From contig JAPDJO010000028.1 of NCBI GenBank assembly GCA_029259115.1, forward strand, positions 1 through 64,000: DNA of 64,000 nucleotides. The letters are read 5' to 3'. Within the stretch, counting starts at the first letter, position 1. The number at the start of each line of letters is the position of its first letter. The position numbers were made by a program, and so were the translations under genes. This document shows positions 1 through 64,000 of this stretch, one piece after another. The DNA is from Thermoplasmatota archaeon. Its GTDB lineage: Archaea; Thermoplasmatota; E2; DHVEG-1; B18-G2. The notes under the pieces are model-generated. The model did no database searches. It was not told where the DNA came from and was given only the letters and a program-made list of their open reading frames with translations.

Positions 1-127
1 AAGTAGCCTGAATTCTAGATCCATCTGGTAAAGTTGCATCTAACATTGGTTCCGCTATGCTTATGTGCTTGCCACACTTCTGGGCTAGTTTTATAACAAA
101 GGCTGAGAGTTCCTCTTCGTCTTTAAA
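1..127. repeat. Perfect 127-bp direct repeat, copy 1 (copy 2 at 1613-1739)
   Basis: Base-by-base identity from aagtagcctgaattctagatcc to gtctttaaa. It may extend beyond the window start. Confidence 0.9.
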
Positions 128-700
128 TATTATATTCGTCCTGAGAGAACCGTACTTCCTATGGTATAAAAATATAGGGATGTCAGATCCATCACATGAT
201 ATATCCTCTATATTCGGATCTCTCATCAGAGCATCTATCTTTCCGTAACCAACCGTATCCCTTTCTATGTAGTATAGTAATTTTTTCTTGGACCGCTCGC
301 TAACTTTGAGATCATAATCCTCTATTATCTTATCTATCTCTCTCCTTAGAAACTCTCCGACTTCTGATTTTTCTATCTCATCTAGACTCACATTTAGTGT
401 GTGAAGTAGAGTATCATAGATAAACCTCAGAGTTTCTGCCTCCTCCTTGGATAGAGGCGGTTCAAGGAGTTTGTAGTACTTGTCAAGGGTATTAATATCT
501 TTGACTATCTTTACGTAAGCAAAGGGCTCATTGACGGGATAGAAGTCTAACTCTTCGAATTGTGTCTTAAAAGAGACACTGCCTTTTCTACCACAGGTGG
601 GACAAGTAACAGTAACTTTATCACCTAGTTTCCCTTCAACAACTACCTTTGTATGGCAGGTTGGGCATATTGCTATCTTTTTGAGTTTCTTCTCAGCCAT
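1..700 (-). CDS. Type II/IV secretion system (VirB11/FlaI-like) ATPase with N-terminal Zn ribbon, runs off the window edge
   Basis: Not in the ORF track. Manual translation from ATG at 700 gives MAEKKLKKIAICPTCHTK...VTCPTCGRKG...FYPVNEPFAYVKI...RDTVGYGKIDALMRDPNIEDISCDG...LDATLPDGSRIQAT, a paralog of the upstream ATPase. Confidence 0.9.
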   Translation of the reverse strand, partial: MAEKKLKKIAICPTCHTKVVVEGKLGDKVTVTCPTCGRKGSVSFKTQFEELDFYPVNEPFAYVKIVKDINTLDKYYKLLEPPLSKEEAETLRFIYDTLLHTLNVSLDEIEKSEVGEFLRREIDKIIEDYDLKVSERSKKKLLYYIERDTVGYGKIDALMRDPNIEDISCDGSDIPIFLYHRKYGSLRTNIIFKDEEELSAFVIKLAQKCGKHISIAEPMLDATLPDGSRIQAT

Positions 701-3107
701 CAGCCTCTACCTTTCTTAGCAGCTCATCAGGGTTATCTCTATACTCATTTATAATCTGTACGACTTCTCTAAATGAGGTTATGTTATTTTTAATCATCCA
801 ATTTATTATTTTAATTCTATTATTTAATTCTTTCATCAACTCTTCTTTGGATACTTGCAATTTTGCTCTTATCTTTTCGAGAAGATAGCTTCTACCAGAA
901 TACTTAAATGTATCAGTTATAGAATCCCAGGTAAAGACCTCGTTTGTTATGATCTCCTTCGTTACAGGATCGATATCAACAATCTCGATGATTTGTGTTA
1001 TCCTTCTCTCTCTTTTATCTTTTATCCTAGTTGTAGCCTGAAAACATACAAAATCCAGAGACTGTATCATGACTCTTGGCACATTTATCGGCTTACCCTC
1101 CAATCTATGTATCAAGGATTGTGGAGAGTCTGCATGCATCGTAGAGTAAGTTGTATGACCCGTAGCCATTGCTTGGAAGAGAACGTATGCCTCTCTTCCT
1201 CTTATCTCACCAACTATTATATATTCTGGTCTCTGTCTCAATGCTGCTTTGAGTAGATCATACATATCAATTTCTCCAACTACTTTATCAGCTACGATTT
1301 CTCCAAATCCTGATCTCGTTACTCCAGGAATCCAGTTTGGATGTGGTAGGTTTAACTCTCTGGTTTCTTCTATTGAGACTATCTTTGCTTCTCTTGGTAT
1401 GAAAAGAGCTATGGCATTTAGGGTAGTGGTTTTTCCTGATGCTGTTCCTCCCGCGAATATACCGCTTGCTCCATGTTCAACAGCCATCCATAGGTAAACA
1501 AGCATTTCTGGAGATAGGGTATTCATCTTAACTAGCTCAATAGGAGAGTATGGTATTGCTCTAAACTTTCTTATCGTAAATGTTGATCCTCTCGTTGTAA
1601 CTTCTGTACCCAAAGTAGCCTGAATTCTAGATCCATCTGGTAAAGTTGCATCTAACATTGGTTCCGCTATGCTTATGTGCTTGCCACACTTCTGGGCTAG
1701 TTTTATAACAAAGGCTGAGAGTTCCTCTTCGTCTTTAAAACCAACATTTGTTCTCATCGATCCATAGTCTCTATGATAGATAAATATAGGTATCTTTGCT
1801 CCATCGCATGATATATCCTCAATATAGGGGTCCCTCATCATTGCATCTATCTTTCCATAACCAACCGTGTCTCTCTTAATCAAATAGATGATCTTTTCTT
1901 TGGTTTCACCTGATATATGTATATCGTAGTCTGATATGATCTGATTAACTAGGTCTTCTATAGATTTGCCAACCCCTCTCTCCTCAATGGAATGTAAGTC
2001 CAATTCTGATAGATTTTCCAAAGTATCCTTTATGAATTGCAGATGTTCCTGCTCCCTCTTAGTAAGCTCTGGCTCTAGAACAGCATAAATCTTTTCCATG
2101 GTCTCTTTGTCCTTTAGTATCTTAACATAAGCATATGGTCTATTCACAGGATAGAAAGTGATTTCTTCGAACCTCTCGTTTGATATCGGAACGTTTATCT
2201 CTATTTCCTCTTCTCTCGGCTTAAACTCAACCATTGGTTCGAATCTCAGACTCTCTCTAGGAAGCTCCACATCGCCGTAGTCAAGCTTTTCTATTCCCAA
2301 ACTTGATGCAGCCTCAACTGATACTGGTTCTGTTTCATCTAAGAAAACATAATCCATGAAGTCTTCTGAAGGAGGAATTGCAGATTCTTCTGCTTCAGCT
2401 GTTTCCTTCTCAGATGATCTTGTTTCTTTCTCTTCGAGCTCTTGATCATATATCAGTCCTTTCTCCAGTATACTTTTCATTGAAAGATCCACTAATGGTT
2501 TGATTTTCTTTCTCTCTTCCGTGACATTTTCTAGAGGTCTATGCTTTTTGGGGATACGTTTCTCTATATCAATCCTTTTTGATTCTTTTCCCTTGTCTGT
2601 ACCTTCTTCTGATGATACTTCCTTTGTCTTTGGCACCGTCTTTTCTTCGTCCAATCTAAAGAAACCGATTTTCTTTTCTAACTCAGTATCTCGAAGAGGT
2701 GCTTCTACCTCAACTTTTGGTTCTATCCTTTTAATTTTTTGTTTTTTTGGAACTTCAACCTCTTCGATTTTAGAAACCTCTTGAATTTTTGATGTCTCTT
2801 TTTTAGTTTTTTCTATCTTTATGGCTCTTTTTTTCTCGGTTTTTCTTTTCGCTTCTGTCTCTTTTTTCTTTTCTCTTTTTTTTCTCTTTGTCTCACCTTC
2901 ACTAACTTCTATAACATCAACTCTCGGGAGTTCAGTAACTCTAACTTTCTCAACCCTCTCAGAAAACAGCTTATCTATGGTCTCCTCTATTTCTCTAATG
3001 CGTTTTTCGAGATATTTTTCTTTGATTCCAGCAGGAACCAATTTGGGAAAAACTCTATTCTGCCCAATTATCTTAGAAAATAAATCGATTCTAACCAATA
3101 TTACCAC
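693..3107 (-). CDS. Type II/IV secretion system ATPase (FlaI/VirB11 family) with long charged N-terminal extension
   Basis: Walker A GGTASGKTT, Asp box SIEETREL, LRQRPEYIIVGEIRG and His box GHTTYSTMHA. The true start may be TTG at 3098 (GAGGTGG SD). Confidence 0.92.
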   Translation of the reverse strand: MVILVRIDLFSKIIGQNRVFPKLVPAGIKEKYLEKRIREIEETIDKLFSERVEKVRVTELPRVDVIEVSEGETKRKKREKKKETEAKRKTEKKRAIKIEKTKKETSKIQEVSKIEEVEVPKKQKIKRIEPKVEVEAPLRDTELEKKIGFFRLDEEKTVPKTKEVSSEEGTDKGKESKRIDIEKRIPKKHRPLENVTEERKKIKPLVDLSMKSILEKGLIYDQELEEKETRSSEKETAEAEESAIPPSEDFMDYVFLDETEPVSVEAASSLGIEKLDYGDVELPRESLRFEPMVEFKPREEEIEINVPISNERFEEITFYPVNRPYAYVKILKDKETMEKIYAVLEPELTKREQEHLQFIKDTLENLSELDLHSIEERGVGKSIEDLVNQIISDYDIHISGETKEKIIYLIKRDTVGYGKIDAMMRDPYIEDISCDGAKIPIFIYHRDYGSMRTNVGFKDEEELSAFVIKLAQKCGKHISIAEPMLDATLPDGSRIQATLGTEVTTRGSTFTIRKFRAIPYSPIELVKMNTLSPEMLVYLWMAVEHGASGIFAGGTASGKTTTLNAIALFIPREAKIVSIEETRELNLPHPNWIPGVTRSGFGEIVADKVVGEIDMYDLLKAALRQRPEYIIVGEIRGREAYVLFQAMATGHTTYSTMHADSPQSLIHRLEGKPINVPRVMIQSLDFVCFQATTRIKDKRERRITQIIEIVDIDPVTKEIITNEVFTWDSITDTFKYSGRSYLLEKIRAKLQVSKEELMKELNNRIKIINWMIKNNITSFREVVQIINEYRDNPDELLRKVEADG
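1613..1739. repeat. Perfect 127-bp direct repeat, copy 2 (copy 1 at 1-127)
   Basis: Identical to positions 1-127 in the paralogous ATPase gene. Confidence 0.9.
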
Positions 3108-3162
3108 CTCTAACTTCTACTAAGGATACGTAAACTAGACTATCGTCTACATCGCTTCTGCC

Positions 3163-3172
3163 GTGCATCCCA
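3163..3172 (-). promoter_or_regulatory. Leader motif TGGGATGCAC, copy 1 (upstream of secretion ATPase)
   Basis: gtgcatccca on the + strand. The same 10-mer occurs at 18391 and 63031. TATA-like TATAAATA lies at about 3214-3221 on the minus strand. Confidence 0.55.
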
Positions 3173-3295
3173 TCCACCCTATCCTAAGGACTAGATACGA
3201 ATACGCTTTACAATATTTATAGATTTTTTTATCTGTAGGTCTTAAAAATTAATCTCGTCAAGAATCTTTTTAACTTCGAGTAACTTATCTCTTTT

Positions 3296-3369
3296 GGGTC
3301 CGTAAGGTAGTCCGGATATCCTACCGGCCTTCGGAGCCGGTAACCGGGGTTCGAATCCCCGCGGACCCG
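3296..3369 (+). tRNA. tRNA-Arg(TCG)
   Basis: Acceptor stem GGGTCCG/CGGACCC, anticodon arm CCGGC-CT TCG GA-GCCGG, T loop GTTCGAATC. Confidence 0.95.
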
Positions 3370-3406
3370 CATAGTTTTTTAAAATCATTTTCCTTACTGG
3401 TTCAAC

Positions 3407-3919
3407 ATGGTTGAAAGTAAAAGACCAAGTATACATCCATCCTGCTATATAGATGAAAGTGCAGTAATAATCGGAAATGTAGTGATGGAAAAAGACTGCA
3501 GCATATGGCCTAACGCCGTAATAAGAGGAGATAGAAACAGGATCATAATAAGAGAAGGAACGAACATTCAAGATGGTTGCATTATACATACAGATGACAA
3601 GCATGATGTTGAGATAGGAAAAAATGTATCAATAGGTCATGGTGCCATAGTTCACGGAGCCAAGATAGGAGATAACTGTTTAATAGGAATGAATGCAACC
3701 ATACTTAATGGAGCAAAGATTGGTAGAGGATGCTTAATTGGAGCTAATGCTCTTATTCTGGAGGATACTGAAATTCCTGATCATAGCTTAGTTGTTGGTA
3801 TTCCTGGAAAGATATTGAGACAGGACAAAGAAATGGAGAAGAAAATTATAGAAAACGCAGAGATATACAAAGAACTGGCAAAAGAACACAAAGAAGGAAA
3901 GTACTCTAGACTTCCCTGA
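3407..3919 (+). CDS. Gamma-class carbonic anhydrase family (hexapeptide-repeat) protein
   Basis: IRGD...NIQDGCIIH...IGHGAIVHG metal-binding His motifs and hexapeptide repeats. Confidence 0.92.
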   Translation: MVESKRPSIHPSCYIDESAVIIGNVVMEKDCSIWPNAVIRGDRNRIIIREGTNIQDGCIIHTDDKHDVEIGKNVSIGHGAIVHGAKIGDNCLIGMNATILNGAKIGRGCLIGANALILEDTEIPDHSLVVGIPGKILRQDKEMEKKIIENAEIYKELAKEHKEGKYSRLP

Positions 3920-4943
3920 TCTCTATCTTGAACAACTTTCCTACTCTATTCATAATTATCTTTACCGGAAGGAATTTTTCAATCAGCCAGGCGTTCGTCC
4001 TAGTGTGCCCTGTTATCTCTCTGGTAAAGAAAAAGGACCTCTCTCCATATTTTGCAGAGATATAAGCTAGATATACCAATATTTGATCGGCCATACGAAT
4101 ATCGAGAGAAGATCTCGATTCTATCTCCTTTAGGACATTTTCAGCTACAACTCTTCCGAGCTTTTCAGAAGGTAATCCTTTTTCACCTATTTCTGATGCA
4201 CCTACTTTACTCTCTTTACTATCTGACCATAATGTTATAGAAACGCCCTCGGATGGGGATTCATCATCCCTATCTACTTCTATCTGGCAGGATATTGATC
4301 TCTCCAATGCTGTCTTTATTACTGAATGCTTAATTCTCTTCGGTATATCATCTTTCAACTTAGATACGGCTATCACTCCTCCAATATCACTATACTCTTG
4401 CTCCTCTAGAAATAAAGGTTTTGGATTCTGCACTGGAAAAATCTCTATCTCGACCTCTCCTCCACCTTTTGGATAGAATCCTCTTCTGATCAGTTTTGTT
4501 CTCGCATCTATACCAATAGCTTTTACTATATGAAGAAAGACATCATTAAAGTAGTTCCAAGTCGGAGACCATTTTACATCTGTTCCTCCCCTCAAAGTTA
4601 ATGATATAGGTTTAGATATTTCGAAAGATAGAGGGATGATGGTCTGCAAAACCAGAGTTATACTTCCTGCAGTTCCTATATCAAACCTGTATCCACCTTC
4701 TTTAATAGCTTTAGGATGAAACTCCAACCTTGGAGAGCCTATCTCAAGACCCTTCACGCTAGCATTGGATATCTCTTTCAGTACCCTCACAGCGGTAAGA
4801 TGCTGGGCTCTCAGTCCTGGATTTGGTCTATTAGCCCTGATATTTTTGATTAATACTGGCTTACCAGTAAGAACAGATAACGAAATAGAGCTTCTCAGAA
4901 TCTGTCCTCCGCCCTCTCCGTAGCTTCCATCTATCTCTATCAT
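3906..4943 (-). CDS. rtcA: RNA 3'-terminal phosphate cyclase
   Basis: MIEIDGSYGEGGGQILRS, RPNPGLRAQH, GFYPKGGG and ITGHTRTN. ATG at 4943 overlaps the upstream CinA gene's stop (ATGA). Confidence 0.95.
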   Translation of the reverse strand: MIEIDGSYGEGGGQILRSSISLSVLTGKPVLIKNIRANRPNPGLRAQHLTAVRVLKEISNASVKGLEIGSPRLEFHPKAIKEGGYRFDIGTAGSITLVLQTIIPLSFEISKPISLTLRGGTDVKWSPTWNYFNDVFLHIVKAIGIDARTKLIRRGFYPKGGGEVEIEIFPVQNPKPLFLEEQEYSDIGGVIAVSKLKDDIPKRIKHSVIKTALERSISCQIEVDRDDESPSEGVSITLWSDSKESKVGASEIGEKGLPSEKLGRVVAENVLKEIESRSSLDIRMADQILVYLAYISAKYGERSFFFTREITGHTRTNAWLIEKFLPVKIIMNRVGKLFKIEIREV

Positions 4944-5425
4944 GACTCCAGAACCTCTAGAAGCATAGATAAAGCTGCATTGCATGCGCTCTCCTTGTTC
5001 TCTATTCTATTTCCCTTGAATAAAAATTTCCTAACAATCGTTCTCTCTTTTGTAGATACTCCCACATATACTAAGCCAACAGGTTTGTCTTTCGTTCCCC
5101 CGGTTGGTCCAGCTATGCCTGTCGTAGATATACCGATATCAACCTTTGATCTTTTCCTTATACCCTCAGCCATCTCCTTTGCTACAGGTTCACTGACTGC
5201 TCCATATTTGTCCAAGGTTTCCTTCGATACTCCCAGAAGTTCCATCTTTGCTCTGTTGCTATAAGATATCACTCCTCTGTCATAATATTCTGAACTGCCA
5301 GAGATATTTGTCATCAGATTTCCAAGCATACCACCAGTACATGATTCTGCAGTAGCTACCTTCAATCTCTTTTCTTTGAGCAGATCTGAAACTCTCCTGA
5401 GCAGATCTTTATCTATTCCTGCCAT
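4940..5425 (-). CDS. CinA C-terminal / PncC-like nicotinamide mononucleotide deamidase family protein
   Basis: ATAESCTGG, YSNRAK, GAVSEPVA..MAEG and STTGIAGPTGG motifs. Confidence 0.92.
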   Translation of the reverse strand: MAGIDKDLLRRVSDLLKEKRLKVATAESCTGGMLGNLMTNISGSSEYYDRGVISYSNRAKMELLGVSKETLDKYGAVSEPVAKEMAEGIRKRSKVDIGISTTGIAGPTGGTKDKPVGLVYVGVSTKERTIVRKFLFKGNRIENKESACNAALSMLLEVLES

Positions 5426-5473
5426 CAAGCAAAATAAACCTTTAAGAATAGAAAAATGTTAACCTCCTTTTGC

Positions 5474-5546
5474 AGCCCCGTGGTGTAGTGGTCAATCATG
5501 CCGGCCTTTGGAGCCGGCGACGGCGGTTCGAATCCGCCCGGGGCTA
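5474..5546 (+). tRNA. tRNA-Gln(TTG)
   Basis: AGCCCCG/CGGGGCT acceptor stem, CCGGC-CT TTG GA-GCCGG anticodon arm, GTTCGAATC. Confidence 0.95.
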
Positions 5547-5602
5547 TAGTTTTGAAACAATTAATTTAAAAATAACTAATCTATACCTGGCTAAACTTGG
5601 AT

Positions 5603-5677
5603 GCTCCCGTGGTGTAGTCCGGCCAATCATTCCGGCCTTTCGAGCCGGCGACCCGGGTTCAAATCCCGGCGGGAGCA
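5603..5677 (+). tRNA. tRNA-Glu(TTC)
   Basis: GCTCCCG/CGGGAGC acceptor stem, CCGGC-CT TTC GA-GCCGG anticodon arm, GTTCAAATC. Confidence 0.95.
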
Positions 5678-5752
5678 TCTTTTAATTTTGACTTTCATTA
5701 CTGAAAATTAATAAAATTAAAAGTGATAGAAAAATAGAGAAGAAAGCTTTAT

Positions 5753-8700
5753 TTATTCGCTCTTTTCTAGATAGAAATTCTTCTTTATGACGTCTCTGAA
5801 AAGCCTATACTTAATTTTCACACCCGTTTCGGTATAGATCTTGTAACCCTTTGAAGTAGCATCTACTATTATAGTGTAATTTCCTGGGGGTAAAGGTAGC
5901 CTGTATTTGCCAGAGAATCTTGATTTTGTAGTGTAAATTTTCCCATCATCTCTTATTGCCGTTATGTTTGCTCCTCTGATTCCTCTTCCGAATAGACCTT
6001 TGGTTTTGACTTTACCTTTTAGAGTTATCGTTTCATTTAGGTAAAAGTTCATCCTTTTCTCATCACCTTTGGATAATTCTATATATCTAGTTTCGTAGTC
6101 GTATCCTCTAGCTGTTGCCTCTATCTTGTAATACCCTGGCTCAAGTATCAGCTTGTAATCCCCTTTCCTAAACAGAAATCTTCCTGCTCTGTCACTATCT
6201 ACTTTTTTCCATTCTCCGTCAGCGTATTTGTAAGCAACAACCTTTGCCCATGGTATTTTCTTATTTATGATCTTATTATAATCATAGATCGTTCCGTATA
6301 GCACAGCATACTCTGTCTTTCCCTTCGTCCTGTTCAGATTTATTACTGTAACATTCATGTGGTCCTCGGCTAGAAGATTGCCAAAGGCGTCGTAAGCTTC
6401 GACCGATATCATCTTTCTGCCTATCGCTCTCTCATTCCATGTATAAGTGAAGGGCGGATTATAATCGACAGTCTTTGGTTCTTCACTTACAAGGAACACA
6501 ACATGGTCAACATCTCCGGTGACATTTGCTTCAATAGTTATAGGACCTATTATCCATGTTCTGAAGAGAGTTGGAAATACCTTTTTATCGTGGAAATAGA
6601 GATAATAGGGCTCAGGTCTTGTTATGTTTATAGTAATCTCGTTTGCTAGTCTAAAGTGTGCAGTTATTTCTTTACCCTCATCCATTGTTATTTGGATTGT
6701 ACTTGAAGAACCGCTTGCATCTCCAGACCAGTGATCGAAGATATAGCCATCGTAAGCGTGGGCAGTTATCGTAACAGTTGTACCTTCTTCATAATCAATT
6801 TCAGCATCTTCAAAGTAGTAATCTCTAGGTGGATCGACGTAGAGATATCCAGCTCCATCTGGATCGATGCCCAATGTCAAGGTGTAATATGTTGATATCT
6901 CTTCTATGTATAAGTCGAAACTTGCTAGTAACAGATTTGAAGGTTTCCATGTTATATTTACGGTAACGTCACCATAGAGATTTGCAGCTCTCACATATAT
7001 GACATCTCCAGCATTAACCTCTCCATCCATGTCTATATATGTTGAATCTGTGTCATTGTAGCAATAAATCTCTATATCATCCCAGGATATACCTGAAGGT
7101 GATACAGAAGTTACTGTTATGGTATCATCATTATCGTCAACAGAGAATGATATCTCTGGTTGAACTTCAAAGACTGCTGTTATGGTTTTGTTTGAGTTCA
7201 TTACTACAGTAACTGGATTCTCGCTTCCTGATACATCTCCAGACCAGTGGTCGAAAATATAGCCAGAGTTTGGTATTGCAGTTAGTGTTACAGTTGTACC
7301 CTCTGGATATTGATCCAGGTCTGGTGTCTTCTCTATGCTTCCTGCTCCTTCTGGTGAGACTGAAAGGCTCAAGGTATAATAGTTGGAAGGCTCAGACATT
7401 GTTGTGAAGTACCATACATCAGATTGGTTTGTAAATTCTCCATCGCTAACGATAACATACCAAGAATATGTTGTATTGTAATCAAGACCATACCAAACGG
7501 TAGATACTGTCTCTCCACTACTCACACCCGTAACTGTATCTATCAGACTGTCATCTGATGCATCTATGAAATAAACATCTAGATCGTCATTATCTGGATC
7601 ATACACTTCTACACTGAGTATCGGATTCACAGATACGCCTGTGGAGCCATTTTCTGGCGAGGATAAAACAGGCTTTGAGGGCGGATGATTTAGTGGAGCG
7701 AAAACCGCAATCACAGTCTTATCTGAGTTCATTACTACAGTAACTGGATTTTCATCTCCAGATATGTCTCCAGACCAGTGATCGAAGATATAGCCAGAGT
7801 TTGGTATTGCAGTGAGTGTTATAGTTGTATTTTCTGGATATTGATCCAGGTCTGGTGTCTTCTCTATGCTTCCTGCTCCTTCTGGTTGAATAATGGTAGT
7901 AAGCGTAAATTCTTCGGGATTTTCTTCCACGAATTCTGCTGTCACAACAGTATCAGCATCCATGACTAATCTCAGTGGATTCGAATTGCTCAAGTAGGAC
8001 TGTCCTTGCATATTTTCAGGATATTTGACAACAACCCAGTGATCAAATCTGTAGCCATCATCAGGAACTGCCGTGAGATTTACAACCGTTCCTTCCTGAT
8101 ATCTCTCCTCTTTAGGATCTATAATTATGTGACCCGAACCCTCTGGTTGAATATGGGTGGTTAATGTATAATATTTAATGAAGTTCACATATACCAAAGC
8201 ATAATCCATCCTCCAGTCTATATGGTGGAATCCAGCTAAAGAAGAATTCAAATACAAAGTTTCCACATCTTTACTATCTTCGTCTTTTACTGGTGGTTCT
8301 GGAGGTGGAGGTGTAAATTCTACAAGGTAAGAAGAAAATCTGTTTATTGATATACCTTCATCTAAAACTATTGCATCGAAATATATAGTTGCTCCCGATA
8401 ATGGTAGATCGAACCATACTATTCTATTCTGATACTCGTTGTAGGATGCATTGTAGTTGGAACTTCCATTTACATACCTCATGTTCTTCGGAAGCTCGTC
8501 TATGGCATAAAGAACTACCTTACTATCCTGGGAAGTGGAAAAAATCATCGGTTTGACGAAACATTTGAATCTAACAGTTACAATACTACTCGGATTTGGA
8601 TCATCTACGACGATCTCTGTCGATTTTTCCCAAGAGTGGTTTTTATCGTTCCACACGTTTTTGCTTACCTGGAGACTATCTGACATTTGTCTATAATGTG

Positions 8701-9712
8701 CTGTGTAGCTCCTATCTTTGTTCATTTTTACAACAAGCGGATCTGAAGATTCTGATGAAGTGGTTATATCTGTCCCTGTCCATTTGGTAAAACCATAATT
8801 CTTGTATACTGGTTGAGCAATGATGTTAACTGTTGTCCCTCTATGATACACCGCGTGAATCCTACCATCCAATATGGGATCTATCCTTATTGGTTCTGGA
8901 ACAAGTGTAAAAACATGCAGAGCGAAATTATGAGGATCTGCGTCTAAAACTAGCCTAACCTCATCATGTGATTCTTTAACTATAGAGAATGTATCGTCGC
9001 TAAAATCGAAACGTTTTTCTGGATTGGCTTCGTCGAATATTCCTATCCTATAATCGTTTCCTTCTGGAAAATCTGGCGTAATATGCCACTCATAACTTCC
9101 TTGCAGTATATTCACATCTGTAGCTATCTGTAGAATCCGTTCACTTCCCTCATACAGATATATATCTATGAGCGTATCCGGAATAACTGTGTTACTATCT
9201 ATAAAGGTAGCTATTTTCCATGATATCACGCATATGCTGCCTGGTCTAAAAATCTCTCCACCATTGGGATAAGTTATTTGAAAGTAATTCGTTGTAACTA
9301 CAACAGTCAAATTGAAATAATCAGTAACAGTTCCATCCGGTCCTGCATATGAATATATCAATCTGGAAATTCCACAACGGGTTTCGTAGACCCAATACTC
9401 ATCTACGGCTCCTCCAATAAGACCAGGCGGATTGTTATTTTCGGTATAATGATCACTCAAGGTCAAAACATCCTCATTACATTCTACTATATCCCAGTGA
9501 TATCCGGCAGCTCCAAGAGTTTTGAGATGAACAATAAGAGTATCGCCTTCCATCAGATATACCGTCTGCCCGTCATAGCTTTTGTCAACCTCTACCTTTC
9601 TATAAGGACGTACAGGTACTATGTCTCCTGAAGGTACAGCAAGAGCAGTCACAAGTACGGACAATACCATTATAGATGCTACCATTATAGGAAGTAGATT
9701 TTTTGTTCTCAC
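5753..9712 (-). CDS. Large secreted surface protein: chagasin-like (I42) domain, Ig-like domain, InlB-B-like repeats, FN3-like domain, C-terminal carboxypeptidase-regulatory-like domains
   Basis: Signal peptide; GDTLIVHL..GAAGYHW...GG...YW; ITYPNGGE; repeated GYxFDHWSGD; GKYxLxLxPGxY repeats. Confidence 0.8.
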   Translation of the reverse strand: MRTKNLLPIMVASIMVLSVLVTALAVPSGDIVPVRPYRKVEVDKSYDGQTVYLMEGDTLIVHLKTLGAAGYHWDIVECNEDVLTLSDHYTENNNPPGLIGGAVDEYWVYETRCGISRLIYSYAGPDGTVTDYFNLTVVVTTNYFQITYPNGGEIFRPGSICVISWKIATFIDSNTVIPDTLIDIYLYEGSERILQIATDVNILQGSYEWHITPDFPEGNDYRIGIFDEANPEKRFDFSDDTFSIVKESHDEVRLVLDADPHNFALHVFTLVPEPIRIDPILDGRIHAVYHRGTTVNIIAQPVYKNYGFTKWTGTDITTSSESSDPLVVKMNKDRSYTAHYRQMSDSLQVSKNVWNDKNHSWEKSTEIVVDDPNPSSIVTVRFKCFVKPMIFSTSQDSKVVLYAIDELPKNMRYVNGSSNYNASYNEYQNRIVWFDLPLSGATIYFDAIVLDEGISINRFSSYLVEFTPPPPEPPVKDEDSKDVETLYLNSSLAGFHHIDWRMDYALVYVNFIKYYTLTTHIQPEGSGHIIIDPKEERYQEGTVVNLTAVPDDGYRFDHWVVVKYPENMQGQSYLSNSNPLRLVMDADTVVTAEFVEENPEEFTLTTIIQPEGAGSIEKTPDLDQYPENTTITLTAIPNSGYIFDHWSGDISGDENPVTVVMNSDKTVIAVFAPLNHPPSKPVLSSPENGSTGVSVNPILSVEVYDPDNDDLDVYFIDASDDSLIDTVTGVSSGETVSTVWYGLDYNTTYSWYVIVSDGEFTNQSDVWYFTTMSEPSNYYTLSLSVSPEGAGSIEKTPDLDQYPEGTTVTLTAIPNSGYIFDHWSGDVSGSENPVTVVMNSNKTITAVFEVQPEISFSVDDNDDTITVTSVSPSGISWDDIEIYCYNDTDSTYIDMDGEVNAGDVIYVRAANLYGDVTVNITWKPSNLLLASFDLYIEEISTYYTLTLGIDPDGAGYLYVDPPRDYYFEDAEIDYEEGTTVTITAHAYDGYIFDHWSGDASGSSSTIQITMDEGKEITAHFRLANEITINITRPEPYYLYFHDKKVFPTLFRTWIIGPITIEANVTGDVDHVVFLVSEEPKTVDYNPPFTYTWNERAIGRKMISVEAYDAFGNLLAEDHMNVTVINLNRTKGKTEYAVLYGTIYDYNKIINKKIPWAKVVAYKYADGEWKKVDSDRAGRFLFRKGDYKLILEPGYYKIEATARGYDYETRYIELSKGDEKRMNFYLNETITLKGKVKTKGLFGRGIRGANITAIRDDGKIYTTKSRFSGKYRLPLPPGNYTIIVDATSKGYKIYTETGVKIKYRLFRDVIKKNFYLEKSE
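7193..7886. repeat. Intragenic duplication of about 163 bp (7193-7355 and 7724-7886), in frame with an offset of 531 bp
   Basis: Near-identical DNA including 54 identical bp (7302-7355), encoding PEGAGSIEKTPDLDQYPE...ENPVTVVMNS. Confidence 0.88.
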
Positions 9713-9846
9713 CTATTTCGGCCTCCTTTCAATTAAAAAATTGATTTAACAATATAAATATTTTATTATACAAGAATAAACGATAATCTTGTAAACCAGT
9801 CAGTGTAGAGTAAAATTTTTAAATATTCCCTTTTAGTATATGATAT

Positions 9847-10665
9847 ATGCAAAAGATTGGAGAAATCAAAGAACCGCTGTACGGATACACCCAAGAGATA
9901 GTAGTAGTACCTATAGATAAATTGGAGGTCATAGAGATACAGAGAAAACCTTCACAATATCACATAAAAAGGCTAGCAGAATCAATGAGAAAAGTTGGAT
10001 TCGTTGCTCCTTTAATAGCTATCAAAAGAGAGGGAGAAGATAAACTAATAGTCATAGATGGGCAACATAGATTACTAGCAGCAAGGAACATGGGCATAGA
10101 ACAACTACCTTGCATAATAGTTCCAGATAAATTTGCAAATGAACTTATGGAGTTTAATATAGAAAAAACAATGACCTTAAGAGAAAAGTGTTACGTTGCT
10201 CTCAACGTCTACCGGATATTCCTTAACGAAAAACCGAACATAAACGAAGATGACACAGAAGTCATGGATGCAATAGAATTTCCGTATTTTATAACTTTAG
10301 GCATAGCGTATGAGGAAAAACAGAAGTTCTTTGGATCTGCGTATGAATCAATAATGAAGAGGTTGGACTGGTTCTTCAATATGCCAATAAAAGATGCTTA
10401 TGAGAAAAGGAAAGAGAGAGCTAAATTGCTTATAGAATTGGATAACCTAGCTAGACAAGCCGTAGAAAAGGTTCAGGAAATGGGAATAAACCATCCTTTC
10501 CTATATAAGGAGATAATCTCCTTCTGTAATCCAATTGGCAGAAGAAGAAAGATTGAAGAAAGTTTCGATGAGGTAATGCAAGCCTTAAAATCAAACCTAG
10601 AAAACCTGATAAATGAGCCGAGCAAAATTAGAGAACATAAGTTCTCAGAGGAAATGGAGGTATAA
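9847..10665 (+). CDS. ParB/Srx N-terminal domain protein (DGQHR motif)
   Basis: IKRLAESMRKVGFVAPLI...VIDGQHRLLAA, followed by an all-helical C-terminal region of unknown function. Confidence 0.85.
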   Translation: MQKIGEIKEPLYGYTQEIVVVPIDKLEVIEIQRKPSQYHIKRLAESMRKVGFVAPLIAIKREGEDKLIVIDGQHRLLAARNMGIEQLPCIIVPDKFANELMEFNIEKTMTLREKCYVALNVYRIFLNEKPNINEDDTEVMDAIEFPYFITLGIAYEEKQKFFGSAYESIMKRLDWFFNMPIKDAYEKRKERAKLLIELDNLARQAVEKVQEMGINHPFLYKEIISFCNPIGRRRKIEESFDEVMQALKSNLENLINEPSKIREHKFSEEMEV

Positions 10666-11354
10666 TGAGGATAGCTTTTATTTCAGATATTCACTCCAAT
10701 ATCCATGCTTTTGAAAAGGTTTTGGAAGAATTAGAAAAGGAAAATGTGGACAAAATCTATTGCTGCGGAGACATAGTCGGATACAATGCTTTTCCATCTG
10801 AGTGTATCAAACTAGTAAAAGAGAAAATTGATGGTTCGGTAATGGGAAATCATGACTACGCAACATTAACTGGGGAAACTGGATGGTTTAATGAGTATGG
10901 AGTCGAAGGGATAAGCTACACTAGGAAGGTAATTTCAGATGAGGATATGAATTTTTTAAAGAGCTTGAAAACCCACATATATCTAAATGTGGATGATTTG
11001 AAGATATACATAACACATGGTAGTCCAAGAGATGAGATATTTGAATATGTTTTTCCCGATTCAAGCGATGATTTCCTTTTAGTCTTAGCAGACATAGCAA
11101 AAGCAGATGTACTAGTTTTTGGTCATACTCACCTTCCTATGGAGAGAAGAATTAAAAGAAAGATATTTCTGAATCCTGGCTCAGTTGGTCAACCAAGAGA
11201 TGGAAATCCAAAAGCATCTTTCCTAATATTTGATACCAGAAGCAAAGAAGCGTGCTTCAAGAGAATCGAATATGACATAGACGATGCTGCGAAAGCAATT
11301 ATAGATAATGGTCTCCCAAGATTCTTAGCCCAGAGACTTTATCTTGGGATATAA
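10665..11354 (+). CDS. Calcineurin-like metallophosphoesterase (YfcE/MJ0912-like)
   Basis: SDIHSN, GDIVGY, GNHD, THGSP, GHTH and NPGSVGQPRDG. TAATG overlap with the ParB-like gene. Confidence 0.93.
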   Translation: MRIAFISDIHSNIHAFEKVLEELEKENVDKIYCCGDIVGYNAFPSECIKLVKEKIDGSVMGNHDYATLTGETGWFNEYGVEGISYTRKVISDEDMNFLKSLKTHIYLNVDDLKIYITHGSPRDEIFEYVFPDSSDDFLLVLADIAKADVLVFGHTHLPMERRIKRKIFLNPGSVGQPRDGNPKASFLIFDTRSKEACFKRIEYDIDDAAKAIIDNGLPRFLAQRLYLGI

Positions 11355-11407
11355 ATCGCAACCCTTTTTAATCAACTTTCTTTTCAAAACACTCGGGGAG
11401 GTAAAAG

Positions 11408-12649
11408 GTGGATCCACTAACCTTACTCATCCTTACAGGCGCCGGAGCCCTAGGTTTTTACATGGCTTGGAACATAGGTTCTAATGATGTAGCAAATTCT
11501 ATGGCAACAGCAGTGGGGGCAAAGGCTATAACATTTAAACAAGCAGTGCTAATAGCTGGTGTCCTCAATTTTATCGGAGCTGTGTTTGTTGGATCTCATG
11601 TCACTGAAACGATAAAGGGAAACATCGTAGACCCCTCTCTTATCCAGAATAGTTTTCATATTCTTCTCGGCTTTTTAGCATCTCTGCTAGCTGCTTCTGT
11701 ATTTGTTATGCTATCGACTTGGAAAGAGATGCCTGTATCTACAACTCACTCAGTAATCGGAGCGCTTGTGGGTTTTGGACTAGTCGAAAGCGGAGCATCA
11801 TGCATAAATTGGGCAAAGCTCGGAGAAGTAGCATCGAGCTGGGTTTTGTCTCCAGTGGTTGGAGCTATTCTTGCTTTTCTGGTATTCAGAGGAATAGTAA
11901 AATTGATATTCGAAAAGGATAGACCAGTGGAAGCAGCAAGGATCGTAGGTCCGGGAGTTATAGGGTTAACAATTATCCTGATCTCCTCATCCCTATTGAT
12001 GAAAACAAATCTCGGAAAAATGCTAGACGTAAATCTCTATGAAGCGTTGGTTATAGCTGTGATCTGTGGACTCATAGGAATGGTTACATCAATGATCGCT
12101 TTAAGGAAGATCAAAATAAAAGGAGATAGCGACTATGATGTCGTAGAAAGGATGTTTAGAAAACTCCAGATAGTAACATCCTGTTATGTTGCTTTTTCCC
12201 ATGGTGCAAACGACGTCGCTAATGCGATAGGTCCGGTTGCAGGGATATTCTCTATCGCTACGACAGGTGTTTTAGATCCAAAGGCAGAGGTTCCAACGTT
12301 TCTACTAGCTATAGGCGGTTTCGGGATAGCAATGGGATGTATGACGTGGGGACACAAGGTGATGAGAACCTTAGGATACAGGATTACCTCATTAACCAAT
12401 ACAAGAGGTTTCTCTGTGGATTTTGGTGCAGCAACAACGGTATTGATAGCGTCTAAACTTGGTTTACCAATATCTACATCTCATACAGTGGTTGGAGCTG
12501 TAATAGGAGTTGGTCTAGCTAGAGGTCTCGATGCTGTGGATCTAAGTGTGATCAAAAAGATCATAACATCTTGGCTACTCACTGTTCCTGCGGCCGCGGG
12601 CCTATCTGCGGTAATATTTTTAATACTTAGAAGCATAGTAGGAGGGTGA
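11408..12649 (+). CDS. PiT-family inorganic phosphate transporter
   Basis: GSNDVANS and HGANDVANA signature motifs, PVSTTHS/PISTSHT, multiple TM helices. Confidence 0.95.
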   Translation: MDPLTLLILTGAGALGFYMAWNIGSNDVANSMATAVGAKAITFKQAVLIAGVLNFIGAVFVGSHVTETIKGNIVDPSLIQNSFHILLGFLASLLAASVFVMLSTWKEMPVSTTHSVIGALVGFGLVESGASCINWAKLGEVASSWVLSPVVGAILAFLVFRGIVKLIFEKDRPVEAARIVGPGVIGLTIILISSSLLMKTNLGKMLDVNLYEALVIAVICGLIGMVTSMIALRKIKIKGDSDYDVVERMFRKLQIVTSCYVAFSHGANDVANAIGPVAGIFSIATTGVLDPKAEVPTFLLAIGGFGIAMGCMTWGHKVMRTLGYRITSLTNTRGFSVDFGAATTVLIASKLGLPISTSHTVVGAVIGVGLARGLDAVDLSVIKKIITSWLLTVPAAAGLSAVIFLILRSIVGG

Positions 12650-12653
12650 TAAG

Positions 12654-13343
12654 ATGGATGATCACGTAAGAGCACCGATATTCAGTACCCTCAGGAGAAA
12701 ATCACCTTTTGAGGGTATGCTAGAGCATATGAACAAAGTAAAAGAGTGTATAGAGGTCTTAAAAAATGGGCTCAAAGAATACTATGAAGGAAATTTTGAG
12801 AGTTTCTCTGGAATTGCAAAGAAGGTTTCAAAACTCGAACATGAGGCAGATTTGATAAAGGGTAACATAAGAGCCCATCTTCCTAGATCGATACTTATGC
12901 CGGTTGATAAAGGTCAATTTCAATGGTTGTTAAGGGAACAAGATGCCATATTAGATCATGCCGAAAATCTAGCGGAAATGCTAGAGATGAGACACACAAA
13001 AATACCAAAAGAGCTCAAAGATCTCTTCATAGAGCATATGGAAAAGGTAATGGAAACAGTAAAAGCCATGGAGGAAGCAATGGATAGATTCAAAGTTCTT
13101 TTAGAGACGAGTTTTGTAACCAAGGAAAGGGATATGGTCAAGGAGAAGATCCATGAGGTTCATAAGAAGGAATGGGAAGCGGATCAGATAAAGTACAAAT
13201 TAACCAGAGAGATCTACAAGATGGAGAAGAAATTGAAACCAATGGATGAGTATCATCTTTTAAAGATAGCGGACTGGGTAGATGATATAGCAGATCATGC
13301 AGAGAATGTTGCCGATCTGATAAGGGCAATGATAGCTAGGTAG
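12654..13343 (+). CDS. DUF47 / PhoU-like phosphate transport regulator (TIGR00153 family)
   Basis: LEHEAD, QDAILDHAEN, EWEADQ and DDIADHAEN repeats; adjacent to the PiT gene. Confidence 0.9.
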   Translation: MDDHVRAPIFSTLRRKSPFEGMLEHMNKVKECIEVLKNGLKEYYEGNFESFSGIAKKVSKLEHEADLIKGNIRAHLPRSILMPVDKGQFQWLLREQDAILDHAENLAEMLEMRHTKIPKELKDLFIEHMEKVMETVKAMEEAMDRFKVLLETSFVTKERDMVKEKIHEVHKKEWEADQIKYKLTREIYKMEKKLKPMDEYHLLKIADWVDDIADHAENVADLIRAMIAR

Positions 13344-13361
13344 TATTTTATCTAAAAATTG

Positions 13362-13895
13362 TTATAATTTTTCTTCGTCACTCCTCTTGATTCCCATCCT
13401 CCTCGCTAAAAATTCTCTTATCTCCTCTGGTCTTGTTGAATCTATACCAAAGTACTCAGGAAAGTATTTCGATGTGGTAAGTAGCTCTGTTGTACCCAAT
13501 CTCTTTGAGTTAACCAGTTTCTTTTCAATTAGGAAATCAACATGATCATAAACCTTTGGACCAATCATCTTTCTCAGATCAGCTTGCCTTATTGGCTGAT
13601 GATAAGCTATTAGAGCTAGAGTCTTGAGAATATCAAAAGGTATCTCCGGTTTAGCTACCTCTCTGGCTTTTTCAGCATATTCCTGCTTTAACTGCATACT
13701 ATACTTGTTTCCAGCTTTAACTATTTCCATGGGACTTTCCTCAGATTTGTAGATAGTAATCAGATTTTCTATAGCCTTTTTTATACGCCCAGCACTCAGA
13801 TTTGTTATTTCCTTCATTTCTTCTATAGATAAAGCCTCACTTGAAGAGAACAGTAGAGACTCTATTATCTTCTCATCCTCACCCTTTTTGAGCAT
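13362..13895 (-). CDS. scpB: SMC-Scp complex subunit ScpB
   Basis: IIESLLF, LKTLALIAYHQPI, TSKYFPEYFG; operon with scpA and smc. Confidence 0.92.
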   Translation of the reverse strand: MLKKGEDEKIIESLLFSSSEALSIEEMKEITNLSAGRIKKAIENLITIYKSEESPMEIVKAGNKYSMQLKQEYAEKAREVAKPEIPFDILKTLALIAYHQPIRQADLRKMIGPKVYDHVDFLIEKKLVNSKRLGTTELLTTSKYFPEYFGIDSTRPEEIREFLARRMGIKRSDEEKL

Positions 13896-13903
13896 GTTAA
13901 CAC

Positions 13904-14767
13904 CTATGTTAACCTCTTGACATATATCTTTCCAAATGGAAACCTTCTTTGATAGAGCCTTATTTTCCTATCATGAGCGAGATGAAGTAAAGCTATGAGT
14001 GTATTTATTCTTTCATTTTTATCATTAAAATTACAGAGTTCTGTTATCGGTATAGCTTTCCCATTGAACTTTTTTATCTTATCCCAGATCCTTTCTATCT
14101 CCTTCTCTATCGCTTCTTCATGAACAACGCCTTTCATCCTTTTCTTTGCCTCATTCAGTATCCTCTCTTTCTCTGTCTGCCTTATCTTCTCTATAAGCTT
14201 CCTTTCCTCAGCTTCTCTCCTTGCTTTCTCAAAAGCTTCAATAAGCTCTATCAGAGTAACTCTTCTCTGAGCCTTTCTTCTAATAGGTTCTATCAATGGG
14301 GTAAAACTCTTATCAGATATCATTCTGGTGTAGGAATAATCCTGTTCATCGTAGAGCCAATCATCTATAGCTAAATCATCCCATCCGATCTCCTCTTCTC
14401 TGTATCTCAATCTCTCAGCATTCTCAGCCGCATCCTTGCTTTGAAGATTCAGAACCTTCCAAGCCATGTAGATCAATCTTCCAGCTATTACCAGATCTAT
14501 CTTTTCCTTCTTTGCTCTTTGAAGGTACAAGGAAGAGAACTTAGCAAGATCTATTGCCCATGGATTTAGATGTTTCTGGAGAACTAACTCAAATGCTATC
14601 GCTATGGATTTATCGAAGGGATCATCTATACCAAGATGCTCTCCGGTTTGCGCCTTCTGGAGCATATCTATGTACTTATCTATCCTGGATATCTCCTCCT
14701 CATACTCTGCTATAGCTTTGTGGAAGAGTAGGTGTTGTAGTATATCGTGATCAATATCTCTCTTCAA
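13904..14767 (-). CDS. scpA: Kleisin ScpA
   Basis: LNPWAIDL, RRVTLIELIEAF, C-terminal LIALLHLA...QRRFPFGKIYV; lies between smc and scpB. Confidence 0.88.
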   Translation of the reverse strand: MKRDIDHDILQHLLFHKAIAEYEEEISRIDKYIDMLQKAQTGEHLGIDDPFDKSIAIAFELVLQKHLNPWAIDLAKFSSLYLQRAKKEKIDLVIAGRLIYMAWKVLNLQSKDAAENAERLRYREEEIGWDDLAIDDWLYDEQDYSYTRMISDKSFTPLIEPIRRKAQRRVTLIELIEAFEKARREAEERKLIEKIRQTEKERILNEAKKRMKGVVHEEAIEKEIERIWDKIKKFNGKAIPITELCNFNDKNERINTLIALLHLAHDRKIRLYQRRFPFGKIYVKRLT

Positions 14768-17700
14768 GCTCCTTTACCCCCTGTCAGTATCTCTCCTTTT
14801 GGACCTATCGATGAAAGATCTACGGTTCCAACAATCTCGGATATACCATCTTCCCTCAAAGTTACTCCATATATGTGATCTGCTTCTTTGAGGGTTACCT
14901 TTCTTAATGAGATCAATATAAACTGAGCATAAGACGAGTTTTCCTTTATCATTCTTGAAACTGCTTCAGCATTGATATTATCCAGAAACATATCAACCTC
15001 ATCAAGAACATAGAACGGGCTAGGATCATATCTTTGGATTGCAAATATCAGGGCAAGAGAAGCCATACTCTTCTCTCCACCTGAAAGGGAAGACAGATTC
15101 AGGGTTTTCTTCCCTCTAGGTCTAACCTTTATATTTAAACCACCAGCAAATGGATCTTCAGGATTCTCTAATTCTAAAGATGCTTCTCCACCCTCAGATA
15201 GCCTTGCATAAATCTCTTTGAAATTCTGGTTTATCTCATTGAAAACCTCATAGAATCTGTCTTTCTTCTTCTTTGCTATCTCCTTCGCAACCTTGTTCAG
15301 GTTTCTCTTCTGTTCCCTCAGTTTCTTGATGTCTTCCTCTAGTTTCTTCTTTCTCTCCTCCTGATGTTCATACTCCTCTAACGCTCTCATATTCACGGGC
15401 TCAAGCTGGCGCATGTTCTCTTCGGTTAATCTTAATGTCTCCATCAGAGAATCTATGGATGGTAGATCTTCTCTAGAAATAGAATCCAGAGAATCTACAT
15501 ATCTAGAGATTTCTTCTTCAGCTTCTTTCAATGTATCTTCCAACGTAGACAACCTGTACTTTGCTCTCGATATCAGATCAACATAGGATTCTATCCTCGT
15601 TGAGATTTTATCGATCTCTGTCTCTATCTTGACCATCTCTCTGTATATCCTTTCCTTCTCTTCGGATAGATCTTTCAACTTAGTAGTTGCTGTTGTTTCT
15701 ATCGAGATCAAGGTTTCTAATTCCTCTCTGCTCTCATCCTTCTTTAATTTGAGATTCTCTATCTCTCTCTCCTTTTCTTTTATCTCTTCATCTATTCTCC
15801 TTATCTCTTTCTCTAGATCTGTCTTTTTGTTTTCTAAGAGAGACTTTTTCTTCTGTAGGGTCTCGATCTTCCCATTTAGAGAAACCAGTTCTTCCTTCAA
15901 CTGGAGATATCTCGTTTCAAGTTCCTCCAATTTTTTCAGCATATCTTCTTTTTTACCTTTCAAGAGAAGTTTTCCTTTCTCTTCTTTTATCTTGTTAATC
16001 TCCTCCAACTTATCTTTTATCTTGTTAATCTCTTCATCGGCAATTCTGATCTTTTCCTCTATTTCTTCTCTCTCCTTGGCTTTCATCTCCATCTCGTTAT
16101 TCACAGCTTTAAGTTTTGCCTCGAACTCTCTTTTTCTGGCTTCAATATCGGATATATCAATTGAAGATACGCTTTCCAATTCCCTCTTCTCATTCTGTAA
16201 CTCCTCGATCTCCTTTCTTATCTCATCCAGTTTCTTTACCAGAGCATCATGACTCTCTATTGCCTTTCTCAGTTTTTCTTCGATCTCATCTAGCTTTGAC
16301 CTATCTGCTGGAGAGAATGATATGGTCTTCTCTGCAACCCCTCCTATCATTGCACCACTAGCCTCTATCAGATCACCTTGAAGAGTAACTAGCCTAACTC
16401 CACCCATCCATTTTCTGGCTGTATCAAGATCTTCAACAACTACAGTGTCTCCAAAAACATACCAAAATGCGCTTTCATATTCTTTTCTAAATGATATAAG
16501 ATCCATAGCAAATCCGTGACTCTTCTCATCTTCCACAGCAAGCAAAGCTTTTGCTCTAGGCTTACCAGATATCATCTTGTTTAATGGCAAAAAAGTAGCT
16601 CTACCGAACTTGTTTTTCCTTAGATACTCTATGGCTTTTGCAGCAACCTCGTCATTATCTACGATTATAGCTTGTAATCTCTGGCCACCAGCCACTTGTA
16701 AAGCGATCTCATACTTTGGATCAACCTTTGCAAGCTCCGCAACAGTTCCATGTATTCCCTCAAGCTCTCCTTTATCTCTTGCTTCTAAAATCTTCAAAAC
16801 AGCTGTTGTATATCCTTTTCTTAGAGATTCGTTTGCCTCGTATTCTGCTCTTAATCGAGAGTACTCCCTCTGGAGATTTCTTATAGCAAGATCTAACTCT
16901 CTGAGTTGCTGATTTATTTCAGCTTCTTCCTTCCTCTTTTCAAAAAGTCTCCTTTCTAGGCTCTCCTTTTTCCTTATGAGCTTACTTTGCTCCTTTCTAG
17001 CTTCCTCTATGCGCCAGCTTGAGTCTTTCACCTCAAATTCGTATGTCTTTTTGGTTTCTTGGAGTTCGTTCAGTCTTGTGTCTATAGCCTTTATTTTTTC
17101 GTTCAATCTTTCCTTATCAAGTTCTAGTTCATGTCTCCTCTGCATGAGGTTTTCATATTCCTCTCTGAGTTTTGCGAGCTCTCTCGATATTTCTATGGAT
17201 TTCTTATCTGACTCTTTCATATTTTCTCTTATGTCGTTGATCTCTTCAGATACATTTTCTTCCTCTTTCTGTTTATGTTCAATTTCTTCGCTCAGCCTTT
17301 TTATTTCATTATCCAACTCAGATGCCTCTCTATTTACCTCTTCTAGAGACCTTTCAGAATCAACCTTCCTCTGACTCAAAGATCTTATCATGCTTTTTAT
17401 GCTAGAAATTCTTTCCTCCATCTTTGCAATCTCTGTTCTTAGTACGCTGATCTTCTCTGCTACTCTTTTTGCCTCTTCTCCACCACTCTCAGCTATTTTC
17501 TTTTCTATCTCCTCAAGTTTTTCCTTGGATTTTTCATAAAGTCTTTTCTTTTCTTCCCTCTCCTTTTCGAGTTTCTCCTTTTCCTTCTCATAGCTTTCTA
17601 TCTGTCTCTGCAGCTCTGCTATCTGCTCTTCTATATCCAGCTTTTTCTTGTAAGCTATCTTTGCTTTTGTTTCGTAAAGTTTTTCCTGAAGCTCCTTATA

Positions 17701-18369
17701 CCTTATCGCCTCATCTCTCTCTTTCTTAAGTTGATTTAACTGCCTATTTATTTCATCCAGAATTATGTTTATCCTCTGGATGTTCTCTTCTACTTCTTTC
17801 TTTTCCTTCTCTGCCCTTTCTAGATCTCTATCAAACTCACTTATTCCCGCGATATCATCAATTATTCTTCTTCTCTCTACAGGTCCCATCTCGACTAGAG
17901 ATGTTACGTCGCCCTGCTTAACTATATTATATCCATCCCCGGATATCCTAGCCCTAGTCAGAAGATTGACAAAATCTGTTAGTGATGCTGATCTTCCATT
18001 TATGTAAAAATAGCTGTAGAAGTTGTCTGGATTATCCTTAAGAGGGGCTCTTTTAATCCTTCTAGTAAGCACAACGGTATCTGAATCTATGGGCAATTTT
18101 CTATCCTTATTATCGAATACAAGAGAAACTTCACAGTAGTTTGCGGCCTTCTTTTTATCCTTACCGCCATTAAAAATCAAATCCGTAAGTCTCTCAGCCC
18201 TTATTGATTTTGGACTTTTTGGGCCGAGAACAAACCTTATAGCATCTCCTATATTACTCTTACCTGAACCATTTGGACCTGTTATGGCTGTGAATCCAGG
18301 GAAAAAAGGTATAACAACTCTTTTTCCAAATGATTTGAAATTCTCCATCCTTATTTCCTTTAGATACAG
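14764..18369 (-). CDS. smc: Chromosome segregation protein SMC (probable CTG start)
   Basis: ENFKSF, GPNGSGKSN, hinge GRATFLPL, LSGGEKS, LDEVD. The conserved N-terminus (L/M)YLKEIRMENFKSF begins at CTG 18369 with a GGAGG SD. Confidence 0.96.
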   Translation of the reverse strand: MYLKEIRMENFKSFGKRVVIPFFPGFTAITGPNGSGKSNIGDAIRFVLGPKSPKSIRAERLTDLIFNGGKDKKKAANYCEVSLVFDNKDRKLPIDSDTVVLTRRIKRAPLKDNPDNFYSYFYINGRSASLTDFVNLLTRARISGDGYNIVKQGDVTSLVEMGPVERRRIIDDIAGISEFDRDLERAEKEKKEVEENIQRINIILDEINRQLNQLKKERDEAIRYKELQEKLYETKAKIAYKKKLDIEEQIAELQRQIESYEKEKEKLEKEREEKKRLYEKSKEKLEEIEKKIAESGGEEAKRVAEKISVLRTEIAKMEERISSIKSMIRSLSQRKVDSERSLEEVNREASELDNEIKRLSEEIEHKQKEEENVSEEINDIRENMKESDKKSIEISRELAKLREEYENLMQRRHELELDKERLNEKIKAIDTRLNELQETKKTYEFEVKDSSWRIEEARKEQSKLIRKKESLERRLFEKRKEEAEINQQLRELDLAIRNLQREYSRLRAEYEANESLRKGYTTAVLKILEARDKGELEGIHGTVAELAKVDPKYEIALQVAGGQRLQAIIVDNDEVAAKAIEYLRKNKFGRATFLPLNKMISGKPRAKALLAVEDEKSHGFAMDLISFRKEYESAFWYVFGDTVVVEDLDTARKWMGGVRLVTLQGDLIEASGAMIGGVAEKTISFSPADRSKLDEIEEKLRKAIESHDALVKKLDEIRKEIEELQNEKRELESVSSIDISDIEARKREFEAKLKAVNNEMEMKAKEREEIEEKIRIADEEINKIKDKLEEINKIKEEKGKLLLKGKKEDMLKKLEELETRYLQLKEELVSLNGKIETLQKKKSLLENKKTDLEKEIRRIDEEIKEKEREIENLKLKKDESREELETLISIETTATTKLKDLSEEKERIYREMVKIETEIDKISTRIESYVDLISRAKYRLSTLEDTLKEAEEEISRYVDSLDSISREDLPSIDSLMETLRLTEENMRQLEPVNMRALEEYEHQEERKKKLEEDIKKLREQKRNLNKVAKEIAKKKKDRFYEVFNEINQNFKEIYARLSEGGEASLELENPEDPFAGGLNIKVRPRGKKTLNLSSLSGGEKSMASLALIFAIQRYDPSPFYVLDEVDMFLDNINAEAVSRMIKENSSYAQFILISLRKVTLKEADHIYGVTLREDGISEIVGTVDLSSIGPKGEILTGGKGA

Positions 18370-18388
18370 ATGTGCTCCCTCCTATCCC

Positions 18389-18400
18389 GAGTGCATCCCA
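18389..18400 (-). promoter_or_regulatory. Leader motif TGGGATGCACTC, copy 2 (smc 5' leader)
   Basis: gagtgcatccca on the + strand, about 25 nt downstream of TTTATATA (18425-18432, minus strand) and about 20 nt upstream of the smc start. Confidence 0.6.
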
Positions 18401-18491
18401 GTAAATCTTGAAACAAAATATCTGTATATAAAATTTTGTAGATTTTCAACATAGCTATCAGAAAATGTTAAGGTTAAAAGGTAGGTGCCTC

Positions 18492-18599
18492 CTACCTTCC
18501 AGATAATCTAGTCTCGTTCCAAGGTCTTACGGCTACAAATTTTACCTTACTCTCGTCCCTGCCTTGAAGTAGACCAAATCCTTTTCCTGTAGGTTTCAT
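18492..18599 (-). CDS. Unannotated 35-aa small protein MKPTGKGFGLLQGRDESKVKFVAVRPWNETRLSGR
   Basis: ATG preceded by a perfect GGAGGTGA SD, TATA-like element at about 18661-18670, and a 3' hairpin AGGTAGG/CCTACCT. Confidence 0.6.
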   Translation of the reverse strand: MKPTGKGFGLLQGRDESKVKFVAVRPWNETRLSGR

Positions 18600-18623
18600 A
18601 TATTCACCTCCTCTTTAGATCTC

Positions 18624-18642
18624 AGAGAAAACAGTTTTCTCT
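18624..18642. promoter_or_regulatory. Palindrome AGAGAAAAC-A-GTTTTCTCT in a divergent promoter region
   Basis: Perfect 9-bp inverted repeat with a 1-nt spacer. Confidence 0.45.
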
Positions 18643-18691
18643 ACTTAGGGTAACGGGATCTATATTAAATAGTTTTGTATATTGTCAAAGG

Positions 18692-19525
18692 ATGACCAGA
18701 TTCACAGATATCTACCTCAGAAGGGTGTTCAAAACTATCGAGAAAAATAGGCTTGTAGAAAACAGTGATAGGATATTTGTTGCTTTAAGTGGAGGAAAAG
18801 ATAGCGCAAGCTGCCTCTACTGTGTTAAAAGATTCGCTGACGAAAGGAACATAGATTGCGAAATAAAAGGTTTTTACATCAACCTAGACGATTCTCCAGA
18901 AGTTAGAGAACCGATAAAGAGCTTAGTGGAAAAACTGGACATAGAGCTTATAGAGATCGAGCCTCCAGATATTCGTAAATACAGAGGCTCAAGACCCATA
19001 TGTAGCGTTTGTGGAATCGTAAAGAGGTATCTGATGAATAAAATTCCTAGAGAGAAGGGAGCGACAAAGATCGCAACAGGTCACAATATGGATGATTTTA
19101 TTGTTTTCTTTCTTAAGAATCTGGTAGGAAAGAACTATTCATGGATATCGAATTTCAAACCAAAAGTGGAATCTACACATCCAAAGTTACTGACCAGAAT
19201 AAGACCTCTCTTCAACGTCGGGAATAGAGAAGATGAGAGATTTTGTGAGGAGATGAAGATACCTTACACAAAAAAGCATATATGCAGATTTAAAGCCAGG
19301 GAATGCAGTTACAACAGGAAGAGAGATAATTGGTACAGCACCCTATACGAGATAGAGAAATGGAATAAGAGTTTCAGACAACAGATGATATCTGCAATAG
19401 AAGACGTATCAACACTTTTCAAGAAGGAGGAAGATTTGAAAGAGTGCTCCATCTGCGGAGAACCTAGCAATAAGGAGATATGCGCTTATTGTAGAATATT
19501 TGGAGATGCCTCGGGAGGGATTTGA
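18692..19525 (+). CDS. PP-loop tRNA thiolation-type ATPase (TtuA/NcsA, TIGR00269-like)
   Basis: ALSGGKDS PP-loop, CSVCG, ATGHNMDD, RIRPL and C-terminal CxxC...CxxC. The N-terminal Zn finger is absent. Confidence 0.87.
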   Translation: MTRFTDIYLRRVFKTIEKNRLVENSDRIFVALSGGKDSASCLYCVKRFADERNIDCEIKGFYINLDDSPEVREPIKSLVEKLDIELIEIEPPDIRKYRGSRPICSVCGIVKRYLMNKIPREKGATKIATGHNMDDFIVFFLKNLVGKNYSWISNFKPKVESTHPKLLTRIRPLFNVGNREDERFCEEMKIPYTKKHICRFKARECSYNRKRDNWYSTLYEIEKWNKSFRQQMISAIEDVSTLFKKEEDLKECSICGEPSNKEICAYCRIFGDASGGI

Positions 19526-19580
19526 ACCCTCGACTTCACGGTCTTCAGCCGTGCACTCTCCCAGGCTGAGTTACCGAGGC
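19507..19580 (-). tRNA. tRNA-Phe(GAA)
   Basis: Reverse complement reads GCCTCGG...CACGG-CT GAA GA-CCGTG...GGTTCAAATCC...CCGAGGCA. Confidence 0.95.
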
Positions 19581-19581
19581 A

Positions 19582-19923
19582 TCAGGACAACATATCGATT
19601 ATGTTTTCAACTTCTTTATTTACATTATCAAGTGACTTTTTTAGATTTTCTATTACTGTTCTAAGCTTCTTTGTTGTAACAGCTCCTCTGGGAGATGGCT
19701 CTATAACGCCTTCCTGCTCGAGTACATGAAGGGAGTATCTTATCATGTGCTGTGGATACCCGGTCATCTCCGATAGCTTTATTATCCCTATAGGTTCATT
19801 TTTTATGACTAGATTGAGGATCTCAACGTGTCTCTTCAGAATGTCTACCTCGGATTCTATAACAGATGTTAATGTTACTTTTCCTCTCTCCTCTCTTTTA
19901 GTCCTCATCAAGCTTGCATACAT
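19582..19923 (-). CDS. Conserved archaeal winged-helix putative transcriptional regulator
   Basis: LKRHVEIL..VIKNEPIGIIKLS..TGYPQHMIRYSLHVLEQEGVIEPSPRGA. The exact start is uncertain. Confidence 0.8.
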   Translation of the reverse strand: MYASLMRTKREERGKVTLTSVIESEVDILKRHVEILNLVIKNEPIGIIKLSEMTGYPQHMIRYSLHVLEQEGVIEPSPRGAVTTKKLRTVIENLKKSLDNVNKEVENIIDMLS

Positions 19924-19997
19924 GTTAGCATTTATATTGATTTCTATTTAGAATTTGGTCAAAAGTTTAATAAGTCCTCAAAACATTCAAATTTTGG

Positions 19998-21296
19998 ATG
20001 TTAAAGAGGGAATTGAAAATTCTTCTCATAAGACCTGATAGTTTCTCTCTACGTGGTTTATTTGCCTTCAATTGGCCTCCATTAACTTTGTTACAAATCG
20101 CAGCCGCCACACCTGAGGAGTACTCTGTTGAGATAATAGACGAATCCTTTGATAAAGTGAGATTTGATATAGATGTTGATCTTGTTGGCATATCATTCGA
20201 GACATTGAATGCTCTAAGAGGTTATTGGATTGCTGACGAGTTCAGAAAGAAAGGTGTACCTGTGGTTATAGGGGGATGGCATGCTTCTGCTCTGCCTATG
20301 GAAGCAAAGGAACATGCAGATAGTGTTTACATTGGCGAAGCAGAAACTGGATGGAAAAATTTGTTGAAAGATTTTGAAAAAGGTTCATTGAAACCTTTCT
20401 ACAAATCAGATTTCGTAAAAGGGAAAGACATCCCTATACCTAGATACGATATTTTCGATAAAAGGCTATACGTGTATACTGTACAAGCAACTCGAGGATG
20501 TCCTTACGGTTGCGATTTCTGCAGTATATCAAACTCTCCGCTTGGAGGAAGAAAATACAGAACAAGACCTGTAGACATGATAATCAGAGAACTCGAAAGG
20601 GTAAAACAAAAATTCGTTATATTTGTTGATCCATCGCTGAGCATAGACATTGCTTACACGAAGGAGCTCTTTAGAAAGATGTCAGATTTGAATAAGCGAT
20701 TTGCTTGTTTCGCAAACATCAATGTAGCTAATGATGATGAATTTCTAAAATTAGCAAGCGAAGCAGGATGTATAGCCCTCTCCATAGGTTTCGAAACTTT
20801 TTCAGAATCTGCAATGAGAGGATTAAAAAAATTACCTAAGGAGGTAGAGGTCTACCGGAAAGTTGTAAAAAAGATTCATGAGTATGGAATTGCTGTGCTG
20901 GGTTCTTTTGTTTTCGGTTTTGATGGCGACAAAAAGGATGTTTTTGAGAATTCTCTGAATCTAATGAGATACATAGATGTTGATTCAGTTGGAGTAAACA
21001 TACTAACACCATTCCCAGGGACACCTTTATTCGACAAATTAGAAAGAGAAGGCAGGATACTAACTAAGGAGTGGTCAAGGTACAACATGAGAGATGTCGT
21101 TTTTCTTCCTAAGCATATGTCTCCCGAAGAGCTTAAGGAAGGAGCAAGCTATGTTGCAAAGGAGTTTTTCTCATGGAAGAATATCATAAACAAATTAATA
21201 ACCACGATGAGGTATGGAATTTTGAGATCTTCATCCATAACATACTGGAACCTGGCACAGAGAAGAGCCTTTAAAAACATATGGAGATGGTTTTGA
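19998..21296 (+). CDS. B12-binding domain radical SAM protein
   Basis: PPLTLLQIAA, VVIGGWHAS, TRGCPYGCDFC, and LTPFPGTPL. Confidence 0.92.
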   Translation: MLKRELKILLIRPDSFSLRGLFAFNWPPLTLLQIAAATPEEYSVEIIDESFDKVRFDIDVDLVGISFETLNALRGYWIADEFRKKGVPVVIGGWHASALPMEAKEHADSVYIGEAETGWKNLLKDFEKGSLKPFYKSDFVKGKDIPIPRYDIFDKRLYVYTVQATRGCPYGCDFCSISNSPLGGRKYRTRPVDMIIRELERVKQKFVIFVDPSLSIDIAYTKELFRKMSDLNKRFACFANINVANDDEFLKLASEAGCIALSIGFETFSESAMRGLKKLPKEVEVYRKVVKKIHEYGIAVLGSFVFGFDGDKKDVFENSLNLMRYIDVDSVGVNILTPFPGTPLFDKLEREGRILTKEWSRYNMRDVVFLPKHMSPEELKEGASYVAKEFFSWKNIINKLITTMRYGILRSSSITYWNLAQRRAFKNIWRWF

Positions 21297-21350
21297 GAAA
21301 CCAGAAACGATTTAAACAAAAAATCCTATTCATCTCTACTGTTGATAGAG

Positions 21351-22973
21351 ATGGTAAACTATATAGTTGTTACAGGTGGAGTCATATCTGGATTAGGAAA
21401 GGGCATAACTACAGCATCCATAGGAAAAATCTTGCAGTTTTACAATTACAATGTCACGGCAATGAAGATAGACCCCTACATAAACTATGACGCAGGTACG
21501 CTGAGACCTACGGAGCATGGCGAAGTCTGGGTTACTGAGGATGGTGGAGAAATAGATCAAGATCTGGGGCACTATGAAAGATTTTTAGATAAAAATATAC
21601 CCAAGTATCATAACATAACCACGGGTCAGGTGTATTATGCAGTTATAGAAAAAGAGAGAAGAGGAGAATATTTAGGCAAAACTGTTCAACCCATACCTCA
21701 TGTTACAGATGAAATCAAATCTAGAATAAGGAGGGCAGCCAAGGAAAATGTGGATTTCGTTCTTGTAGAGATAGGTGGAACGGTTGGAGATTACGAGAAT
21801 GTTCTTTTTCTCGAAGCAGTGAGACAGATGAAGCTGGAAGGAGAGAAGGTTCTCTTTGTTCATGTTACCTACGTGCCATCGATATCGACTTTGGGAGAGC
21901 AAAAAACAAAACCAACTCAGCACTCTGTAAAACTCCTGAGAGAAATAGGGATACAACCTGATTTTATAATAGCTAGATCCGAGCAACCTATAGATGATGT
22001 GAGAAAGGAAAAGATAGCTCTCTTCTGTAACGTTCATGAGGAGGATGTCATAGCTGATCCAGATATAGATAACATATATGCTGTTCCCCTTCTTTTCGAG
22101 GAGCAGGATCTTTCAAAGAAGATTTTAGAGAAGCTAGGTTTAAAGGGAAGGAGGAGAGGAAAGAAATACAGAGAATGGAAAGATTTCATAGAAAAAATCA
22201 GGTCCCTGAAGGAAGAGGTTAAGATAGGAATAGTTGGTAAGTATTTTGATATAGGATCCTTCAAACTCTTTGACTCCTACATCTCTGTTATAGAAGCGGT
22301 GAAGCATGCATCATGGAAAAATGGTTTTAAGCCTAAGATAGAATGGATAGACTCAAAAGATTTTGAGAAGGATAGGAAGAAACTGAAGATCCTTGATGGA
22401 CTTGATGGCGTGATAGTACCTGGAGGGTTTGGATTGAGTGGTATAGAGGGGAAGATACTAACCATAGAATACTGCAGAAAGAAGAACATACCTTATCTTG
22501 GACTCTGTTTAGGTATGCAACTAGCTGTCGTTGAGTTCGCAAGGAACGTGTGTAAGTTAAAAGACGCAAACTCTACAGAAATAGACAAGAACACTCCTCA
22601 CCCAGTAATAACATTCCTACCTGAGCAGAAGAAGATACTCAAGGAATCGAGATATGGAGCAACTATGAGATTGGGATCATATCCAGCCCATCTCAAAAAA
22701 GGAACTTTGGTGTACAAGTTATATGGCAAGGAGATAGTTTATGAGAGGCATAGGCATAGATATGAAGTTAATCCCGATTATGTAGAGATACTTGAAAAAC
22801 ACGGACTCGTTTTCTCTGGAAAATCTCCTGATGGTAAGTTAATGGAATTTCTTGAATTTCCAAAGAACAGATTCTTTGTCGCAACCCAGGCGCATCCTGA
22901 ATTCAAATCCAGACCCATGAAACCTTCTCCTCTATTTGATGGTCTAATAAAAGCTGCTAAAGGATTGCTATGA
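21351..22973 (+). CDS. pyrG: CTP synthase
   Basis: VTGGVISGLGKGIT, KIDPYIN, KTKPTQHSV, GLCLGMQ, RHRHRYEVN and QAHPEF. Confidence 0.98.
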   Translation: MVNYIVVTGGVISGLGKGITTASIGKILQFYNYNVTAMKIDPYINYDAGTLRPTEHGEVWVTEDGGEIDQDLGHYERFLDKNIPKYHNITTGQVYYAVIEKERRGEYLGKTVQPIPHVTDEIKSRIRRAAKENVDFVLVEIGGTVGDYENVLFLEAVRQMKLEGEKVLFVHVTYVPSISTLGEQKTKPTQHSVKLLREIGIQPDFIIARSEQPIDDVRKEKIALFCNVHEEDVIADPDIDNIYAVPLLFEEQDLSKKILEKLGLKGRRRGKKYREWKDFIEKIRSLKEEVKIGIVGKYFDIGSFKLFDSYISVIEAVKHASWKNGFKPKIEWIDSKDFEKDRKKLKILDGLDGVIVPGGFGLSGIEGKILTIEYCRKKNIPYLGLCLGMQLAVVEFARNVCKLKDANSTEIDKNTPHPVITFLPEQKKILKESRYGATMRLGSYPAHLKKGTLVYKLYGKEIVYERHRHRYEVNPDYVEILEKHGLVFSGKSPDGKLMEFLEFPKNRFFVATQAHPEFKSRPMKPSPLFDGLIKAAKGLL

Positions 22974-24067
22974 TCGAAGAATATACCATAGAAAGGATAA
23001 AATCCGATGTTTCAAGATACTTTCCATTTTATGAATTCAAGGTAGGAGCAGATGGTATAGTTTTCTTCTGCAACATTAGGGAAGAAACTTTAGATTATGA
23101 CTTTGAAAGATTAAGAGAGATTCTTTCAGATTATGGTTTCGTTCCAATCTTGAGGAAGGAAGGCGGGGAGTATACCTTATATGTAGTAAAAGCTAAGAAA
23201 AGAAAGGAAGTCTCGATCTGGGTCAATATATCTCTTCTTCTAGCAGCGATCTTGACCACAACACTAACAGGTTCTCTATTGGTTTGTGGAAAGGTAAACA
23301 TGTGGGAATCTGGAGCAATAAGCGAGATGTTGAAAATCAAAAACCTAACAAGCGGCTTCTTCCAGTTTTCACTTCCCTTATTAACGATACTAGGATTCCA
23401 TGAGATGGCTCACTATTACGCTTCTAAACTTCATGGAGTGAGAGCCTCGTTACCATTTTTTATTCCAATACCTCCTATTCTGAATCTCAACATAGGAACA
23501 TTCGGTGCACTAATTTCAAGTAAAGATCCAATACCTAATAGGAAAGCTCTATTTGATATAGGCTTGTCAGGTCCTCTGGCTGGTTTTCTAGTGGCTATCC
23601 CCATATCGATATATGGAATCTTGAACTCCACCCCTATCCCAAGAGCAGAGGTATCTGGTCAAATGTTTCTGCAGCCCCCTCCTCTATTTTCCCTGATAAT
23701 AGAAACCATGATGAATTTACCTCAAGACTATACCCTCCTCTTACACCCTACAGCCTTTGCAGGATGGGTTGGACTAATAGTCACGGCTGTCAATCTCTTC
23801 CCTATTGGTCAATTAGACGGAGGACACATCGCCAGAGCCGTACTTGGTGATAATCAAAGATATATAGGCTGGTTCTCTGTGATATTCCTATTGTTTACCG
23901 GATGGTTTTTCTTTGCGATCCTCATAGCACTAATGGTAGGCATATACCATCCGCCTCCACTGAATGATCTAACTCAAGTGGATAGGAAAAGAAAGCTTCT
24001 TTTTATAGTAGCAATGGTTGTTCTTGCCCTCTGTTTTGCACCGTTTCCCATCTATCAATCAGAGTGA
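22970..24067 (+). CDS. Site-2 protease (M50) membrane metalloprotease
   Basis: HEMAH, GPLAG and NLFPIGQLDGGHI motifs with TM helices. Confidence 0.93.
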   Translation: MIEEYTIERIKSDVSRYFPFYEFKVGADGIVFFCNIREETLDYDFERLREILSDYGFVPILRKEGGEYTLYVVKAKKRKEVSIWVNISLLLAAILTTTLTGSLLVCGKVNMWESGAISEMLKIKNLTSGFFQFSLPLLTILGFHEMAHYYASKLHGVRASLPFFIPIPPILNLNIGTFGALISSKDPIPNRKALFDIGLSGPLAGFLVAIPISIYGILNSTPIPRAEVSGQMFLQPPPLFSLIIETMMNLPQDYTLLLHPTAFAGWVGLIVTAVNLFPIGQLDGGHIARAVLGDNQRYIGWFSVIFLLFTGWFFFAILIALMVGIYHPPPLNDLTQVDRKRKLLFIVAMVVLALCFAPFPIYQSE

Positions 24068-24103
24068 ATCGTAACCATTTAATACCTTTTAGAGAATAAC
24101 CAT

Positions 24104-24331
24104 ATGATGAAAACATACCTGAAGATCTTCTTTAACAGCGAGGGTGCATCGCCTTCAGAGGTAAAGGATCAATTGATGAACATGGGATTCAAGGCTACCT
24201 CTGGAAACTACGATTTCGTATACGACTGGGGAGAGAAAGATGTCAAGATAGAGGATCTAATCTGGTTCGCAGATAAGGTTCATTCCGTTTTAAAAGGTTT
24301 GAAGGTATACTTCTCGATAGAAACTATCTAG
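24104..24331 (+). CDS. Small conserved hypothetical protein
   Basis: 75-aa ORF (MKTYLKIFFNSEGASPSEV...GNYDFVYDW) with typical codon usage and an upstream TATA-like element. Confidence 0.75.
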   Translation: MMKTYLKIFFNSEGASPSEVKDQLMNMGFKATSGNYDFVYDWGEKDVKIEDLIWFADKVHSVLKGLKVYFSIETI

Positions 24332-25028
24332 ATCTAAGCTTTTCTATAATCTCGCTCATTATTCCCATCATAGTATGATATTCCAGTTCCGTGAGTTTTG
24401 CCCTACCCAAGGCTCTTCTGAACGTGATCTCTGCCTTTTCTCTCTTATGAGTAGGATAATTTATAAGGTCTAATACCTGATTGAAGAATTCCACCATCTT
24501 TTTCTTTTCTGTTACACCAACATTTCTATCTTTTACCCTCCTGTCAAATCTGTAAGAAAACAATTCATAAAGAACTATACCGACCGCATGAGATAGGTTA
24601 AGAGAAGGATATTCTTTACTAGTAGGTATGTTAACCAGTATATCGCACTTCTTTATCTCCTCATTGTATAGACCATAGTCTTCTCTTCCAAAAAACAAAC
24701 CAACTTTTCCATTAAAGTCTTTCATCTCTTCTACGAACTCCTTCAATGTATACGCCTTCCGGAGGCATGCCTTTCTATGCTCTTCTATAACCGAAGTGGT
24801 CGCAACAGCTAGATCTACGCTCTCCAGGGCTTCATCAAAACTTTGGAAAATTTTGGCTCTGTCTAGAATGTCTTTAGCATGCATAGCCATAACATATGCA
24901 GGATCATCTAATTTACAAGGATTAACAAGATACAATTCTGAAACACCAAAATTTTTCATACATCTAGCCACTGAACCTACGTTTCCACTGTATTTAGGTT
25001 CAACTAATATGACACAGGATCTTAACAT
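24324..25028 (-). CDS. trmJ: TrmJ/LasT-family SPOUT RNA methyltransferase
   Basis: VEPKYSGNVGSVARCMKNFG, FGREDYGL and YPSLNLSHAV. Confidence 0.9.
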   Translation of the reverse strand: MLRSCVILVEPKYSGNVGSVARCMKNFGVSELYLVNPCKLDDPAYVMAMHAKDILDRAKIFQSFDEALESVDLAVATTSVIEEHRKACLRKAYTLKEFVEEMKDFNGKVGLFFGREDYGLYNEEIKKCDILVNIPTSKEYPSLNLSHAVGIVLYELFSYRFDRRVKDRNVGVTEKKKMVEFFNQVLDLINYPTHKREKAEITFRRALGRAKLTELEYHTMMGIMSEIIEKLRSR

Positions 25029-25399
25029 TATCTTAAACCTAACTTTTCCTCTTTTTCTCTAAGCATCCTTTCATACTTTTTCGGAAGTCTTTTAACTATA
25101 GATTCAAGCTCTGCTTTCTTCTTCACTAACTCTGATTTTCGATCTGTCTTTAACTCTTCCAACAGATATTTCCTCTTTTTGATGTAGTCATAGCTGTACC
25201 ATCCTCCAACAAACAGCAGGACTATGCCAACCACTATAAGATAGTAATTCCAGTCACCAAAAAAGCTTGATAAGTTACTAGCTAAACCTAAATCCGCTTC
25301 CCTGAAAAACAGCCATACTACGCTGGATACGAAAAAGATTATTCCAAGTATTAAGATTAGCAAACTCGCGGGCAATCTTATCTCTCTCCATATCTTCAA
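25028..25399 (-). CDS. DUF3198-like membrane protein
   Basis: Two TM helices with GDWNYY and a basic C-terminus (KSELVK...LPKKY). TTG start after a GAGGTGA SD. Confidence 0.7.
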   Translation of the reverse strand: MKIWREIRLPASLLILILGIIFFVSSVVWLFFREADLGLASNLSSFFGDWNYYLIVVGIVLLFVGGWYSYDYIKKRKYLLEELKTDRKSELVKKKAELESIVKRLPKKYERMLREKEEKLGLR

Positions 25400-25410
25400 G
25401 CGTATCACCT

Positions 25411-26832
25411 CTAATATGTCTTAGCCAATCTCACTATAGTGACTCCATTTTTATCACATGATGCACATTTGTCTTTGACCGTGATCCTGTCTAAAGGTTC
25501 TCCAAGTGTTTTCATGTCCAACTCCTCCTCCATCCTGATTGCGCAATCCTTATTTCCACACCATGGGAGTTCAACTATATATCCCTTATATTTTTTGGCT
25601 TCTTCAATATTTTTTACCCTCACTATATGCGACTCCATGAATTCCTTTGCTCTCTGGTAGATGGTTTCGCTCATCAGGTTGAAGGTCTTATTTAACTCGT
25701 CAACAAGATTCTCTTCTCTCACCTCTATTCTCTCCCCTGTATCTCTCCTCGCTATGACGACAGTCCCTCTCTCGATTTCTTTAGGACCTATTTCTATCCT
25801 AACAGGAACTCCTTTCAATTCCCAGTCATAAAATTTGCTTCCCGGAGTATCTTCTCTCTCATCAACCAGGCTCTCGATCCCCTCTTTCTTGAGTTTCTCA
25901 TTTATCTCTCTGCACCTATCAATTATTTCCTTCTCTCTTCCTTTGAAAATTATAGGGATAATGACAACCTTTATTGGAGATATGACTGGAGGAAGAATCA
26001 ATCCTTTATTGTCACCATGTATCCCAACAATAGCTCCAAGTATCCTCTCGCTCATACCATATGTCGTTTGGTGACAAAACTTGTGAGTGCCATCTTTATC
26101 TTCGTATGTTATATTGAATGGTCGAGCAAAGTTATCTCTATACTGATGAATAGAACCTAATTGCAGGGTTCTCCCTGAAGGCATCAATGTGTCTATACTT
26201 ATCGTGTAATAAGCTCCAGCGAACTTATCCCAGTCTGGTCTCTTGTTGAATATAAAAGGTATACATAGTTTTCTGAAGAATCTCCGAGCTGTATCTTTGT
26301 ATTCTTCTATCTGTTTTTCTGCATCCTCAAAATCTACATGGCATGTATGAGCTTCGAAGAAATGAATTTCCCTAACCCTTATGAAAGCTCTAGTTTGCTT
26401 GGTCTCGTATCTGAAAGTATTGACTATCTGGAATATCTTTAGAGGAAGATCAGAATGAGATCTTATCCATAGGGAGAATAGTGGATACATAGCTGTTTCT
26501 GATGTAGGCCTCAATAACCATTTTTCTTCAAGCTCATTATCGCCAGCATGTGTAACCCAGAATACTTCTTGAGAAAATCCCTCAATATGCTCTTCCTCCT
26601 TCTTGAAGAACGATTCGGGTATGAGTAGAGGGAAGTACACCTCTTTGTGATTTGTCGAAAACATCTCTTCTCTTATCATAGAGTCTATGTTCTGCATTAT
26701 CTGCCAGCCGTGTGGCTTCCATACGTTCATACCCTTTATAGGGTATCTCTTGTCACAAAGATCAGCAAGCTCGACTATCTCGTTGTACCACTCGTGGAAG
26801 TCTTCCTCTTTTTTTACCTTGGTCTCGGGCAT
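25411..26832 (-). CDS. proS: Proline--tRNA ligase (archaeal type)
   Basis: LRPTSETAMY, FRYETKQTRAFIRVREI, QTTYGMSER, and a C-terminal Zn site ending AKTY. Confidence 0.97.
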   Translation of the reverse strand: MPETKVKKEEDFHEWYNEIVELADLCDKRYPIKGMNVWKPHGWQIMQNIDSMIREEMFSTNHKEVYFPLLIPESFFKKEEEHIEGFSQEVFWVTHAGDNELEEKWLLRPTSETAMYPLFSLWIRSHSDLPLKIFQIVNTFRYETKQTRAFIRVREIHFFEAHTCHVDFEDAEKQIEEYKDTARRFFRKLCIPFIFNKRPDWDKFAGAYYTISIDTLMPSGRTLQLGSIHQYRDNFARPFNITYEDKDGTHKFCHQTTYGMSERILGAIVGIHGDNKGLILPPVISPIKVVIIPIIFKGREKEIIDRCREINEKLKKEGIESLVDEREDTPGSKFYDWELKGVPVRIEIGPKEIERGTVVIARRDTGERIEVREENLVDELNKTFNLMSETIYQRAKEFMESHIVRVKNIEEAKKYKGYIVELPWCGNKDCAIRMEEELDMKTLGEPLDRITVKDKCASCDKNGVTIVRLAKTY

Positions 26833-27038
26833 CCGAGAAGGAGAAGGGAATTTCTATAATTAAAACTAACGTTACGTTCCCCTACCGTGCTAAAAGGTAA
26901 CCTAGGGAAAGATATCCAACCGGTTGTTTCCTTAGAGTAAGTTCGACATCCGTGTATATTGTTAGAAAAACAAAAAATCCATCTTGACCTTTTTGTCCAA
27001 AATCTCTATATCTTTCTTTTTCACACTATATCAAATCT

Positions 27039-28034
27039 TCACGATCCAAGGTTTCCTCCATGAGAGAAAATTTGACTGTGATTTCTAACAACGGAAGACT
27101 TTTTCACGATATCTCTTAACAAACCAGATCTAAGAAGATTATCATTTTCTCTTCTGATGCTAGCAGACCCAGATTTGAACATCGTTCTCGAAATCTTCTC
27201 AATAATCGGAAATGCTTTGAAGGGTCTCGTTTTTCTATTTTCTTTCAGGATTTTACTGTACAGATTTATCTTCCTTTGTTCTTCTTTTCCCATATCTGGT
27301 ATTAATCTTATCTTCGTTTTTGATGTGGTTGGATTATCTTCATCTACAGTGGTTTTATCAGATCCCTTTACATTTTTTGTTTTTACTGTAATGGTTAAGT
27401 TTTTCCATTTCTCACATGTAATATTCACAGAATAATTCTCAGGTTCAGGATAGCCCATCCACGCCACGATCGTAAAATTTATTTTTAGGGTTTTGCCAGG
27501 CAAAATAGGTGCAAAACAAATTGTAAAAAATCTATTCTTATCTGTTGAATCAGTGGTATTATCTATCTGGACCCAACCGTTATATACGTACCCATCGAAA
27601 ATAGGCGGAAAAGAAGGGCCCTCAAATATTGCAGAGAACCAAGTTCCCACCCAGTATGTTTCTCGAGATTCTCTATAATCAATGGCTGTTGTATCCACAT
27701 GTACCTTTAGTTTAGTGCATGGCTCGACTATTAACTCCTTTTTATAACTTACGTTTAAGTCAAGAAAGTAAGTATTGTCCTCATTGTACATGAAGGTAGT
27801 CCATATATCTATTATTTCTATCCATTTTGATGAAGAAGATTTCGGTGAAGAGGAGATCTTCTCCTGATAATAATCCTCTTGGGAATTATTTTGTTTTTCT
27901 TTTCTGTAAATCAGTTGATCTCGTTTGATGGATCCCTTTACATCATTTCCAGCCACTAATGGTGTGAAACTTGATAACAGGAATATTGCTATGATCCCTG
28001 TCACGATTATTTCTCTCTTTGTCACATTTAGCAT
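27039..28034 (-). CDS. Hypothetical secreted protein with basic C-terminal tail
   Basis: N-terminal signal peptide (KREIIVTGIIAIFLLSSFTPLVA), beta-rich core and K/R-rich tail. Confidence 0.7.
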   Translation of the reverse strand: MLNVTKREIIVTGIIAIFLLSSFTPLVAGNDVKGSIKRDQLIYRKEKQNNSQEDYYQEKISSSPKSSSSKWIEIIDIWTTFMYNEDNTYFLDLNVSYKKELIVEPCTKLKVHVDTTAIDYRESRETYWVGTWFSAIFEGPSFPPIFDGYVYNGWVQIDNTTDSTDKNRFFTICFAPILPGKTLKINFTIVAWMGYPEPENYSVNITCEKWKNLTITVKTKNVKGSDKTTVDEDNPTTSKTKIRLIPDMGKEEQRKINLYSKILKENRKTRPFKAFPIIEKISRTMFKSGSASIRRENDNLLRSGLLRDIVKKSSVVRNHSQIFSHGGNLGS

Positions 28035-28520
28035 GTCTTTCCCTCTATCTGTTTCCCATATATAAACGAGAGTAGATTATATAAAATTATCTATATTTGT
28101 CGAAAAAAATTAACCTCCAACCAGATATATAATCACCATGTAAGCATTGAGTCTAGGGACAATAAGCCGTGGTAGTAGGAAATGATATGTATAGGATTGG
28201 AAAAAGTATAATGAAAAACCGGATAAAATGAGTGGTAGTAAGATCGGTAGAAAAATCCTCGAACCTTTATACGATACTTGCATTCTATCTATGTAGGATA
28301 TTGCGAAGTTAATTGTGGATGTTCCTTATAGTCGCAGTGCTTATGTAGCATACTTGAAGGTGGAACTCAGCTTATCTACAAATAATTTTGAGGTACCCTT
28401 TGAGATAATAATTGATGCTCTTCTTGTAATTTTTATTGTGCTTTCTCTAGTATTGTGTTTTATATATGCACTTTCTCCACTTTTAAAGTGCAGATACTAT
28501 AAAAGTCATTTTGTACAGTA

Positions 28521-28670
28521 TCATGTTCCTCTACTCTCTCTAGCCTTTGGTCTTAGATCTCTAGACCTGCATCTTCTGCATTTTTCTGCTCTCATTGGAT
28601 TAAGAGCTCCGCACTTCATACAAACTTTCTTCATCAGCAATCTTGCCTCAGCCTCTGGAAATCTTGCCAT
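28521..28670 (-). CDS. rpl40e: 50S ribosomal protein L40e
   Basis: Not in the ORF track (49 aa). Reads [49 protein letters not shown], with an AGGTG SD. Confidence 0.95.
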
Positions 28671-28763
28671 AGTGACACCTTGCAAGGCTTATACCTATAC
28701 TGTATTTAAATCTTTAGCCAGAACTTTTAGAAATCTACTTAAACCTCATTTTACTTAAACCAA

Positions 28764-29327
28764 ATGGTAATGAAAGGAAAAGTAACTTGTCCAAAATGCT
28801 CGTTTGTCTTCATAGTGGAGAGTGAAGAGGAGAAAGATAAAAGTGTGGAGTGTCCAAAATGTGGACATAAGTTTATAGCGAGGATAGGAAAGACAAAAAA
28901 TAAAGATGTGAGATGGATAGAGTATGGCGGTACAAGAAAAGCTATACTCCCCATCCCCGAGAATCTGTCCAACCGTCCTTTTGTCGCTGGAATTCTTTTG
29001 GCTCTTGTATCGATACTCGGTGTCGCAACCGTTGCCATGTTTTACATATATCCTGATGTAGAGGTTTTGACACCGTACAGCCTGGTGCTCGGAGGTAACG
29101 AAACTTACCTTACCATTATAATCCTAGTATTTTCGATACTTTCAGCTGTAGGATCCTACAACTCTATTAGAAAGAAGTCCTTAACGATCGCGCTTGCCGG
29201 CAGCGTATTTGGTGTGTTGTCTTTTGGTTTCCTGATAATCGGACCTATACTCTCTCTGGTTTCCTTAATTCTTCTCATTATGTCAAAGGATGATTTCGAG
29301 AAGAGTCTGCATGGAAAGGAGTTTTGA
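28764..29327 (+). CDS. Zinc-ribbon-containing membrane protein
   Basis: CPKC...CPKC N-terminus followed by 3-4 TM helices. Confidence 0.8.
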   Translation: MVMKGKVTCPKCSFVFIVESEEEKDKSVECPKCGHKFIARIGKTKNKDVRWIEYGGTRKAILPIPENLSNRPFVAGILLALVSILGVATVAMFYIYPDVEVLTPYSLVLGGNETYLTIIILVFSILSAVGSYNSIRKKSLTIALAGSVFGVLSFGFLIIGPILSLVSLILLIMSKDDFEKSLHGKEF

Positions 29328-29332
29328 GAGAG

Positions 29333-30829
29333 ATGGAAGAACTATCCATTAATGAGAAAAAGGTCCTCCTTGCGCTTGCTAGGATCAGAAGAAAAGCAAC
29401 TCCAAAGAAGATACTTGAAAATACTGATCTAGCAAATGAAGACGAGGTAGCAAATGCTCTATCTTGGCTGAGATTTAAGAACTTGGTTAAGATAAATGAA
29501 AAAGTGAAAAAACTTTACTCATTAGGTGAAGAGGGTAAGAAGCTCGCTGAGAATGGGTTGCCAGAGAGAAGGGTTTTGAATTTACTCGTAAAGAAGGGAC
29601 AAGCATCTCTCAAGGATTTAAAAGAGGTTTTAGATGATTACGAAGTACCGATAGCTATCGGTTGGCTAAAGAAGAGGGGGTGGGCAGAGATAGAAAAGAA
29701 AGGGAAGGACATTATTTTAAGATTGACAGAAAAGGGGAGGTTAGATAAGGATAAAAAATTGATAGAGGAAGAGATTCTCTCGATCTTGAAAGATAGAAGC
29801 TGGACCGAGATCGAAGAAGAAAAGATCAGGGTATTGAAATCAAGGAGAGGTGTAGTGGAGGAAAAAGAAGTAACCATCATAGAAGCTGAACTCTCGGAAA
29901 AAGGTAAGGAGTTGGCAGATAAGGGTATAAAGATAGAAGAAGAGATAACCCAGCTTACTTCTGATGTAATAAAAAGGAGGGTTTGGAAGGAGAAAAAACT
30001 GAGACCCTACGATATAAATATCTTTGTATCGCCAACATATGGAGGAAAACCCCATCCAATATCTTTGCTAAAAGAGGAAGTAAGAGAGATTTTTCTAGAA
30101 ATGGGATTCGAAGAGATTGAAGGAGATTATGTCGAATCTTCCTTCTGGAACATGGATGTTTTGTTTATACCTCAAGATCATCCAGCCAGAGATATGCAGG
30201 ATACTCTTTATTGTAAAGACTTGGTAGCTAAGGATATAGACAAGAAAATACTAAAGATGATAAAGGAAATCCATGAAAACGGCTGGAAAACTGGTTCAAA
30301 AGGTTGGAGGATTCCTTTCTCGGAGGAAGAAGCAAGGAAAGTCCTACTAAGAACACATACAACGGTTAATACCATAAGATATCTATACAAAAATCCTAAT
30401 CCTCCAGCGAAAGTATTCTCGATAGGAAGAGTGTTCAGAAGAGAAAACTTAGATTCAACCCATCTACCGGAATTTTATCAAATAGAAGGAATAGTTCATG
30501 AAAAGAATGCAAATTTCAGACAACTCATAGGGGTTCTAAGGGAGTTCTACAGGAGGATGGGATTTAAAAAGATAAGATTCAGGCCTGCATATTTTCCATA
30601 CACCGAGCCAAGCATGGAGGTAGAAGTTTTCTGGAATGGAAGGTGGATGGAGCTTGGAGGAAGTGGAATATTCAGACCTGAAGTTACTCTTCCAGCTGGA
30701 GTTAAAAATCCTGTTTTGGCCTGGGGACTTGGATTAGAGAGATTAGCTATGCTAAGATATGGTTTAGATGATATAAGGCAACTCTACATTAGTGATCTGG
30801 ATTGGTTAAGAAAGATTCTTCTTTTGTAA
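29333..30829 (+). CDS. pheS: Phenylalanine--tRNA ligase alpha subunit
   Basis: FWNMDVLFIPQDHPARDMQDT, LRTHTT, FRRENLDSTHLPEFYQIEG, FPYTEPS and AWGLGLERLAM. Confidence 0.97.
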   Translation: MEELSINEKKVLLALARIRRKATPKKILENTDLANEDEVANALSWLRFKNLVKINEKVKKLYSLGEEGKKLAENGLPERRVLNLLVKKGQASLKDLKEVLDDYEVPIAIGWLKKRGWAEIEKKGKDIILRLTEKGRLDKDKKLIEEEILSILKDRSWTEIEEEKIRVLKSRRGVVEEKEVTIIEAELSEKGKELADKGIKIEEEITQLTSDVIKRRVWKEKKLRPYDINIFVSPTYGGKPHPISLLKEEVREIFLEMGFEEIEGDYVESSFWNMDVLFIPQDHPARDMQDTLYCKDLVAKDIDKKILKMIKEIHENGWKTGSKGWRIPFSEEEARKVLLRTHTTVNTIRYLYKNPNPPAKVFSIGRVFRRENLDSTHLPEFYQIEGIVHEKNANFRQLIGVLREFYRRMGFKKIRFRPAYFPYTEPSMEVEVFWNGRWMELGGSGIFRPEVTLPAGVKNPVLAWGLGLERLAMLRYGLDDIRQLYISDLDWLRKILLL

Positions 30830-33800
30830 TGAGTTGGATACCAGATATAAGATCTTCGAACACAAAGCTAGAAGTAGAAACAGAAATCCTTTACCTAGGA
30901 ACCAAGTAGAAGTTATATACACCTCTCCAATATCTGGAAATTCATAAACGAGTTCTTTGCAACCCCATATACCTCCAACTGATGCAGACAATATGACAGA
31001 TAATAAAAGATACAGAAGTGACATAACTATCACACTAAGAAATATGGACAGGATTATGGAAATTTTTCCTTTCCTCTTATCTCCCCAAACCATATGAGAT
31101 AGTATCATCAAAACATCCAGGATTATAATGAAGATAGCTATCCCAAATATGTCTCCAACCACACTTGGTAGAGCTGTTGCTTCGCCCCAAGATAGATCTT
31201 GATAACTCTTAAACGTAAACACTTTGGATGAAAATAGGTGAAGTTTAGAATACACTTGATATCCATCTTTCTCCCCAAAGAGTTCCCATACTGGTAGAGA
31301 TGTAGAGATAATTATCAGAAACAAAGATAGTGAAAGAAAAACGCTTTCTGGCTTTCTTTTTGCAAAAAGCAATATTGTGATCAGGAATAGGATGAAAGCT
31401 GTAACAAGAACATAAATTTCTACAGGATTCTCATCAACATAGACTATCATTTGAAGATTTTCGCGAATATTTACTATACTGCTAGCTATCAATCTATCAC
31501 CTTCAAAAATATCTATTCTATATTTACCAGGTGGAATTTGTAAAACTTTGATGTTTTCTGACTTTAGAATCTCTCTGCCTTCTCTATGCATCTCTACAGC
31601 AATATCTTTTCTAACATTATCCAAGAGGTCTTTTACCTGCACATCGATGGTATAGCTAACAGGTATTTCTATGGTTATCTTTTTATTTCCATCTAGATGG
31701 ATTGGTTTCTCGTACTCGAAAGATTTGTAGAGCAATCTAAGCGTATAATTACCCTCTGGAATTCTAGTGAAAATATAGTTGCCATCAATAAAGTCAGCTT
31801 TAACTCTATTTAGATCCACATGTAGATCATCCTCAAAAGGGAGACCAAAGCTATCTATAATTCTGACATCAAGATTATAAAGACGGATCTTTTTATCTCT
31901 ACGAAGAGAAAGCATGGGTAGAAAATCTTTAGTTTTGATTTCATCAGAGAAAATCTTCAGATTTTTGTAGAATGCCTCGACTCTATAGTCTGAAAGGGGT
32001 AGCCTTATCTTGATCTCTCCATCATTATCACTGATATAACTCCCCACAACTTCTCCATCTTTTATAACATTTAGATTGATGCCCTTTATTGGATTACTGT
32101 ATTGATCTTTCAGATTGTATTTCAGCCTTACTTCTGGCTTACAGGCAATTACACAAGTTTTGTCTTTTTTCAAATTCACGACCTTCAATCCCACAAATTT
32201 CTTGATCCTTCCGAATCTGAAATATACTTTCACAACGTACTTTCCTTCCTCGAGTTTTGGAAATTTCACCTTTTGAAGGATAGAGACATTCTTGGCATCA
32301 AGATACAAATATTTTCCAATATCTTTGAGATACTCGGGTATTTCTTTGAGCTTTATCAGAGTGTATCTCTTAAGAAGAGCAGAAGAAACAAGGTGTTCAT
32401 CCTTATACAGCTCAACAGTAACAATAGGCATGGGAAATCTTGACACAGCAGCAATTAAAGGGTATGATAAACCTTGAAGTGTAGGGATAATGGTAAGATT
32501 GTATACTTTTCTCTCTATCTTCTCACTATAATTCCAGTCTCCTCCTTTATAAGTTGATGAAAATACTCGCGCAAATCTGTCTGCTTCATTTTTTATCTTA
32601 AGATATCCATCTTTGGTGTAATAAAATTCCGAAACAAAACTTGTCTCCAGATTCGAAGGCAATTCCAATATCTCTTTCTCTCCCTTTTCGTAAGAATTCC
32701 TACCGACAGATATTCCTGTGCCTTGTATCAAAAGACCAGGCATATCTATCCATTTTGATAAACCAGCAGTTACCTGCAAACCCTCCCTTCCTTTTGAAAA
32801 AAGACTCGTGTTTGTAAATATCAGAGCAAATGTGTCCCCTCTACTACCAAAATCCATAGAGATCCAAGGTTTTTTACCCAGATCCTCATCGTCTTCTGGC
32901 AAAATTATCCATCTGCGCCTAGCTCCACCGATATCTCGTGGGAATTTGTATTCCTTGATAATATTTTCTTCACTAAAGAAATGTATGTATGGAATAAACA
33001 AACCCGTATTGAGTTCCTCTATGTTTGTGCTCCTGATTATAGAAGTAATCATTGTAACAATATTTCCTCCCTGAGCACCAGTTCCTGTAGAGACTCTTTT
33101 TTCTTTTATTTTCTGATATGAAAAGACTACTATTCTCTTATCGCTTGTTGGGGAATAATAATAGGTGTAAACATTTCTTGTTAGTAAGTTTCCATCAAAA
33201 GATTCGGTTTCTATCCCGAATCTAACCATAAGATTGCCATCCACGAGTATCTTCTTGCTTCGAAACCTTTCCATTGATCCCACAGATCCGGCTGACTTTG
33301 TTTTATCAAGATACATCAATGCATAGGTTGTGGCAACTAACCAGTTATTAAGTGATACGTCTCTTGATTTCTCTTTTAGTTTAACTATTCTCTGGGCGAA
33401 TCTTAATCCAGTAACAGAACCGTCGTAACATACTAGAAAAGGAGTATACCCGTCTTCTTCTATCAAATAATATCTAACATCAGCCTCATAGCCTCTTATT
33501 GGCTCATAGTAAAATCTGCCTTCCCTCAAAGATACATGATCCTTATACTCGGGCGCAGGAGTGGGTTTATCACTATAAGCCACAAAATATCTTTCTCTAC
33601 CATCAGCAAAATCTGGGATCAGAAAAACGAGGTTGCATGACTTAATATGACTGTCATCTATGAATTCTAGATTGTATATTTGAGATTCTATCTCCCTATA
33701 TTCTCCATTATGATAAACAAAGACTCTCGCCGATCTGTTTGTCTCATCTTTTGCCCAGCATGGATGACTGAATTCTATTCTAATGTCAATCGGATAATAT

Positions 33801-33940
33801 CTAGAACTAGGATCTGTTGTATCGATGGGAACATTTATCTCTTCACGGTATCGAAAGTTAATATCTTCTTCATGTGAGGAGGTGGAACTTAACAATGAAA
33901 ATAAGATTATTAGTAGCATGGTAAGCCATTCAAGCTTCAT
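30806..33940 (-). CDS. Large membrane-anchored exported protein (beta-sandwich / carboxypeptidase-regulatory-like repeats, C-terminal multi-TM domain)
   Basis: Signal peptide, about 830-aa extracellular region with PxGxY repeats and about 5 C-terminal TM helices. Confidence 0.75.
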   Translation of the reverse strand: MKLEWLTMLLIILFSLLSSTSSHEEDINFRYREEINVPIDTTDPSSRYYPIDIRIEFSHPCWAKDETNRSARVFVYHNGEYREIESQIYNLEFIDDSHIKSCNLVFLIPDFADGRERYFVAYSDKPTPAPEYKDHVSLREGRFYYEPIRGYEADVRYYLIEEDGYTPFLVCYDGSVTGLRFAQRIVKLKEKSRDVSLNNWLVATTYALMYLDKTKSAGSVGSMERFRSKKILVDGNLMVRFGIETESFDGNLLTRNVYTYYYSPTSDKRIVVFSYQKIKEKRVSTGTGAQGGNIVTMITSIIRSTNIEELNTGLFIPYIHFFSEENIIKEYKFPRDIGGARRRWIILPEDDEDLGKKPWISMDFGSRGDTFALIFTNTSLFSKGREGLQVTAGLSKWIDMPGLLIQGTGISVGRNSYEKGEKEILELPSNLETSFVSEFYYTKDGYLKIKNEADRFARVFSSTYKGGDWNYSEKIERKVYNLTIIPTLQGLSYPLIAAVSRFPMPIVTVELYKDEHLVSSALLKRYTLIKLKEIPEYLKDIGKYLYLDAKNVSILQKVKFPKLEEGKYVVKVYFRFGRIKKFVGLKVVNLKKDKTCVIACKPEVRLKYNLKDQYSNPIKGINLNVIKDGEVVGSYISDNDGEIKIRLPLSDYRVEAFYKNLKIFSDEIKTKDFLPMLSLRRDKKIRLYNLDVRIIDSFGLPFEDDLHVDLNRVKADFIDGNYIFTRIPEGNYTLRLLYKSFEYEKPIHLDGNKKITIEIPVSYTIDVQVKDLLDNVRKDIAVEMHREGREILKSENIKVLQIPPGKYRIDIFEGDRLIASSIVNIRENLQMIVYVDENPVEIYVLVTAFILFLITILLFAKRKPESVFLSLSLFLIIISTSLPVWELFGEKDGYQVYSKLHLFSSKVFTFKSYQDLSWGEATALPSVVGDIFGIAIFIIILDVLMILSHMVWGDKRKGKISIILSIFLSVIVMSLLYLLLSVILSASVGGIWGCKELVYEFPDIGEVYITSTWFLGKGFLFLLLALCSKILYLVSNSLQKKNLS

Positions 33941-33990
33941 CTGAAAAAGTGATTTAATTTAGAATTTTATATAATTATCGAATCAAATTT

Positions 33991-35484
33991 TTAGATGGTG
34001 AATTTTCTCTGTAGAAATTTGTTTTCAAGATATCTAACAAATATCTGTGGATTTAAACCCTCTCCGCAACACATCTTCATTATATCTTCAGACGTATACA
34101 TTCTTCCGTATCTGTGAATATTTCTCACGAGCCAATCTTTTATTTCGTTAAAATCTCCATGCTCCACCTTGCTATCCATATCTTCGATGTCCCTTCTTAG
34201 AGCATACAACTGTTGAGCAGAATAGATGTTACCAATGGTATAGCTGGGGAAATAGCCAAAATCTCCCGTACTCCAATGCATATCTTGGAGGATCCCTTCT
34301 CTATCAGATTTGGGCCTAATTCCAATAATCTCCTCCATCTTCTCGTTCCAGATCTCTGGTAGATCCTTTGCCTCTATCCTATTTTCTATAAGCTCTGTTT
34401 CTATCTCAAACCTCAAAACTATATGTAAATTGTAGCTAACCTCATCGGCTTCTGTTCTGATCAAGGATCTTCTGATTGTGTTAACATATCTATAAATATC
34501 TTCTATATCTGCTTCAAATCTCGGCTCGACCTTCTTCAAAATTGGATAGAAAAATCTCCAAAAGCTGTAACTCCTTCCTATAATGTTCTCCCAGAATCTC
34601 GACTGCGATTCGTGCAAGCCCAAGGAGGGAGCATCTGATATTACAGTATATCTAAATTTACCTTTTGGCAGATTCAACTCGTAAATCGCATGTCCTGCCT
34701 CATGCATAGTAGAGAATAAGGATGACAGAGGATTTTCTTTTAGATATCTTGTCGTTATCCTAACATCAAAGGTTGATAACCTTGTCGTAAACGGGTGTTC
34801 GGATAGATCGATCCTGAATCTATCTTTCTTTAAACCTAGGTATCTAAGAATTATATGTGATAACCTTTCTTGAGATCTAACGCTTAGTTTGATGTTTATT
34901 CTTTCTTCACTTTCAAGCTTATCTAGAAGTTTGGATAGTTTCTCTCTAAGATATTCAAAAGCTGGCTTCAGCTTTTCATATCTCATACCCTCCTCATAGT
35001 CGTCCAGAAGATTGTTATAGATATGTCCCTCCAAATTTATATAGCTGCAATACTCTCTCTTCAATTCTACTATCTCCTTCAGATGAGGAAGAAATATATC
35101 GAATTTTGATCTCTTCTTTGCAATCTCCCAAGCAGAATAAGATAGTGCTTCTGCCTTGCTTAGTCTCTCTATAAAATCTGCAGGAATTTTTCTTGCTTTT
35201 TCAACGTCTTTCTTTAGCCTCTCCACGACAATCCTGTCTTCCTCTGATAATCTCTCAATGTTTCTCTCGTTCGTCAAAAATTCTATGTTTCTCCAAAAAT
35301 CGTCAGAAATCAGTATCTCATGCAGTCTTTTCGAGAGAAGGGATATCTGGAGAGATCTATCAGCTAGTGCTCTTTTGGGCATGTATGTCTTTTGGTCCCA
35401 ATCTAAAAGAGAAACTACTCCACCTAAAAGGAAGATTTCTCTTTGCTTATTATATACAAACCTTAATGCATCTCTTACCTTCAG
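33991..35484 (-). CDS. Carboxypeptidase Taq family (M32) metallopeptidase (probable CTG start)
   Basis: HPF, HEAGHAIYE, HESQS, IRTEADE, QDMHW and GYFPSY. The frame extends upstream of the tracked ATG to include the conserved LLDWDQKTYMP and begins at CTG 35484. Confidence 0.93.
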   Translation of the reverse strand: MKVRDALRFVYNKQREIFLLGGVVSLLDWDQKTYMPKRALADRSLQISLLSKRLHEILISDDFWRNIEFLTNERNIERLSEEDRIVVERLKKDVEKARKIPADFIERLSKAEALSYSAWEIAKKRSKFDIFLPHLKEIVELKREYCSYINLEGHIYNNLLDDYEEGMRYEKLKPAFEYLREKLSKLLDKLESEERINIKLSVRSQERLSHIILRYLGLKKDRFRIDLSEHPFTTRLSTFDVRITTRYLKENPLSSLFSTMHEAGHAIYELNLPKGKFRYTVISDAPSLGLHESQSRFWENIIGRSYSFWRFFYPILKKVEPRFEADIEDIYRYVNTIRRSLIRTEADEVSYNLHIVLRFEIETELIENRIEAKDLPEIWNEKMEEIIGIRPKSDREGILQDMHWSTGDFGYFPSYTIGNIYSAQQLYALRRDIEDMDSKVEHGDFNEIKDWLVRNIHRYGRMYTSEDIMKMCCGEGLNPQIFVRYLENKFLQRKFTI

Positions 35485-35918
35485 ATCATCCCCTCCAATA
35501 TCTTTATCATCTTTTCAGATATCTTGTCCAACTTATTTCTGATTTCTTGAGATAAATCTAAACCATAAGACATATCCTTCGGTTGTATCCCTACAATAAC
35601 AACCTCTCTAGGTTTATCATAAAGTATCTTAGATAACTCTACCAACTTTTTGATATCAAAAGAATGTGTCGAAAACAGCTTTTCTCCATCTACATCCTCT
35701 AGATCGAAAATCTTTAAATCGCCAGGCGCACCCCCAAAATCTATCGCATCTAGCAAGATTATTCTGTCATATCTAGACAGAACATCTATAAGCTTTAAAG
35801 CCCCTGTCCCACCGTCTATAATCTCTATCCTTTTCCCCAGTTTTTTTCTCAAAACAATCCCTACAGCATCATCCTTCCTCAGTGCGTTTCCAAGGGCTAT
35901 CACGGCTATCTTTTCCAT
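35481..35918 (-). CDS. Hydrogenase maturation protease
   Basis: ALGNALRKDDAVG, IIDGGT, LLDAI and FSTH; last hydrogenase gene before the M32 peptidase. Confidence 0.92.
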   Translation of the reverse strand: MEKIAVIALGNALRKDDAVGIVLRKKLGKRIEIIDGGTGALKLIDVLSRYDRIILLDAIDFGGAPGDLKIFDLEDVDGEKLFSTHSFDIKKLVELSKILYDKPREVVIVGIQPKDMSYGLDLSQEIRNKLDKISEKMIKILEGMI

Positions 35919-37204
35919 TTCACCCTCACTCTCAAACTATGAGTTGAACATGATATGCATGGATCGTAGGCTCTTACAAGCATCTCAAGCATGCGCTCTA
36001 TCTCTTCTTTAGACCTATCCATTATCTCTGGAACAAACTTTTCCATATCCTTTTGTATGTTTACATGATTTTGATTGGTTGGTATGACAAGATTTGCTCT
36101 TCTGCATCTTCCTCTACCATCGATCTCATAATCATGTATGAGTAAACCTCTAGGAACTTCAACCATACCTATGCCTCTGCCCTCCTTGGGTTTTATTTTG
36201 GGTATTTTTTCCTCTTTCAATCCATTGTCCAAGAGTCTATTGATTATGTCTATAGACTTTTCCATGTTGTGAGCTATCTCTACGATCTGAGCTATACTGT
36301 TCATGAAAGGATTATAGCATGGAGCCTTTAAATCAAATATAGATGATATTTTCTTAGCAAAGTCTGAGAGATTTCTGCTATTAATGTTGAATCTAGCCAA
36401 TGCACCTACCATGTACGAATCTCTAACATGCTTGGAATGTTTTGCCGTAGATACATCCACAACATACTCTTTGAGGAACTCTCTGTAATCTCCTTTCAGA
36501 TAGCCAATATCACTTGATTTTGGAATCCCATCATAAAATGGGTAAATTCCTTCCTTGGATAAAGCTATGTACTCTGTTTCTCTCAAAAAGTCTGGAAAAT
36601 TGTTTATTCTTTTCTCCATCTCATAAGAAAATTCCTCTAACAGTCTCTTCCCATTTTTTATTTCATTTTTTATCCTCTCAAGTTCTCTCAAGCTTGGATA
36701 GGAGTAAAATCCACCAACAGCTAGAGATACGGGATGGGTTGTCCTACCTGCAACGAGATCTGATAATCTATTTGCAAGTTTATGTAATTCTAGCACTTTC
36801 TTTACCAAGTTCTTATCTTCTTTCGCAACCTCGATAATGTCCCTCTTTCCAAAAAGGTCAGGAAGAACTAGAAAGCCTACATGCAATGAATGGCTCTGCA
36901 TATTCTCTGCATGGAGAGCAAGCTTTCTCAACTCTACAGTTTGATCTGATACTTCTATAGATAAAGCAGATTCCACGGCTTTTATCGAAGCGAGAGTATG
37001 ACCTATCGAGCATATACCGCATATCCTCGAAGTTATGAAAGGAAGATACTCGTAGCTCTGGTCTTTAACAATCGCCTCAAAGAATCTCGGCGCCTCCGGG
37101 ATCTGCCACTCTATCTTCTCTATTTCGTTATCTCTGATCTCTACAAGTATATTTCCATGTCCCTCTACTCTGGTAACGTAGTGAACATCTATTCTCTTCT
37201 CCAT
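35906..37204 (-). CDS. hydA: Group 3b [NiFe]-hydrogenase (sulfhydrogenase) large/alpha subunit
   Basis: TRVEGHG, EAPRFFE, L1 SRICGICSIGH, EVPRG and L2 RAYDPCISCSTH with a cleavable C-terminal tail. Confidence 0.95.
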   Translation of the reverse strand: MEKRIDVHYVTRVEGHGNILVEIRDNEIEKIEWQIPEAPRFFEAIVKDQSYEYLPFITSRICGICSIGHTLASIKAVESALSIEVSDQTVELRKLALHAENMQSHSLHVGFLVLPDLFGKRDIIEVAKEDKNLVKKVLELHKLANRLSDLVAGRTTHPVSLAVGGFYSYPSLRELERIKNEIKNGKRLLEEFSYEMEKRINNFPDFLRETEYIALSKEGIYPFYDGIPKSSDIGYLKGDYREFLKEYVVDVSTAKHSKHVRDSYMVGALARFNINSRNLSDFAKKISSIFDLKAPCYNPFMNSIAQIVEIAHNMEKSIDIINRLLDNGLKEEKIPKIKPKEGRGIGMVEVPRGLLIHDYEIDGRGRCRRANLVIPTNQNHVNIQKDMEKFVPEIMDRSKEEIERMLEMLVRAYDPCISCSTHSLRVRVKWKR

Positions 37205-37944
37205 ACTCTATCACCAAAGTTGAACATGTTCCATTTATCTGCTAGATCCTCATAACTCAGGTTATACCTATCGAATATCTCTCTTATATATTCAGTTGAT
37301 GGTTTTTCCAATATACCTCTGCACCCTAAACAAGGCGAACCTTTGGAAGGACATATCGCATCGCAACCAGCCAGAGTTATGGGGCCAAGGCAGAACTTTC
37401 CCTCTTCAAATAAGCATGGATTGCCTTTCTTCTTACATTCTACGCATACTGGGTAATTTGGTAACTCGAATTTTTTGCCTAGTGCAATTGATGTTACAAA
37501 TCTCTTGAATTCCTCTCTGTCTATCGGACAACCAGGAATATAGTAATCTACTTTGACTACCTCATCTACAGCTTTAGCTTTCTCGGAATTGAAGAAAGGG
37601 TTATCTTTGAGATTTTTATCCCCATATATAGATTTCAGAAGTATGTCTCTTTCAAATCTATTTCTAAGCTTGTTTACACCACCAAGACAAGCGCAACTTC
37701 CAAAAGCTACTAAGATTTTTGCATTTTTCCTTATCTCTTTGAGTCTCTCCTCATCCATCGGTCTATTGATCGAACCCTCTACAAACGCTATATCGTAGTT
37801 ATCCAAGCGTATATCCGATATTTCTCTGAATGAGACAATATCGACTATCTCTATTAGATCTAGAATCTCTTCTTCCAGATTTGCTACCTGAAGTTGACAA
37901 CCTTCGCAACTTGCAAAATCGAAAAATGCTACCTTTACCTTCAT
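37189..37944 (-). CDS. hydD: Group 3b [NiFe]-hydrogenase small/delta subunit
   Basis: SCEGCQ, VEGS, GSCACLGG, PGCP, PVCVEC, CLGPIT.AGC.A.CP and C.GCRG. Confidence 0.93.
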   Translation of the reverse strand: MKVKVAFFDFASCEGCQLQVANLEEEILDLIEIVDIVSFREISDIRLDNYDIAFVEGSINRPMDEERLKEIRKNAKILVAFGSCACLGGVNKLRNRFERDILLKSIYGDKNLKDNPFFNSEKAKAVDEVVKVDYYIPGCPIDREEFKRFVTSIALGKKFELPNYPVCVECKKKGNPCLFEEGKFCLGPITLAGCDAICPSKGSPCLGCRGILEKPSTEYIREIFDRYNLSYEDLADKWNMFNFGDRVWRRE

Positions 37945-39857
37945 GAAAATGCCTCCGGGAGATCTTTTATCTCCGAATACCTAAACACAGGTCCCTCTTT
38001 GCATACGTATACTCCATTTATCTGACAGTGACCACACTTTCCTATACCGCATTTCATTCTTCTCTCTAAAGAAACGAATATATCTTCATCCCTTATCCCT
38101 ATATCTTTAAGACATTTTATCACAAACTTATACATCACTGGAGGACCTACTACTATCGCTATCGTATTCCTTGGATCTCTGATCTCTATCTCAGAAAACA
38201 GGGTTGTAACTACTCCTATCTTTCCATCCCATCTCATACCTTCTGGGCAGGTATCTACAGATAATCTAATCTCCACATCTCTTGTTTTCTCCCATTCCTT
38301 GATCTCATCCATAAACAACACATCTCTGGGTGTTCTTGATCCGTAGAGTATGAAAACTTTTCCAAATCTGGATCTGTTATTCTTAGAGAGAACATACTTT
38401 ATCAGGGATCTCAAAGGTACAATCCCGATTCCTCCTGCAACAAAAAGCAGATCCTTTCCTTCCATCTCATCTATGTTAAAACCTTTGCCAAGAGGACCTC
38501 TTATCCCTATTTTGTCGCCTTCCTTCATAGAGTGAAGTTTGCCTGTAAGGTTACCAACTTTCCTAACTACCAACTCAAATCTGTTACTTCCTGTTGGAGG
38601 AGATGATATAGATATAGGAGCTTCTCCTACGCCAAATATTGATACCTCTACAAACTGTCCTGGTTGGAAGTTAAATTTATCTCTCCCTACCATCTCTATC
38701 TCGAACAGTTTCTCTGATTCGGTTAGCGTTTCTATTCTCCTTATCATGGCAAACTCTGGTACAAAGGATGCTCTCGATTCCACGCCTTCTGGTAGTCTAT
38801 ATATCAGCTTTCCTTTTGATTCGCTCCTTCTCTCAAGAAGGGTATTGATTGCCTCGGCTGGATTTGCTATCTTGGGGATGCAAGCCTTGATGCATCTTCC
38901 ACAGCCAACGCATGCTATAAAGTTGTATCTTAGTGGAATGTAAAGGCCCTTCCTGTAAAACCTATGCCTGTATCTATCTAATTTGCTTTTCCTAAATATC
39001 TCTCCACTTGCTATCTTTGTGAAATCTGGCAGTAAGCAACTATCCCATGTTCTTATTCTCTCCCCGCTCTCTAAAGTTATAGACACTTCATCTCTCACAT
39101 CATAGCAATAGCAGGTTGGGCAAACTATCGTACAGGATCCACACTGCAGACATTTCTCTGATTCTTCCTCCCAAAACGGATGCTCATAAACATCCATCAA
39201 TAAAAATGGAATCTGATCTTTTTCGATCTCTATCTTTAGTTTGTACTTCTCAGGCAATTTCTCTCTATGCCTCTCAACCTTTTCAATATCTTCTTCACTA
39301 GCCTCTTCTATACCTTTAGCATATTTGAACAACAATTCCTTTCCCTCTTCACTTCCAACTTCTATAATTATTCCATCATCCAACTCCGTAAGCAGTAAAT
39401 CAAAGCCATCCTCTACCCTGTGGGTACCAAGGCTTGAAGCGAAAGAGTACTCACTAACATTGATTATATCTGAGCCTATGATGATCGTATTTTCTCTCCT
39501 CCTCTTATAAAGCTCGTCTGGACTTTCTTTCAGGTATACCTCATCCATTTGTTTTATAGCAACTATATCGTAAGGATGTACTCCTATGATTATCCTTTTT
39601 GTCTCTCCTTTGGAAATTCTTGCTCTCTGCTCCTTGACGTCAAACTTCATCAATTTCTCGTATGGAGGAAGCAAAAACACCTTTGGAGGTAAAATGGTGA
39701 TATCATAGTCCAATCTTAGCTCTCTTGAATTCTCCAATTCAGAAAAAACAAAATTTCCTCTTTTCTCTTTTACCCCAATGGTCTCAAAGTTCTCTATGAG
39801 ATTTTCTACGAATCTGTAAAAGTCGTCTTTATCAAGCTTGTATATCTCTCTACCCAT
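37941..39857 (-). CDS. Fused sulfhydrogenase beta (4Fe-4S) + gamma (FAD/NAD(P)-binding, 2Fe-2S) subunit
   Basis: The N-half has CLQCGSCTIVCPTCYC and CVGCGRCIKAC. The C-half has PGQFV..GVGEAPISIS, RGPLGKGF, GGIGIVPL and LERRMKCGIGKCGHC. There is no stop between the halves. Confidence 0.92.
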   Translation of the reverse strand: MGREIYKLDKDDFYRFVENLIENFETIGVKEKRGNFVFSELENSRELRLDYDITILPPKVFLLPPYEKLMKFDVKEQRARISKGETKRIIIGVHPYDIVAIKQMDEVYLKESPDELYKRRRENTIIIGSDIINVSEYSFASSLGTHRVEDGFDLLLTELDDGIIIEVGSEEGKELLFKYAKGIEEASEEDIEKVERHREKLPEKYKLKIEIEKDQIPFLLMDVYEHPFWEEESEKCLQCGSCTIVCPTCYCYDVRDEVSITLESGERIRTWDSCLLPDFTKIASGEIFRKSKLDRYRHRFYRKGLYIPLRYNFIACVGCGRCIKACIPKIANPAEAINTLLERRSESKGKLIYRLPEGVESRASFVPEFAMIRRIETLTESEKLFEIEMVGRDKFNFQPGQFVEVSIFGVGEAPISISSPPTGSNRFELVVRKVGNLTGKLHSMKEGDKIGIRGPLGKGFNIDEMEGKDLLFVAGGIGIVPLRSLIKYVLSKNNRSRFGKVFILYGSRTPRDVLFMDEIKEWEKTRDVEIRLSVDTCPEGMRWDGKIGVVTTLFSEIEIRDPRNTIAIVVGPPVMYKFVIKCLKDIGIRDEDIFVSLERRMKCGIGKCGHCQINGVYVCKEGPVFRYSEIKDLPEAFS

Positions 39858-39895
39858 GGTCAAATTGGGTATCGGGGATAGATTATTAATGGTTT

Positions 39896-40443
39896 CTACA
39901 ATTTCTTCCTAAGATATTTTGCCAACATCTCTATGGATTTACCTCTATGAGAGTATCTATTTTTCTCCCGTACGTCCATCTCACCAAAGGTTTTATCTGA
40001 TCCTGAAGGGATAAATATCGGATCGAAACCAAAACCTTTTGTTCCTCTTTCTTCGTGAGATATCATCCCTTGACATGTCCCTATGAATACCTTTGCCTTT
40101 TTTCCTTTTTCCTTGTAGACAATCACAGACCTGAACTCTGCATATCTATCTTCTTCAGCTTCCATAAGTCTCAATATCCCTCTACAACCTATCTTCTTGA
40201 AAACATACGCCGAGTACACTCCTGGAAAACCGTTAAGAGATCTTATAAAAAGCCCAGCATCTTCTAGGAAAAAAGGTTTATCTATCTTCCTGGACAAGTA
40301 TCTCGCTCCGTAAATAGCTACATCAACCAGATTATCTGCCTGAATTTCTGGATAGCCCTTATCGTAATGTAATAACTTTATTCCTATTCTCTCTAACTTC
40401 TCCTTGGCTTCCTTAAATTTTCCCCTGTTTTGAGTAGCGAACA

Positions 40444-40453
<10 letters not shown>
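39896..40453 (-). CDS. rdgB: Non-canonical purine NTP pyrophosphatase (RdgB/HAM1)
   Basis: ATQNRGK, EDAGL..LNGFPGVYS, GFGFDPIF and KNRYSHR. Confidence 0.95.
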
Positions 40454-43716
<3,263 letters not shown>

Positions 43717-43849
43717 ATTATCACCATATTTTTATCTATTTGTGTTTTTTAAATTTGGTGGTTGAAATATCTTAATTACTCTTTGCACTTTTTGGAATTT
43801 TTTGGAATAAAGAAATATTTATTACTAAGATAGGTAGATTTCTAATAAC

Positions 43850-45187
43850 ATGTCAGATGATCTCGACATCCTGGGAGTGCTACCATCAGATAGGAAAAAA
43901 CTGGAATCCATGGGAATAACTAGGATAGAGCAGATCGCATTACTTACTCCTCAACAACTAGGAATGGGAAAAAGTAAAGGAGAGAGTTTGATACGAAGGG
44001 CTCACAACATAATAGCAAGTAGAAGCATAGAAGATATAGAGATAGGAGAGAAAGAGATCAGAGTTAAAGTTGATTCTTTAAGCAAACCCGTCAAAAAATC
44101 TGTTCTTTCTGTTCTTGGAGTATACGAGCTTCATCCAGGTAGCGTGATGGTCTCAGAGAAAGGAAACGTTATTTACATATACAAGAAGTCTCCGGTTTTC
44201 TCAAAGATCGTGGAAAATGCAGAGATACAGAAATCTATGATAGAGGAGAGGAGACAAAACGAGCTCAAATCAAAGGGTTTGACATTAGACTTAGAAGAAA
44301 TCAGAGATTTTGCAATAAACAGAGGATTTGAAGGATTTTGGAAGAACGTATTCAGTGAGATAAAAGGAAATGAGATAATGAAAAAATCCCTATCCATAAG
44401 CTTATTCTCGACTTTCGAAGAACCTGTTCATTCCCTGATAATAGGCGAACCAGGGAGCAGCAAGACTTTGGCAAAGGAGATAATAGAATCAACTTTCAAA
44501 GATATATCAACGATAGGAGCAAACACCACTAGAGCGGGCTTGGTTTGCAATCTTGGAACAGGAGATCTTGGAGCTCTTCCTCATTCTCACAATAAGATAG
44601 TATTGGTTGATGAGTTTGACAAGATACCAGAGAGTGATATAGAGTATTGCTATGAGCTTCTCTCCAATGGCAGATGTAGTGTTCACTCGTCTAGAATTCA
44701 TACCAATATAGAGAGTAAATTTATCATGATAGCTTTTGCAAATCCAAAAAAAGGTGTGTTTAAAGGAAATCCAATGGATGAGATTCCTCTACCGCCTTTG
44801 CTTGTAAGTAGATTTGCACTGATTGTCAAAACAGAGAATATAAGTGAAGAAGATAGAAAGGCTCTCTTCAAGGAGAAATTCTACGGAAGATCTGAGATAA
44901 GGGTAAAACCAGAATACTATGACCAGTGGATAAAGTTGTCTAGGGAATTTTATCCCAATATTACTGCAAGTGAAAGAGATGTTGATAGATACATAGACAA
45001 GGTGTCTAAGTTAGTAGAGGTATATCAATCTACAAATCTGAGGAGAGATTTGAGAATGGGAGACTACATACGAAGAATTCCCTTCTCCATAGCGAGAGCT
45101 GGCTTTAGAGATATCGACTCTGATATATTAAGAGAAAGCGAGAATATTTTAGAGGAATCAATAAGAAGTTGGGAGGAGAATGGATAA
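43850..45187 (+). CDS. MCM-family AAA+ ATPase core fused to an N-terminal helix-hairpin-helix (RadA-N-like) domain
   Basis: IKGNE, HSLIIGEPGSSKT (Walker A), LVDEFDKI (Walker B), AFANP and LVSRF (Arg finger). The N-terminus LGVLPSDRKKLESMGITRIEQIALLTPQQL-GMG resembles an HhH domain. Confidence 0.8.
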   Translation: MSDDLDILGVLPSDRKKLESMGITRIEQIALLTPQQLGMGKSKGESLIRRAHNIIASRSIEDIEIGEKEIRVKVDSLSKPVKKSVLSVLGVYELHPGSVMVSEKGNVIYIYKKSPVFSKIVENAEIQKSMIEERRQNELKSKGLTLDLEEIRDFAINRGFEGFWKNVFSEIKGNEIMKKSLSISLFSTFEEPVHSLIIGEPGSSKTLAKEIIESTFKDISTIGANTTRAGLVCNLGTGDLGALPHSHNKIVLVDEFDKIPESDIEYCYELLSNGRCSVHSSRIHTNIESKFIMIAFANPKKGVFKGNPMDEIPLPPLLVSRFALIVKTENISEEDRKALFKEKFYGRSEIRVKPEYYDQWIKLSREFYPNITASERDVDRYIDKVSKLVEVYQSTNLRRDLRMGDYIRRIPFSIARAGFRDIDSDILRESENILEESIRSWEENG

Positions 45188-45671
45188 AAGGATTCTAGAT
45201 ATATTTTACTCTAGAGATCGAAATGTGGCTGAGATAACAATGCAGGCAATATATAGAGAATATCAAGATATACTAGAACCAAAAATCGTGGGAATGCTTG
45301 AGTTAGATAAGAATTGTTTTTCTGAGGAGAGAAATCAATACGATGCCGATCTCCTCTTGACCAAATTGAGGAAGAATAAAAATCTTTTTCTCTGGGTGGT
45401 TCACGATGACATCTTTTCAGATGATCTCAATTTTGTATTTGGATGTGCGATTCCTCTCAAGGGAGCTATACTATCAACATTTCGCTTGAGATCAAAGGAT
45501 CTGATAGAAAAAGAAGCAATCCATGAGATAGGTCATGTTTTGGGATTAACTCATTGTAAAAACGAATGTGTCATGATGTTCTCCAACTCCTTATATGAAG
45601 CTATCTTAAAACCGAAAAATCTATGTGATTCTTGTAGAGAAAAATTGAGAAAGGTCTATGGCTATGTTTAA
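45180..45671 (+). CDS. Archaemetzincin-like Zn protease (M54)
   Basis: [36 protein letters not shown] and LCDSC. Confidence 0.9.
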
Positions 45672-46287
45672 GAAGAAGCACTTAGCCAAAATACTTTCCA
45701 ATCTAGAAGGATTTGACAAACCAAAGGTGGAACTGGAACAATACGAGACGCCTGGCGATGTTGCTGCAGAGCTACTTTGGACAGCAGATATGAAAGGGAA
45801 AATCAAAAATAGAACCGTGGCTGATCTTGGCTGCGGAACAGGTATACTATCTATAGGTTGCGCCCTGCTTGGTGCAAAGAAAGTTTATGCCGTGGATATA
45901 GATAGAGAAGCTATAACTATAGCAAAAAGGAATGCTGTAAAAATGGGTTGCTCCGATAATATCGATTTCTTCGAAATGGATGTGTCAGGTTTTGACATCA
46001 AGGTCGATACTGTTGTTATGAATCCACCTTTTGGATGTCAATCTAGAAACGCTGATAGACCTTTTCTTCAGAAGAGCTTTGAAATCAGTAACGATGTTTT
46101 TTCTCTACATCTAGCCAAGGAAGAAGTTGAAAGATTTTTGAAGAGATACTCAGAGGAACTCGGATTTAGAGCACATTTCATAAAGAAAGTGAAAATGGAA
46201 ATACCGGCAAAGTTCTTCTTTCACAAAAAGAGAATAGATAGAATAGATGTGAATATAATTCATTTCGAGAGGATAAAGGATGTATGA
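45658..46287 (+). CDS. METTL5-family N6-adenine RNA methyltransferase
   Basis: LEQYETP, DLGCGTG and VVMNPPFG motifs. Confidence 0.9.
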
Positions 46288-46999
46288 CCCCATAGAGCTG
46301 TCAAAGAAAACCGAAAAGATCGTTGTAAAGGATGGAAAGAAAAAGTATCACAGATTTAGATTTACCAGATTCTATGGTTGCTCTGCAACAGCAGACTCTG
46401 TAGGATGTAACTTGAGATGTATATTCTGTTGGTCTGATAGAGCCGTGAGATTGCCGAACAAGATGGGCAGATTCTACTCTCCTGATGAAGTAGTAGATAA
46501 GCTTATAGAGTTAGCTAATAACAATAAATGCAAGATAATAAGGATATCTGGAGCTGAACCAACTATAGGAAGATCTCATCTTTTAGCTCTTTTAGATCTA
46601 GTAGATGCATACGATAAGATCTTTATTCTTGAGACTAACGGGATATTGCTGGGGGCAGATAGAAAATATGTCGAGGAGCTTTCGGGCTATAATAGATTAC
46701 ATGTAAGAGTATCTTTAAAGGGTTGCAGTGAAGAGGAGTTTAGATTTTTGACCAGAGCTAAAAATGGTTTTTCCTATCAGATAAGATCTTTAGAGTATCT
46801 ATCTGACTATGGAGTATCTTTCCATCCATCTGTTGTATCCACGAGGGGAGAAGAAGAAAAGATAATAGAAACTCTCGAGAATATTGGTATAAGGAGGAAT
46901 GTAATAGAATGGGAGAAACTAAAACTCTACCCTCCAGTTAAGGAGAGATTAAGGAGGTTAAATTTGTTGGATAAACTTGCTGACGTATGGGAAGATTGA
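46280..46999 (+). CDS. Radical SAM protein (activase-like archaeal family)
   Basis: [26 protein letters not shown] and FILETNG. Confidence 0.9.
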
Positions 47000-47042
47000 A
47001 AATTATAAAAATATTTATATTCAGAGAATTGTATTTACAAGT

Positions 47043-47107
47043 GGATGGGGGTTCTCGGATTCAGCCCTCCTCTCCTCATCCCTCCTAGCTTTTTAGCCCC
47101 CATCCCA
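47043..47107 (+). ncRNA. Candidate small RNA: GC-rich closing stem with CU-rich (anti-SD-like) loop
   Basis: GGATGGGG/CCCCATCC terminal stem; loop CCCTCCTCTCCTCATCCCTCCTAG; TTTATAT box at about 47014-47020, roughly 25 nt upstream. Confidence 0.45.
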
Positions 47108-47110
47108 TAA

Positions 47111-48196
47111 CTATTCTAACTTTTCCACACCAACTTTTTCTGCGATCTCATTTATCTCTTCTAGGACCTTGTGATATATTGGTATACCTATCTTTAATCT
47201 AGTCTCTGCTGTTAAAGCTCCTTTCTCTCCTGGATACCATATCTTCTTTCCCTCTTTGGCTTTGCTTTTCTTTATATCCATGATCATCTCTTTCATTCTT
47301 CTCTTGAACTCTTCTAGAGGCATAAAAGCCTCAACATTTATAGCGATAAACATGTGCCCAACATTGCTATTTTTCTCATCCGTGTTTTTAACCCATTTGC
47401 TCCATGTCGCATTGGTCAATACTCCGCTTAAAATATCTACCACTAAGCTCAAACCATAGCCTTTATGACCTCCCAGTATTTCACCTATCCCTCCAAGCGG
47501 AAGCTCAGCTCCCTCAGATAGAACCTCGTTAGGATCCGTTGTTATTTCTCCGTACCTATCGACTCCCCAGCCTTCAGGGATTGGTTTATCCTTTCTCCTG
47601 TACAGCTCGAACTTTCCAGTTGAGACTACGCTCGTCGCCATATCGAGTAAAAACGGGGGCATGTCTTCTATTGGAGCACCTATGGCTATAGGATTTGTTC
47701 CTATGACCTTTTCTATACCCCACGTAGGTGTAACCAAAGGTCTAGTTGTTGTCATCGATATGCCTATAAGTTCTTCATCTACAGCCATAAGAGAGTAATG
47801 TCCAGCTATACCAAAGTGATTGCTATTTCTTACGCCTACCATCCCAAATAGATTTTCCTTAGCTTTATCTATAGCCATTTTCATCGCTTTGTAGCTCACG
47901 GGCTGGCCTAAACCTTCATCTCCATCCAGAAGCGCATGCACCTTGCTTTCCCTTTCTATCCTTATATTTGGTCTGAGATTGACAGCATTCTTCTCTATAG
48001 CTTTAACATATCTCTTCAGTCTCTGAGCACCGTGACTTTCTACGCCTCTAAGATCAGCGATTATGAGATTGTCTGCAACTATCCTTGCATCCTCTTCTGG
48101 TACAGATAAAGCTGTCAAGATATCTACGTAGAATCTATGCAATCTGTCTTTTGAAAACCTTACATAACTCTCATCTACTTCCACCTTTTCAAACAT
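47111..48196 (-). CDS. Ldh_2-family (malate/L-lactate/sulfolactate) oxidoreductase
   Basis: ADLRGVESHG, RNSNHFG, GTNPIA, LDMATS, GGHKGYGL and YPGE. Confidence 0.93.
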   Translation of the reverse strand: MFEKVEVDESYVRFSKDRLHRFYVDILTALSVPEEDARIVADNLIIADLRGVESHGAQRLKRYVKAIEKNAVNLRPNIRIERESKVHALLDGDEGLGQPVSYKAMKMAIDKAKENLFGMVGVRNSNHFGIAGHYSLMAVDEELIGISMTTTRPLVTPTWGIEKVIGTNPIAIGAPIEDMPPFLLDMATSVVSTGKFELYRRKDKPIPEGWGVDRYGEITTDPNEVLSEGAELPLGGIGEILGGHKGYGLSLVVDILSGVLTNATWSKWVKNTDEKNSNVGHMFIAINVEAFMPLEEFKRRMKEMIMDIKKSKAKEGKKIWYPGEKGALTAETRLKIGIPIYHKVLEEINEIAEKVGVEKLE

Positions 48197-48227
48197 GGAG
48201 CAAGGTATAAGAAAACTAAATTTTAAA

Positions 48228-48614
48228 TCATTTTGATTCGCAGTATCTTTTCATAACAGCTTTTCTTGCCGTCTCAGAGTTAAACCTATGTTGTTTTTTC
48301 TTATACTTCAAAAACTCGAGCATTCTCTGTGCCTCCTCCTTGCGATTTTTCAGATAGGGAATCACATTAGTAAGTAGATGATAAAGTTCTACTCTGCTAT
48401 GAACCAGCCAAGTGTAGACGATTTTTCCGTTTCTCACGGTTTCTTTCACGCGGCCCATGTTTGTTAATCTGTAAAGTAATCTGATTATCGAACCATCTAC
48501 GGTTGATATCTTGAATGTGTGAAAATGGTGACCTTTTTCATTAACTCTATAGTAAAAACAGCCTCTCTTATCTATAAAAGCAGCTATGATTGGAGCAGTA
48601 TTGCTATCTATCAT
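48228..48614 (-). CDS. Stand-alone LAGLIDADG-like protein with degenerate motif
   Basis: IIAAFIDKRGCF helix; G.V......YTW.V; L..VIPYLKNRKEEA pattern typical of the LAGLIDADG fold. Confidence 0.7.
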   Translation of the reverse strand: MIDSNTAPIIAAFIDKRGCFYYRVNEKGHHFHTFKISTVDGSIIRLLYRLTNMGRVKETVRNGKIVYTWLVHSRVELYHLLTNVIPYLKNRKEEAQRMLEFLKYKKKQHRFNSETARKAVMKRYCESK

Positions 48615-48650
48615 CAAATATAATATATACTTTACTCATAATAAATTTTA

Positions 48651-49100
48651 CTATATACTTTTAATTATATCTAAAGCTTCTTTTAAACACCTCCCTATAG
48701 ATATCCTTCCAAGAATTTCGCTAGATATAAATCTTTCCTCCTTTAGACTCTTCAGTACATCGAGTATTTGTTCTATTCTGAGTTGAAAATCCAAACATTC
48801 ATGGAGATGTATCACGGCATTAACATCAGGTAGTCTGTATATCATCCAGTGAATTGGTAAAGAGGGAGGAGGCTGATTATAGCCTATAACAAGAGCCGTA
48901 TCCGTCGATATGTTGTAGTCTACAACTTCAACAAAATCATCCTCACTTAAATTTTTAAGTTCTGGATTCGTCGAGATCAGTATTCTATTCCCATACCTAA
49001 CACTTATCGTTCCTCTCTGATCCATTTCTCTTCCTATATCAATGATCTCTTTCACATAAGGGTTTCTAACCTTTTCTCTAGATAGAATTATCACTCTCAC
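48651..49100 (-). CDS. Class II aldolase/adducin-like protein, short and degenerate
   Basis: GTISVRYG.RILIS, L..DDFVEV and PIHWMIYRLPDVNAVIHLH. Confidence 0.7.
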   Translation of the reverse strand: MRVIILSREKVRNPYVKEIIDIGREMDQRGTISVRYGNRILISTNPELKNLSEDDFVEVVDYNISTDTALVIGYNQPPPSLPIHWMIYRLPDVNAVIHLHECLDFQLRIEQILDVLKSLKEERFISSEILGRISIGRCLKEALDIIKSI

Positions 49101-49169
49101 ATACCCTATATCTACTTCCAGTAATAAACCTTTTATAAGCGATCCAAATTCCTTACTTTGGGGATAATT

Positions 49170-49970
49170 ATGGATTGGGGGATGAAAAACAGATTATCCA
49201 GAATAATAAAACCGAAGGATAATAGAACGGTTATGCTAGCTGTGGATCATGGCTATTTTATGGGTCCGACAACAGGTCTAGAGAATCTAGGTAAGACCGT
49301 GATACCTCTTCTGCCCTATGCTGATAGTCTCATGCTAACCAGAGGTGCACTCAGGAGATACATACCTCCAGAGACAGATACCCCTATCGTTTTAAGAATA
49401 TCTGGAGGCACAAGTATAGTTGGCAAGGAACTCCTTCACGAAGGAATCATAACCTCTATGAAGGAAGCAATAAGATTGAATGTTGCAGGAGTTGCTTTCT
49501 CTATCCTCATTGGAGCAGATTTTGAAAGAGATACATTACTCGGACTTGCAAAAGTAGTTGATGAAGCAGAGGAGTATGGTATTCCCGTGGTAGCAGTAAC
49601 CGCTGTTGGAAGAGACATGAACAAAGATGCCAAGTATCTCAGCCTAGCATCGAGGATGGCAGCAGAATTCGGCGCTCATATAGTGAAGACATACTACTGC
49701 GAGAACTTTGAAAGAGTCGTAGATACTTGCCCAGTTCCAATAGTCATAGCTGGCGGAAAAAAGATAGACGAAAAAGATGCTCTAGAGATGACATACAATG
49801 CCATACAAGCCGGAGCAGCAGGCGTCGACATGGGTAGAAATATATTCCAGTCCAGCAATCCAGTTGGAATGATAAAGGCAATAAGAGCCATAGTTCATGA
49901 GGGTGCAACTCCAAAAGAAGCTTATGAGATTTTCAAAGAAGAACCTTTGGTAGAGGTAAGGAGCGAGTAA
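49170..49970 (+). CDS. lsrF: LsrF-like class I aldolase/thiolase
   Basis: MDWGMKNRLSRI, LAVDHGYFMGPTTGL, VKTYY, IAGGKK and GVDMGRNIFQ. Confidence 0.88.
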   Translation: MDWGMKNRLSRIIKPKDNRTVMLAVDHGYFMGPTTGLENLGKTVIPLLPYADSLMLTRGALRRYIPPETDTPIVLRISGGTSIVGKELLHEGIITSMKEAIRLNVAGVAFSILIGADFERDTLLGLAKVVDEAEEYGIPVVAVTAVGRDMNKDAKYLSLASRMAAEFGAHIVKTYYCENFERVVDTCPVPIVIAGGKKIDEKDALEMTYNAIQAGAAGVDMGRNIFQSSNPVGMIKAIRAIVHEGATPKEAYEIFKEEPLVEVRSE

Positions 49971-49974
49971 TCAT

Positions 49975-51003
49975 ATGGGAAAGATGAAGGTTGGAGTCTA
50001 CTACAATAACAAAGATGTCAGGGTAGAATATAGAGAGATACCAGAGATCGGAGATAGAGAGATACTAGTTAGAGTGAGAGCATGTGGTATATGTGGAAGC
50101 GACGTAATGGAATGGTACAGGATAAAGAAAGCTCCAAGAGTCTTAGGGCATGAGATGACTGGAGATATCGCTAAGATCGGAAAAGAAGTCAAAGATTTTA
50201 AAGTCGGAGACAGGGTTTTTGTTTCTCATCACGTCCCCTGCAACTCCTGTAGATATTGTCTGAGAGGGGATCACACCCTTTGCGATACTCTACATTCTAC
50301 AAACTTTGACCCTGGTGGATTTTCTGAGTATGTTAGGATTCCGGAGATAAATGTTAGAACTGGGACATTTCTGCTTCCCGATGAGATATCCTATGATGAG
50401 GGTGTATTTATAGAGCCTTTAGCTTGCGTAATAAGAGGTTTCAGGATAGCTGAAATAAAACCAAATCAAACTATAGCAGTTATAGGAAGCGGCATAGCTG
50501 GATTATTGCAGATAAAGTTAGCTAGGGCATGGGGAGCTAAAAAGATAATAGCTGTGGATATCAATGATTATAGACTGAGGAAAGCAAAGGAGTTCGGTGC
50601 TGATCTTACCTTGAACGCATCCGAAGATGTTCCAAGGAGAATAATGGAAGAGAACGACGGTTACCTTGCTGATACAGTTATACTTTCAGCAGGAGTGAAA
50701 TCTGCATTTATCCAAGCTCTTAAATGCGTAGATAGAGGAGGGACTCTCCTTCTGTTTGCCCCTTTACCTCCAGATGTCGATATTCCTGTAAACGTGTTTG
50801 ATGTGTGGAATAGACAGATAAAGATAGTATCTACGTATGCGGGGGCGCCGAGAGATATAAGGGAGGCAATAGAAATACTAAAGAGCAGAAAGATCAGAGT
50901 TGACGATATGATCACGCATAGGCTAAGTTTGAATGAGATTCAAAAGGGTTTTGAGTTGGTAGCTGAAGCTCAAGAGTCTCTTAAAGTGGTGATTTATCCT
51001 TAG
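49975..51003 (+). CDS. Zn-dependent medium-chain alcohol/polyol dehydrogenase
   Basis: CGICGSD, LGHE, CxxCxxC..C, EPLAC and GSGIAG. Confidence 0.93.
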   Translation: MGKMKVGVYYNNKDVRVEYREIPEIGDREILVRVRACGICGSDVMEWYRIKKAPRVLGHEMTGDIAKIGKEVKDFKVGDRVFVSHHVPCNSCRYCLRGDHTLCDTLHSTNFDPGGFSEYVRIPEINVRTGTFLLPDEISYDEGVFIEPLACVIRGFRIAEIKPNQTIAVIGSGIAGLLQIKLARAWGAKKIIAVDINDYRLRKAKEFGADLTLNASEDVPRRIMEENDGYLADTVILSAGVKSAFIQALKCVDRGGTLLLFAPLPPDVDIPVNVFDVWNRQIKIVSTYAGAPRDIREAIEILKSRKIRVDDMITHRLSLNEIQKGFELVAEAQESLKVVIYP

Positions 51004-51120
51004 ACACGATTTTATTTATTTAGAAAAAATTTAAATATGCCTTTTTAAATCGCCGATAAAACTTCAAGACACGAGCTGTAAAAGAAAGGTTATATATTTC
51101 AAAGAGAAGAGGGTGAAACT

Positions 51121-52851
51121 ATGAGGAAATGGTCAGTTATGTTTGGCATATTTTTGCTTCTAGCCAGCACTTTATCAGTTGTCGAAGGAGAGTATACAGC
51201 AATTTCTTCATCAATGTCAAGTTGTGGAGATGGATGGGAAAGAGGAGAGAATATAGCGTTGGATAAGCCAGTAAGAGGATACAATCTGGTGGATGGTTAC
51301 GATAACCCAGCCTATGCAAATGATGGGATAAAAGATGATGAGACCAAGGTAGTTTCTATAGGGAAATGCCCATCGCCAGAAGGGTGGATAGAGATAGATC
51401 TCCAAAACCCGTACTACATCTATGAAACTAGAATTATAGTCAAAAGAATATGGGTACCATCGGATAAAAAGCAATCTGATATGAAGTTACAGTTGTTTAT
51501 CAAGGGACATTGGATTACAGTATGGTCAGAAAATAACATGCCGAATGGAATAAAACAGGAAATAGTCATCCCTTGTTCAGGATATAAAACTGATAAAGTT
51601 AGAATCGTAAAATCAAAATCAACAGGTTTACTGGAAGATATTCTTACTATATATGAAATAGAGGTTTACGATGCAATAGACATCTCCCCACCTGATACAG
51701 AGATTATAGGAGGACCAGGAAATGGTGTCACGATTGATTATAGAAATGTTAAATTCAAATGGAGAGGAATTGATAATGAACTAGAGGAAGATCTCTCGTA
51801 TGAATGGAGGGTTAAGAACCAAGGTACCTGGTCTGAATGGACAAAAACAAGAGATAAAGAGGTCGTATTACATCTAAAAGAAGGGAAAACAGTATTTGAG
51901 GTTAGATCTATAGATTCTTTTGGAAATGTAGATCCATCACCTGCAAGAGTGAGATTCTATGTGGATCTCTCCTCTCCAGAGGTAAATATAACCATGCCTG
52001 AAGCAGGGTATCTCTATGTGTTTGGGATTAAGGTCTTACCTGTTGTAGTAAATGGTTCGTATGCAGTTGTGATAGGGTCTTGTAAATTAAAGGCATTTGC
52101 TAGAGATGCTGGAGGCGGGCTAAGTCATGGAGAAATATACCTAAACGAGGTACACATAAAACATATAGATTTTCATTGTGAAAAAGAGGTAGATATAGAA
52201 AACGATGTGTACAACGGCTTCTTTAGATACAGGATAGTAGTTTTTGATACATCTGAAAAATCAGCATCTGACTCTATACAAATTAAGGGTTATTCAACTG
52301 GTAGAGATCCTCCAGGATATCTTAGCAATAGAAATGCACCCCCATATCAGGTAACAAAACCTCTTGGTCCATCGACAGGGAAGACCGATAAGATTTACAC
52401 CTTTTCTTGTAAAGCGGAAGATGTAGAAAAAGATGAGATATACTACATGTTTGTGTGGGGGGATGGAACAAACAGTGGATGGATAGGACCATTCAGAGCT
52501 GGAGAAACTGCAGAAGCCTCCCATTCCTGGAGTAAGAAAGGAACATATGAGATAAAAGTATTTGTCAAAGATGATAAAGGCAACCAAGGAGAATGGTACT
52601 CATCCACAACTATAAGGATAGACGATGGAAAGGATAATAGACAAGATAATAATGTGGTTCACAACAAGAGAAATGTATTTGTAATAAAGAGATTCAAACC
52701 CTCACCTATAAAGATATTTACAGGTGAGACGGGTATAAAAGCGATTGTCAGAAATTCAAAAATTCTAAACAAGACGATAACATTTGCTAGAGTCAGAGTC
52801 TCTAAGACAAGAATTACAAAAAGTTTTAACTTAGACAAGATAGGGCATTAA
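51121..52851 (+). CDS. Secreted protein: discoidin (F5/8C)-like, Ig-like and PKD-like domains
   Basis: Signal peptide; NIALDKPV..ANDG..WIEIDL..IYEIEVY; PPDTEI; FVWGDG...HSWSKKGTY; basic tail. Confidence 0.8.
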   Translation: MRKWSVMFGIFLLLASTLSVVEGEYTAISSSMSSCGDGWERGENIALDKPVRGYNLVDGYDNPAYANDGIKDDETKVVSIGKCPSPEGWIEIDLQNPYYIYETRIIVKRIWVPSDKKQSDMKLQLFIKGHWITVWSENNMPNGIKQEIVIPCSGYKTDKVRIVKSKSTGLLEDILTIYEIEVYDAIDISPPDTEIIGGPGNGVTIDYRNVKFKWRGIDNELEEDLSYEWRVKNQGTWSEWTKTRDKEVVLHLKEGKTVFEVRSIDSFGNVDPSPARVRFYVDLSSPEVNITMPEAGYLYVFGIKVLPVVVNGSYAVVIGSCKLKAFARDAGGGLSHGEIYLNEVHIKHIDFHCEKEVDIENDVYNGFFRYRIVVFDTSEKSASDSIQIKGYSTGRDPPGYLSNRNAPPYQVTKPLGPSTGKTDKIYTFSCKAEDVEKDEIYYMFVWGDGTNSGWIGPFRAGETAEASHSWSKKGTYEIKVFVKDDKGNQGEWYSSTTIRIDDGKDNRQDNNVVHNKRNVFVIKRFKPSPIKIFTGETGIKAIVRNSKILNKTITFARVRVSKTRITKSFNLDKIGH

Positions 52852-52922
52852 ATTTCAGGATAAGGATCTGGAACCTCTATAGTTGGGTCGGGTTCTGTTC
52901 CACTACTCTTTCTATTTCCCAT
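52848..52922 (-). CDS. Possible 24-aa leaderless peptide MGNRKSSGTEPDPTIEVPDPYPEI
   Basis: ATG about 25 nt downstream of TTTTATAT (minus strand, about 52947-52954). The stop overlaps that of the convergent gene. Confidence 0.35.
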   Translation of the reverse strand: MGNRKSSGTEPDPTIEVPDPYPEI

Positions 52923-52981
52923 TGTTAATTATCTTTGTGCATTCTCATATAAAAACATTTTCGTACAAAAATTAGCAGAGA

Positions 52982-53055
52982 TGCCCGCACCGGGATTCGA
53001 ACCCGGGTAGGAGGCTCCGCAGGCCTCCAGGATATCCAAGCTACCTCATGCGGGC
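52982..53055 (-). tRNA. tRNA-Arg(GCG)
   Basis: Reverse complement reads GCCCGCA...GAGGC-CT GCG GA-GCCTC...GGTTCGAATCC...TGCGGGCA. Confidence 0.95.
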
Positions 53056-53579
53056 TATTTCATGATATCGAGCATCGCTACCCTTTCCAAAATCAGATCT
53101 ACATATTTATCTTTGTCCACGGTATCTAACTCTTCTTCGGTAAAGCCAAATCTCTTCAATTTTTCTCTATTTACATTTATCACATCCTCATTTATTTTCA
53201 TACCGAGACTTTTAACTATACTTTCAGCATTCTCTTCAGAAATTTTTCCGCTCAAGTCTTTAAAGTCTCTGGAATCCAGAAATATAAAAACAAATCTCTG
53301 GCTCTCTTCCCTTATACCTATCTTGTCTATCGCATCCTTTACTTGACGTTCCCCAGCCATATACAATAAAAGTTCCATAGATAACTTTCTCATGCTGTTC
53401 CTATTTTCTTTAAAGGCTCTGATTGCATGATGACATGCAGATATCACATGTTCTTTCCCACATACAAGATCAGCATCCACTACCTGAATCTCTATCCCTT
53501 TATCTTCTGATATTTTCCTTACTTCTTCTATGAATCTTTCAATATCCTCTATCTTTCCCTCCGCACCAACCAGTATCAT
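53055..53579 (-). CDS. cgi121: KEOPS subunit Cgi121
   Basis: QVVDADLVCGKEH, A.RAF...N....LSMELLLYMAGERQV..AI.K.G and LERVAML. Confidence 0.9.
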   Translation of the reverse strand: MILVGAEGKIEDIERFIEEVRKISEDKGIEIQVVDADLVCGKEHVISACHHAIRAFKENRNSMRKLSMELLLYMAGERQVKDAIDKIGIREESQRFVFIFLDSRDFKDLSGKISEENAESIVKSLGMKINEDVINVNREKLKRFGFTEEELDTVDKDKYVDLILERVAMLDIMK

Positions 53580-55729
53580 TCTAAACTCACCATCTTATTA
53601 TCTATTTCTCCGATTTGCTTCTTTATAGATAGTGCTATCTTTTTACCTATCGAAGGTATAGATGCTAGCCTCTCTAAAGGTACTCCTCTTAAAGAGTTTA
53701 TTGTTTTGAATCCTGCTTTATAAAGGGCTCTCGCTCTCACTCTACCTATGCCTCTCAATTTAACTAGATCGAGGAGCTCTTTTTTACAACCATATTTAAC
53801 CCTCAGCAGAAGATTATTGAGATCTCTAACTAGATCAAATCTGTATATTCTCGCTAATTCTCTCATTGAATAGAGAAGCCACTCAGCTGTTTCTATTATA
53901 TTTCTTATATCTCCAGGTCCGACTCCATATCTAGAACATATCTCTGCTTCAGGGACCTCTTCTATCCAATCTTGTAATAGATGGGCTGTCTTCAAACTAG
54001 ATAGAAATATCTCATAATCATCACTATAAATGGGAGGTATATTTACAAGTATGTGTTTCTTTATCATTTCTAATCTTTCTTCTATCCATACATCGTCTCC
54101 TCTTAGATACAAAGATTTCATGTCAGGGGTATAGCATATAGCTTGAAGATAAGATATTTCTGGCTCTCCATCTGGAGATGCTCTCTCTATGGCTCTCTTG
54201 ATATGCAGAGCTGTAAGAGGATCGAGATAGAGTTTGGAAGTCTTTTCTCCAAGTAATGTAGCTTTCAATCTTCCATCAAAATCCTCTATGAAATTGTTAT
54301 CTTCTAAAAATCTCAAAACATCCTCGACAACATCTTCAAGCAAGCTTATATCAGACTGATAAGCATAGAATGTCGATGAAAAGAAATCAAATAAACTTTC
54401 TCTATCCGGCGTAAAACCTGATGCAATAGATGATAACACATGAAATCTAAGCATAGGCTCTGATCCAAGTTTTGAATACACCGGTTCAGGCTCTCCAAAT
54501 ATATAATTATCTATTATCCTCTTCCTTTGCTCTTTATCCTTCGCTATAGTTATTGCCTCTCCTTCTTTATCATACCTCGGTCTCCCGGCTCTTCCTGCCT
54601 GCTGCTTATATTCTAGAACAGGTATCGGATACATACCTATACCAAACTCATACCTCCACAGATCCCTAATTATCACTCTCCTTGCCGGAATGTTAACACC
54701 AGCAGCAAGTGTTGGCGTAGCAACTATGCATTTTATCAACCTCTCCCTAAATGCGTTTTCAATGATCTTTCTACTCTCGCTAGATAATCCAGCGTGATGA
54801 AAGGCTGTTCCATCTCCAACGCAGTTTGAGAGATCTTGATCTAGGGATGTCGTCTCTTCTGGCATGGAAAGGATCTCCTCAGATAATCCCTTTAGTCTTT
54901 CCACCTCTTCCTCTTTCAAGTGTTTTTTTACTATCGATCTTAGCTTCTTTGCAAGACTTGCACTTGATTTCCTTGTATTTACAAAGATTAAAACTTGCCC
55001 TCCATCCTCTAGGCAATCGCTAACGAGAGCAGATATCGGATCTGGCTTTGTACCTACATCTTTCACTGAGCCATCAGAAAACTCGATCACTCCTCTGTAA
55101 TAAACACCTTCCTTTAACTTGACTGGTCTCCACTCAGACTTTATAAGCCTAGCATTAAGCCATCCCGCAATGTCCTCTGCATTTCTTATTGTAGCTGATA
55201 AAGCAATAACCTGCATATTTGGGTTTATCTTTTTTAGTCTGGAGATTACAACTTCTAAAGTCGGACCTCTTCCAGGATCATTGAGCAAGTGAATCTCATC
55301 TGCAACAACTATAGATATACTCGATAACCATCTCGAGCCATGTCTTATCAGAGAATCTGCTTTCTCTGAGGTACACACTATTATGTCATACCTAGCTAAT
55401 TTAGGGTCTGATCTCGTTAGGTCTCCCGTAGATATAGCTACCTTCAGGCCTAACTTTCTAAACTTAAGAAGATCCTCATACTTCTCTCGAGCTAAAGCTT
55501 TCAGAGGGACTATATACAGAGCTTTGCCTCCTTCTTTTAACAATTTATTAACTATCCCGAGATAAGCAACCAAGCTTTTACCGCCAGCCGTAGGTACAGA
55601 CAAAACAAGATCCTCTCCAGCTAAAGCAAGAGGTATTGCCTCTTTCTGAGGAGGATATAAACTATCTATACCATCTTCTCTTAGGATCTCTATAACTCTT
55701 CTATCTAGGTCACTAAGTTCTCGATCCAT
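53576..55729 (-). CDS. hel308: Ski2-like DNA helicase Hel308/Hjm
   Basis: PTAGGKS, PLKALA.EK, DEIH, LSAT, HHAGL, TPTLAAGVN.PA, QQAGRAGRP and C-terminal HhH. Confidence 0.95.
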   Translation of the reverse strand: MDRELSDLDRRVIEILREDGIDSLYPPQKEAIPLALAGEDLVLSVPTAGGKSLVAYLGIVNKLLKEGGKALYIVPLKALAREKYEDLLKFRKLGLKVAISTGDLTRSDPKLARYDIIVCTSEKADSLIRHGSRWLSSISIVVADEIHLLNDPGRGPTLEVVISRLKKINPNMQVIALSATIRNAEDIAGWLNARLIKSEWRPVKLKEGVYYRGVIEFSDGSVKDVGTKPDPISALVSDCLEDGGQVLIFVNTRKSSASLAKKLRSIVKKHLKEEEVERLKGLSEEILSMPEETTSLDQDLSNCVGDGTAFHHAGLSSESRKIIENAFRERLIKCIVATPTLAAGVNIPARRVIIRDLWRYEFGIGMYPIPVLEYKQQAGRAGRPRYDKEGEAITIAKDKEQRKRIIDNYIFGEPEPVYSKLGSEPMLRFHVLSSIASGFTPDRESLFDFFSSTFYAYQSDISLLEDVVEDVLRFLEDNNFIEDFDGRLKATLLGEKTSKLYLDPLTALHIKRAIERASPDGEPEISYLQAICYTPDMKSLYLRGDDVWIEERLEMIKKHILVNIPPIYSDDYEIFLSSLKTAHLLQDWIEEVPEAEICSRYGVGPGDIRNIIETAEWLLYSMRELARIYRFDLVRDLNNLLLRVKYGCKKELLDLVKLRGIGRVRARALYKAGFKTINSLRGVPLERLASIPSIGKKIALSIKKQIGEIDNKMVSLE

Positions 55730-55799
55730 CTTTCAGTAAGCTTAAAGATGCAATCTAATGAAAAACCTTATGCATACCTTTTCTATTTACATCTTTGCT

Positions 55800-56114
55800 A
55801 TGGGGCGTAGACAGACTCTGATGGAGAAGTTTAGGCAGCAGATGAAGGCATACAAGAAGAAAAAGATGAAAGTAGATAATACTCCTTATCTACCACCAGA
55901 TGGAGTGGTTTATATTATGGATTCCCTAAACCCAGAGAAACCAATAAGAGCTGTTGTACTTAAAACAAAGGTTAAACAGAGGAGGAAAATTATAGAGAGT
56001 ATAGCATGTCCAGTCTGCGGAAATCCGATGGAATGGGACGATAAGTGGGAAGGTTTTGTATGCGAAAAGCATGGAAAAAGAGCGATTTATGAGATAGTCC
56101 AACCAAAAAGTTAA
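55800..56114 (+). CDS. Hypothetical basic protein with C-terminal Zn ribbon
   Basis: CPVCG...CEKHG. The start is likely ATG 55800. Confidence 0.7.
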   Translation: MGRRQTLMEKFRQQMKAYKKKKMKVDNTPYLPPDGVVYIMDSLNPEKPIRAVVLKTKVKQRRKIIESIACPVCGNPMEWDDKWEGFVCEKHGKRAIYEIVQPKS

Positions 56115-56150
56115 ACTAAGGGATAGAAGATTAAGCCCTAGGTGAATCTC

Positions 56151-56411
56151 ATGGTCGAAGAAAAGGTTGGAGTTGTTGAGCATTTTTTCACAAAGATAAG
56201 CGTTGCAGCGATAAAGATAACAGATGGAGAGCTGAAGATAGGGGATACTATCCATATAGTAGGAGCAACTACCGATTTTAAACAGAAAGTAGAGAGTATG
56301 CAGATAAATAAGCAGCCCGTAGAGATCGCAAAACCTGGAGATGAAGTCGGGATAAAAGTCATAGATAGAGTTAGAGAGAATGATGTAGTCTATAAGGTTG
56401 TAGGTGAGTAA
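56151..56411 (+). CDS. Small EF-Tu domain II-like beta-barrel protein (U32 C-terminal-like)
   Basis: [37 protein letters not shown]; AGGTGA SD. Confidence 0.85.
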
Positions 56412-56412
56412 G

Positions 56413-56796
56413 ATGAAAGAGGTAGCAGAGGTTAGAGAGCTCAGAGTGAATAGATATATAATCATAGACAACGAGCCTTGTAAAATAGTCAGCATAACAA
56501 CTTCCAAGCCTGGAAAACACGGGGATGCAAAGGCAAGGATAGAAGCGATAGGAGTCTTTGACAACCAGAAGAGAAGCGTGGTATATCCTGTCAAACACAA
56601 GGTTCAAATACCAATAATAGACAAAAGAGTTGCTCAGGTTATATCCGTCTCTGGAGACGTTGCTCAACTTATGGATATGGAAACTTATGAGACTTTCGAG
56701 TTGGAGATACCAGAAGAGTTCAAAGGGAAATTAGAGGTCGGAAAAGAAATACAATATATAGAGGCTTTAGGAAAAAGAAAGATAATGAGAGCTTAA
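56413..56796 (+). CDS. eif5a: Translation initiation/elongation factor aIF-5A
   Basis: Hypusine loop [12 protein letters not shown] and [11 protein letters not shown]. Confidence 0.96.
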
Positions 56797-59700
56797 CTGC
56801 TCTCTTCTTTTTCTAGTTTGAAGTTTAGCTTTTTCGATTTTCCTGGTTTTATTATAACGTTGTACTCTGTAACACATGTATAGCCCTCTGCACTTGCTGT
56901 CACTGTATAATTGCCAGGTGGAAGTTCCATAGAATACTTACCTCTAAATGATGTATTTACTGAGAAATGTTCTCCAGTATCGTTGTTTACTGCTTCTACC
57001 GTCGCACCCCTTATACCTCTAAATAGGAGTTTTGATTTTTTCAATACTCTTCCATATAGTGTTCCCATTCTATCTAGACCAACGTTTTTCTTTGTTACCT
57101 CACTTGCATTTACCGTAACCTCTACGATCTTTGTCACATATCCTTTCTTCTCAAATTTGAGATGGTATGTGCCGGGTGCAAGTTTTATGCAATACTTACC
57201 TTTCGATAAGATTCTCTTGGTCGTATATGTTTCGTTTGTTTCAATAACCGTTATCTTTACCCCGCCTATACCCTTTTTCAAAAGTGTACCGCTATCATAT
57301 ACCTTTCCCTTGACTACCCCTGTTTCTTCAGTCTTGTTTCTCTTGAGAGCCAAATTGAATATAAGGACATCCATGGAGGCATTTGCGGTTCTTGTTGGAA
57401 GACCATCGAAATCATCGTAAGCTATAACCTCTATGTGATGTTTGCAGAATGCTCTCTCGTTCCAAGTGTAGTTGAAGGGTTCCTCATCAACAATTCCTTT
57501 ACTTTCATCGTCGATTATAAACTCTACAGATGTCTCTCCATACGCATTTTCAATATCTGCACTTATTGTGATTGGACCTATGATTATTGTTAGATTGAAT
57601 GGTATGGAGATGATCTTTCTGTCTTTGAAGTAAATTGCACCTACTTCTGGTTTTGTGATATTGACTTTAAGTTTCTCCAGCGGATGTATTGTGACATACT
57701 TATGCGTAGTCACATCATTACCCTTGCTATCCACAACAGTAAGCGTTACTTCGAAGGTTTCAGCAGACAAATAGGTGTGCGTTACCTGAGTGCCCTCAGC
57801 TGTGTATCCATCTCCGAAGTCCCATGAGAGCGTGTATGGTGGATAACCCCCACTTATATTTCCTTTGAATGTTAACTCTTCCCCAACCATTCCTTCTGTT
57901 GGCCCATCAATCTCTGCAGAAAGAGGTTCCGGTAGTATAATCTTACACCTTGCGTCTGCCTGCTCGGGTGCTGTTTCGATATTTCCAGCGTTATCAACAG
58001 CTACTGAGTAGAATTCATAGTATCCGCTATTCGATGTACTGAATGACCATTCTCCCTCTTTCCAATCTGTCCATGTCTCATTATCAGCGGAATATCTATA
58101 GTAGAGCTTAACTTCCGCAATTCCACTTCTATCATCTGACGCTGCATAGCTCAAAACTATTGGCACCTCGTCTCTCTCGTATGGCACAATTGGATCTACC
58201 GTTGACTCTGGTGGAACAGTATCTATAACTGCTGATGCCTCTTCTGCATAGGCCTTATCCTCTCTATTGCCAACCGCATCATACGCTATGGAACAGAATT
58301 TATAGTCTCCGTCCGCTCCAAAGAATTCCCAGGACCATCCATCGCTTCCATCTGTATCACCTCCGAAGAGCTGCCACTCTGACCAGTTTTCGCCATCTGT
58401 ACTGTGCGAGTAATAAAGCTCCACCCTTGCAACATAGGTTTCATCATCACTTGCTGTTGCTGTAATTGTGAATGGACTATTGTGCCAGTATGGATCTATT
58501 TCATTTACATGAGACCTAGGCGGATATCCATCGTTCCTTATGCAGAATCTTGCGCTATCATTGCGTTCTATCTCTTGACAACCTACATAATATATGAGAT
58601 AGGCTGTATTATTATAGCATCCATAACAGTTAACTCCTGTGAATCTTACGGTAAATTCTATGTAGAATTTTTCACCTGCCTTGACACTGATATAACTCCA
58701 CACCAATTCATTTTCATTTATCGTAGGTTCGGGTGTTCCAGATACGAATTCAAGATTATCTATAAGTGGATCCACAACAGTTATATCACTGACATCTCTC
58801 TCTCCGACATTATCTATAGTTATATTGAATGTTATCTCATCTCCATAGAATACATAAGCAGAGTCTTCCCATTCTCCAGTTCCAGGATCTCTTATTTTCT
58901 TTTCAATCTGTACATCTGGACATGGAATCTCTATCGTGGCATTGTCGCTTCCTTCCAGATGCATTCCACTGCACTCATCCCCAGTAACTATGACAACATT
59001 TTCGAAGATTCCACAGTCGGCATCTTCATTCACAGTTGCGTTAAAGTACAAGGTGAGTGTACCACCATCTGGTATTCTGAATATGTCATCAAGATTCCAT
59101 GTTAGTGTATGGCCAGATATAGTCGGTTCGATATCTCCAGTATAGTACTCGTCCCAATCACTCCAGTCTCCTTCAAATGAGGTTGAATTCTCGATATAAG
59201 TGAGCACTGATGGGAGTTCATCTACAATCGTTATATTATGGAACACATAGTTTAATGGATCAAGTGGATTGCCATGATAAGTTATATCGATACGGAACTC
59301 AACGATACCTCCAGAAGTTTTTACCTTATCACTCCATTCTCCTCTTGGACAGAACTTCCTGACTCTCTTGTTAACTTCTATATAGGGTTCATAGAGTGTT
59401 ATGTTAACGCTGTCGGTAGCATTTACTCCTTGATCGGCCGTTGCTTTTACAACGTTCTTTCCTGTTCCGCCAGATAAAGGCGTAGCAGAGAATGTTATTA
59501 CGAGAGAGAAGTTCTTTGGAAGGTCGTCGCTCCAGTTTATGTATGAATCGTTTGCGTAAGTTGGTGCAATGTTGCTATCATGATTGTATTTCAAGAACGG
59601 AGGTAAGAAGTCCTCAAGAACACCTGTCAGGTCTATATCTCCGGTGTTTGTGAGATTTATCTTGAAGTATATCTTGTTGTCACCATTTATTATGTGAGGC

Positions 59701-60767
59701 AAATATTCCTCTAAACTCTTTGTCCAATTTTCTCCATCTAGAGACACCCATTTCTGCAGAGATATATTTGGATGACATATAGCATCTACTTCTGCTGTAT
59801 CGTTTACAGCAAGTGTATCACAACCATGCTTTGCAGTTACATTTACTAAGTTTTCAAAAGTTCCACATTCATCAACAGTAGCGTTGAAAACTATCTCCAT
59901 TGGAAAATCGCTATATGATAGGTCATTAAAGTACCATATAAGTTGATTTCCAGATTGCTCTGATACCTCTGGATCTGCGGTTCCGTCAACATAGCTTAGT
60001 CCGGATGGTAGTGTGTCAACTACTGTAACATTATCGAATCCTGTACCTCCTGTATTCGTAACGATTATCTTGAATGTAATCTCGCTACCTATGGATGTCT
60101 CAACAGAGTTACTATACTCTCCGCAACCGACTTTTACAAGCTTTTCAACTTCGATTCCTGGCGTAGGTTGCGGAACAGTCACATTAGCGATGGCTTCGCC
60201 ATGAACATCTTTCCCACTACAGTGATACGCATCTATGGTAACCCTGTTCGTGAGATTTCCATATCCGGTAACATTGGCCTCAAAATCTATGTAGAGATGA
60301 CCGGTTTCCTCTATGAATATACAAATACTATCCGGACTATTATCAAAATAGAGATCCCAAGTTAAGTTGTTCCCATCGATAGCTGGATCTTCCGTTACAT
60401 TACCTGTGATATAAATTGGCTCACCGGACATATTTTTCACGATAGAAATATTGTCGCCATGTATTATTGTGCTCCCCTTGACATACTCCATACCATCAGG
60501 GAGTTTGTCTTTTATAAGGATTCCATATATGCTTGTTTCATTTGGTAAATTCTGTTCAGGATGATATATAGATATCCTAAACTTAACAGTGTCTCCAATA
60601 TGTGCGGTTATTTCATCTACCCATTCGCTGCCATTCCATACCTTTTTATCTACCTGCATCTTCGTTGAATCTGAATTGTGGAGATTTAATGGTTTTACTA
60701 TTGTAGTGAAGTTTGCAGCTATCAGTATTCCTACTAACAAAACTATTGTACCTACGCTTCTTCTCAT
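56793..60767 (-). CDS. Large secreted protein with DUF11-like (isopeptide/pilin-like) repeats, Ig/PKD domains and C-terminal carboxypeptidase-regulatory-like domains
   Basis: Signal peptide; about 5 repeats of V.K...W...F.I.V.N.G...V.D.LP..L.Y..G; PKD WDFGDG; shares its C-terminal module with 5753-9712. Confidence 0.85.
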
Positions 60768-60849
60768 ACCGCATTACCTCCAAACCTTTCTAACAACATT
60801 ATCTTCTAACAGTATTTTAATTTATCGGTATATATATTTTTCTGTACAA

Positions 60850-61242
60850 TCATTGATTATGTTTGCGCTCCAAAATTCTATCTATCCTTGCCTTCAACTC
60901 CTCTATTTCAAAAGGTTTTTCAATAAAATCTTCTCCAAGAAAGCTGCCTATCTCTTTTGCCTTTTGATCGGTTCTAGCTGTCAGAAAGATTATGGGTATA
61001 TCTTTCCACTCTATTCTCTCTTTAATTCTGTTATATACTTCCCAGCCACTCATTTTAGGGAGCATTATGTCCAACACAATCAAATCAGGTTTTATCTTTT
61101 CTCTTATGAGTAATCTCAAACAGTCCTCTCCACTCTCCACAGGTATAACCTCAATATCGCTGTCTAGGGCTTTTAAACCTTCTTTTATTGATGTAAGTAT
61201 ATCTGGATTATCATCAACCACCAATATTCTCTTCTTCCTCAT
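60850..61242 (-). CDS. Single-domain response regulator (CheY-like receiver)
   Basis: ILVVDD, PDLIVLDIMLP.MSG, IIFLTA and FIEKPF. Confidence 0.95.
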   Translation of the reverse strand: MRKKRILVVDDNPDILTSIKEGLKALDSDIEVIPVESGEDCLRLLIREKIKPDLIVLDIMLPKMSGWEVYNRIKERIEWKDIPIIFLTARTDQKAKEIGSFLGEDFIEKPFEIEELKARIDRILERKHNQ

Positions 61243-63013
61243 TATTATCACCTATAGGTAATGTAAAATATATACTTGTACCTTTCCCCAATCCCTCACT
61301 CTCAGCCCATATCCTACCCCCATGCTTTTCGACTATCCTTTTGCATATAGTTAGACCAAGACCTGAGCTTTCAACGTTATGCCTTGATTCATCTACCTTA
61401 TAGAACTCATCGAATATCCTATATTTTTGATCACCCTCAAGACCCATTCCATTATCCTTTACTTCTATTATTACCTCGTTACCATTTGGTTTAGCAAGGA
61501 ATTCTATTTTTCCGCCTTCCGGCGTGTACTTGATTGAATTGGAAATCAGGTTTGTAAAAACTTCCTTTAATCTGAGTCTATCAGCTTTTACAAAAATATC
61601 TTTATCTACTCTGTTTATAGATTTTATATTTTTTTTCTTTATAATGTGTTCATTGTCCCTTATGCTCTCATCAACAATGTCACTGAGTCTTACATCTTTG
61701 ATACTAAATTTCACATTTGGCATGTTAAGTTTCGCTAGATTTAAGGTATCAACGACCAAGTTCTTCATATACCTTGCATTTCTTAGAGATATATCGATCA
61801 ATCTTTTAGTGTCTTCATCATGTACTCTTTCTCTTACAAGGGGTAGAAGTGAGAGTATGGGGGTTAGTGGCGTTTTAAGATCGTGGCCAAGTTGACTGAT
61901 AAATTCATCCTTTTGCTTCAGGAGTTCCTCGATTTCCTCTGTTCTTCTTTTTACTTCCTTTTCCAGATTCTTGTTGAGTCTTTTTAGCTCCATCTCATAA
62001 CTCTTAATATCAGTAACATCTCTGATAACCATCATTTTTCCTATTTTCTCTCCCTTCCTATCCCGAAGTGTAGTTGTACTAACCTCATAGAATCGGTTTG
62101 ATTTTTTGCACGTCTTTCTACCATCTTCCTTATACAGAAAGTCAAGGATCTTACCACAATCAACAAGAATCTCAAAAGCTTTCTTTCCAATAGCTTCGTC
62201 TCTTTTTAGTGACAGTAGTTTTTCGGCAGATCTATTGAGATCTATGACCCTATTTTCCTCGTCAAAAACGATTACTGCATCTCTCATTCCCTCTATTATC
62301 TCATTTCTTGCAATTGGAATGATATGCATCAGTTTTAACCTATATATACCCAAGAATAGGAGAAATACAGATATAGAAAAAGATATTGGAGTGAAGTCGA
62401 ATGTGAACACTCTAGATAAATATATTATATTCGATATTATTGGAATGATTGCAGCAGATGCCAATAAAACAGCTTTCTTTCTATGTATTTCGGGATAAAA
62501 GAAGGACTCTTGGAGCAAGGATAGACTGCCCGCTATAAAGATGATGTAGGAATAAATCGCATGAATCCAGAACCAATAACCATAGCTGGGAGTTAGAATC
62601 TCTAGATCTCCTATCTTGGAGAATTTTATACTCTGCCATATAAGGTGATGAAATTCATTTGTGAATACAAGTAACAAAGTTATTATCGGAATCAAGAAGA
62701 ATAGGATCACAAAGAACGGTTTTAGGTTCCTTTTAAACTTTCTCGTGTATGTAAATGAGAATAAAAACCAGAAGACCGGTAAAATAACAATACCAATGTA
62801 CTCTATCTTAGCTGCAAGTATTTTCAGATTGCAATCTGGTAAGGTCATCTCAAATAAATATCCGAGAGACCATATAGAAATGGAAATCAAGATGAGAAAA
62901 AAGTATATTGTTGGTCTATCTTTTTTGCGGCGCCATATGACATAGAGTATCGATATAGTGAATAGGAAGCCCATTGATGTAGAGGCTATAGATATAACAT
63001 CTGTTGCGAGCAT
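61214..63013 (-). CDS. Sensor histidine kinase (7TM N-terminal domain, PAS, HisKA, HATPase)
   Basis: 7 TM helices with TNEFHHLIW; PAS DAVIVFD..N..AE; H box GHDLKTPLT; NLISNSIKYT; DNGMG; SSGLGLTIC. Confidence 0.95.
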   Translation of the reverse strand: MLATDVISIASTSMGFLFTISILYVIWRRKKDRPTIYFFLILISISIWSLGYLFEMTLPDCNLKILAAKIEYIGIVILPVFWFLFSFTYTRKFKRNLKPFFVILFFLIPIITLLLVFTNEFHHLIWQSIKFSKIGDLEILTPSYGYWFWIHAIYSYIIFIAGSLSLLQESFFYPEIHRKKAVLLASAAIIPIISNIIYLSRVFTFDFTPISFSISVFLLFLGIYRLKLMHIIPIARNEIIEGMRDAVIVFDEENRVIDLNRSAEKLLSLKRDEAIGKKAFEILVDCGKILDFLYKEDGRKTCKKSNRFYEVSTTTLRDRKGEKIGKMMVIRDVTDIKSYEMELKRLNKNLEKEVKRRTEEIEELLKQKDEFISQLGHDLKTPLTPILSLLPLVRERVHDEDTKRLIDISLRNARYMKNLVVDTLNLAKLNMPNVKFSIKDVRLSDIVDESIRDNEHIIKKKNIKSINRVDKDIFVKADRLRLKEVFTNLISNSIKYTPEGGKIEFLAKPNGNEVIIEVKDNGMGLEGDQKYRIFDEFYKVDESRHNVESSGLGLTICKRIVEKHGGRIWAESEGLGKGTSIYFTLPIGDNNEEEENIGG

Positions 63014-63028
63014 ACCCCTCCACGTGAA

Positions 63029-63040
63029 GAGTGCATCCCA
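63029..63040 (-). promoter_or_regulatory. Leader motif TGGGATGCACTC, copy 3 (histidine kinase 5' leader)
   Basis: gagtgcatccca on the + strand, 12-bp identical to the smc copy, between a TTTTTAAA box and the GGAGG SD. Confidence 0.6.
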
Positions 63041-63068
63041 AAAGTGAATGCCTTAAGAATTTAAAAAA

Positions 63069-63197
63069 TTAACTTACATAATAAGAGAGCCATTCCTCCT
63101 CTTCAAATCCTGTCTCTTCCTTTACCTCTTCAACTTTTTCTTCTGCATTCTCTTCGCTACTTTTTTCAAATAGTTTTCGTAGTCTTTCAAATACCAT
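63069..63197 (-). CDS. Unannotated 42-aa acidic small protein MVFERLRKLFEKSSEENAEEKVEEVKEETGFEEEEWLSYYVS
   Basis: Open frame with the purine-rich codon usage typical of this genome, and an AT-rich promoter-like region about 25 nt upstream. Confidence 0.55.
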   Translation of the reverse strand: MVFERLRKLFEKSSEENAEEKVEEVKEETGFEEEEWLSYYVS

Positions 63198-63302
63198 TCA
63201 TTGAATATTATGAAATAAATAATATATTAATTTTGTCAATTTTTGACTCGCCTTTCAGCTTTACAAAACCATTATATAAAAATTTTCCATATCTGGTGAG
63301 AG

Positions 63303-64000
63303 ATGAAGACAGAGTACAATTACAAGGAAATAGAAGAAAAGTGGCAAAAAAATTGGTTTGAAAAAAAGATATATGAAGCTAAGAGAGATGAGAAGAAAAA
63401 GAGCTTTTTCATTCATTTTGCGTATCCCGGGATATCTGGATATTTACATGTTGGTCATATGAGAGGTTTCACCTATGCTGACATAATCGCAAGATATAAA
63501 AGGATGAAAGGATACAACGTGATCTTCCCAGCAGGGTTCCATGCTTCTGGTTTGCCATCTGTAGCTTTTGCCAAGAAGGTGGAAAGGAGGGATCCTGACA
63601 CTATAAAAATTTTGAAAGAGAATGGTTGCTCTGATGATGTTATTGAGAAATTAAAAGATCCTTTATACGTGGTCAAATTTTTTAGCGAGATATATGTCGA
63701 GGAATATTGGAAAAAGTTTGGATTCCTTATAGATTATTCAAGATTAACAGATACAATATCTGAGGGTTATAAGAAATTTATAACATGGCAATTCTTGAAA
63801 CTAAAAGAAAAAGGGCTCCTAACTCAAAAATCCCACTTTGCACCTTTCTGTCCGAACTGCGGACCAGTAGCTGTAGACAAGTCAGAGACAGACATATCTA
63901 AAGGTGGAAATGCAGAGATTTTAGAGTTTACTGTAATAAAGTTTAGATGGAAAGATGAAGAGACAATCCTTCCCGCCGCAACCCTCAGACCAGAAACAAT
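63303..64000 (+). CDS. leuS: Leucine--tRNA ligase (5' part, runs off the window)
   Basis: Manual translation: MKTEYNYKEIEEKWQKNW...FAYPGISGYLHVGHMRG (HIGH-like)...FHASG...PAATLRPET. Confidence 0.93.
   Translation, partial: MKTEYNYKEIEEKWQKNWFEKKIYEAKRDEKKKSFFIHFAYPGISGYLHVGHMRGFTYADIIARYKRMKGYNVIFPAGFHASGLPSVAFAKKVERRDPDTIKILKENGCSDDVIEKLKDPLYVVKFFSEIYVEEYWKKFGFLIDYSRLTDTISEGYKKFITWQFLKLKEKGLLTQKSHFAPFCPNCGPVAVDKSETDISKGGNAEILEFTVIKFRWKDEETILPAATLRPET

Follow-up and report, generated by a model that had tools for sequence, protein, structure and literature searches.

The three copies of TGGGATGCAC that precede a secretion or pilus ATPase gene, the smc operon and a histidine kinase gene in the window (the whole 64-kb stretch of DNA analyzed here) may well be target sites, in mRNA leaders, of a trans-encoded small RNA (sRNA). 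A gene of about 70 nt for this sRNA was predicted outside the window, at positions 3643-3711 of contig C18 of genome G000, antisense to the motif. An invariant unpaired loop of the sRNA, TAGAGTGCATCCCATCC, followed by CCTCCT, complements the motif exactly; since the sRNA was located by means of the motif, the complementarity of the 10-mer is itself partly circular. The loop would pair with (GGAGGGG)ATGGGATGCAC(TC) at or near the 5' end, the Shine-Dalgarno sequence or the start codon of mRNAs, and the pairing would alter their translation or stability.

An earlier note on this DNA had described three intergenic copies of the 10-mer, oriented alike and placed between a TATA-like box and a start codon, and this was confirmed at all three coordinates. 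The 10-mer GTGCATCCCA was found on the + strand of the window at 3163-3172, 18391-18400 and 63031-63040, that is, three times against 0.05 expected, a number reached in 0 of 100 shuffles, and a scan of the 64-kb window for one-mismatch copies returned none. All three copies read TGGGATGCAC on the - strand, each with a TATA-like box before it and the start of a - strand gene after it. The 12-bp identity that had been reported for two of them was also correct, the smc and kinase copies having TGGGATGCACTC in common.

The first copy (GGATGGGATGCAC, 3163..3175, - strand), in the leader of the PilB-like ATPase gene, matches the complement of the sRNA loop over 13 nt, with a 3-nt upstream extension that is in register with the sRNA sequence. 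A TATA-like box, CTATAAATA, was read from the sequence 39-41 nt before it (3214..3222, - strand). The downstream gene (693..3107, - strand; 804 aa as called from GTG) encodes a T2SSE/PilB3-like secretion or pilus ATPase with Pfam matches to T2SSE (5.5e-32) and PilB3_C (5.3e-08). The second copy (TGGGATGCACTC, 18389..18400, - strand; 12-nt match) lies approximately at the predicted 5' end of the smc transcript, 24 nt downstream of the TATA box TTTTATATA (18425..18433, - strand), and this arrangement recurs in the genomes G004 and G007. The operon (13362..18348, - strand) is composed of smc (14764-18348), scpA (13904-14767) and scpB (13362-13895), and carries the Pfam domains SMC_N, SMC_hinge, SMC_ScpA and SMC_ScpB. 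A Shine-Dalgarno-like sequence, GGAGGGAG, and a candidate smc start were located at 18367..18387 (- strand); the true start is probably the CTG at 18369-18367, which precedes the ATG at 18348 by 21 nt, since the in-frame conserved N-terminus (YLKE..) opens at GTG, TTG or CTG in relatives. The third copy (TGGGATGCACTC, 63029..63040, - strand; 12-nt match) is situated 17 nt upstream of the kinase ATG, directly before the Shine-Dalgarno sequence GGAGGGG, with a TATA-like box, TTTTTTAAA, 19-24 nt upstream (63060..63068, - strand). According to Pfam, the gene unit at 60850..63013 (- strand) encodes a HisKA_7TM-PAS histidine kinase (61214-63013) followed by a receiver-only response regulator (60850-61251).

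Throughout the 1.40-Mb genome, 10 copies of the 10-mer were counted against 1.3-1.5 expected under Markov orders 1-5. This count alone is unexceptional, because 843 of the 215,040 10-mers with six G/C also have at least 10 genome copies; similarly, the 7-mer GGGATGC was not enriched in the window (5 observed vs 4.15 expected). Both figures would suit a functionless chance recurrence of a GC-rich 10-mer, but the position and orientation of the copies, the cross-genus conservation of the leaders and the de novo rank of an overlapping 10-mer make this explanation very improbable. The signal rests on the position, orientation and conservation of the motif rather than on its count. Excluding the sRNA copy, five of nine genome copies were promoter-proximal and gene-oriented, as were 19 of the 39 copies counted in seven same-family relatives; the intergenic share of the genome is about 7.5% by our own ORF call. 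The overlapping 10-mer, GATGGGATGC, was the most 5'-specific and the second most frequent in a de novo genome scan of 10-mers with at least four G/C, having 8 copies in 5' windows vs 3 in CDS (17.5-fold by density). The wider core of the motif is GATGGGATGC(AC), and its gene set exceeds the three genes of the window. A further word, TGGGATGC, was enriched 4.3-fold in windows from -120 to +40 and was listed together with enriched Shine-Dalgarno and TATA words. Two observations weaken the link with the sRNA: the 10-mer is common too in families that yielded no 18-mer core, and the reversed-sequence control is skewed by CG and TAG.

The core was retained in orthologous leaders, whereas the flanking sequences diverged around it. 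By eye, it was kept in 23 of 26 smc orthologues, and a match of at least 8 nt was present in 18 of 26, in comparison with 7.3% of background windows. Leaders of the kinase family had a match of at least 8 nt in 11 of 12 homologues, with a sliding register, and the three ATPase homologues found (G004, G005 and G006) all carried matches upstream, of 14, 10 and 9 nt, respectively. The stretch of the sRNA sequence that is matched shifts and lengthens from target to target, and among sites with a GGGATG core, an in-register match of at least 12 nt was observed in 15.9% of 5' sites vs 1.4% of CDS sites. The suggestion of the earlier note that the three leaders belong to a regulon was strengthened both by this retention and by the genome-wide copies, which are non-random in place and strand. 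The same note had linked the smc and ATPase leaders through GGATAGG; the sequence is indeed present in both, but the orthologous leaders in G002 (smc) and G004 (ATPase) have not retained it, so that the link is unsupported and its occurrence in the two leaders is probably due to chance. A mimic of the ribosomal protein L1 stalk in the smc leader was also considered and rejected: the 23S rRNA of six relatives lacked GGATAGG, and GGGATGC was absent from the region. The source genome assembly has no 23S of its own.

Of 118 genomes of the order, 115 had the sRNA pattern, and the covariance model of the sRNA had matches in 69 of the 151 genomes sampled across Thermoplasmatota. A BRE (CGAAA) and a TATA box were found roughly 23 nt ahead of the first base in a stem at 50 of 61 loci, compared with 1 of 60 on the other strand, and a T-run followed the last stem at 43 of 61 loci on the sRNA strand vs 2 of 60 on the other. 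These are the features expected of an independent gene with its own putative promoter and terminator. In the predicted fold, two stacked stems leave the C-rich loop single-stranded (loop unpaired probability 0.73). When 74 distinct sRNA sequences were compared in an alignment fitted to the model, 94.3% of cells were paired and 14 of 17 pairs had compensatory changes; in the same model-fitted alignment, double-change cells numbered 111 vs 26.5 in shuffles, and 0 of 500 shuffles were as high. There were 22 G-U cells as against a single A-C. The minimum free energy did not support either strand (-24.0 for the sRNA strand vs -25.2 for the opposite one). Taken from sequence comparison, these data point to a covariation-supported structure with an accessible conserved seed. 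A 291-nt metatranscriptome contig from an RNA library (run X20), which is strandless and could derive from DNA carry-over, covers positions 548-838 of the locus L031, including the sRNA gene. Searches of Rfam yielded only tRNAs over the window at the gathering score, no matches with cmscan at E<=0.1 in C18:2143-5211 of G000, and two chance-level hits with cmscan (Rfam 15, E<=1) at ten loci with sRNA or ftsZ-leader elements.

The sRNA is complementary to several mRNA 5' leaders or initiation regions, and this complementarity is kept in orthologues. Along its complement, 5' enrichment was confined to the Shine-Dalgarno-like part and ATGGGATGCACTC. Genome-wide prediction with RNAduplex gave no bulk enrichment of 5' regions over controls and only the extreme tail stood out: duplexes of -18 kcal/mol or lower were obtained for 55 of 1290 5' regions vs 34 of 863 internal windows, with a mean of 36 and a maximum of 79 for shuffled seeds.

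The best conserved and most extended candidate target would be the leader in the spacer between a CdrS-like gene and ftsZ. The upstream neighbor of ftsZ encodes a 75-aa ribbon-helix-helix (RHH) protein resembling CdrS, and the cdrS-ftsZ pair is thus present. A bipartite complement to the sRNA was found in the cdrS-linked ftsZ leader of 29 of 30 relatives, in the order GGGATGGGATGC, a covarying hairpin, ACTACCA and the Shine-Dalgarno sequence. Cofolding the sRNA with the ftsZ leader gave -73.9 kcal/mol vs -57.1 kcal/mol for both apart. In genome G148, the sRNA has the variant loop GAGCTCATCCCAT and the verified ftsZ leader has ATGGGATGAGC, a matching change; in G127, the loop is CCCCTCTAG and the ftsZ leader has AGAGGGGATGGGAT. 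This covariation in trans rests on two genomes because the seed is invariant in nearly all lineages, and in a third test the matching site, on contig C73 of G127, proved to be coding.

The earlier note had offered two readings, an RNA-level element bound by an RNA-binding protein or an sRNA, and an initiator element. The sRNA option has gained a conserved gene with an exactly complementary loop. A protein site on the mRNAs, with the sRNA as a mere competitor masking these sites or unrelated to them, would agree with the motif being single-stranded in the hairpin loop of the ftsZ leader and at 5' ends, and the U-rich linker of the sRNA may resemble an Sm/Lsm-type site. We nevertheless consider it unlikely, since the shifts in register and the concordant change seen in G148 track base pairing and not a fixed protein motif.

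Somewhat more weight, though still a minor share, is given to a DNA-level element, either a transcription-factor operator or an extended initiator or proximal promoter element, the complementarity to the sRNA then being secondary or coincidental. Archaeal repressors often bind at, or just downstream of, the TATA box. All sites have a single orientation, the A/T before GGGATGC, maybe just upstream of the start, is conserved within genera, and in 15 of the 27 sites with a TATA-like 8-mer the motif lies 20-29 nt after the box, where transcription is predicted to start. The initiator option accordingly fits some sites, but the gap between TATA and motif is not fixed, ranging from 17 to 45 nt across sites, and the ftsZ site lacks its own promoter and is located inside an operon, in an RNA hairpin loop. 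The fixed position expected of an archaeal initiator or proximal promoter element was not observed. Moreover, the match slides along the sRNA between orthologues (GGATGGGATG vs GGGATGCACTC), as a fixed protein site would not, and the sRNA loop and ftsZ leader of G148 changed together. The operator of the division regulator CdrS was rejected as well: the haloarchaeal site, as far as the text of PMC8406309 describes it, consists of a symmetric DNA motif at 110-41 nt ahead of the start of transcription, whereas the motif found here is asymmetric and downstream of TATA.

The motif could also reflect the context of translation starts, with GGGATGC representing the 5' end and AUG of small upstream ORFs (Met-His...) or of mRNAs that have a short leader or none. 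Its ATG does open, or is in frame with, a long ORF at several sites, namely those of a KaiC-like protein (C4:19626), a giant protein (C7:26825), a FlaI-like protein (C4:30998), RecJ-like proteins (C14:3357 and C22:12268) and the genes at C1:103305 and C35:2723. For the three copies in the window, however, the internal ATG opens frames of only 25, 4 and 16 codons, none of them in the reading frame of the gene; ftsZ leaders do not conserve the frame that begins at the motif ATG, the organism uses strong Shine-Dalgarno sequences, and both the conservation of GCAC(TC) after the ATG and the complement in the sRNA would be left unexplained. This origin of the motif is therefore improbable. Overall, the first interpretation of the sequence was partly supported.

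Returning to the sRNA as the candidate regulator, we infer its expression, its pairing in the cell and repression as the outcome, the latter being a guess from the AUG codons that the loop covers and from its anti-Shine-Dalgarno-like CCUCC. Besides ftsZ, the candidate targets of the genome would be smc, Topo VI-B, two RecJ/GAN-like DHH proteins and an OB-fold protein, together with three T2SSE ATPases, two KaiC-like ATPases, a 7TM kinase and a membrane HTH regulator. More tentatively, a single phylum-wide archaeal riboregulator could couple, through its invariant C-rich loop, cell division, segregation and replication (smc, Topo VI-B, the RecJ/GAN-like and OB-fold proteins), surface or motility ATPases and sensor kinases. 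Its contact with ftsZ would be of a bipartite loop-loop kind within the cdrS-ftsZ spacer, and the other genes would be reached at mRNA 5' ends and start regions. If true, this would constitute an RNA-based switch of cell cycle or lifestyle in Thermoplasmatota; such a riboregulator is undescribed in the literature sources searched.

DicF of Escherichia coli, a prophage-borne and Hfq-dependent sRNA, has an unpaired region complementary to the translation initiation region of ftsZ. Like DicF, the candidate described here is a small trans-encoded RNA complementary to the ftsZ leader and would tie riboregulation to division; unlike DicF, to which it has no sequence relation, it is encoded by a chromosomal, phylum-wide archaeal gene, its ftsZ site is bipartite around a hairpin and its set of candidate targets is broad. 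In Methanosarcina mazei, sRNA162 and sRNA154 act in trans by masking or exposing ribosome binding sites in 5' leaders. To our knowledge, sRNAs of this type occur within a single genus or family and are linked with nitrogen or carbon metabolism; the present sRNA is phylum-wide and tied to division, segregation and surface ATPase genes.

As reported in the text of PMC8406309, ftsZ1, ftsZ2, sepF and an smc homologue of Haloferax volcanii respond together to cdrS-ftsZ2 repression, under a CdrS of the ribbon-helix-helix type. The cdrS-ftsZ gene pair is a point in common with that regulon; in contrast to the CdrS site as given in that source, the motif lies at or after the predicted start, or in the cdrS-ftsZ spacer, and has an RNA complement.

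With regard to the seed, the conserved sRNAs RsaE/RoxS of Firmicutes pair through repeated C-rich UCCC motifs with the G-rich Shine-Dalgarno regions of many mRNAs. The sRNA described here also has a C-rich unpaired motif and a seed far better conserved than its stems. It belongs to another domain of life and has no homology to them, and it differs in its single invariant seed of 17-25 nt, which also covers the AUG and the following bases, and in the many sites placed at the extreme 5' end of the predicted transcript. Two points speak against the sRNA reading. The conservation of bases immediately before the predicted start may stem from a constraint at the DNA level, and at several promoters transcription is predicted to begin within the motif, which would leave a shorter stretch for pairing.

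The earlier note had listed three copies of the 10-mer GTGCATCCCA (TGGGATGCAC on the - strand) in the window, and exactly three were found, all on the + strand (3163, 18391 and 63031), against an expectation of 0.05; none of the shuffles reached three, and no one-mismatch copies were found in the window. The placement described there, between a TATA-like box and the gene in a single orientation, was true of every copy, each standing ahead of a - strand gene. The copy at 3163 precedes a T2SSE/PilB3-like ATPase (693-3107, -) with a TATA-motif gap of ~39-41 nt; that at 18391 precedes smc, followed by scpA and scpB (13362-18348, -), with a gap of ~24 nt; and that at 63031 precedes a HisKA_7TM-PAS histidine kinase and a receiver protein (60850-63013, -), with a gap of 19-24 nt. 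The smc and kinase copies have 12 nt in common, as had been reported, and the observation itself was confirmed. The additional link proposed through GGATAGG did not survive: this word is present in the smc and ATPase leaders but missing from the smc leader of one relative (G002) and the ATPase leader of another (G004), and it was taken as chance because it is not conserved there. Five tRNA genes were also seen in the window (Arg-TCG 3296-3370, Gln 5474-5546, Glu 5602-5679, Phe 19505-19581 and Arg-GCG 52982-53055), the first of them divergent from the ATPase promoter bearing the first motif copy. The start of smc is probably 21 nt 5' of the ATG at 18348 (18346-18369, -), with a Shine-Dalgarno-like GGAGGGAG 5' of it; the in-frame YLKE.. 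N-terminus is conserved, with a GTG or TTG start in many relatives and CTG in the source genome and its family.

In the source genome (G000; 1.40 Mb in 94 contigs, the window being C3:1-64000) ten copies of the 10-mer were counted, against 1.3-1.5 expected under Markov orders 1-5. Chance recurrence was one of the explanations weighed, and the count alone is unexceptional: 843 of the 215,040 10-mers with six G/C reach ten copies. In the window GGGATGC shows no enrichment. What carries the signal is the placement of the copies, rather than their number. One copy is in a small RNA gene, five are promoter-proximal and four are coding; genome-wide, therefore, five of the nine copies outside the small RNA gene stand just 3' of a TATA box in gene orientation. 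An unbiased scan of the -120..+40 windows listed TGGGATGC (4.3-fold) and GATGCACT (4.4-fold) with Shine-Dalgarno and TATA words. When all 10-mers with at least four G/C were ranked, GATGGGATGC was second in frequency in the -100..+30 windows and clearly first in 5' specificity (8 copies there vs 3 coding, 17.5-fold by density). Hence, the word of the earlier note is part of a wider motif, GATGGGATGC(AC).

A search of 31 genomes of the order found the 10-mer in every one (205 copies). A reversed-word control (22 copies) was biased, since the reversed word holds CG and TAG and overstates the enrichment, and the Markov expectation was therefore relied on instead. From seven genomes of the same family, 39 copies with enough flank were classified by reading: 19 were promoter-proximal in gene orientation, 3 fell within the small RNA gene, 6 belonged to a multi-copy inverted-repeat element located at the ends of contigs, 7 were coding and 4 were unclassified. 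Among the genes with promoter-proximal sites were orthologues of those in the window, namely smc (G004 and G007), a 7TM kinase (G002) and the ATPase (G004), together with a KaiC-like gene (G004). Orthologous smc, kinase and ATPase leaders keep the match, with a sliding register, above the background of 7.3% for matches of at least 8 nt (2.6% for at least 9 nt), computed over every 142-nt window of the retrieved loci, those of the target leaders among them. The match reached at least 8 nt in 18 of 26 smc leaders and at least 9 nt in 12; by reading, GGGATG stands ~20-25 nt after the TATA box in 23 of the 26, two being without it and one cut at the window edge. Among the 7TM kinase leaders 11 of 12 matched over at least 8 nt, some with GGATGGGATG and others with GGGATGCACTC, and the ATPase leaders of all three relatives found matched over 14, 10 and 9 nt. 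The inverted-repeat element consists of the motif and its complement (ATACCGTGCATCCC ... GGGATGCACGGTAT, spacing 12-45 nt) and was seen in L006 (G006 C15:1-1520), L214-L216 and L218 (G007 C34, C57, C81 and C101) and L194 (G002 C120). It adjoins a conserved ~40-nt stretch found at several contig ends and resembles the terminus of a mobile element or repeat present in several copies.

Several copies in relatives fall within one conserved ~70-nt element, the predicted small RNA (sRNA) gene; the pattern GGGATGC-N(5-35)-ACTACCA was found in 115 of 118 genomes of the order. Read on the motif strand, the element has an A-run at its 5' side and, after 23-25 nt, TATATATA or TTTAAGTA, then TTTTCGC. On the opposite (sRNA) strand the order is BRE (CGAAA), TATA box, ~23 nt and first stem base, with a T-run past the last stem base. 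CGAAA was present at 50 of 61 loci on the sRNA strand vs 1 of 60 on the other, and the T-run at 43 of 61 vs 2 of 60. Choosing the strand by minimum free energy was unsupported, the opposite strand being slightly more stable. The predicted fold comprises an outer stem, an inner stem and a small hairpin, with a 25-35 nt segment unpaired (loop unpaired probability 0.73), and the blocks invariant within the order are GCTGGTAG and TGCATCCCATCCCCTCCT. Of 151 genomes drawn from across the phylum, 69 gave a match to a covariance model of the sRNA, complete genomes included; across the 69 the stems vary freely and TAGAGTGCATCCCATCC is constant save in two variant lineages. The model placed the gene of the source genome at C18:3643-3711 (-), and no copy was found within the window. 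Co-occurrence of the 10-mer and the sRNA core across the phylum was uninformative, the 10-mer being present in 291 of 301 genomes, with copies partly coding (W-D-A and G-M-H).

The stems were also examined for covariation. Among 74 distinct sRNA sequences, in an alignment fitted to the covariance model, which favours the result, 94.3% of cells were paired, compensatory change was found in 14 of 17 pairs, and double-change cells numbered 111, vs 26.5 after shuffling, none of 500 shuffles reaching that count. G-U cells (22) exceeded A-C cells (1), as expected if the sRNA strand is the RNA. RNAalifold on a raw MAFFT alignment gave 6 pairs only, because the 3' stem was misaligned, and this alignment was replaced by the covariance-model one. 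Neither the sRNA nor the ftsZ-leader loci matched Rfam, and no paper in the literature searched ties these sequence words or an sRNA to ftsZ in Thermoplasmatota. Matches in an 18-mer scan of all species genomes were nearly all Thermoplasmatota records, with a few bacterial matches at about chance level. Metatranscriptome contigs span the locus without strand or ends and may be DNA; assembly breaks at the conserved core. What is new here is an unannotated, phylum-wide predicted small RNA together with conserved match sites, and such an RNA would belong with the base-pairing riboregulators, a known kind. A second, paralogous copy was seen in many genomes of family f2 (e.g., L020, L054, L056, L066 and L067); its TATA box is of the TTTAAGTA type and its anti-Shine-Dalgarno part is slightly altered (target-sense AGGATGGG.. 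or AGCAGGGG..). Separately, a weak match to HgcG, an H/ACA sRNA family, was seen in the source genome at C20:17241-17451 (L338 242-452, -), with 37.9 bits vs a gathering score of 77 (E 4.7e-08).

The motif exactly complements the middle of the unpaired invariant loop, a correspondence that is partly circular because the sRNA was found via the motif. Four lines are non-circular: position along the sRNA, in-register extension, the orthologous leaders and the ftsZ leader. Along the 69-nt sRNA complement in the source genome, 5' enrichment was confined to the Shine-Dalgarno-like part and ATGGGATGCACTC, and none was found for the stems or the second block. Complementarity extends in register beyond the 10-mer, upstream in the ATPase leader (GGATGGGATGCAC) and downstream in smc and kinase (TGGGATGCACTC), covering 14 nt in the smc leader of G004. 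At GGGATG-core sites, in-register matches of at least 10 nt made up 29% in 5' windows vs 8.5% in coding sequence, and those of at least 12 nt 15.9% vs 1.4%. Bulk duplex energies in a genome-wide RNAduplex scan were not enriched, the extreme tail alone being informative, and full-length duplexfold values did not discriminate real from shuffled leaders. Mimicry of the L1 stalk by the smc leader was rejected, the 23S of relatives lacking the words; a search of 16S, spacer and 23S for complementarity or mimicry gave no more than CCTCCTA, as expected for the 16S 3' end, and one 9-mer, which sits in the tRNA-Ala T-arm of the spacer. The threonyl-tRNA synthetase leader of the source genome (C10:~4470-4600; L337 ~170-300, -), GC-rich and structured-looking, matched neither Rfam nor tRNA; it has its own BRE/TATA and carries GGGATTGCAC and GGGGATGCACTC, an 11-nt match to the sRNA complement.

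In the source genome a 75-aa CdrS-like RHH protein (DUF5388/RHH_8; C7:51767-51994, L043 1253-1480) lies directly upstream of ftsZ, like the cdrS-ftsZ2 pair of haloarchaea. Relatives share the arrangement, with upstream ORFs ending ..EPYMKK. The spacer runs GGAGGGATGGGATGC, hairpin, CAACTACCAG, ftsZ Shine-Dalgarno sequence; both blocks occur in this order in 29 of 30 relatives, the 30th having one mismatch, and they complement the pair of invariant sRNA blocks. Covariation between genera is seen in the hairpin stem and, by reading, GGG(G)/CCC(C) closes the loop that holds the motif. The frame from the motif ATG is unconserved, and the spacer is therefore not coding. Cofolding of sRNA and leader gave -73.9 kcal/mol vs -57.1 apart, with the leader hairpin kept. 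Variant sRNA loops were found in two lineages, G148 and G127. In G148 the loop has GAGCTCATCCCAT in place of GAGTGCATCCCAT and the ftsZ leader ATGGGATGAGC in place of ATGGGATGCAC; two bases have thus changed in concert, and the gene 3' of this leader was verified to be ftsZ, with 62% identity over 340 aa. In G127 the loop has CCCCTCTAG in place of CCCCTCCTAG and the leader is AGAGGGGATGGGAT. For the change in trans these count as two supporting lineages rather than as a statistic, and nothing of the kind was seen in G231. The 16 copies of ATGGGATGAG in G148 were rejected as evidence because they are mostly coding (W-D-E), the ftsZ leader site alone counting; a G127 site on C73 is coding, not a leader site. 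An ftsZ-like gene of family f26 has GGGATGCcTCTAAC 22 nt past the TATA box, matching its own sRNA at 14 of 15 positions. In G176 (family f9, one contig) this query gave no ftsZ match at E<=1e-40, and the sRNA matched with E 1.5e-4; if this ftsZ is truly missing, the sRNA must act on other essential targets there. Two more FtsZ/tubulin-family paralogues were seen in the source genome (C26:1973-2779 and C6:55312-56106; 50-53% identity to the cdrS-linked ftsZ).

The earlier note had read the motif as an RNA-level or initiator element; support for this interpretation was partial, and a more specific form of it can now be given. A DNA-level operator or initiator would agree with the TATA-motif gap of 20-29 nt at 15 of 27 sites, but the gaps range over 17-45 nt, and neither the ftsZ spacer site nor the sliding register fits it. 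As described in PMC8406309, the Haloferax CdrS operator is symmetric and lies at -110 to -41 from starts, and it is therefore distinct from the motif. Start-codon context holds at several sites but fails in the three window leaders, and a protein-binding site on the RNA was the other alternative considered. Under the pairing reading, the sRNA loop would pair with the mRNA 5' end, the Shine-Dalgarno sequence or the AUG. Translational repression would be the likelier outcome because the loop CCUCC resembles the 16S 3' end, the direction being a guess.

Archaeal cell-cycle control is poorly understood, and its known regulators are proteins (CdrS/CdrL, aCcr1). If the reading is true, an sRNA with a frozen seed would form a directly testable post-transcriptional layer over ftsZ, smc, replication and pilus/archaellum-type ATPase genes, with the leaders as a defined set for seed and target mutation tests. 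Complete genomes of the lineage, which may derive from cultivated strains, also carry the sRNA, and the covariance model would then serve to annotate an unrecognised RNA gene in many of the mostly uncultured Thermoplasmatota genomes.

Candidate targets in the source genome were taken as genes with a match of at least 9 nt at a promoter-proximal or start site. They comprised ftsZ, smc, Topo VI-B, two DHH-CID (RecJ/GAN-like) proteins, an OB-fold protein, three T2SSE ATPases, two KaiC-like ATPases, the 7TM kinase, a membrane HTH regulator, a giant surface protein and a small ORF ahead of a PHP protein. The theme of segregation, surface appendages and signalling proposed earlier recurs in this list, with division and replication added. 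The small ORF (C6:~52930-53170, L222), which is kept in six relatives, lies between the motif (cGGGATGCAC in the source genome) and the PHP-domain gene, and the exact 10-mer was found at this site in G001, G002, G003, G004, G005 and G007.

Follow-up and report, generated by a model that had tools for sequence, protein, structure and literature searches.

MCM is the replicative helicase of archaea and eukaryotes, and the extra MCM copies found in archaea have mostly been ascribed to mobile elements or seen as relics. In RuvAB, domain II of RuvA is an (HhH)2 module, and to our knowledge RuvAB is absent from archaea. Two described systems couple another kind of N-terminal region to an MCM-family motor. 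Type-4 BrxL is reported to have an N-terminal DNA-binding region and then an MCM-family AAA+ (PMC12839542), and prophage BcMCM is reported to have a non-MCM N-terminal region, primase-like or DNA-binding, ahead of its MCM-family AAA+ (PMC2715239). Here we describe sMCM, a diverged MCM helicase paralogue specific to one lineage: an intact and strongly conserved second copy of the MCM motor with a RadA/Rad51-like head. Taken alone, this identity and architecture are, in our judgment, highly probable.

The window, that is, the whole 64,000-nucleotide stretch of Thermoplasmatota DNA that was analysed, contains the following features at the sMCM locus:

43813..43824, + strand: TATA-like box, A/T-rich, AAATATTTATTA (read off the sequence; ATG 26–37 nt downstream)
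43850..45187, + strand: sMCM gene, encoding a 445-aa short MCM-family AAA+ ATPase (ORF with ATG start)
45180..45671, + strand: archaemetzincin-like Zn protease, downstream gene 1 (its first 8 nt are shared with the end of sMCM)
45658..46287, + strand: METTL5 orthologue, rRNA m6A methyltransferase type, downstream gene 2 (homology)
46280..46999, + strand: small radical SAM protein, downstream gene 3 (PF04055, 76 bits)

The ORF is as the sequence-only reading had given it: it encodes 445 aa, and all of the quoted motif strings occur in the translation, namely IKGNE (residues 171–175), GEPGSSKT (199–206), AGLVCNLGTGDLGAL (229–243), VDEFDK (253–258), SVHSSRI (277–283), AFANP (295–299), and SRF (320–322). 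The TATA-like box lies inside the 133-nt gap that separates sMCM from the divergent upstream gene, and it is a possible promoter of its own for sMCM, in which case the leader would be short or absent. The GC content around the locus is flat (0.37–0.40). The protein consists, in order, of (HhH)2, a small alpha/beta domain, linker helices, and a complete MCM ATPase tier, which are located as follows:

43850..44029, + strand: five-helix (HhH)2 domain of the RadA/Rad51-NTD type, residues 1–60 (AF2 model, structural matches)
44027..44185, + strand: beta-hairpin/helix/beta-hairpin domain, ACT/ferredoxin-like, residues 60–112 (model)
44186..44356, + strand: equivalent of the MCM N-C linker and pre-AAA+ helix, residues 113–169, long helices (hhalign, model)
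44357..44884, + strand: MCM-type AAA+ core, residues 170–345 (Pfam, PDB sequence matches, Foldseek)
44444..44467, + strand: Walker A, GEPGSSKT (K205, aligned to K331 of the genome's own MCM)
44546..44572, + strand: helix-2 insert remnant, residues 233–241 (alignment gaps; 8 residues shorter than in MCM)
44606..44623, + strand: Walker B, VDEFDK (D254 and E255, invariant, aligned to MCM D390 and E391)
44672..44713, + strand: pre-sensor-1 beta-hairpin (PS1), residues 275–288 (model strands 275–279 and 284–288; alignments)
44732..44746, + strand: sensor 1, AFANP (A297, N298, and P299 invariant; N298 equivalent to MCM N434)
44807..44815, + strand: arginine finger, SRF (R321, equivalent to MCM R459; alignments)
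44897..45175, + strand: pre-sensor-2 helix and lid, residues 350–442 (alignment to own MCM)
45041–45058, + strand: sensor-2 motif, RRDLRM (R402 equivalent to MCM R567; R409 to MCM R574)

The motor was identified by several comparisons. In Pfam, residues 151–336 of sMCM scored 64.3 bits on PF00493 (MCM P-loop; cut-off 23.3; E 1.1e-17). A set of 28 scanned proteins held 11 further members of the sMCM family, each of which matched this model at 52–65 bits. The best 60 PDB sequence matches belonged to the MCM family throughout (archaeal MCM, Mcm2-7, and MCM9, the last by 7wi7_B at 8.5e-6), and the best Foldseek matches were Mcm2-7 and SsoMCM (E ~1e-15, ~340 columns at 4–5 Å). When sMCM was compared with 19 canonical MCMs by hhalign, the probability was 99.9% (E 2.4e-34, 321 columns), and residues 113–441 (of 445) were placed on residues 233–607 (of 698) of the MCM of the same genome, with which sMCM shares 29% identity across 188 residues. 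By sequence comparison, homology to the ATPase tier of MCM (linker, AAA+ core, and lid) extends over the last 330 residues; in the linker region, helices were predicted at residues 117–141 and 148–167. The Pfam MCM_lid model did not detect the lid of sMCM, and the NCBIfam MCM model NF040949 gave 47.4 bits against a cut-off of 940. The sequence-only reading had assigned the core to MCM rather than to the MoxR group, and this assignment held: single-template hhalign gave 97.7% for the own MCM, 3.4% for MoxR, and 0.4% for BrxL, and in the tree sMCM formed one clade (support 100), with MCM plus sMCM split from MoxR (support 100). A search for a Mg-chelatase outgroup in 41 genomes of the phylum gave none at E ≤ 1e-20, and in the own genome only LonB and MCM came up.

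In 32 aligned sequences, the catalytic set of K205, D254/E255, N298, R321, and R402 is invariant and maps onto residues of the own MCM; the residues that an inter-subunit site would require for ATP binding and hydrolysis are all kept, the cis set being K205, D254/E255, and N298 and the trans set R321 and R402. The Walker A residues G199, E200, G202, S203, S204, and T206 are likewise invariant, and in most members the arginine-finger motif reads SRC, followed by an invariant Ala at the position of MCM's Asp. The likeness to the replicative MCM (SsoMCM/PfuMCM, PDB 4R7Y, 6MII, and 8EAG; Mcm2-7) covers the ATPase tier from the linker through the lid: sMCM has a Walker A without Gly before the Lys, a DEFDK Walker B, a sensor-1 Asn, an SRF arginine finger, a trans sensor-2 Arg, a PS1 beta-hairpin, and a predicted MCM-like interface.

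Unlike MCM, sMCM possesses neither the helical/Zn/OB N-terminal tier nor the winged helix. Both absences had been reported from the sequence, and no MCM_N, MCM_OB, or WH match was found; the C-terminus extends 4 residues beyond the lid, and the alignment to the own MCM stops at residue 607 of 698, leaving no winged helix. The helix-2 insert, which had been suspected of being shortened, is 8 residues shorter than that of MCM, with two 4-residue gaps relative to Pfu and Sso MCM and an equal gap relative to the own MCM. Its remnant has a pLDDT of <50 at residues 236–241, and the same short insert occurs in the sister proteins P0149, P0165, P0162, and P0186. The claim that the PS1 hairpin has lost its Lys stood only for the aligned site: K416 of the own MCM, invariant in 19 MCMs, aligns to S280, which is invariant in sMCM, but a basic residue is retained two positions further on (K/R282 in 32 of 32 aligned members), between the invariant H279 and H284. 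In addition, the MCM-invariant Arg of RGxIH has no counterpart in sMCM by hhalign. With the short helix-2 insert and the PS1 tip H-S-x-K/R-x-H, the pore loops have been rebuilt, so the substrate grip would be unlike that of the replicative MCM. We also note that the altered elements (PS1 Lys, helix-2 insert, and RGxIH Arg) are those by which MCM grips DNA, a consideration against a DNA motor.

As had been anticipated, the N-terminus is predicted to fold as HhH: the model has a pLDDT of 91, and residues 1–60 match (HhH)2 domains, including that of Rad51. In the model of residues 1–133, the (HhH)2 is followed by the small alpha/beta domain. By VIA-align, the structural matches of the head were AF1548 (Z 9.4, rmsd 1.4, 56 residues), NusA AR2 (Z 8.2), Rad51 (Z 7.1), and chains of RAD51B/C/D and XRCC3 complexes (Z 6–7), over 53–62 aligned residues, together with SAM domains (Z 5–6). 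The five-helix (HhH)2 at the extreme N-terminus is shared with RadA, Rad51, and Dmc1; unlike in RadA/Rad51, the head is joined to an AAA+ motor and not to a RecA core, and its first hairpin is G-V-x-P instead of G-V-G-P. The term "RadA-like," which had been applied to this region, is justified by the fold and by a Lys/Gly/basic triad, but the sequence similarity is sub-threshold, and AF1548 and NusA AR2 match better than Rad51. When the head was aligned by hhalign to residues 14–68 of the own RadA, 35% identity was found over 55 columns (Prob 43%, E 2.6e-4). A PDB profile search with the head returned Dmc1/Rad51 at a sub-threshold E of 0.25–0.3, and of the 12 sub-threshold rows on residues 3–54, 6 were Dmc1/Rad51 heads and 4 were Pol IV. 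The Pfam HhH model had no match on the head at E ≤ 10, Foldseek with the N-terminal model had none at E ≤ 1e-3, and Pfam searches with the N-terminal 150 residues or the C-terminal 111 residues alone yielded chance-level matches only.

Three residues of the head, K17, G44, and R50, are invariant in the 32 aligned sequences. One study reports that a Lys/Gly/Lys triad is conserved in RadA/Rad51/Dmc1 and is important for dsDNA binding, with K60R tolerated (PMC1964548). Mapped to SsoRadA through the alignment with the own RadA, K17/G44/R50 are probably the counterparts of this dsDNA-binding triad. Two considerations weigh against a DNA substrate: NusA AR2 and SAM domains, which are also among the matches of the head, bind proteins rather than DNA, and the case for DNA is drawn from homology and the HhH fold. 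No cultured host is known. The small alpha/beta domain (residues 60–112) is specific to the sMCM family, with no Pfam match and weak structural matches only (Z 5–6) to ACT and EIIB domains.

A search for homologues of sMCM returned 435 proteins at E ≤ 1e-3, with lengths of 349–466 aa among the 120 listed. sMCM was present in 41 of the 301 sampled genomes of the phylum, in a single copy in each of the 41. It forms a discrete chromosomal family, confined to a single group of archaea from sediments and vents that have not been cultured. Its identity to five relatives is 57, 57, 60, 56, and 50%, compared with 69, 67, 64, 62, and 51% for the replicative MCM of the same five genomes; sMCM has evolved almost as slowly as MCM itself. 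The separate full-length mcm that the sequence-only reading called for exists on another contig of the genome; it encodes a protein of 698 aa with a CxxC...CxxC Zn motif, and sMCM co-occurs with one canonical MCM in all five genomes checked. In one otherwise positive family, 9 of the 35 genomes yielded no sMCM, and at least 2 of these nine have a contig break right beside the expected site; its absence from these genomes suggests that it is dispensable there.

In the free tree, the sMCM family falls outside the canonical MCM clade, and a tree constrained to an origin of sMCM from the lineage's own MCM was not rejected by the AU test (p 0.149). The nearest non-canonical relatives are the four sister proteins named above. 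No relative of sMCM was detected in 2.9 million viral contigs, and P0165 had no relative in viral contigs either. A search of the 301 genomes with P0149 recovered only sMCMs and canonical MCMs, with no P0149-type orthologues, and the ESM Atlas search, in which MCM clusters were skipped, gave a best score of 0.87, under the lead level of 0.9. Furthermore, the architecture does not belong to a family that has already been characterised, as far as curated models and published descriptions go: NCBIfam and Pfam hold no specific model for it, and no description was found in the openly available full-text literature searched, nor in passages of PMC9585477, PMC3972481, PMC3914693, and PMC12839542.

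Self-association was predicted for three copies of residues 150–445, with a score of 0.44 (median of 3 runs) against 0.00 for the best control, although a three-copy prediction with a custom alignment lies outside the range of the calibration. In that calibration, 20 of the 30 proteins whose structures are pairs of one chain attained the score mark, compared with 1 of the 23 solved as single chains; the runs agreed in at least 50% of contacts, with a partner pLDDT of at least 80. The predicted interface sets the P-loop (202, 206–207) and the helix at 331–346 against the neighbour's lid (371–408), including R402. The positive score may owe something to the likeness of sMCM to solved MCM rings.

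We consider that the best explanation as a whole is that sMCM is an MCM paralogue serving as a ring-forming, DNA-bound, non-replicative motor, and we give this explanation about an even chance of being correct. The subunits would form an MCM-like ring, the (HhH)2 heads would tether this ring to duplex DNA, and ATP would drive its movement along, or its remodelling of, the DNA. Such a motor would work outside bulk replication, most plausibly in recombination, repair, or fork processing, like MCM8/9 or RuvAB, and replicative duty would be left to the separate canonical 698-aa MCM. Whether sMCM acts as a DNA motor at all seems to us evenly balanced. The proposal of a non-replicative remodelling ATPase, made from the sequence, is compatible with the separate replicative mcm, and we infer this role rather than observe it. 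Like MCM8/MCM9, sMCM would be a second MCM motor kept by selection beside the replicative one; unlike sMCM, MCM8/9 have the full MCM N-terminal tier and winged helix, and there is no specific kinship between them.

A narrower form of this explanation would make sMCM a dedicated recombination or branch-migration motor of the class, i.e., a single-chain RuvA plus RuvB or an archaeal MCM8/9, which we regard as unlikely. Here, a hexameric MCM-type ring would act as a pump for duplex DNA, and the flanking arms would be held by six RadA-type (HhH)2 heads; sMCM would perhaps exchange with RadA filaments through the common head. By analogy, the combination of (HhH)2 DNA-binding modules with a hexameric AAA+ dsDNA pump, hypothetical in the present case, recalls RuvA-RuvB, and sMCM is a possible functional analogue of RuvAB. 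Unlike RuvAB, sMCM has both parts in one chain, and its AAA+ belongs to the MCM clade and not to the RuvB clade. Against the explanation as a whole, no repair or recombination gene was found to be a conserved neighbour of sMCM among 79 loci.

These 79 loci, at which ORFs were clustered for the synteny analysis, are the window and 78 of the 80 fetched loci; L012 and L048 were left out because the ORF caller did not recover sMCM there. In the window, the overlapping operon that had been described is present, with overlaps of 8, 14, and 8 nt in the order sMCM, archaemetzincin, METTL5, and radical SAM. The archaemetzincin scored 124 bits on NF033823, below the cut-off of 145, and 63 bits on Peptidase_M54, and the METTL5 orthologue matched PH1948 (1.8e-61) and human METTL5 (1.2e-35). 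This operon is not a feature of the sMCM family and is kept only in the closest relatives: in related loci, archaemetzincin adjoins sMCM in 2 of 80, METTL5 in 4 of 80, and radical SAM in 2 of 80. The other neighbours in the window include Ham1, a Bud32-type kinase, Kae1, a secreted PKD protein, Ldh_2, and aldolases. A 129-aa ORF (48228–48617) was considered as a LAGLIDADG protein and rejected, as it had no Pfam support. No neighbour of sMCM is universal among the 79 loci, where contexts vary by clade; genes for translation and ribosome biogenesis recur most often, along with nadE. At 35 of the 79 loci nadE directly follows sMCM, in many cases with an overlap, but it was rejected as a fixed partner: in the window's genome, as in four sMCM-less genomes, it is located elsewhere. 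The small recurrent neighbour clusters c10, c15, c18, and c26 are clade-specific and have no Pfam families.

The commonest arrangement is HD, aIF1A, RIO1 kinase, and KH (Pno1/Dim2-type) followed by sMCM in the same direction; in 23 of the 79 loci KH immediately precedes sMCM (position −1), in 27 it lies no more than 5 genes away, and Rio1 is a neighbour in 28. This context would fit an RNA/RNP remodelling ATPase in small-subunit ribosome biogenesis or translation, the head of which binds RNA or protein. Such a role also draws on the METTL5 orthologue that follows sMCM in the window and three further loci, on the HflX GTPase gene that lies divergently next to sMCM on its upstream side in 13 loci, on Kae1 and Bud32 upstream in the window, and on NusA AR2 as the second-best structural match of the head. 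We nevertheless hold it to be unlikely. In five of five sMCM-negative genomes of the same family that were examined, the HD-aIF1A-Rio1-KH array is intact, and in the three with enough flank nothing related follows it; as the array persists without sMCM, it is a unit of its own. In addition, RNA-helicase and RNA-binding signatures are absent from sMCM, and all detectable relatives of its core are DNA motors.

Alternatively, sMCM might serve the replicative MCM as an accessory subunit or regulate it, for instance by loading it, braking it, or joining it in a mixed ring, but we think this decidedly unlikely. Its lid and inter-subunit residues are of the MCM type, which makes mixed sMCM/MCM interfaces conceivable, and the presence of a canonical MCM in each of the five genomes checked, a conservation close to that of MCM, and the own-MCM origin that the AU test did not reject (p 0.149) agree with such a role. 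However, the catalytic residues are all intact, unlike those of known inactive MCM paralogues, of which the M. kandleri MCM homologue is an example. Moreover, sMCM lacks the N-terminal tier through which it could join the collar of MCM, self-association is predicted, and none of the 79 loci has sMCM beside mcm.

That sMCM was domesticated from a mobile element or a defence system, as kin to BrxL or to plasmid and viral MCMs, is very improbable. A DNA-binding N-terminus followed by an MCM-family AAA+ is indeed the reported plan of Type-4 BrxL and also of BcMCM, and sMCM resembles both in coupling a non-MCM N-terminal region to such a motor. Weak partial PADLOC matches were obtained (PDC-M37B, 34 bits, for the window protein; BrxL, 24.9 bits, for the family member P0141), together with 26.5 bits for Pfam BrxL_ATPase on P0141. 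Nevertheless, PADLOC gave no BrxL match for the window protein, hhalign to a BrxL of the same phylum gave only the 0.4% mentioned above, no PF13337 match was found at E ≤ 0.1, and the sMCM core HMM scored negatively on BrxL. Unlike BrxL, sMCM has no Lon-like domain or C-terminal extension and has other N-terminal domains, and one genome of the same family holds both BrxL and sMCM. Also unlike BrxL and BcMCM, it has no BREX, defence, or prophage genes nearby; consistent with the sequence-only reading, no mobile-element genes lie within ~5 kb in the window, where the neighbours are of housekeeping type and the composition is flat. The single copy, the restriction to one clade, the absence from viral contigs, and the lack of P0149-type orthologues in the 301 genomes also speak against this origin. 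Also very improbable is a protein unfoldase or chaperone-type AAA+ feeding the adjoining archaemetzincin, for which the 8-nt overlap of the two genes, the RNA-library contigs (assembled contigs, not reads) that span their junction, and the loss of the DNA-gripping PS1 Lys can be cited, but the archaemetzincin is adjacent in 2 of 80 loci only, the head is of a nucleic-acid-binding type, and we know of no unfoldase among MCM-family members.

In summary, a class of abundant uncultured sediment and vent archaea retains a second chromosomal MCM-family motor, in which a complete ATP site is combined with rebuilt DNA-gripping loops and a recombinase-type head replaces the front end of MCM. At 445 aa, sMCM is a compact MCM-tier protein suited to structural and biochemical study. 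If its substrate proves to be RNA or protein, this use of an MCM-type motor would be the first of its kind. If its substrate is DNA, sMCM would be a natural experiment in the re-targeting of the MCM motor and a candidate motor for those steps of archaeal repair or fork remodelling in which the motor is still uncertain, and if the branch-migration reading is true, it would represent an archaeal DNA-repair machine of a new class, assembled from components of replication and recombination.

The open reading frame of the short MCM-type AAA+ ATPase (sMCM; 43850–45187, +) is intact, with an ATG start and 445 codons, and each motif quoted in the sequence-only reading was found in its translation. In Pfam, the MCM P-loop family PF00493 covered residues 151–336 with 64.3 bits against a cut-off of 23.3 (E = 1.1e-17), the runners-up scored much lower, with Mg_chelatase at 24 bits on 75 residues and AAA_5 under its own cut-off; in the PDB sequence search, the best 60 matches were MCM-family proteins without exception (60/60). 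The MCM-type identity of the protein is real, and chance is excluded. On the whole-protein MCM model of NCBIfam, whose cut-off is 940 bits, sMCM scored only 47. A check of the genome (1.40 Mb, 94 contigs, 98.7% complete, 5.5% contamination) for a separate full-length mcm identified a canonical MCM on a different contig (318 bits on PF00493). This 698-aa protein, the replicative MCM of the same genome ("own MCM"), has Zn-finger cysteines, a full helix-2 insert, PS1 'VAKAG', SRFD, and a C-terminal extension, and is 29% identical to sMCM over 188 residues.

A profile–profile comparison (hhalign) of 32 sMCM-family members with 19 canonical MCMs gave a probability of 99.9% (E = 2.4e-34, 321 columns) and aligned sMCM residues 113–441 with residues 233–607 of the own MCM; sMCM therefore corresponds to the whole MCM ATPase tier. 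It comprises the N–C linker, AAA+ core, pre-sensor-2 helix, and lid of MCM, and its C-terminus falls where the winged helix would start. As had been claimed, the MCM N-terminal tier and the winged helix are absent, the alignment being confined to these residues. The following residues were invariant in the 32 sequences.

Conserved residues of sMCM and their counterparts in the own MCM
Walker A: K205, corresponding to K331
Walker B: D254/E255, corresponding to D390/E391
Sensor 1: N298, corresponding to N434
Arginine finger: R321, corresponding to R459
Sensor 2: R402, in an invariant RRDLRM, corresponding to R567
R409, corresponding to R574

Other elements differ from those of MCM. The helix-2 insert, already described as shortened, is 8 residues shorter in the alignments and is the lowest-confidence part of the AF2 model. 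The PS1 Lys, invariant in the 19 MCMs, is replaced by an invariant S280 flanked by invariant H279 and H284; its reported absence holds at the site itself, but residue 282 is always basic. The invariant Arg of 'RGxIH' has no counterpart in sMCM (EEPVH), and the Asp that follows SRF is an invariant Ala in the sMCM family, most members of which have SRC.

When single sequences were used as like-for-like templates for the sMCM-family profile, the own MCM gave 97.7% (E = 2.1e-12, 271 columns), MoxR of the phylum 3.4% (E = 0.013), and BrxL of the phylum 0.4% (E = 0.13). A quick maximum-likelihood tree (LG+C20+F+G4 by PMSF, SH-aLRT) was built for the ATPase tier from 318 columns and 59 rows: 13 of the full-length sMCM-family representatives, canonical MCMs (23), further short MCM-like proteins (16), and MoxR proteins (7); BrxL was omitted because it was not alignable. 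All MCM-like rows were split from the 7 MoxR outgroups with a support of 100, so that both analyses place the core with MCM and not with MoxR. The 13 sMCM-family rows were monophyletic (support 100), with a long stem (1.44), fell outside the canonical MCM clade (25 rows, support 95), and grouped with four non-canonical proteins of 378–609 aa, P0149, P0165, P0162, and P0186 (unstarred support 90), in which the helix-2 insert is also 8 residues short and Walker A reads 'G(N/E)PA(S/T)VK(S/T)'. This placement is unsafe because of the long branches, and joining the sMCM family to the lineage's own MCM group was not rejected in an AU test (lnL difference 21.0, p = 0.149). sMCM may stem from an ancient duplication inside the lineage or have arrived from elsewhere.

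The AF2 model of full-length sMCM (32-row alignment) had a mean pLDDT of 81 and a pTM of 0.71, and its top Foldseek matches in the PDB were Mcm2-7 subunits and Sso/Pfu MCM (E about 1e-15, ~340 columns, 4–5 Å). Modeled alone (33-row alignment), the N-terminal 150 residues reached a pLDDT of 91, with residues 1–60 predicted as a five-helix (HhH)2 domain. In VIA-align, these 60 residues matched the AF1548 C-terminal domain (Z 9.4, rmsd 1.4 Å, 56 residues), NusA AR2 (8.2), the PolQ helicase-like domain (7.8), yeast Rad51 (7.1), RAD51B/C/D and XRCC3-complex chains (6–7), DisA, UvrC, AlkA, and Y-family polymerases (5–6.6), and SAM domains (5–6), values that are middling for small helical domains; Foldseek alone gave no match to the N-terminal model at E ≤ 1e-3. 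The sub-threshold sequence likeness points the same way: the family profile matched residues 14–68 of the genome's own RadA (35% identity, 55 columns, probability 43%, E = 2.6e-4), and a PDB profile search returned, for residues 3–54, only Dmc1/Rad51 heads (E = 0.25–0.3) and Pol IV (E = 0.45), all below threshold. The N-terminus thus folds as HhH in the prediction, as the sequence-only reading had proposed. PMC1964548 reports a triad that RadA, Rad51, and Dmc1 proteins all share, consisting of one Lys in the first HhH and of Gly and Lys in the second; it is important for dsDNA binding, and Arg can stand in for the second Lys. By the alignment, the counterparts of this triad in the sMCM family would be K17, G44, and R50, none of which varies. 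Residues 60–112 form a beta-hairpin/helix/beta-hairpin with weak ACT/EIIB-like matches only (Z 5–6), which is not an OB fold. Some family members carry N-terminal extensions of 140–290 residues before the HhH head or core (P0121, 622 aa; P0137, 613 aa; P0140, 479 aa; P0130, 478 aa), and P0130 has a weak B-box zinc-finger match (23.5 bits; cut-off 24.1). Two full-length RadA-type matches were found in the genome (C41:4240-4956 and C1:101613-102329, loci L085 and L086; 314 and 305 bits, PF08423), which could mean a true second RadA or stem from the bin contamination, together with a RadB-like match (80 bits, PF08423).

Three copies of residues 150–445 gave a self-association score of 0.44 (median of three runs; best control, 0.00). 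Among proteins of known structure, 20 of 30 one-chain pairs and 1 of 23 single chains reached this mark, in a calibration that did not cover three copies or a custom alignment. The runs shared ≥ 50% of contacts, with partner pLDDT ≥ 80. The confidently predicted interface sets the P-loop (202, 206–207) and helix 331–346 of one copy against 371–408 of the next, a segment that covers the sensor-2 region, as in the MCM-type trans arrangement. Because MCM rings have been solved, this result may reflect likeness and is not necessarily independent evidence.

A word-indexed search with sMCM returned 435 proteins at E ≤ 1e-3; the 120 matches listed were 349–466 aa long, 56–100% identical to sMCM, came from Thermoplasmata/Thermoplasmatota MAGs, and were named 'hypothetical protein' or 'Mcm2' (JGI). 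An exhaustive search of 1.84 billion representatives gave 26 clusters at E ≤ 1e-30, past which the scores weaken to about 1e-19 with the onset of ordinary ~650-aa MCMs. With one genome per species (185,579 species), relatives occurred in 84 stretches; the 80 loci kept were all from MAGs titled 'Thermoplasmat...', 'Euryarchaeota', 'Methanobacteriota', or 'uncultured archaeon'. Within the phylum, 41 of 301 sampled genomes had sMCM, always as a single copy: 4/4 in the window's own family (f1), 26/35 in a family of the same order (f2), 9/9 in one of the same class (f29), and 1/1 in one of another class (f11, about 50% identity). It was not found in the other sampled families of these 301 genomes (e.g., 0/11, 0/10, 0/36, 0/42, 0/21, and 0/24). 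Identities of sMCM to five relatives (57, 57, 60, 56, and 50%) were near those of the replicative MCM in the same genomes (69, 67, 64, 62, and 51%), which indicates that sMCM is constrained almost as strongly as an essential replication protein.

Features around sMCM in the window
41995–43716 (−): divergent upstream gene; 573 aa, signal peptide, 'GNxxWxK'-type beta-propeller-like repeats, PKD domain
Upstream gap of sMCM: 133 nt, with a TATA-like box 26–37 nt before the ATG
Downstream gene 1: archaemetzincin, overlap 8 nt
Downstream gene 2: METTL5 orthologue (PH1948, 1.8e-61; human METTL5, 1.2e-35), overlap 14 nt
46280–46999 (+): downstream gene 3, radical SAM protein, 239 aa, overlap 8 nt
48228–48617 (−): 129-aa ORF without a Pfam family, 76–82% conserved in three related loci (L005, L007, L008)

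The overlapping operon described earlier stands in the window, but it is kept only in close relatives: archaemetzincin was counted near sMCM in at least 2, METTL5 in at least 4, and radical SAM in at least 2 of 80 related loci, all among the four closest relatives, the counts being minima because some loci are incomplete downstream. The radical SAM protein falls short of every NCBIfam subfamily cut-off, MoaA giving the best score (46 bits; cut-off 325), and its viperin-type PADLOC match is weak (25 bits). Secreted relatives of the divergent upstream product are encoded near sMCM in 29 loci, where neither their position nor their orientation is constant, and a LAGLIDADG-like 'IAAFIDKRG' stretch in the 129-aa ORF had no Pfam support.

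The commonest order was HD, aIF1A, RIO1 kinase, KH (Pno1/Dim2-type), sMCM, and nadE. Of 79 loci, 23 have KH at −1 and 35 have nadE at +1, the latter often with a 4–17 nt overlap; in a third arrangement (13 loci), an HflX GTPase gene lies divergently upstream. The co-directional array of HD-domain protein, aIF1A, RIO1 kinase, and two-KH (Pno1/Dim2/Krr1-type) genes was seen in many of the loci L016–L084 and in L118–L125, in genomes with sMCM as well as in genomes where sMCM was not found, and has the appearance of a stable operon for small-subunit biogenesis/translation in the window's order. These recurrent translation and ribosome-biogenesis neighbors keep alive a minority reading of sMCM as an RNP remodeller. 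However, the array was intact in all five (5/5) f2 genomes where sMCM was not found; in three of them, with ≥ 4.6 kb past the array, neither sMCM nor nadE followed it, and in the other two a contig end adjoins it. In these genomes and in that of the window, nadE sits elsewhere. We conclude that the linkage is positional and provides no reliable functional partner.

A rival reading takes sMCM as an accessory subunit of the MCM encoded in the same genome. Another, a domesticated defence ATPase, is opposed by several results: PADLOC gave no BrxL match for sMCM and only partial AAA+ matches (PDC-M37B, 34 bits over 100 residues); 2.9 million viral contigs contained no relative; and, as stated from the sequence, mobile-element genes are absent nearby, the genes within 5 kb being housekeeping and GC flat. 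Of the 301 sampled genomes, 12 encode BrxL, among them one from the window's own family that also encodes sMCM, so the two are different genes. A role as an unfoldase for archaemetzincin would concern a gene counted beside sMCM only among its closest relatives.

Two metatranscriptome libraries from one sediment sample contained contigs over 43939–44685, 44380–44534, 44980–45258, and 45037–45244 (95–99% identity), the last two spanning the sMCM/archaemetzincin junction. DNA is possible in RNA libraries and a two-gene contig shows no single transcript, so these contigs are only a weak hint that sMCM is transcribed. One metatranscriptome contig (from run X19, depth about 5) lacks a base at 44609, just past the start of the Walker B codons; a DNA run (X1) spans this site without the gap, and the missing base could reflect misassembly or strain variation. 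The two DNA runs matched to the window were labeled hydrothermal vent and marine sediment metagenomes.

Pfam and NCBIfam have no model for the sMCM family or its N-terminal region, and the openly accessible full-text literature that was searched gave no description of the architecture; sMCM is new in its domain architecture and altered DNA-contact elements, and the MCM family itself is known. The sMCM gene is intact and under constraint. Its product combines an (HhH)2 head with the MCM-family ATPase tier, in which the cis/trans ATP site is complete and the pore loops are changed; the MCM N-tier and winged helix are absent. The earlier proposal of a non-replicative remodelling ATPase agrees with the presence of a separate replicative MCM. 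We infer that sMCM would form a homo-oligomeric ring that its (HhH)2 heads would tether to duplex DNA; such a ring may translocate along or remodel DNA outside replication, during recombination, repair, or fork processing.
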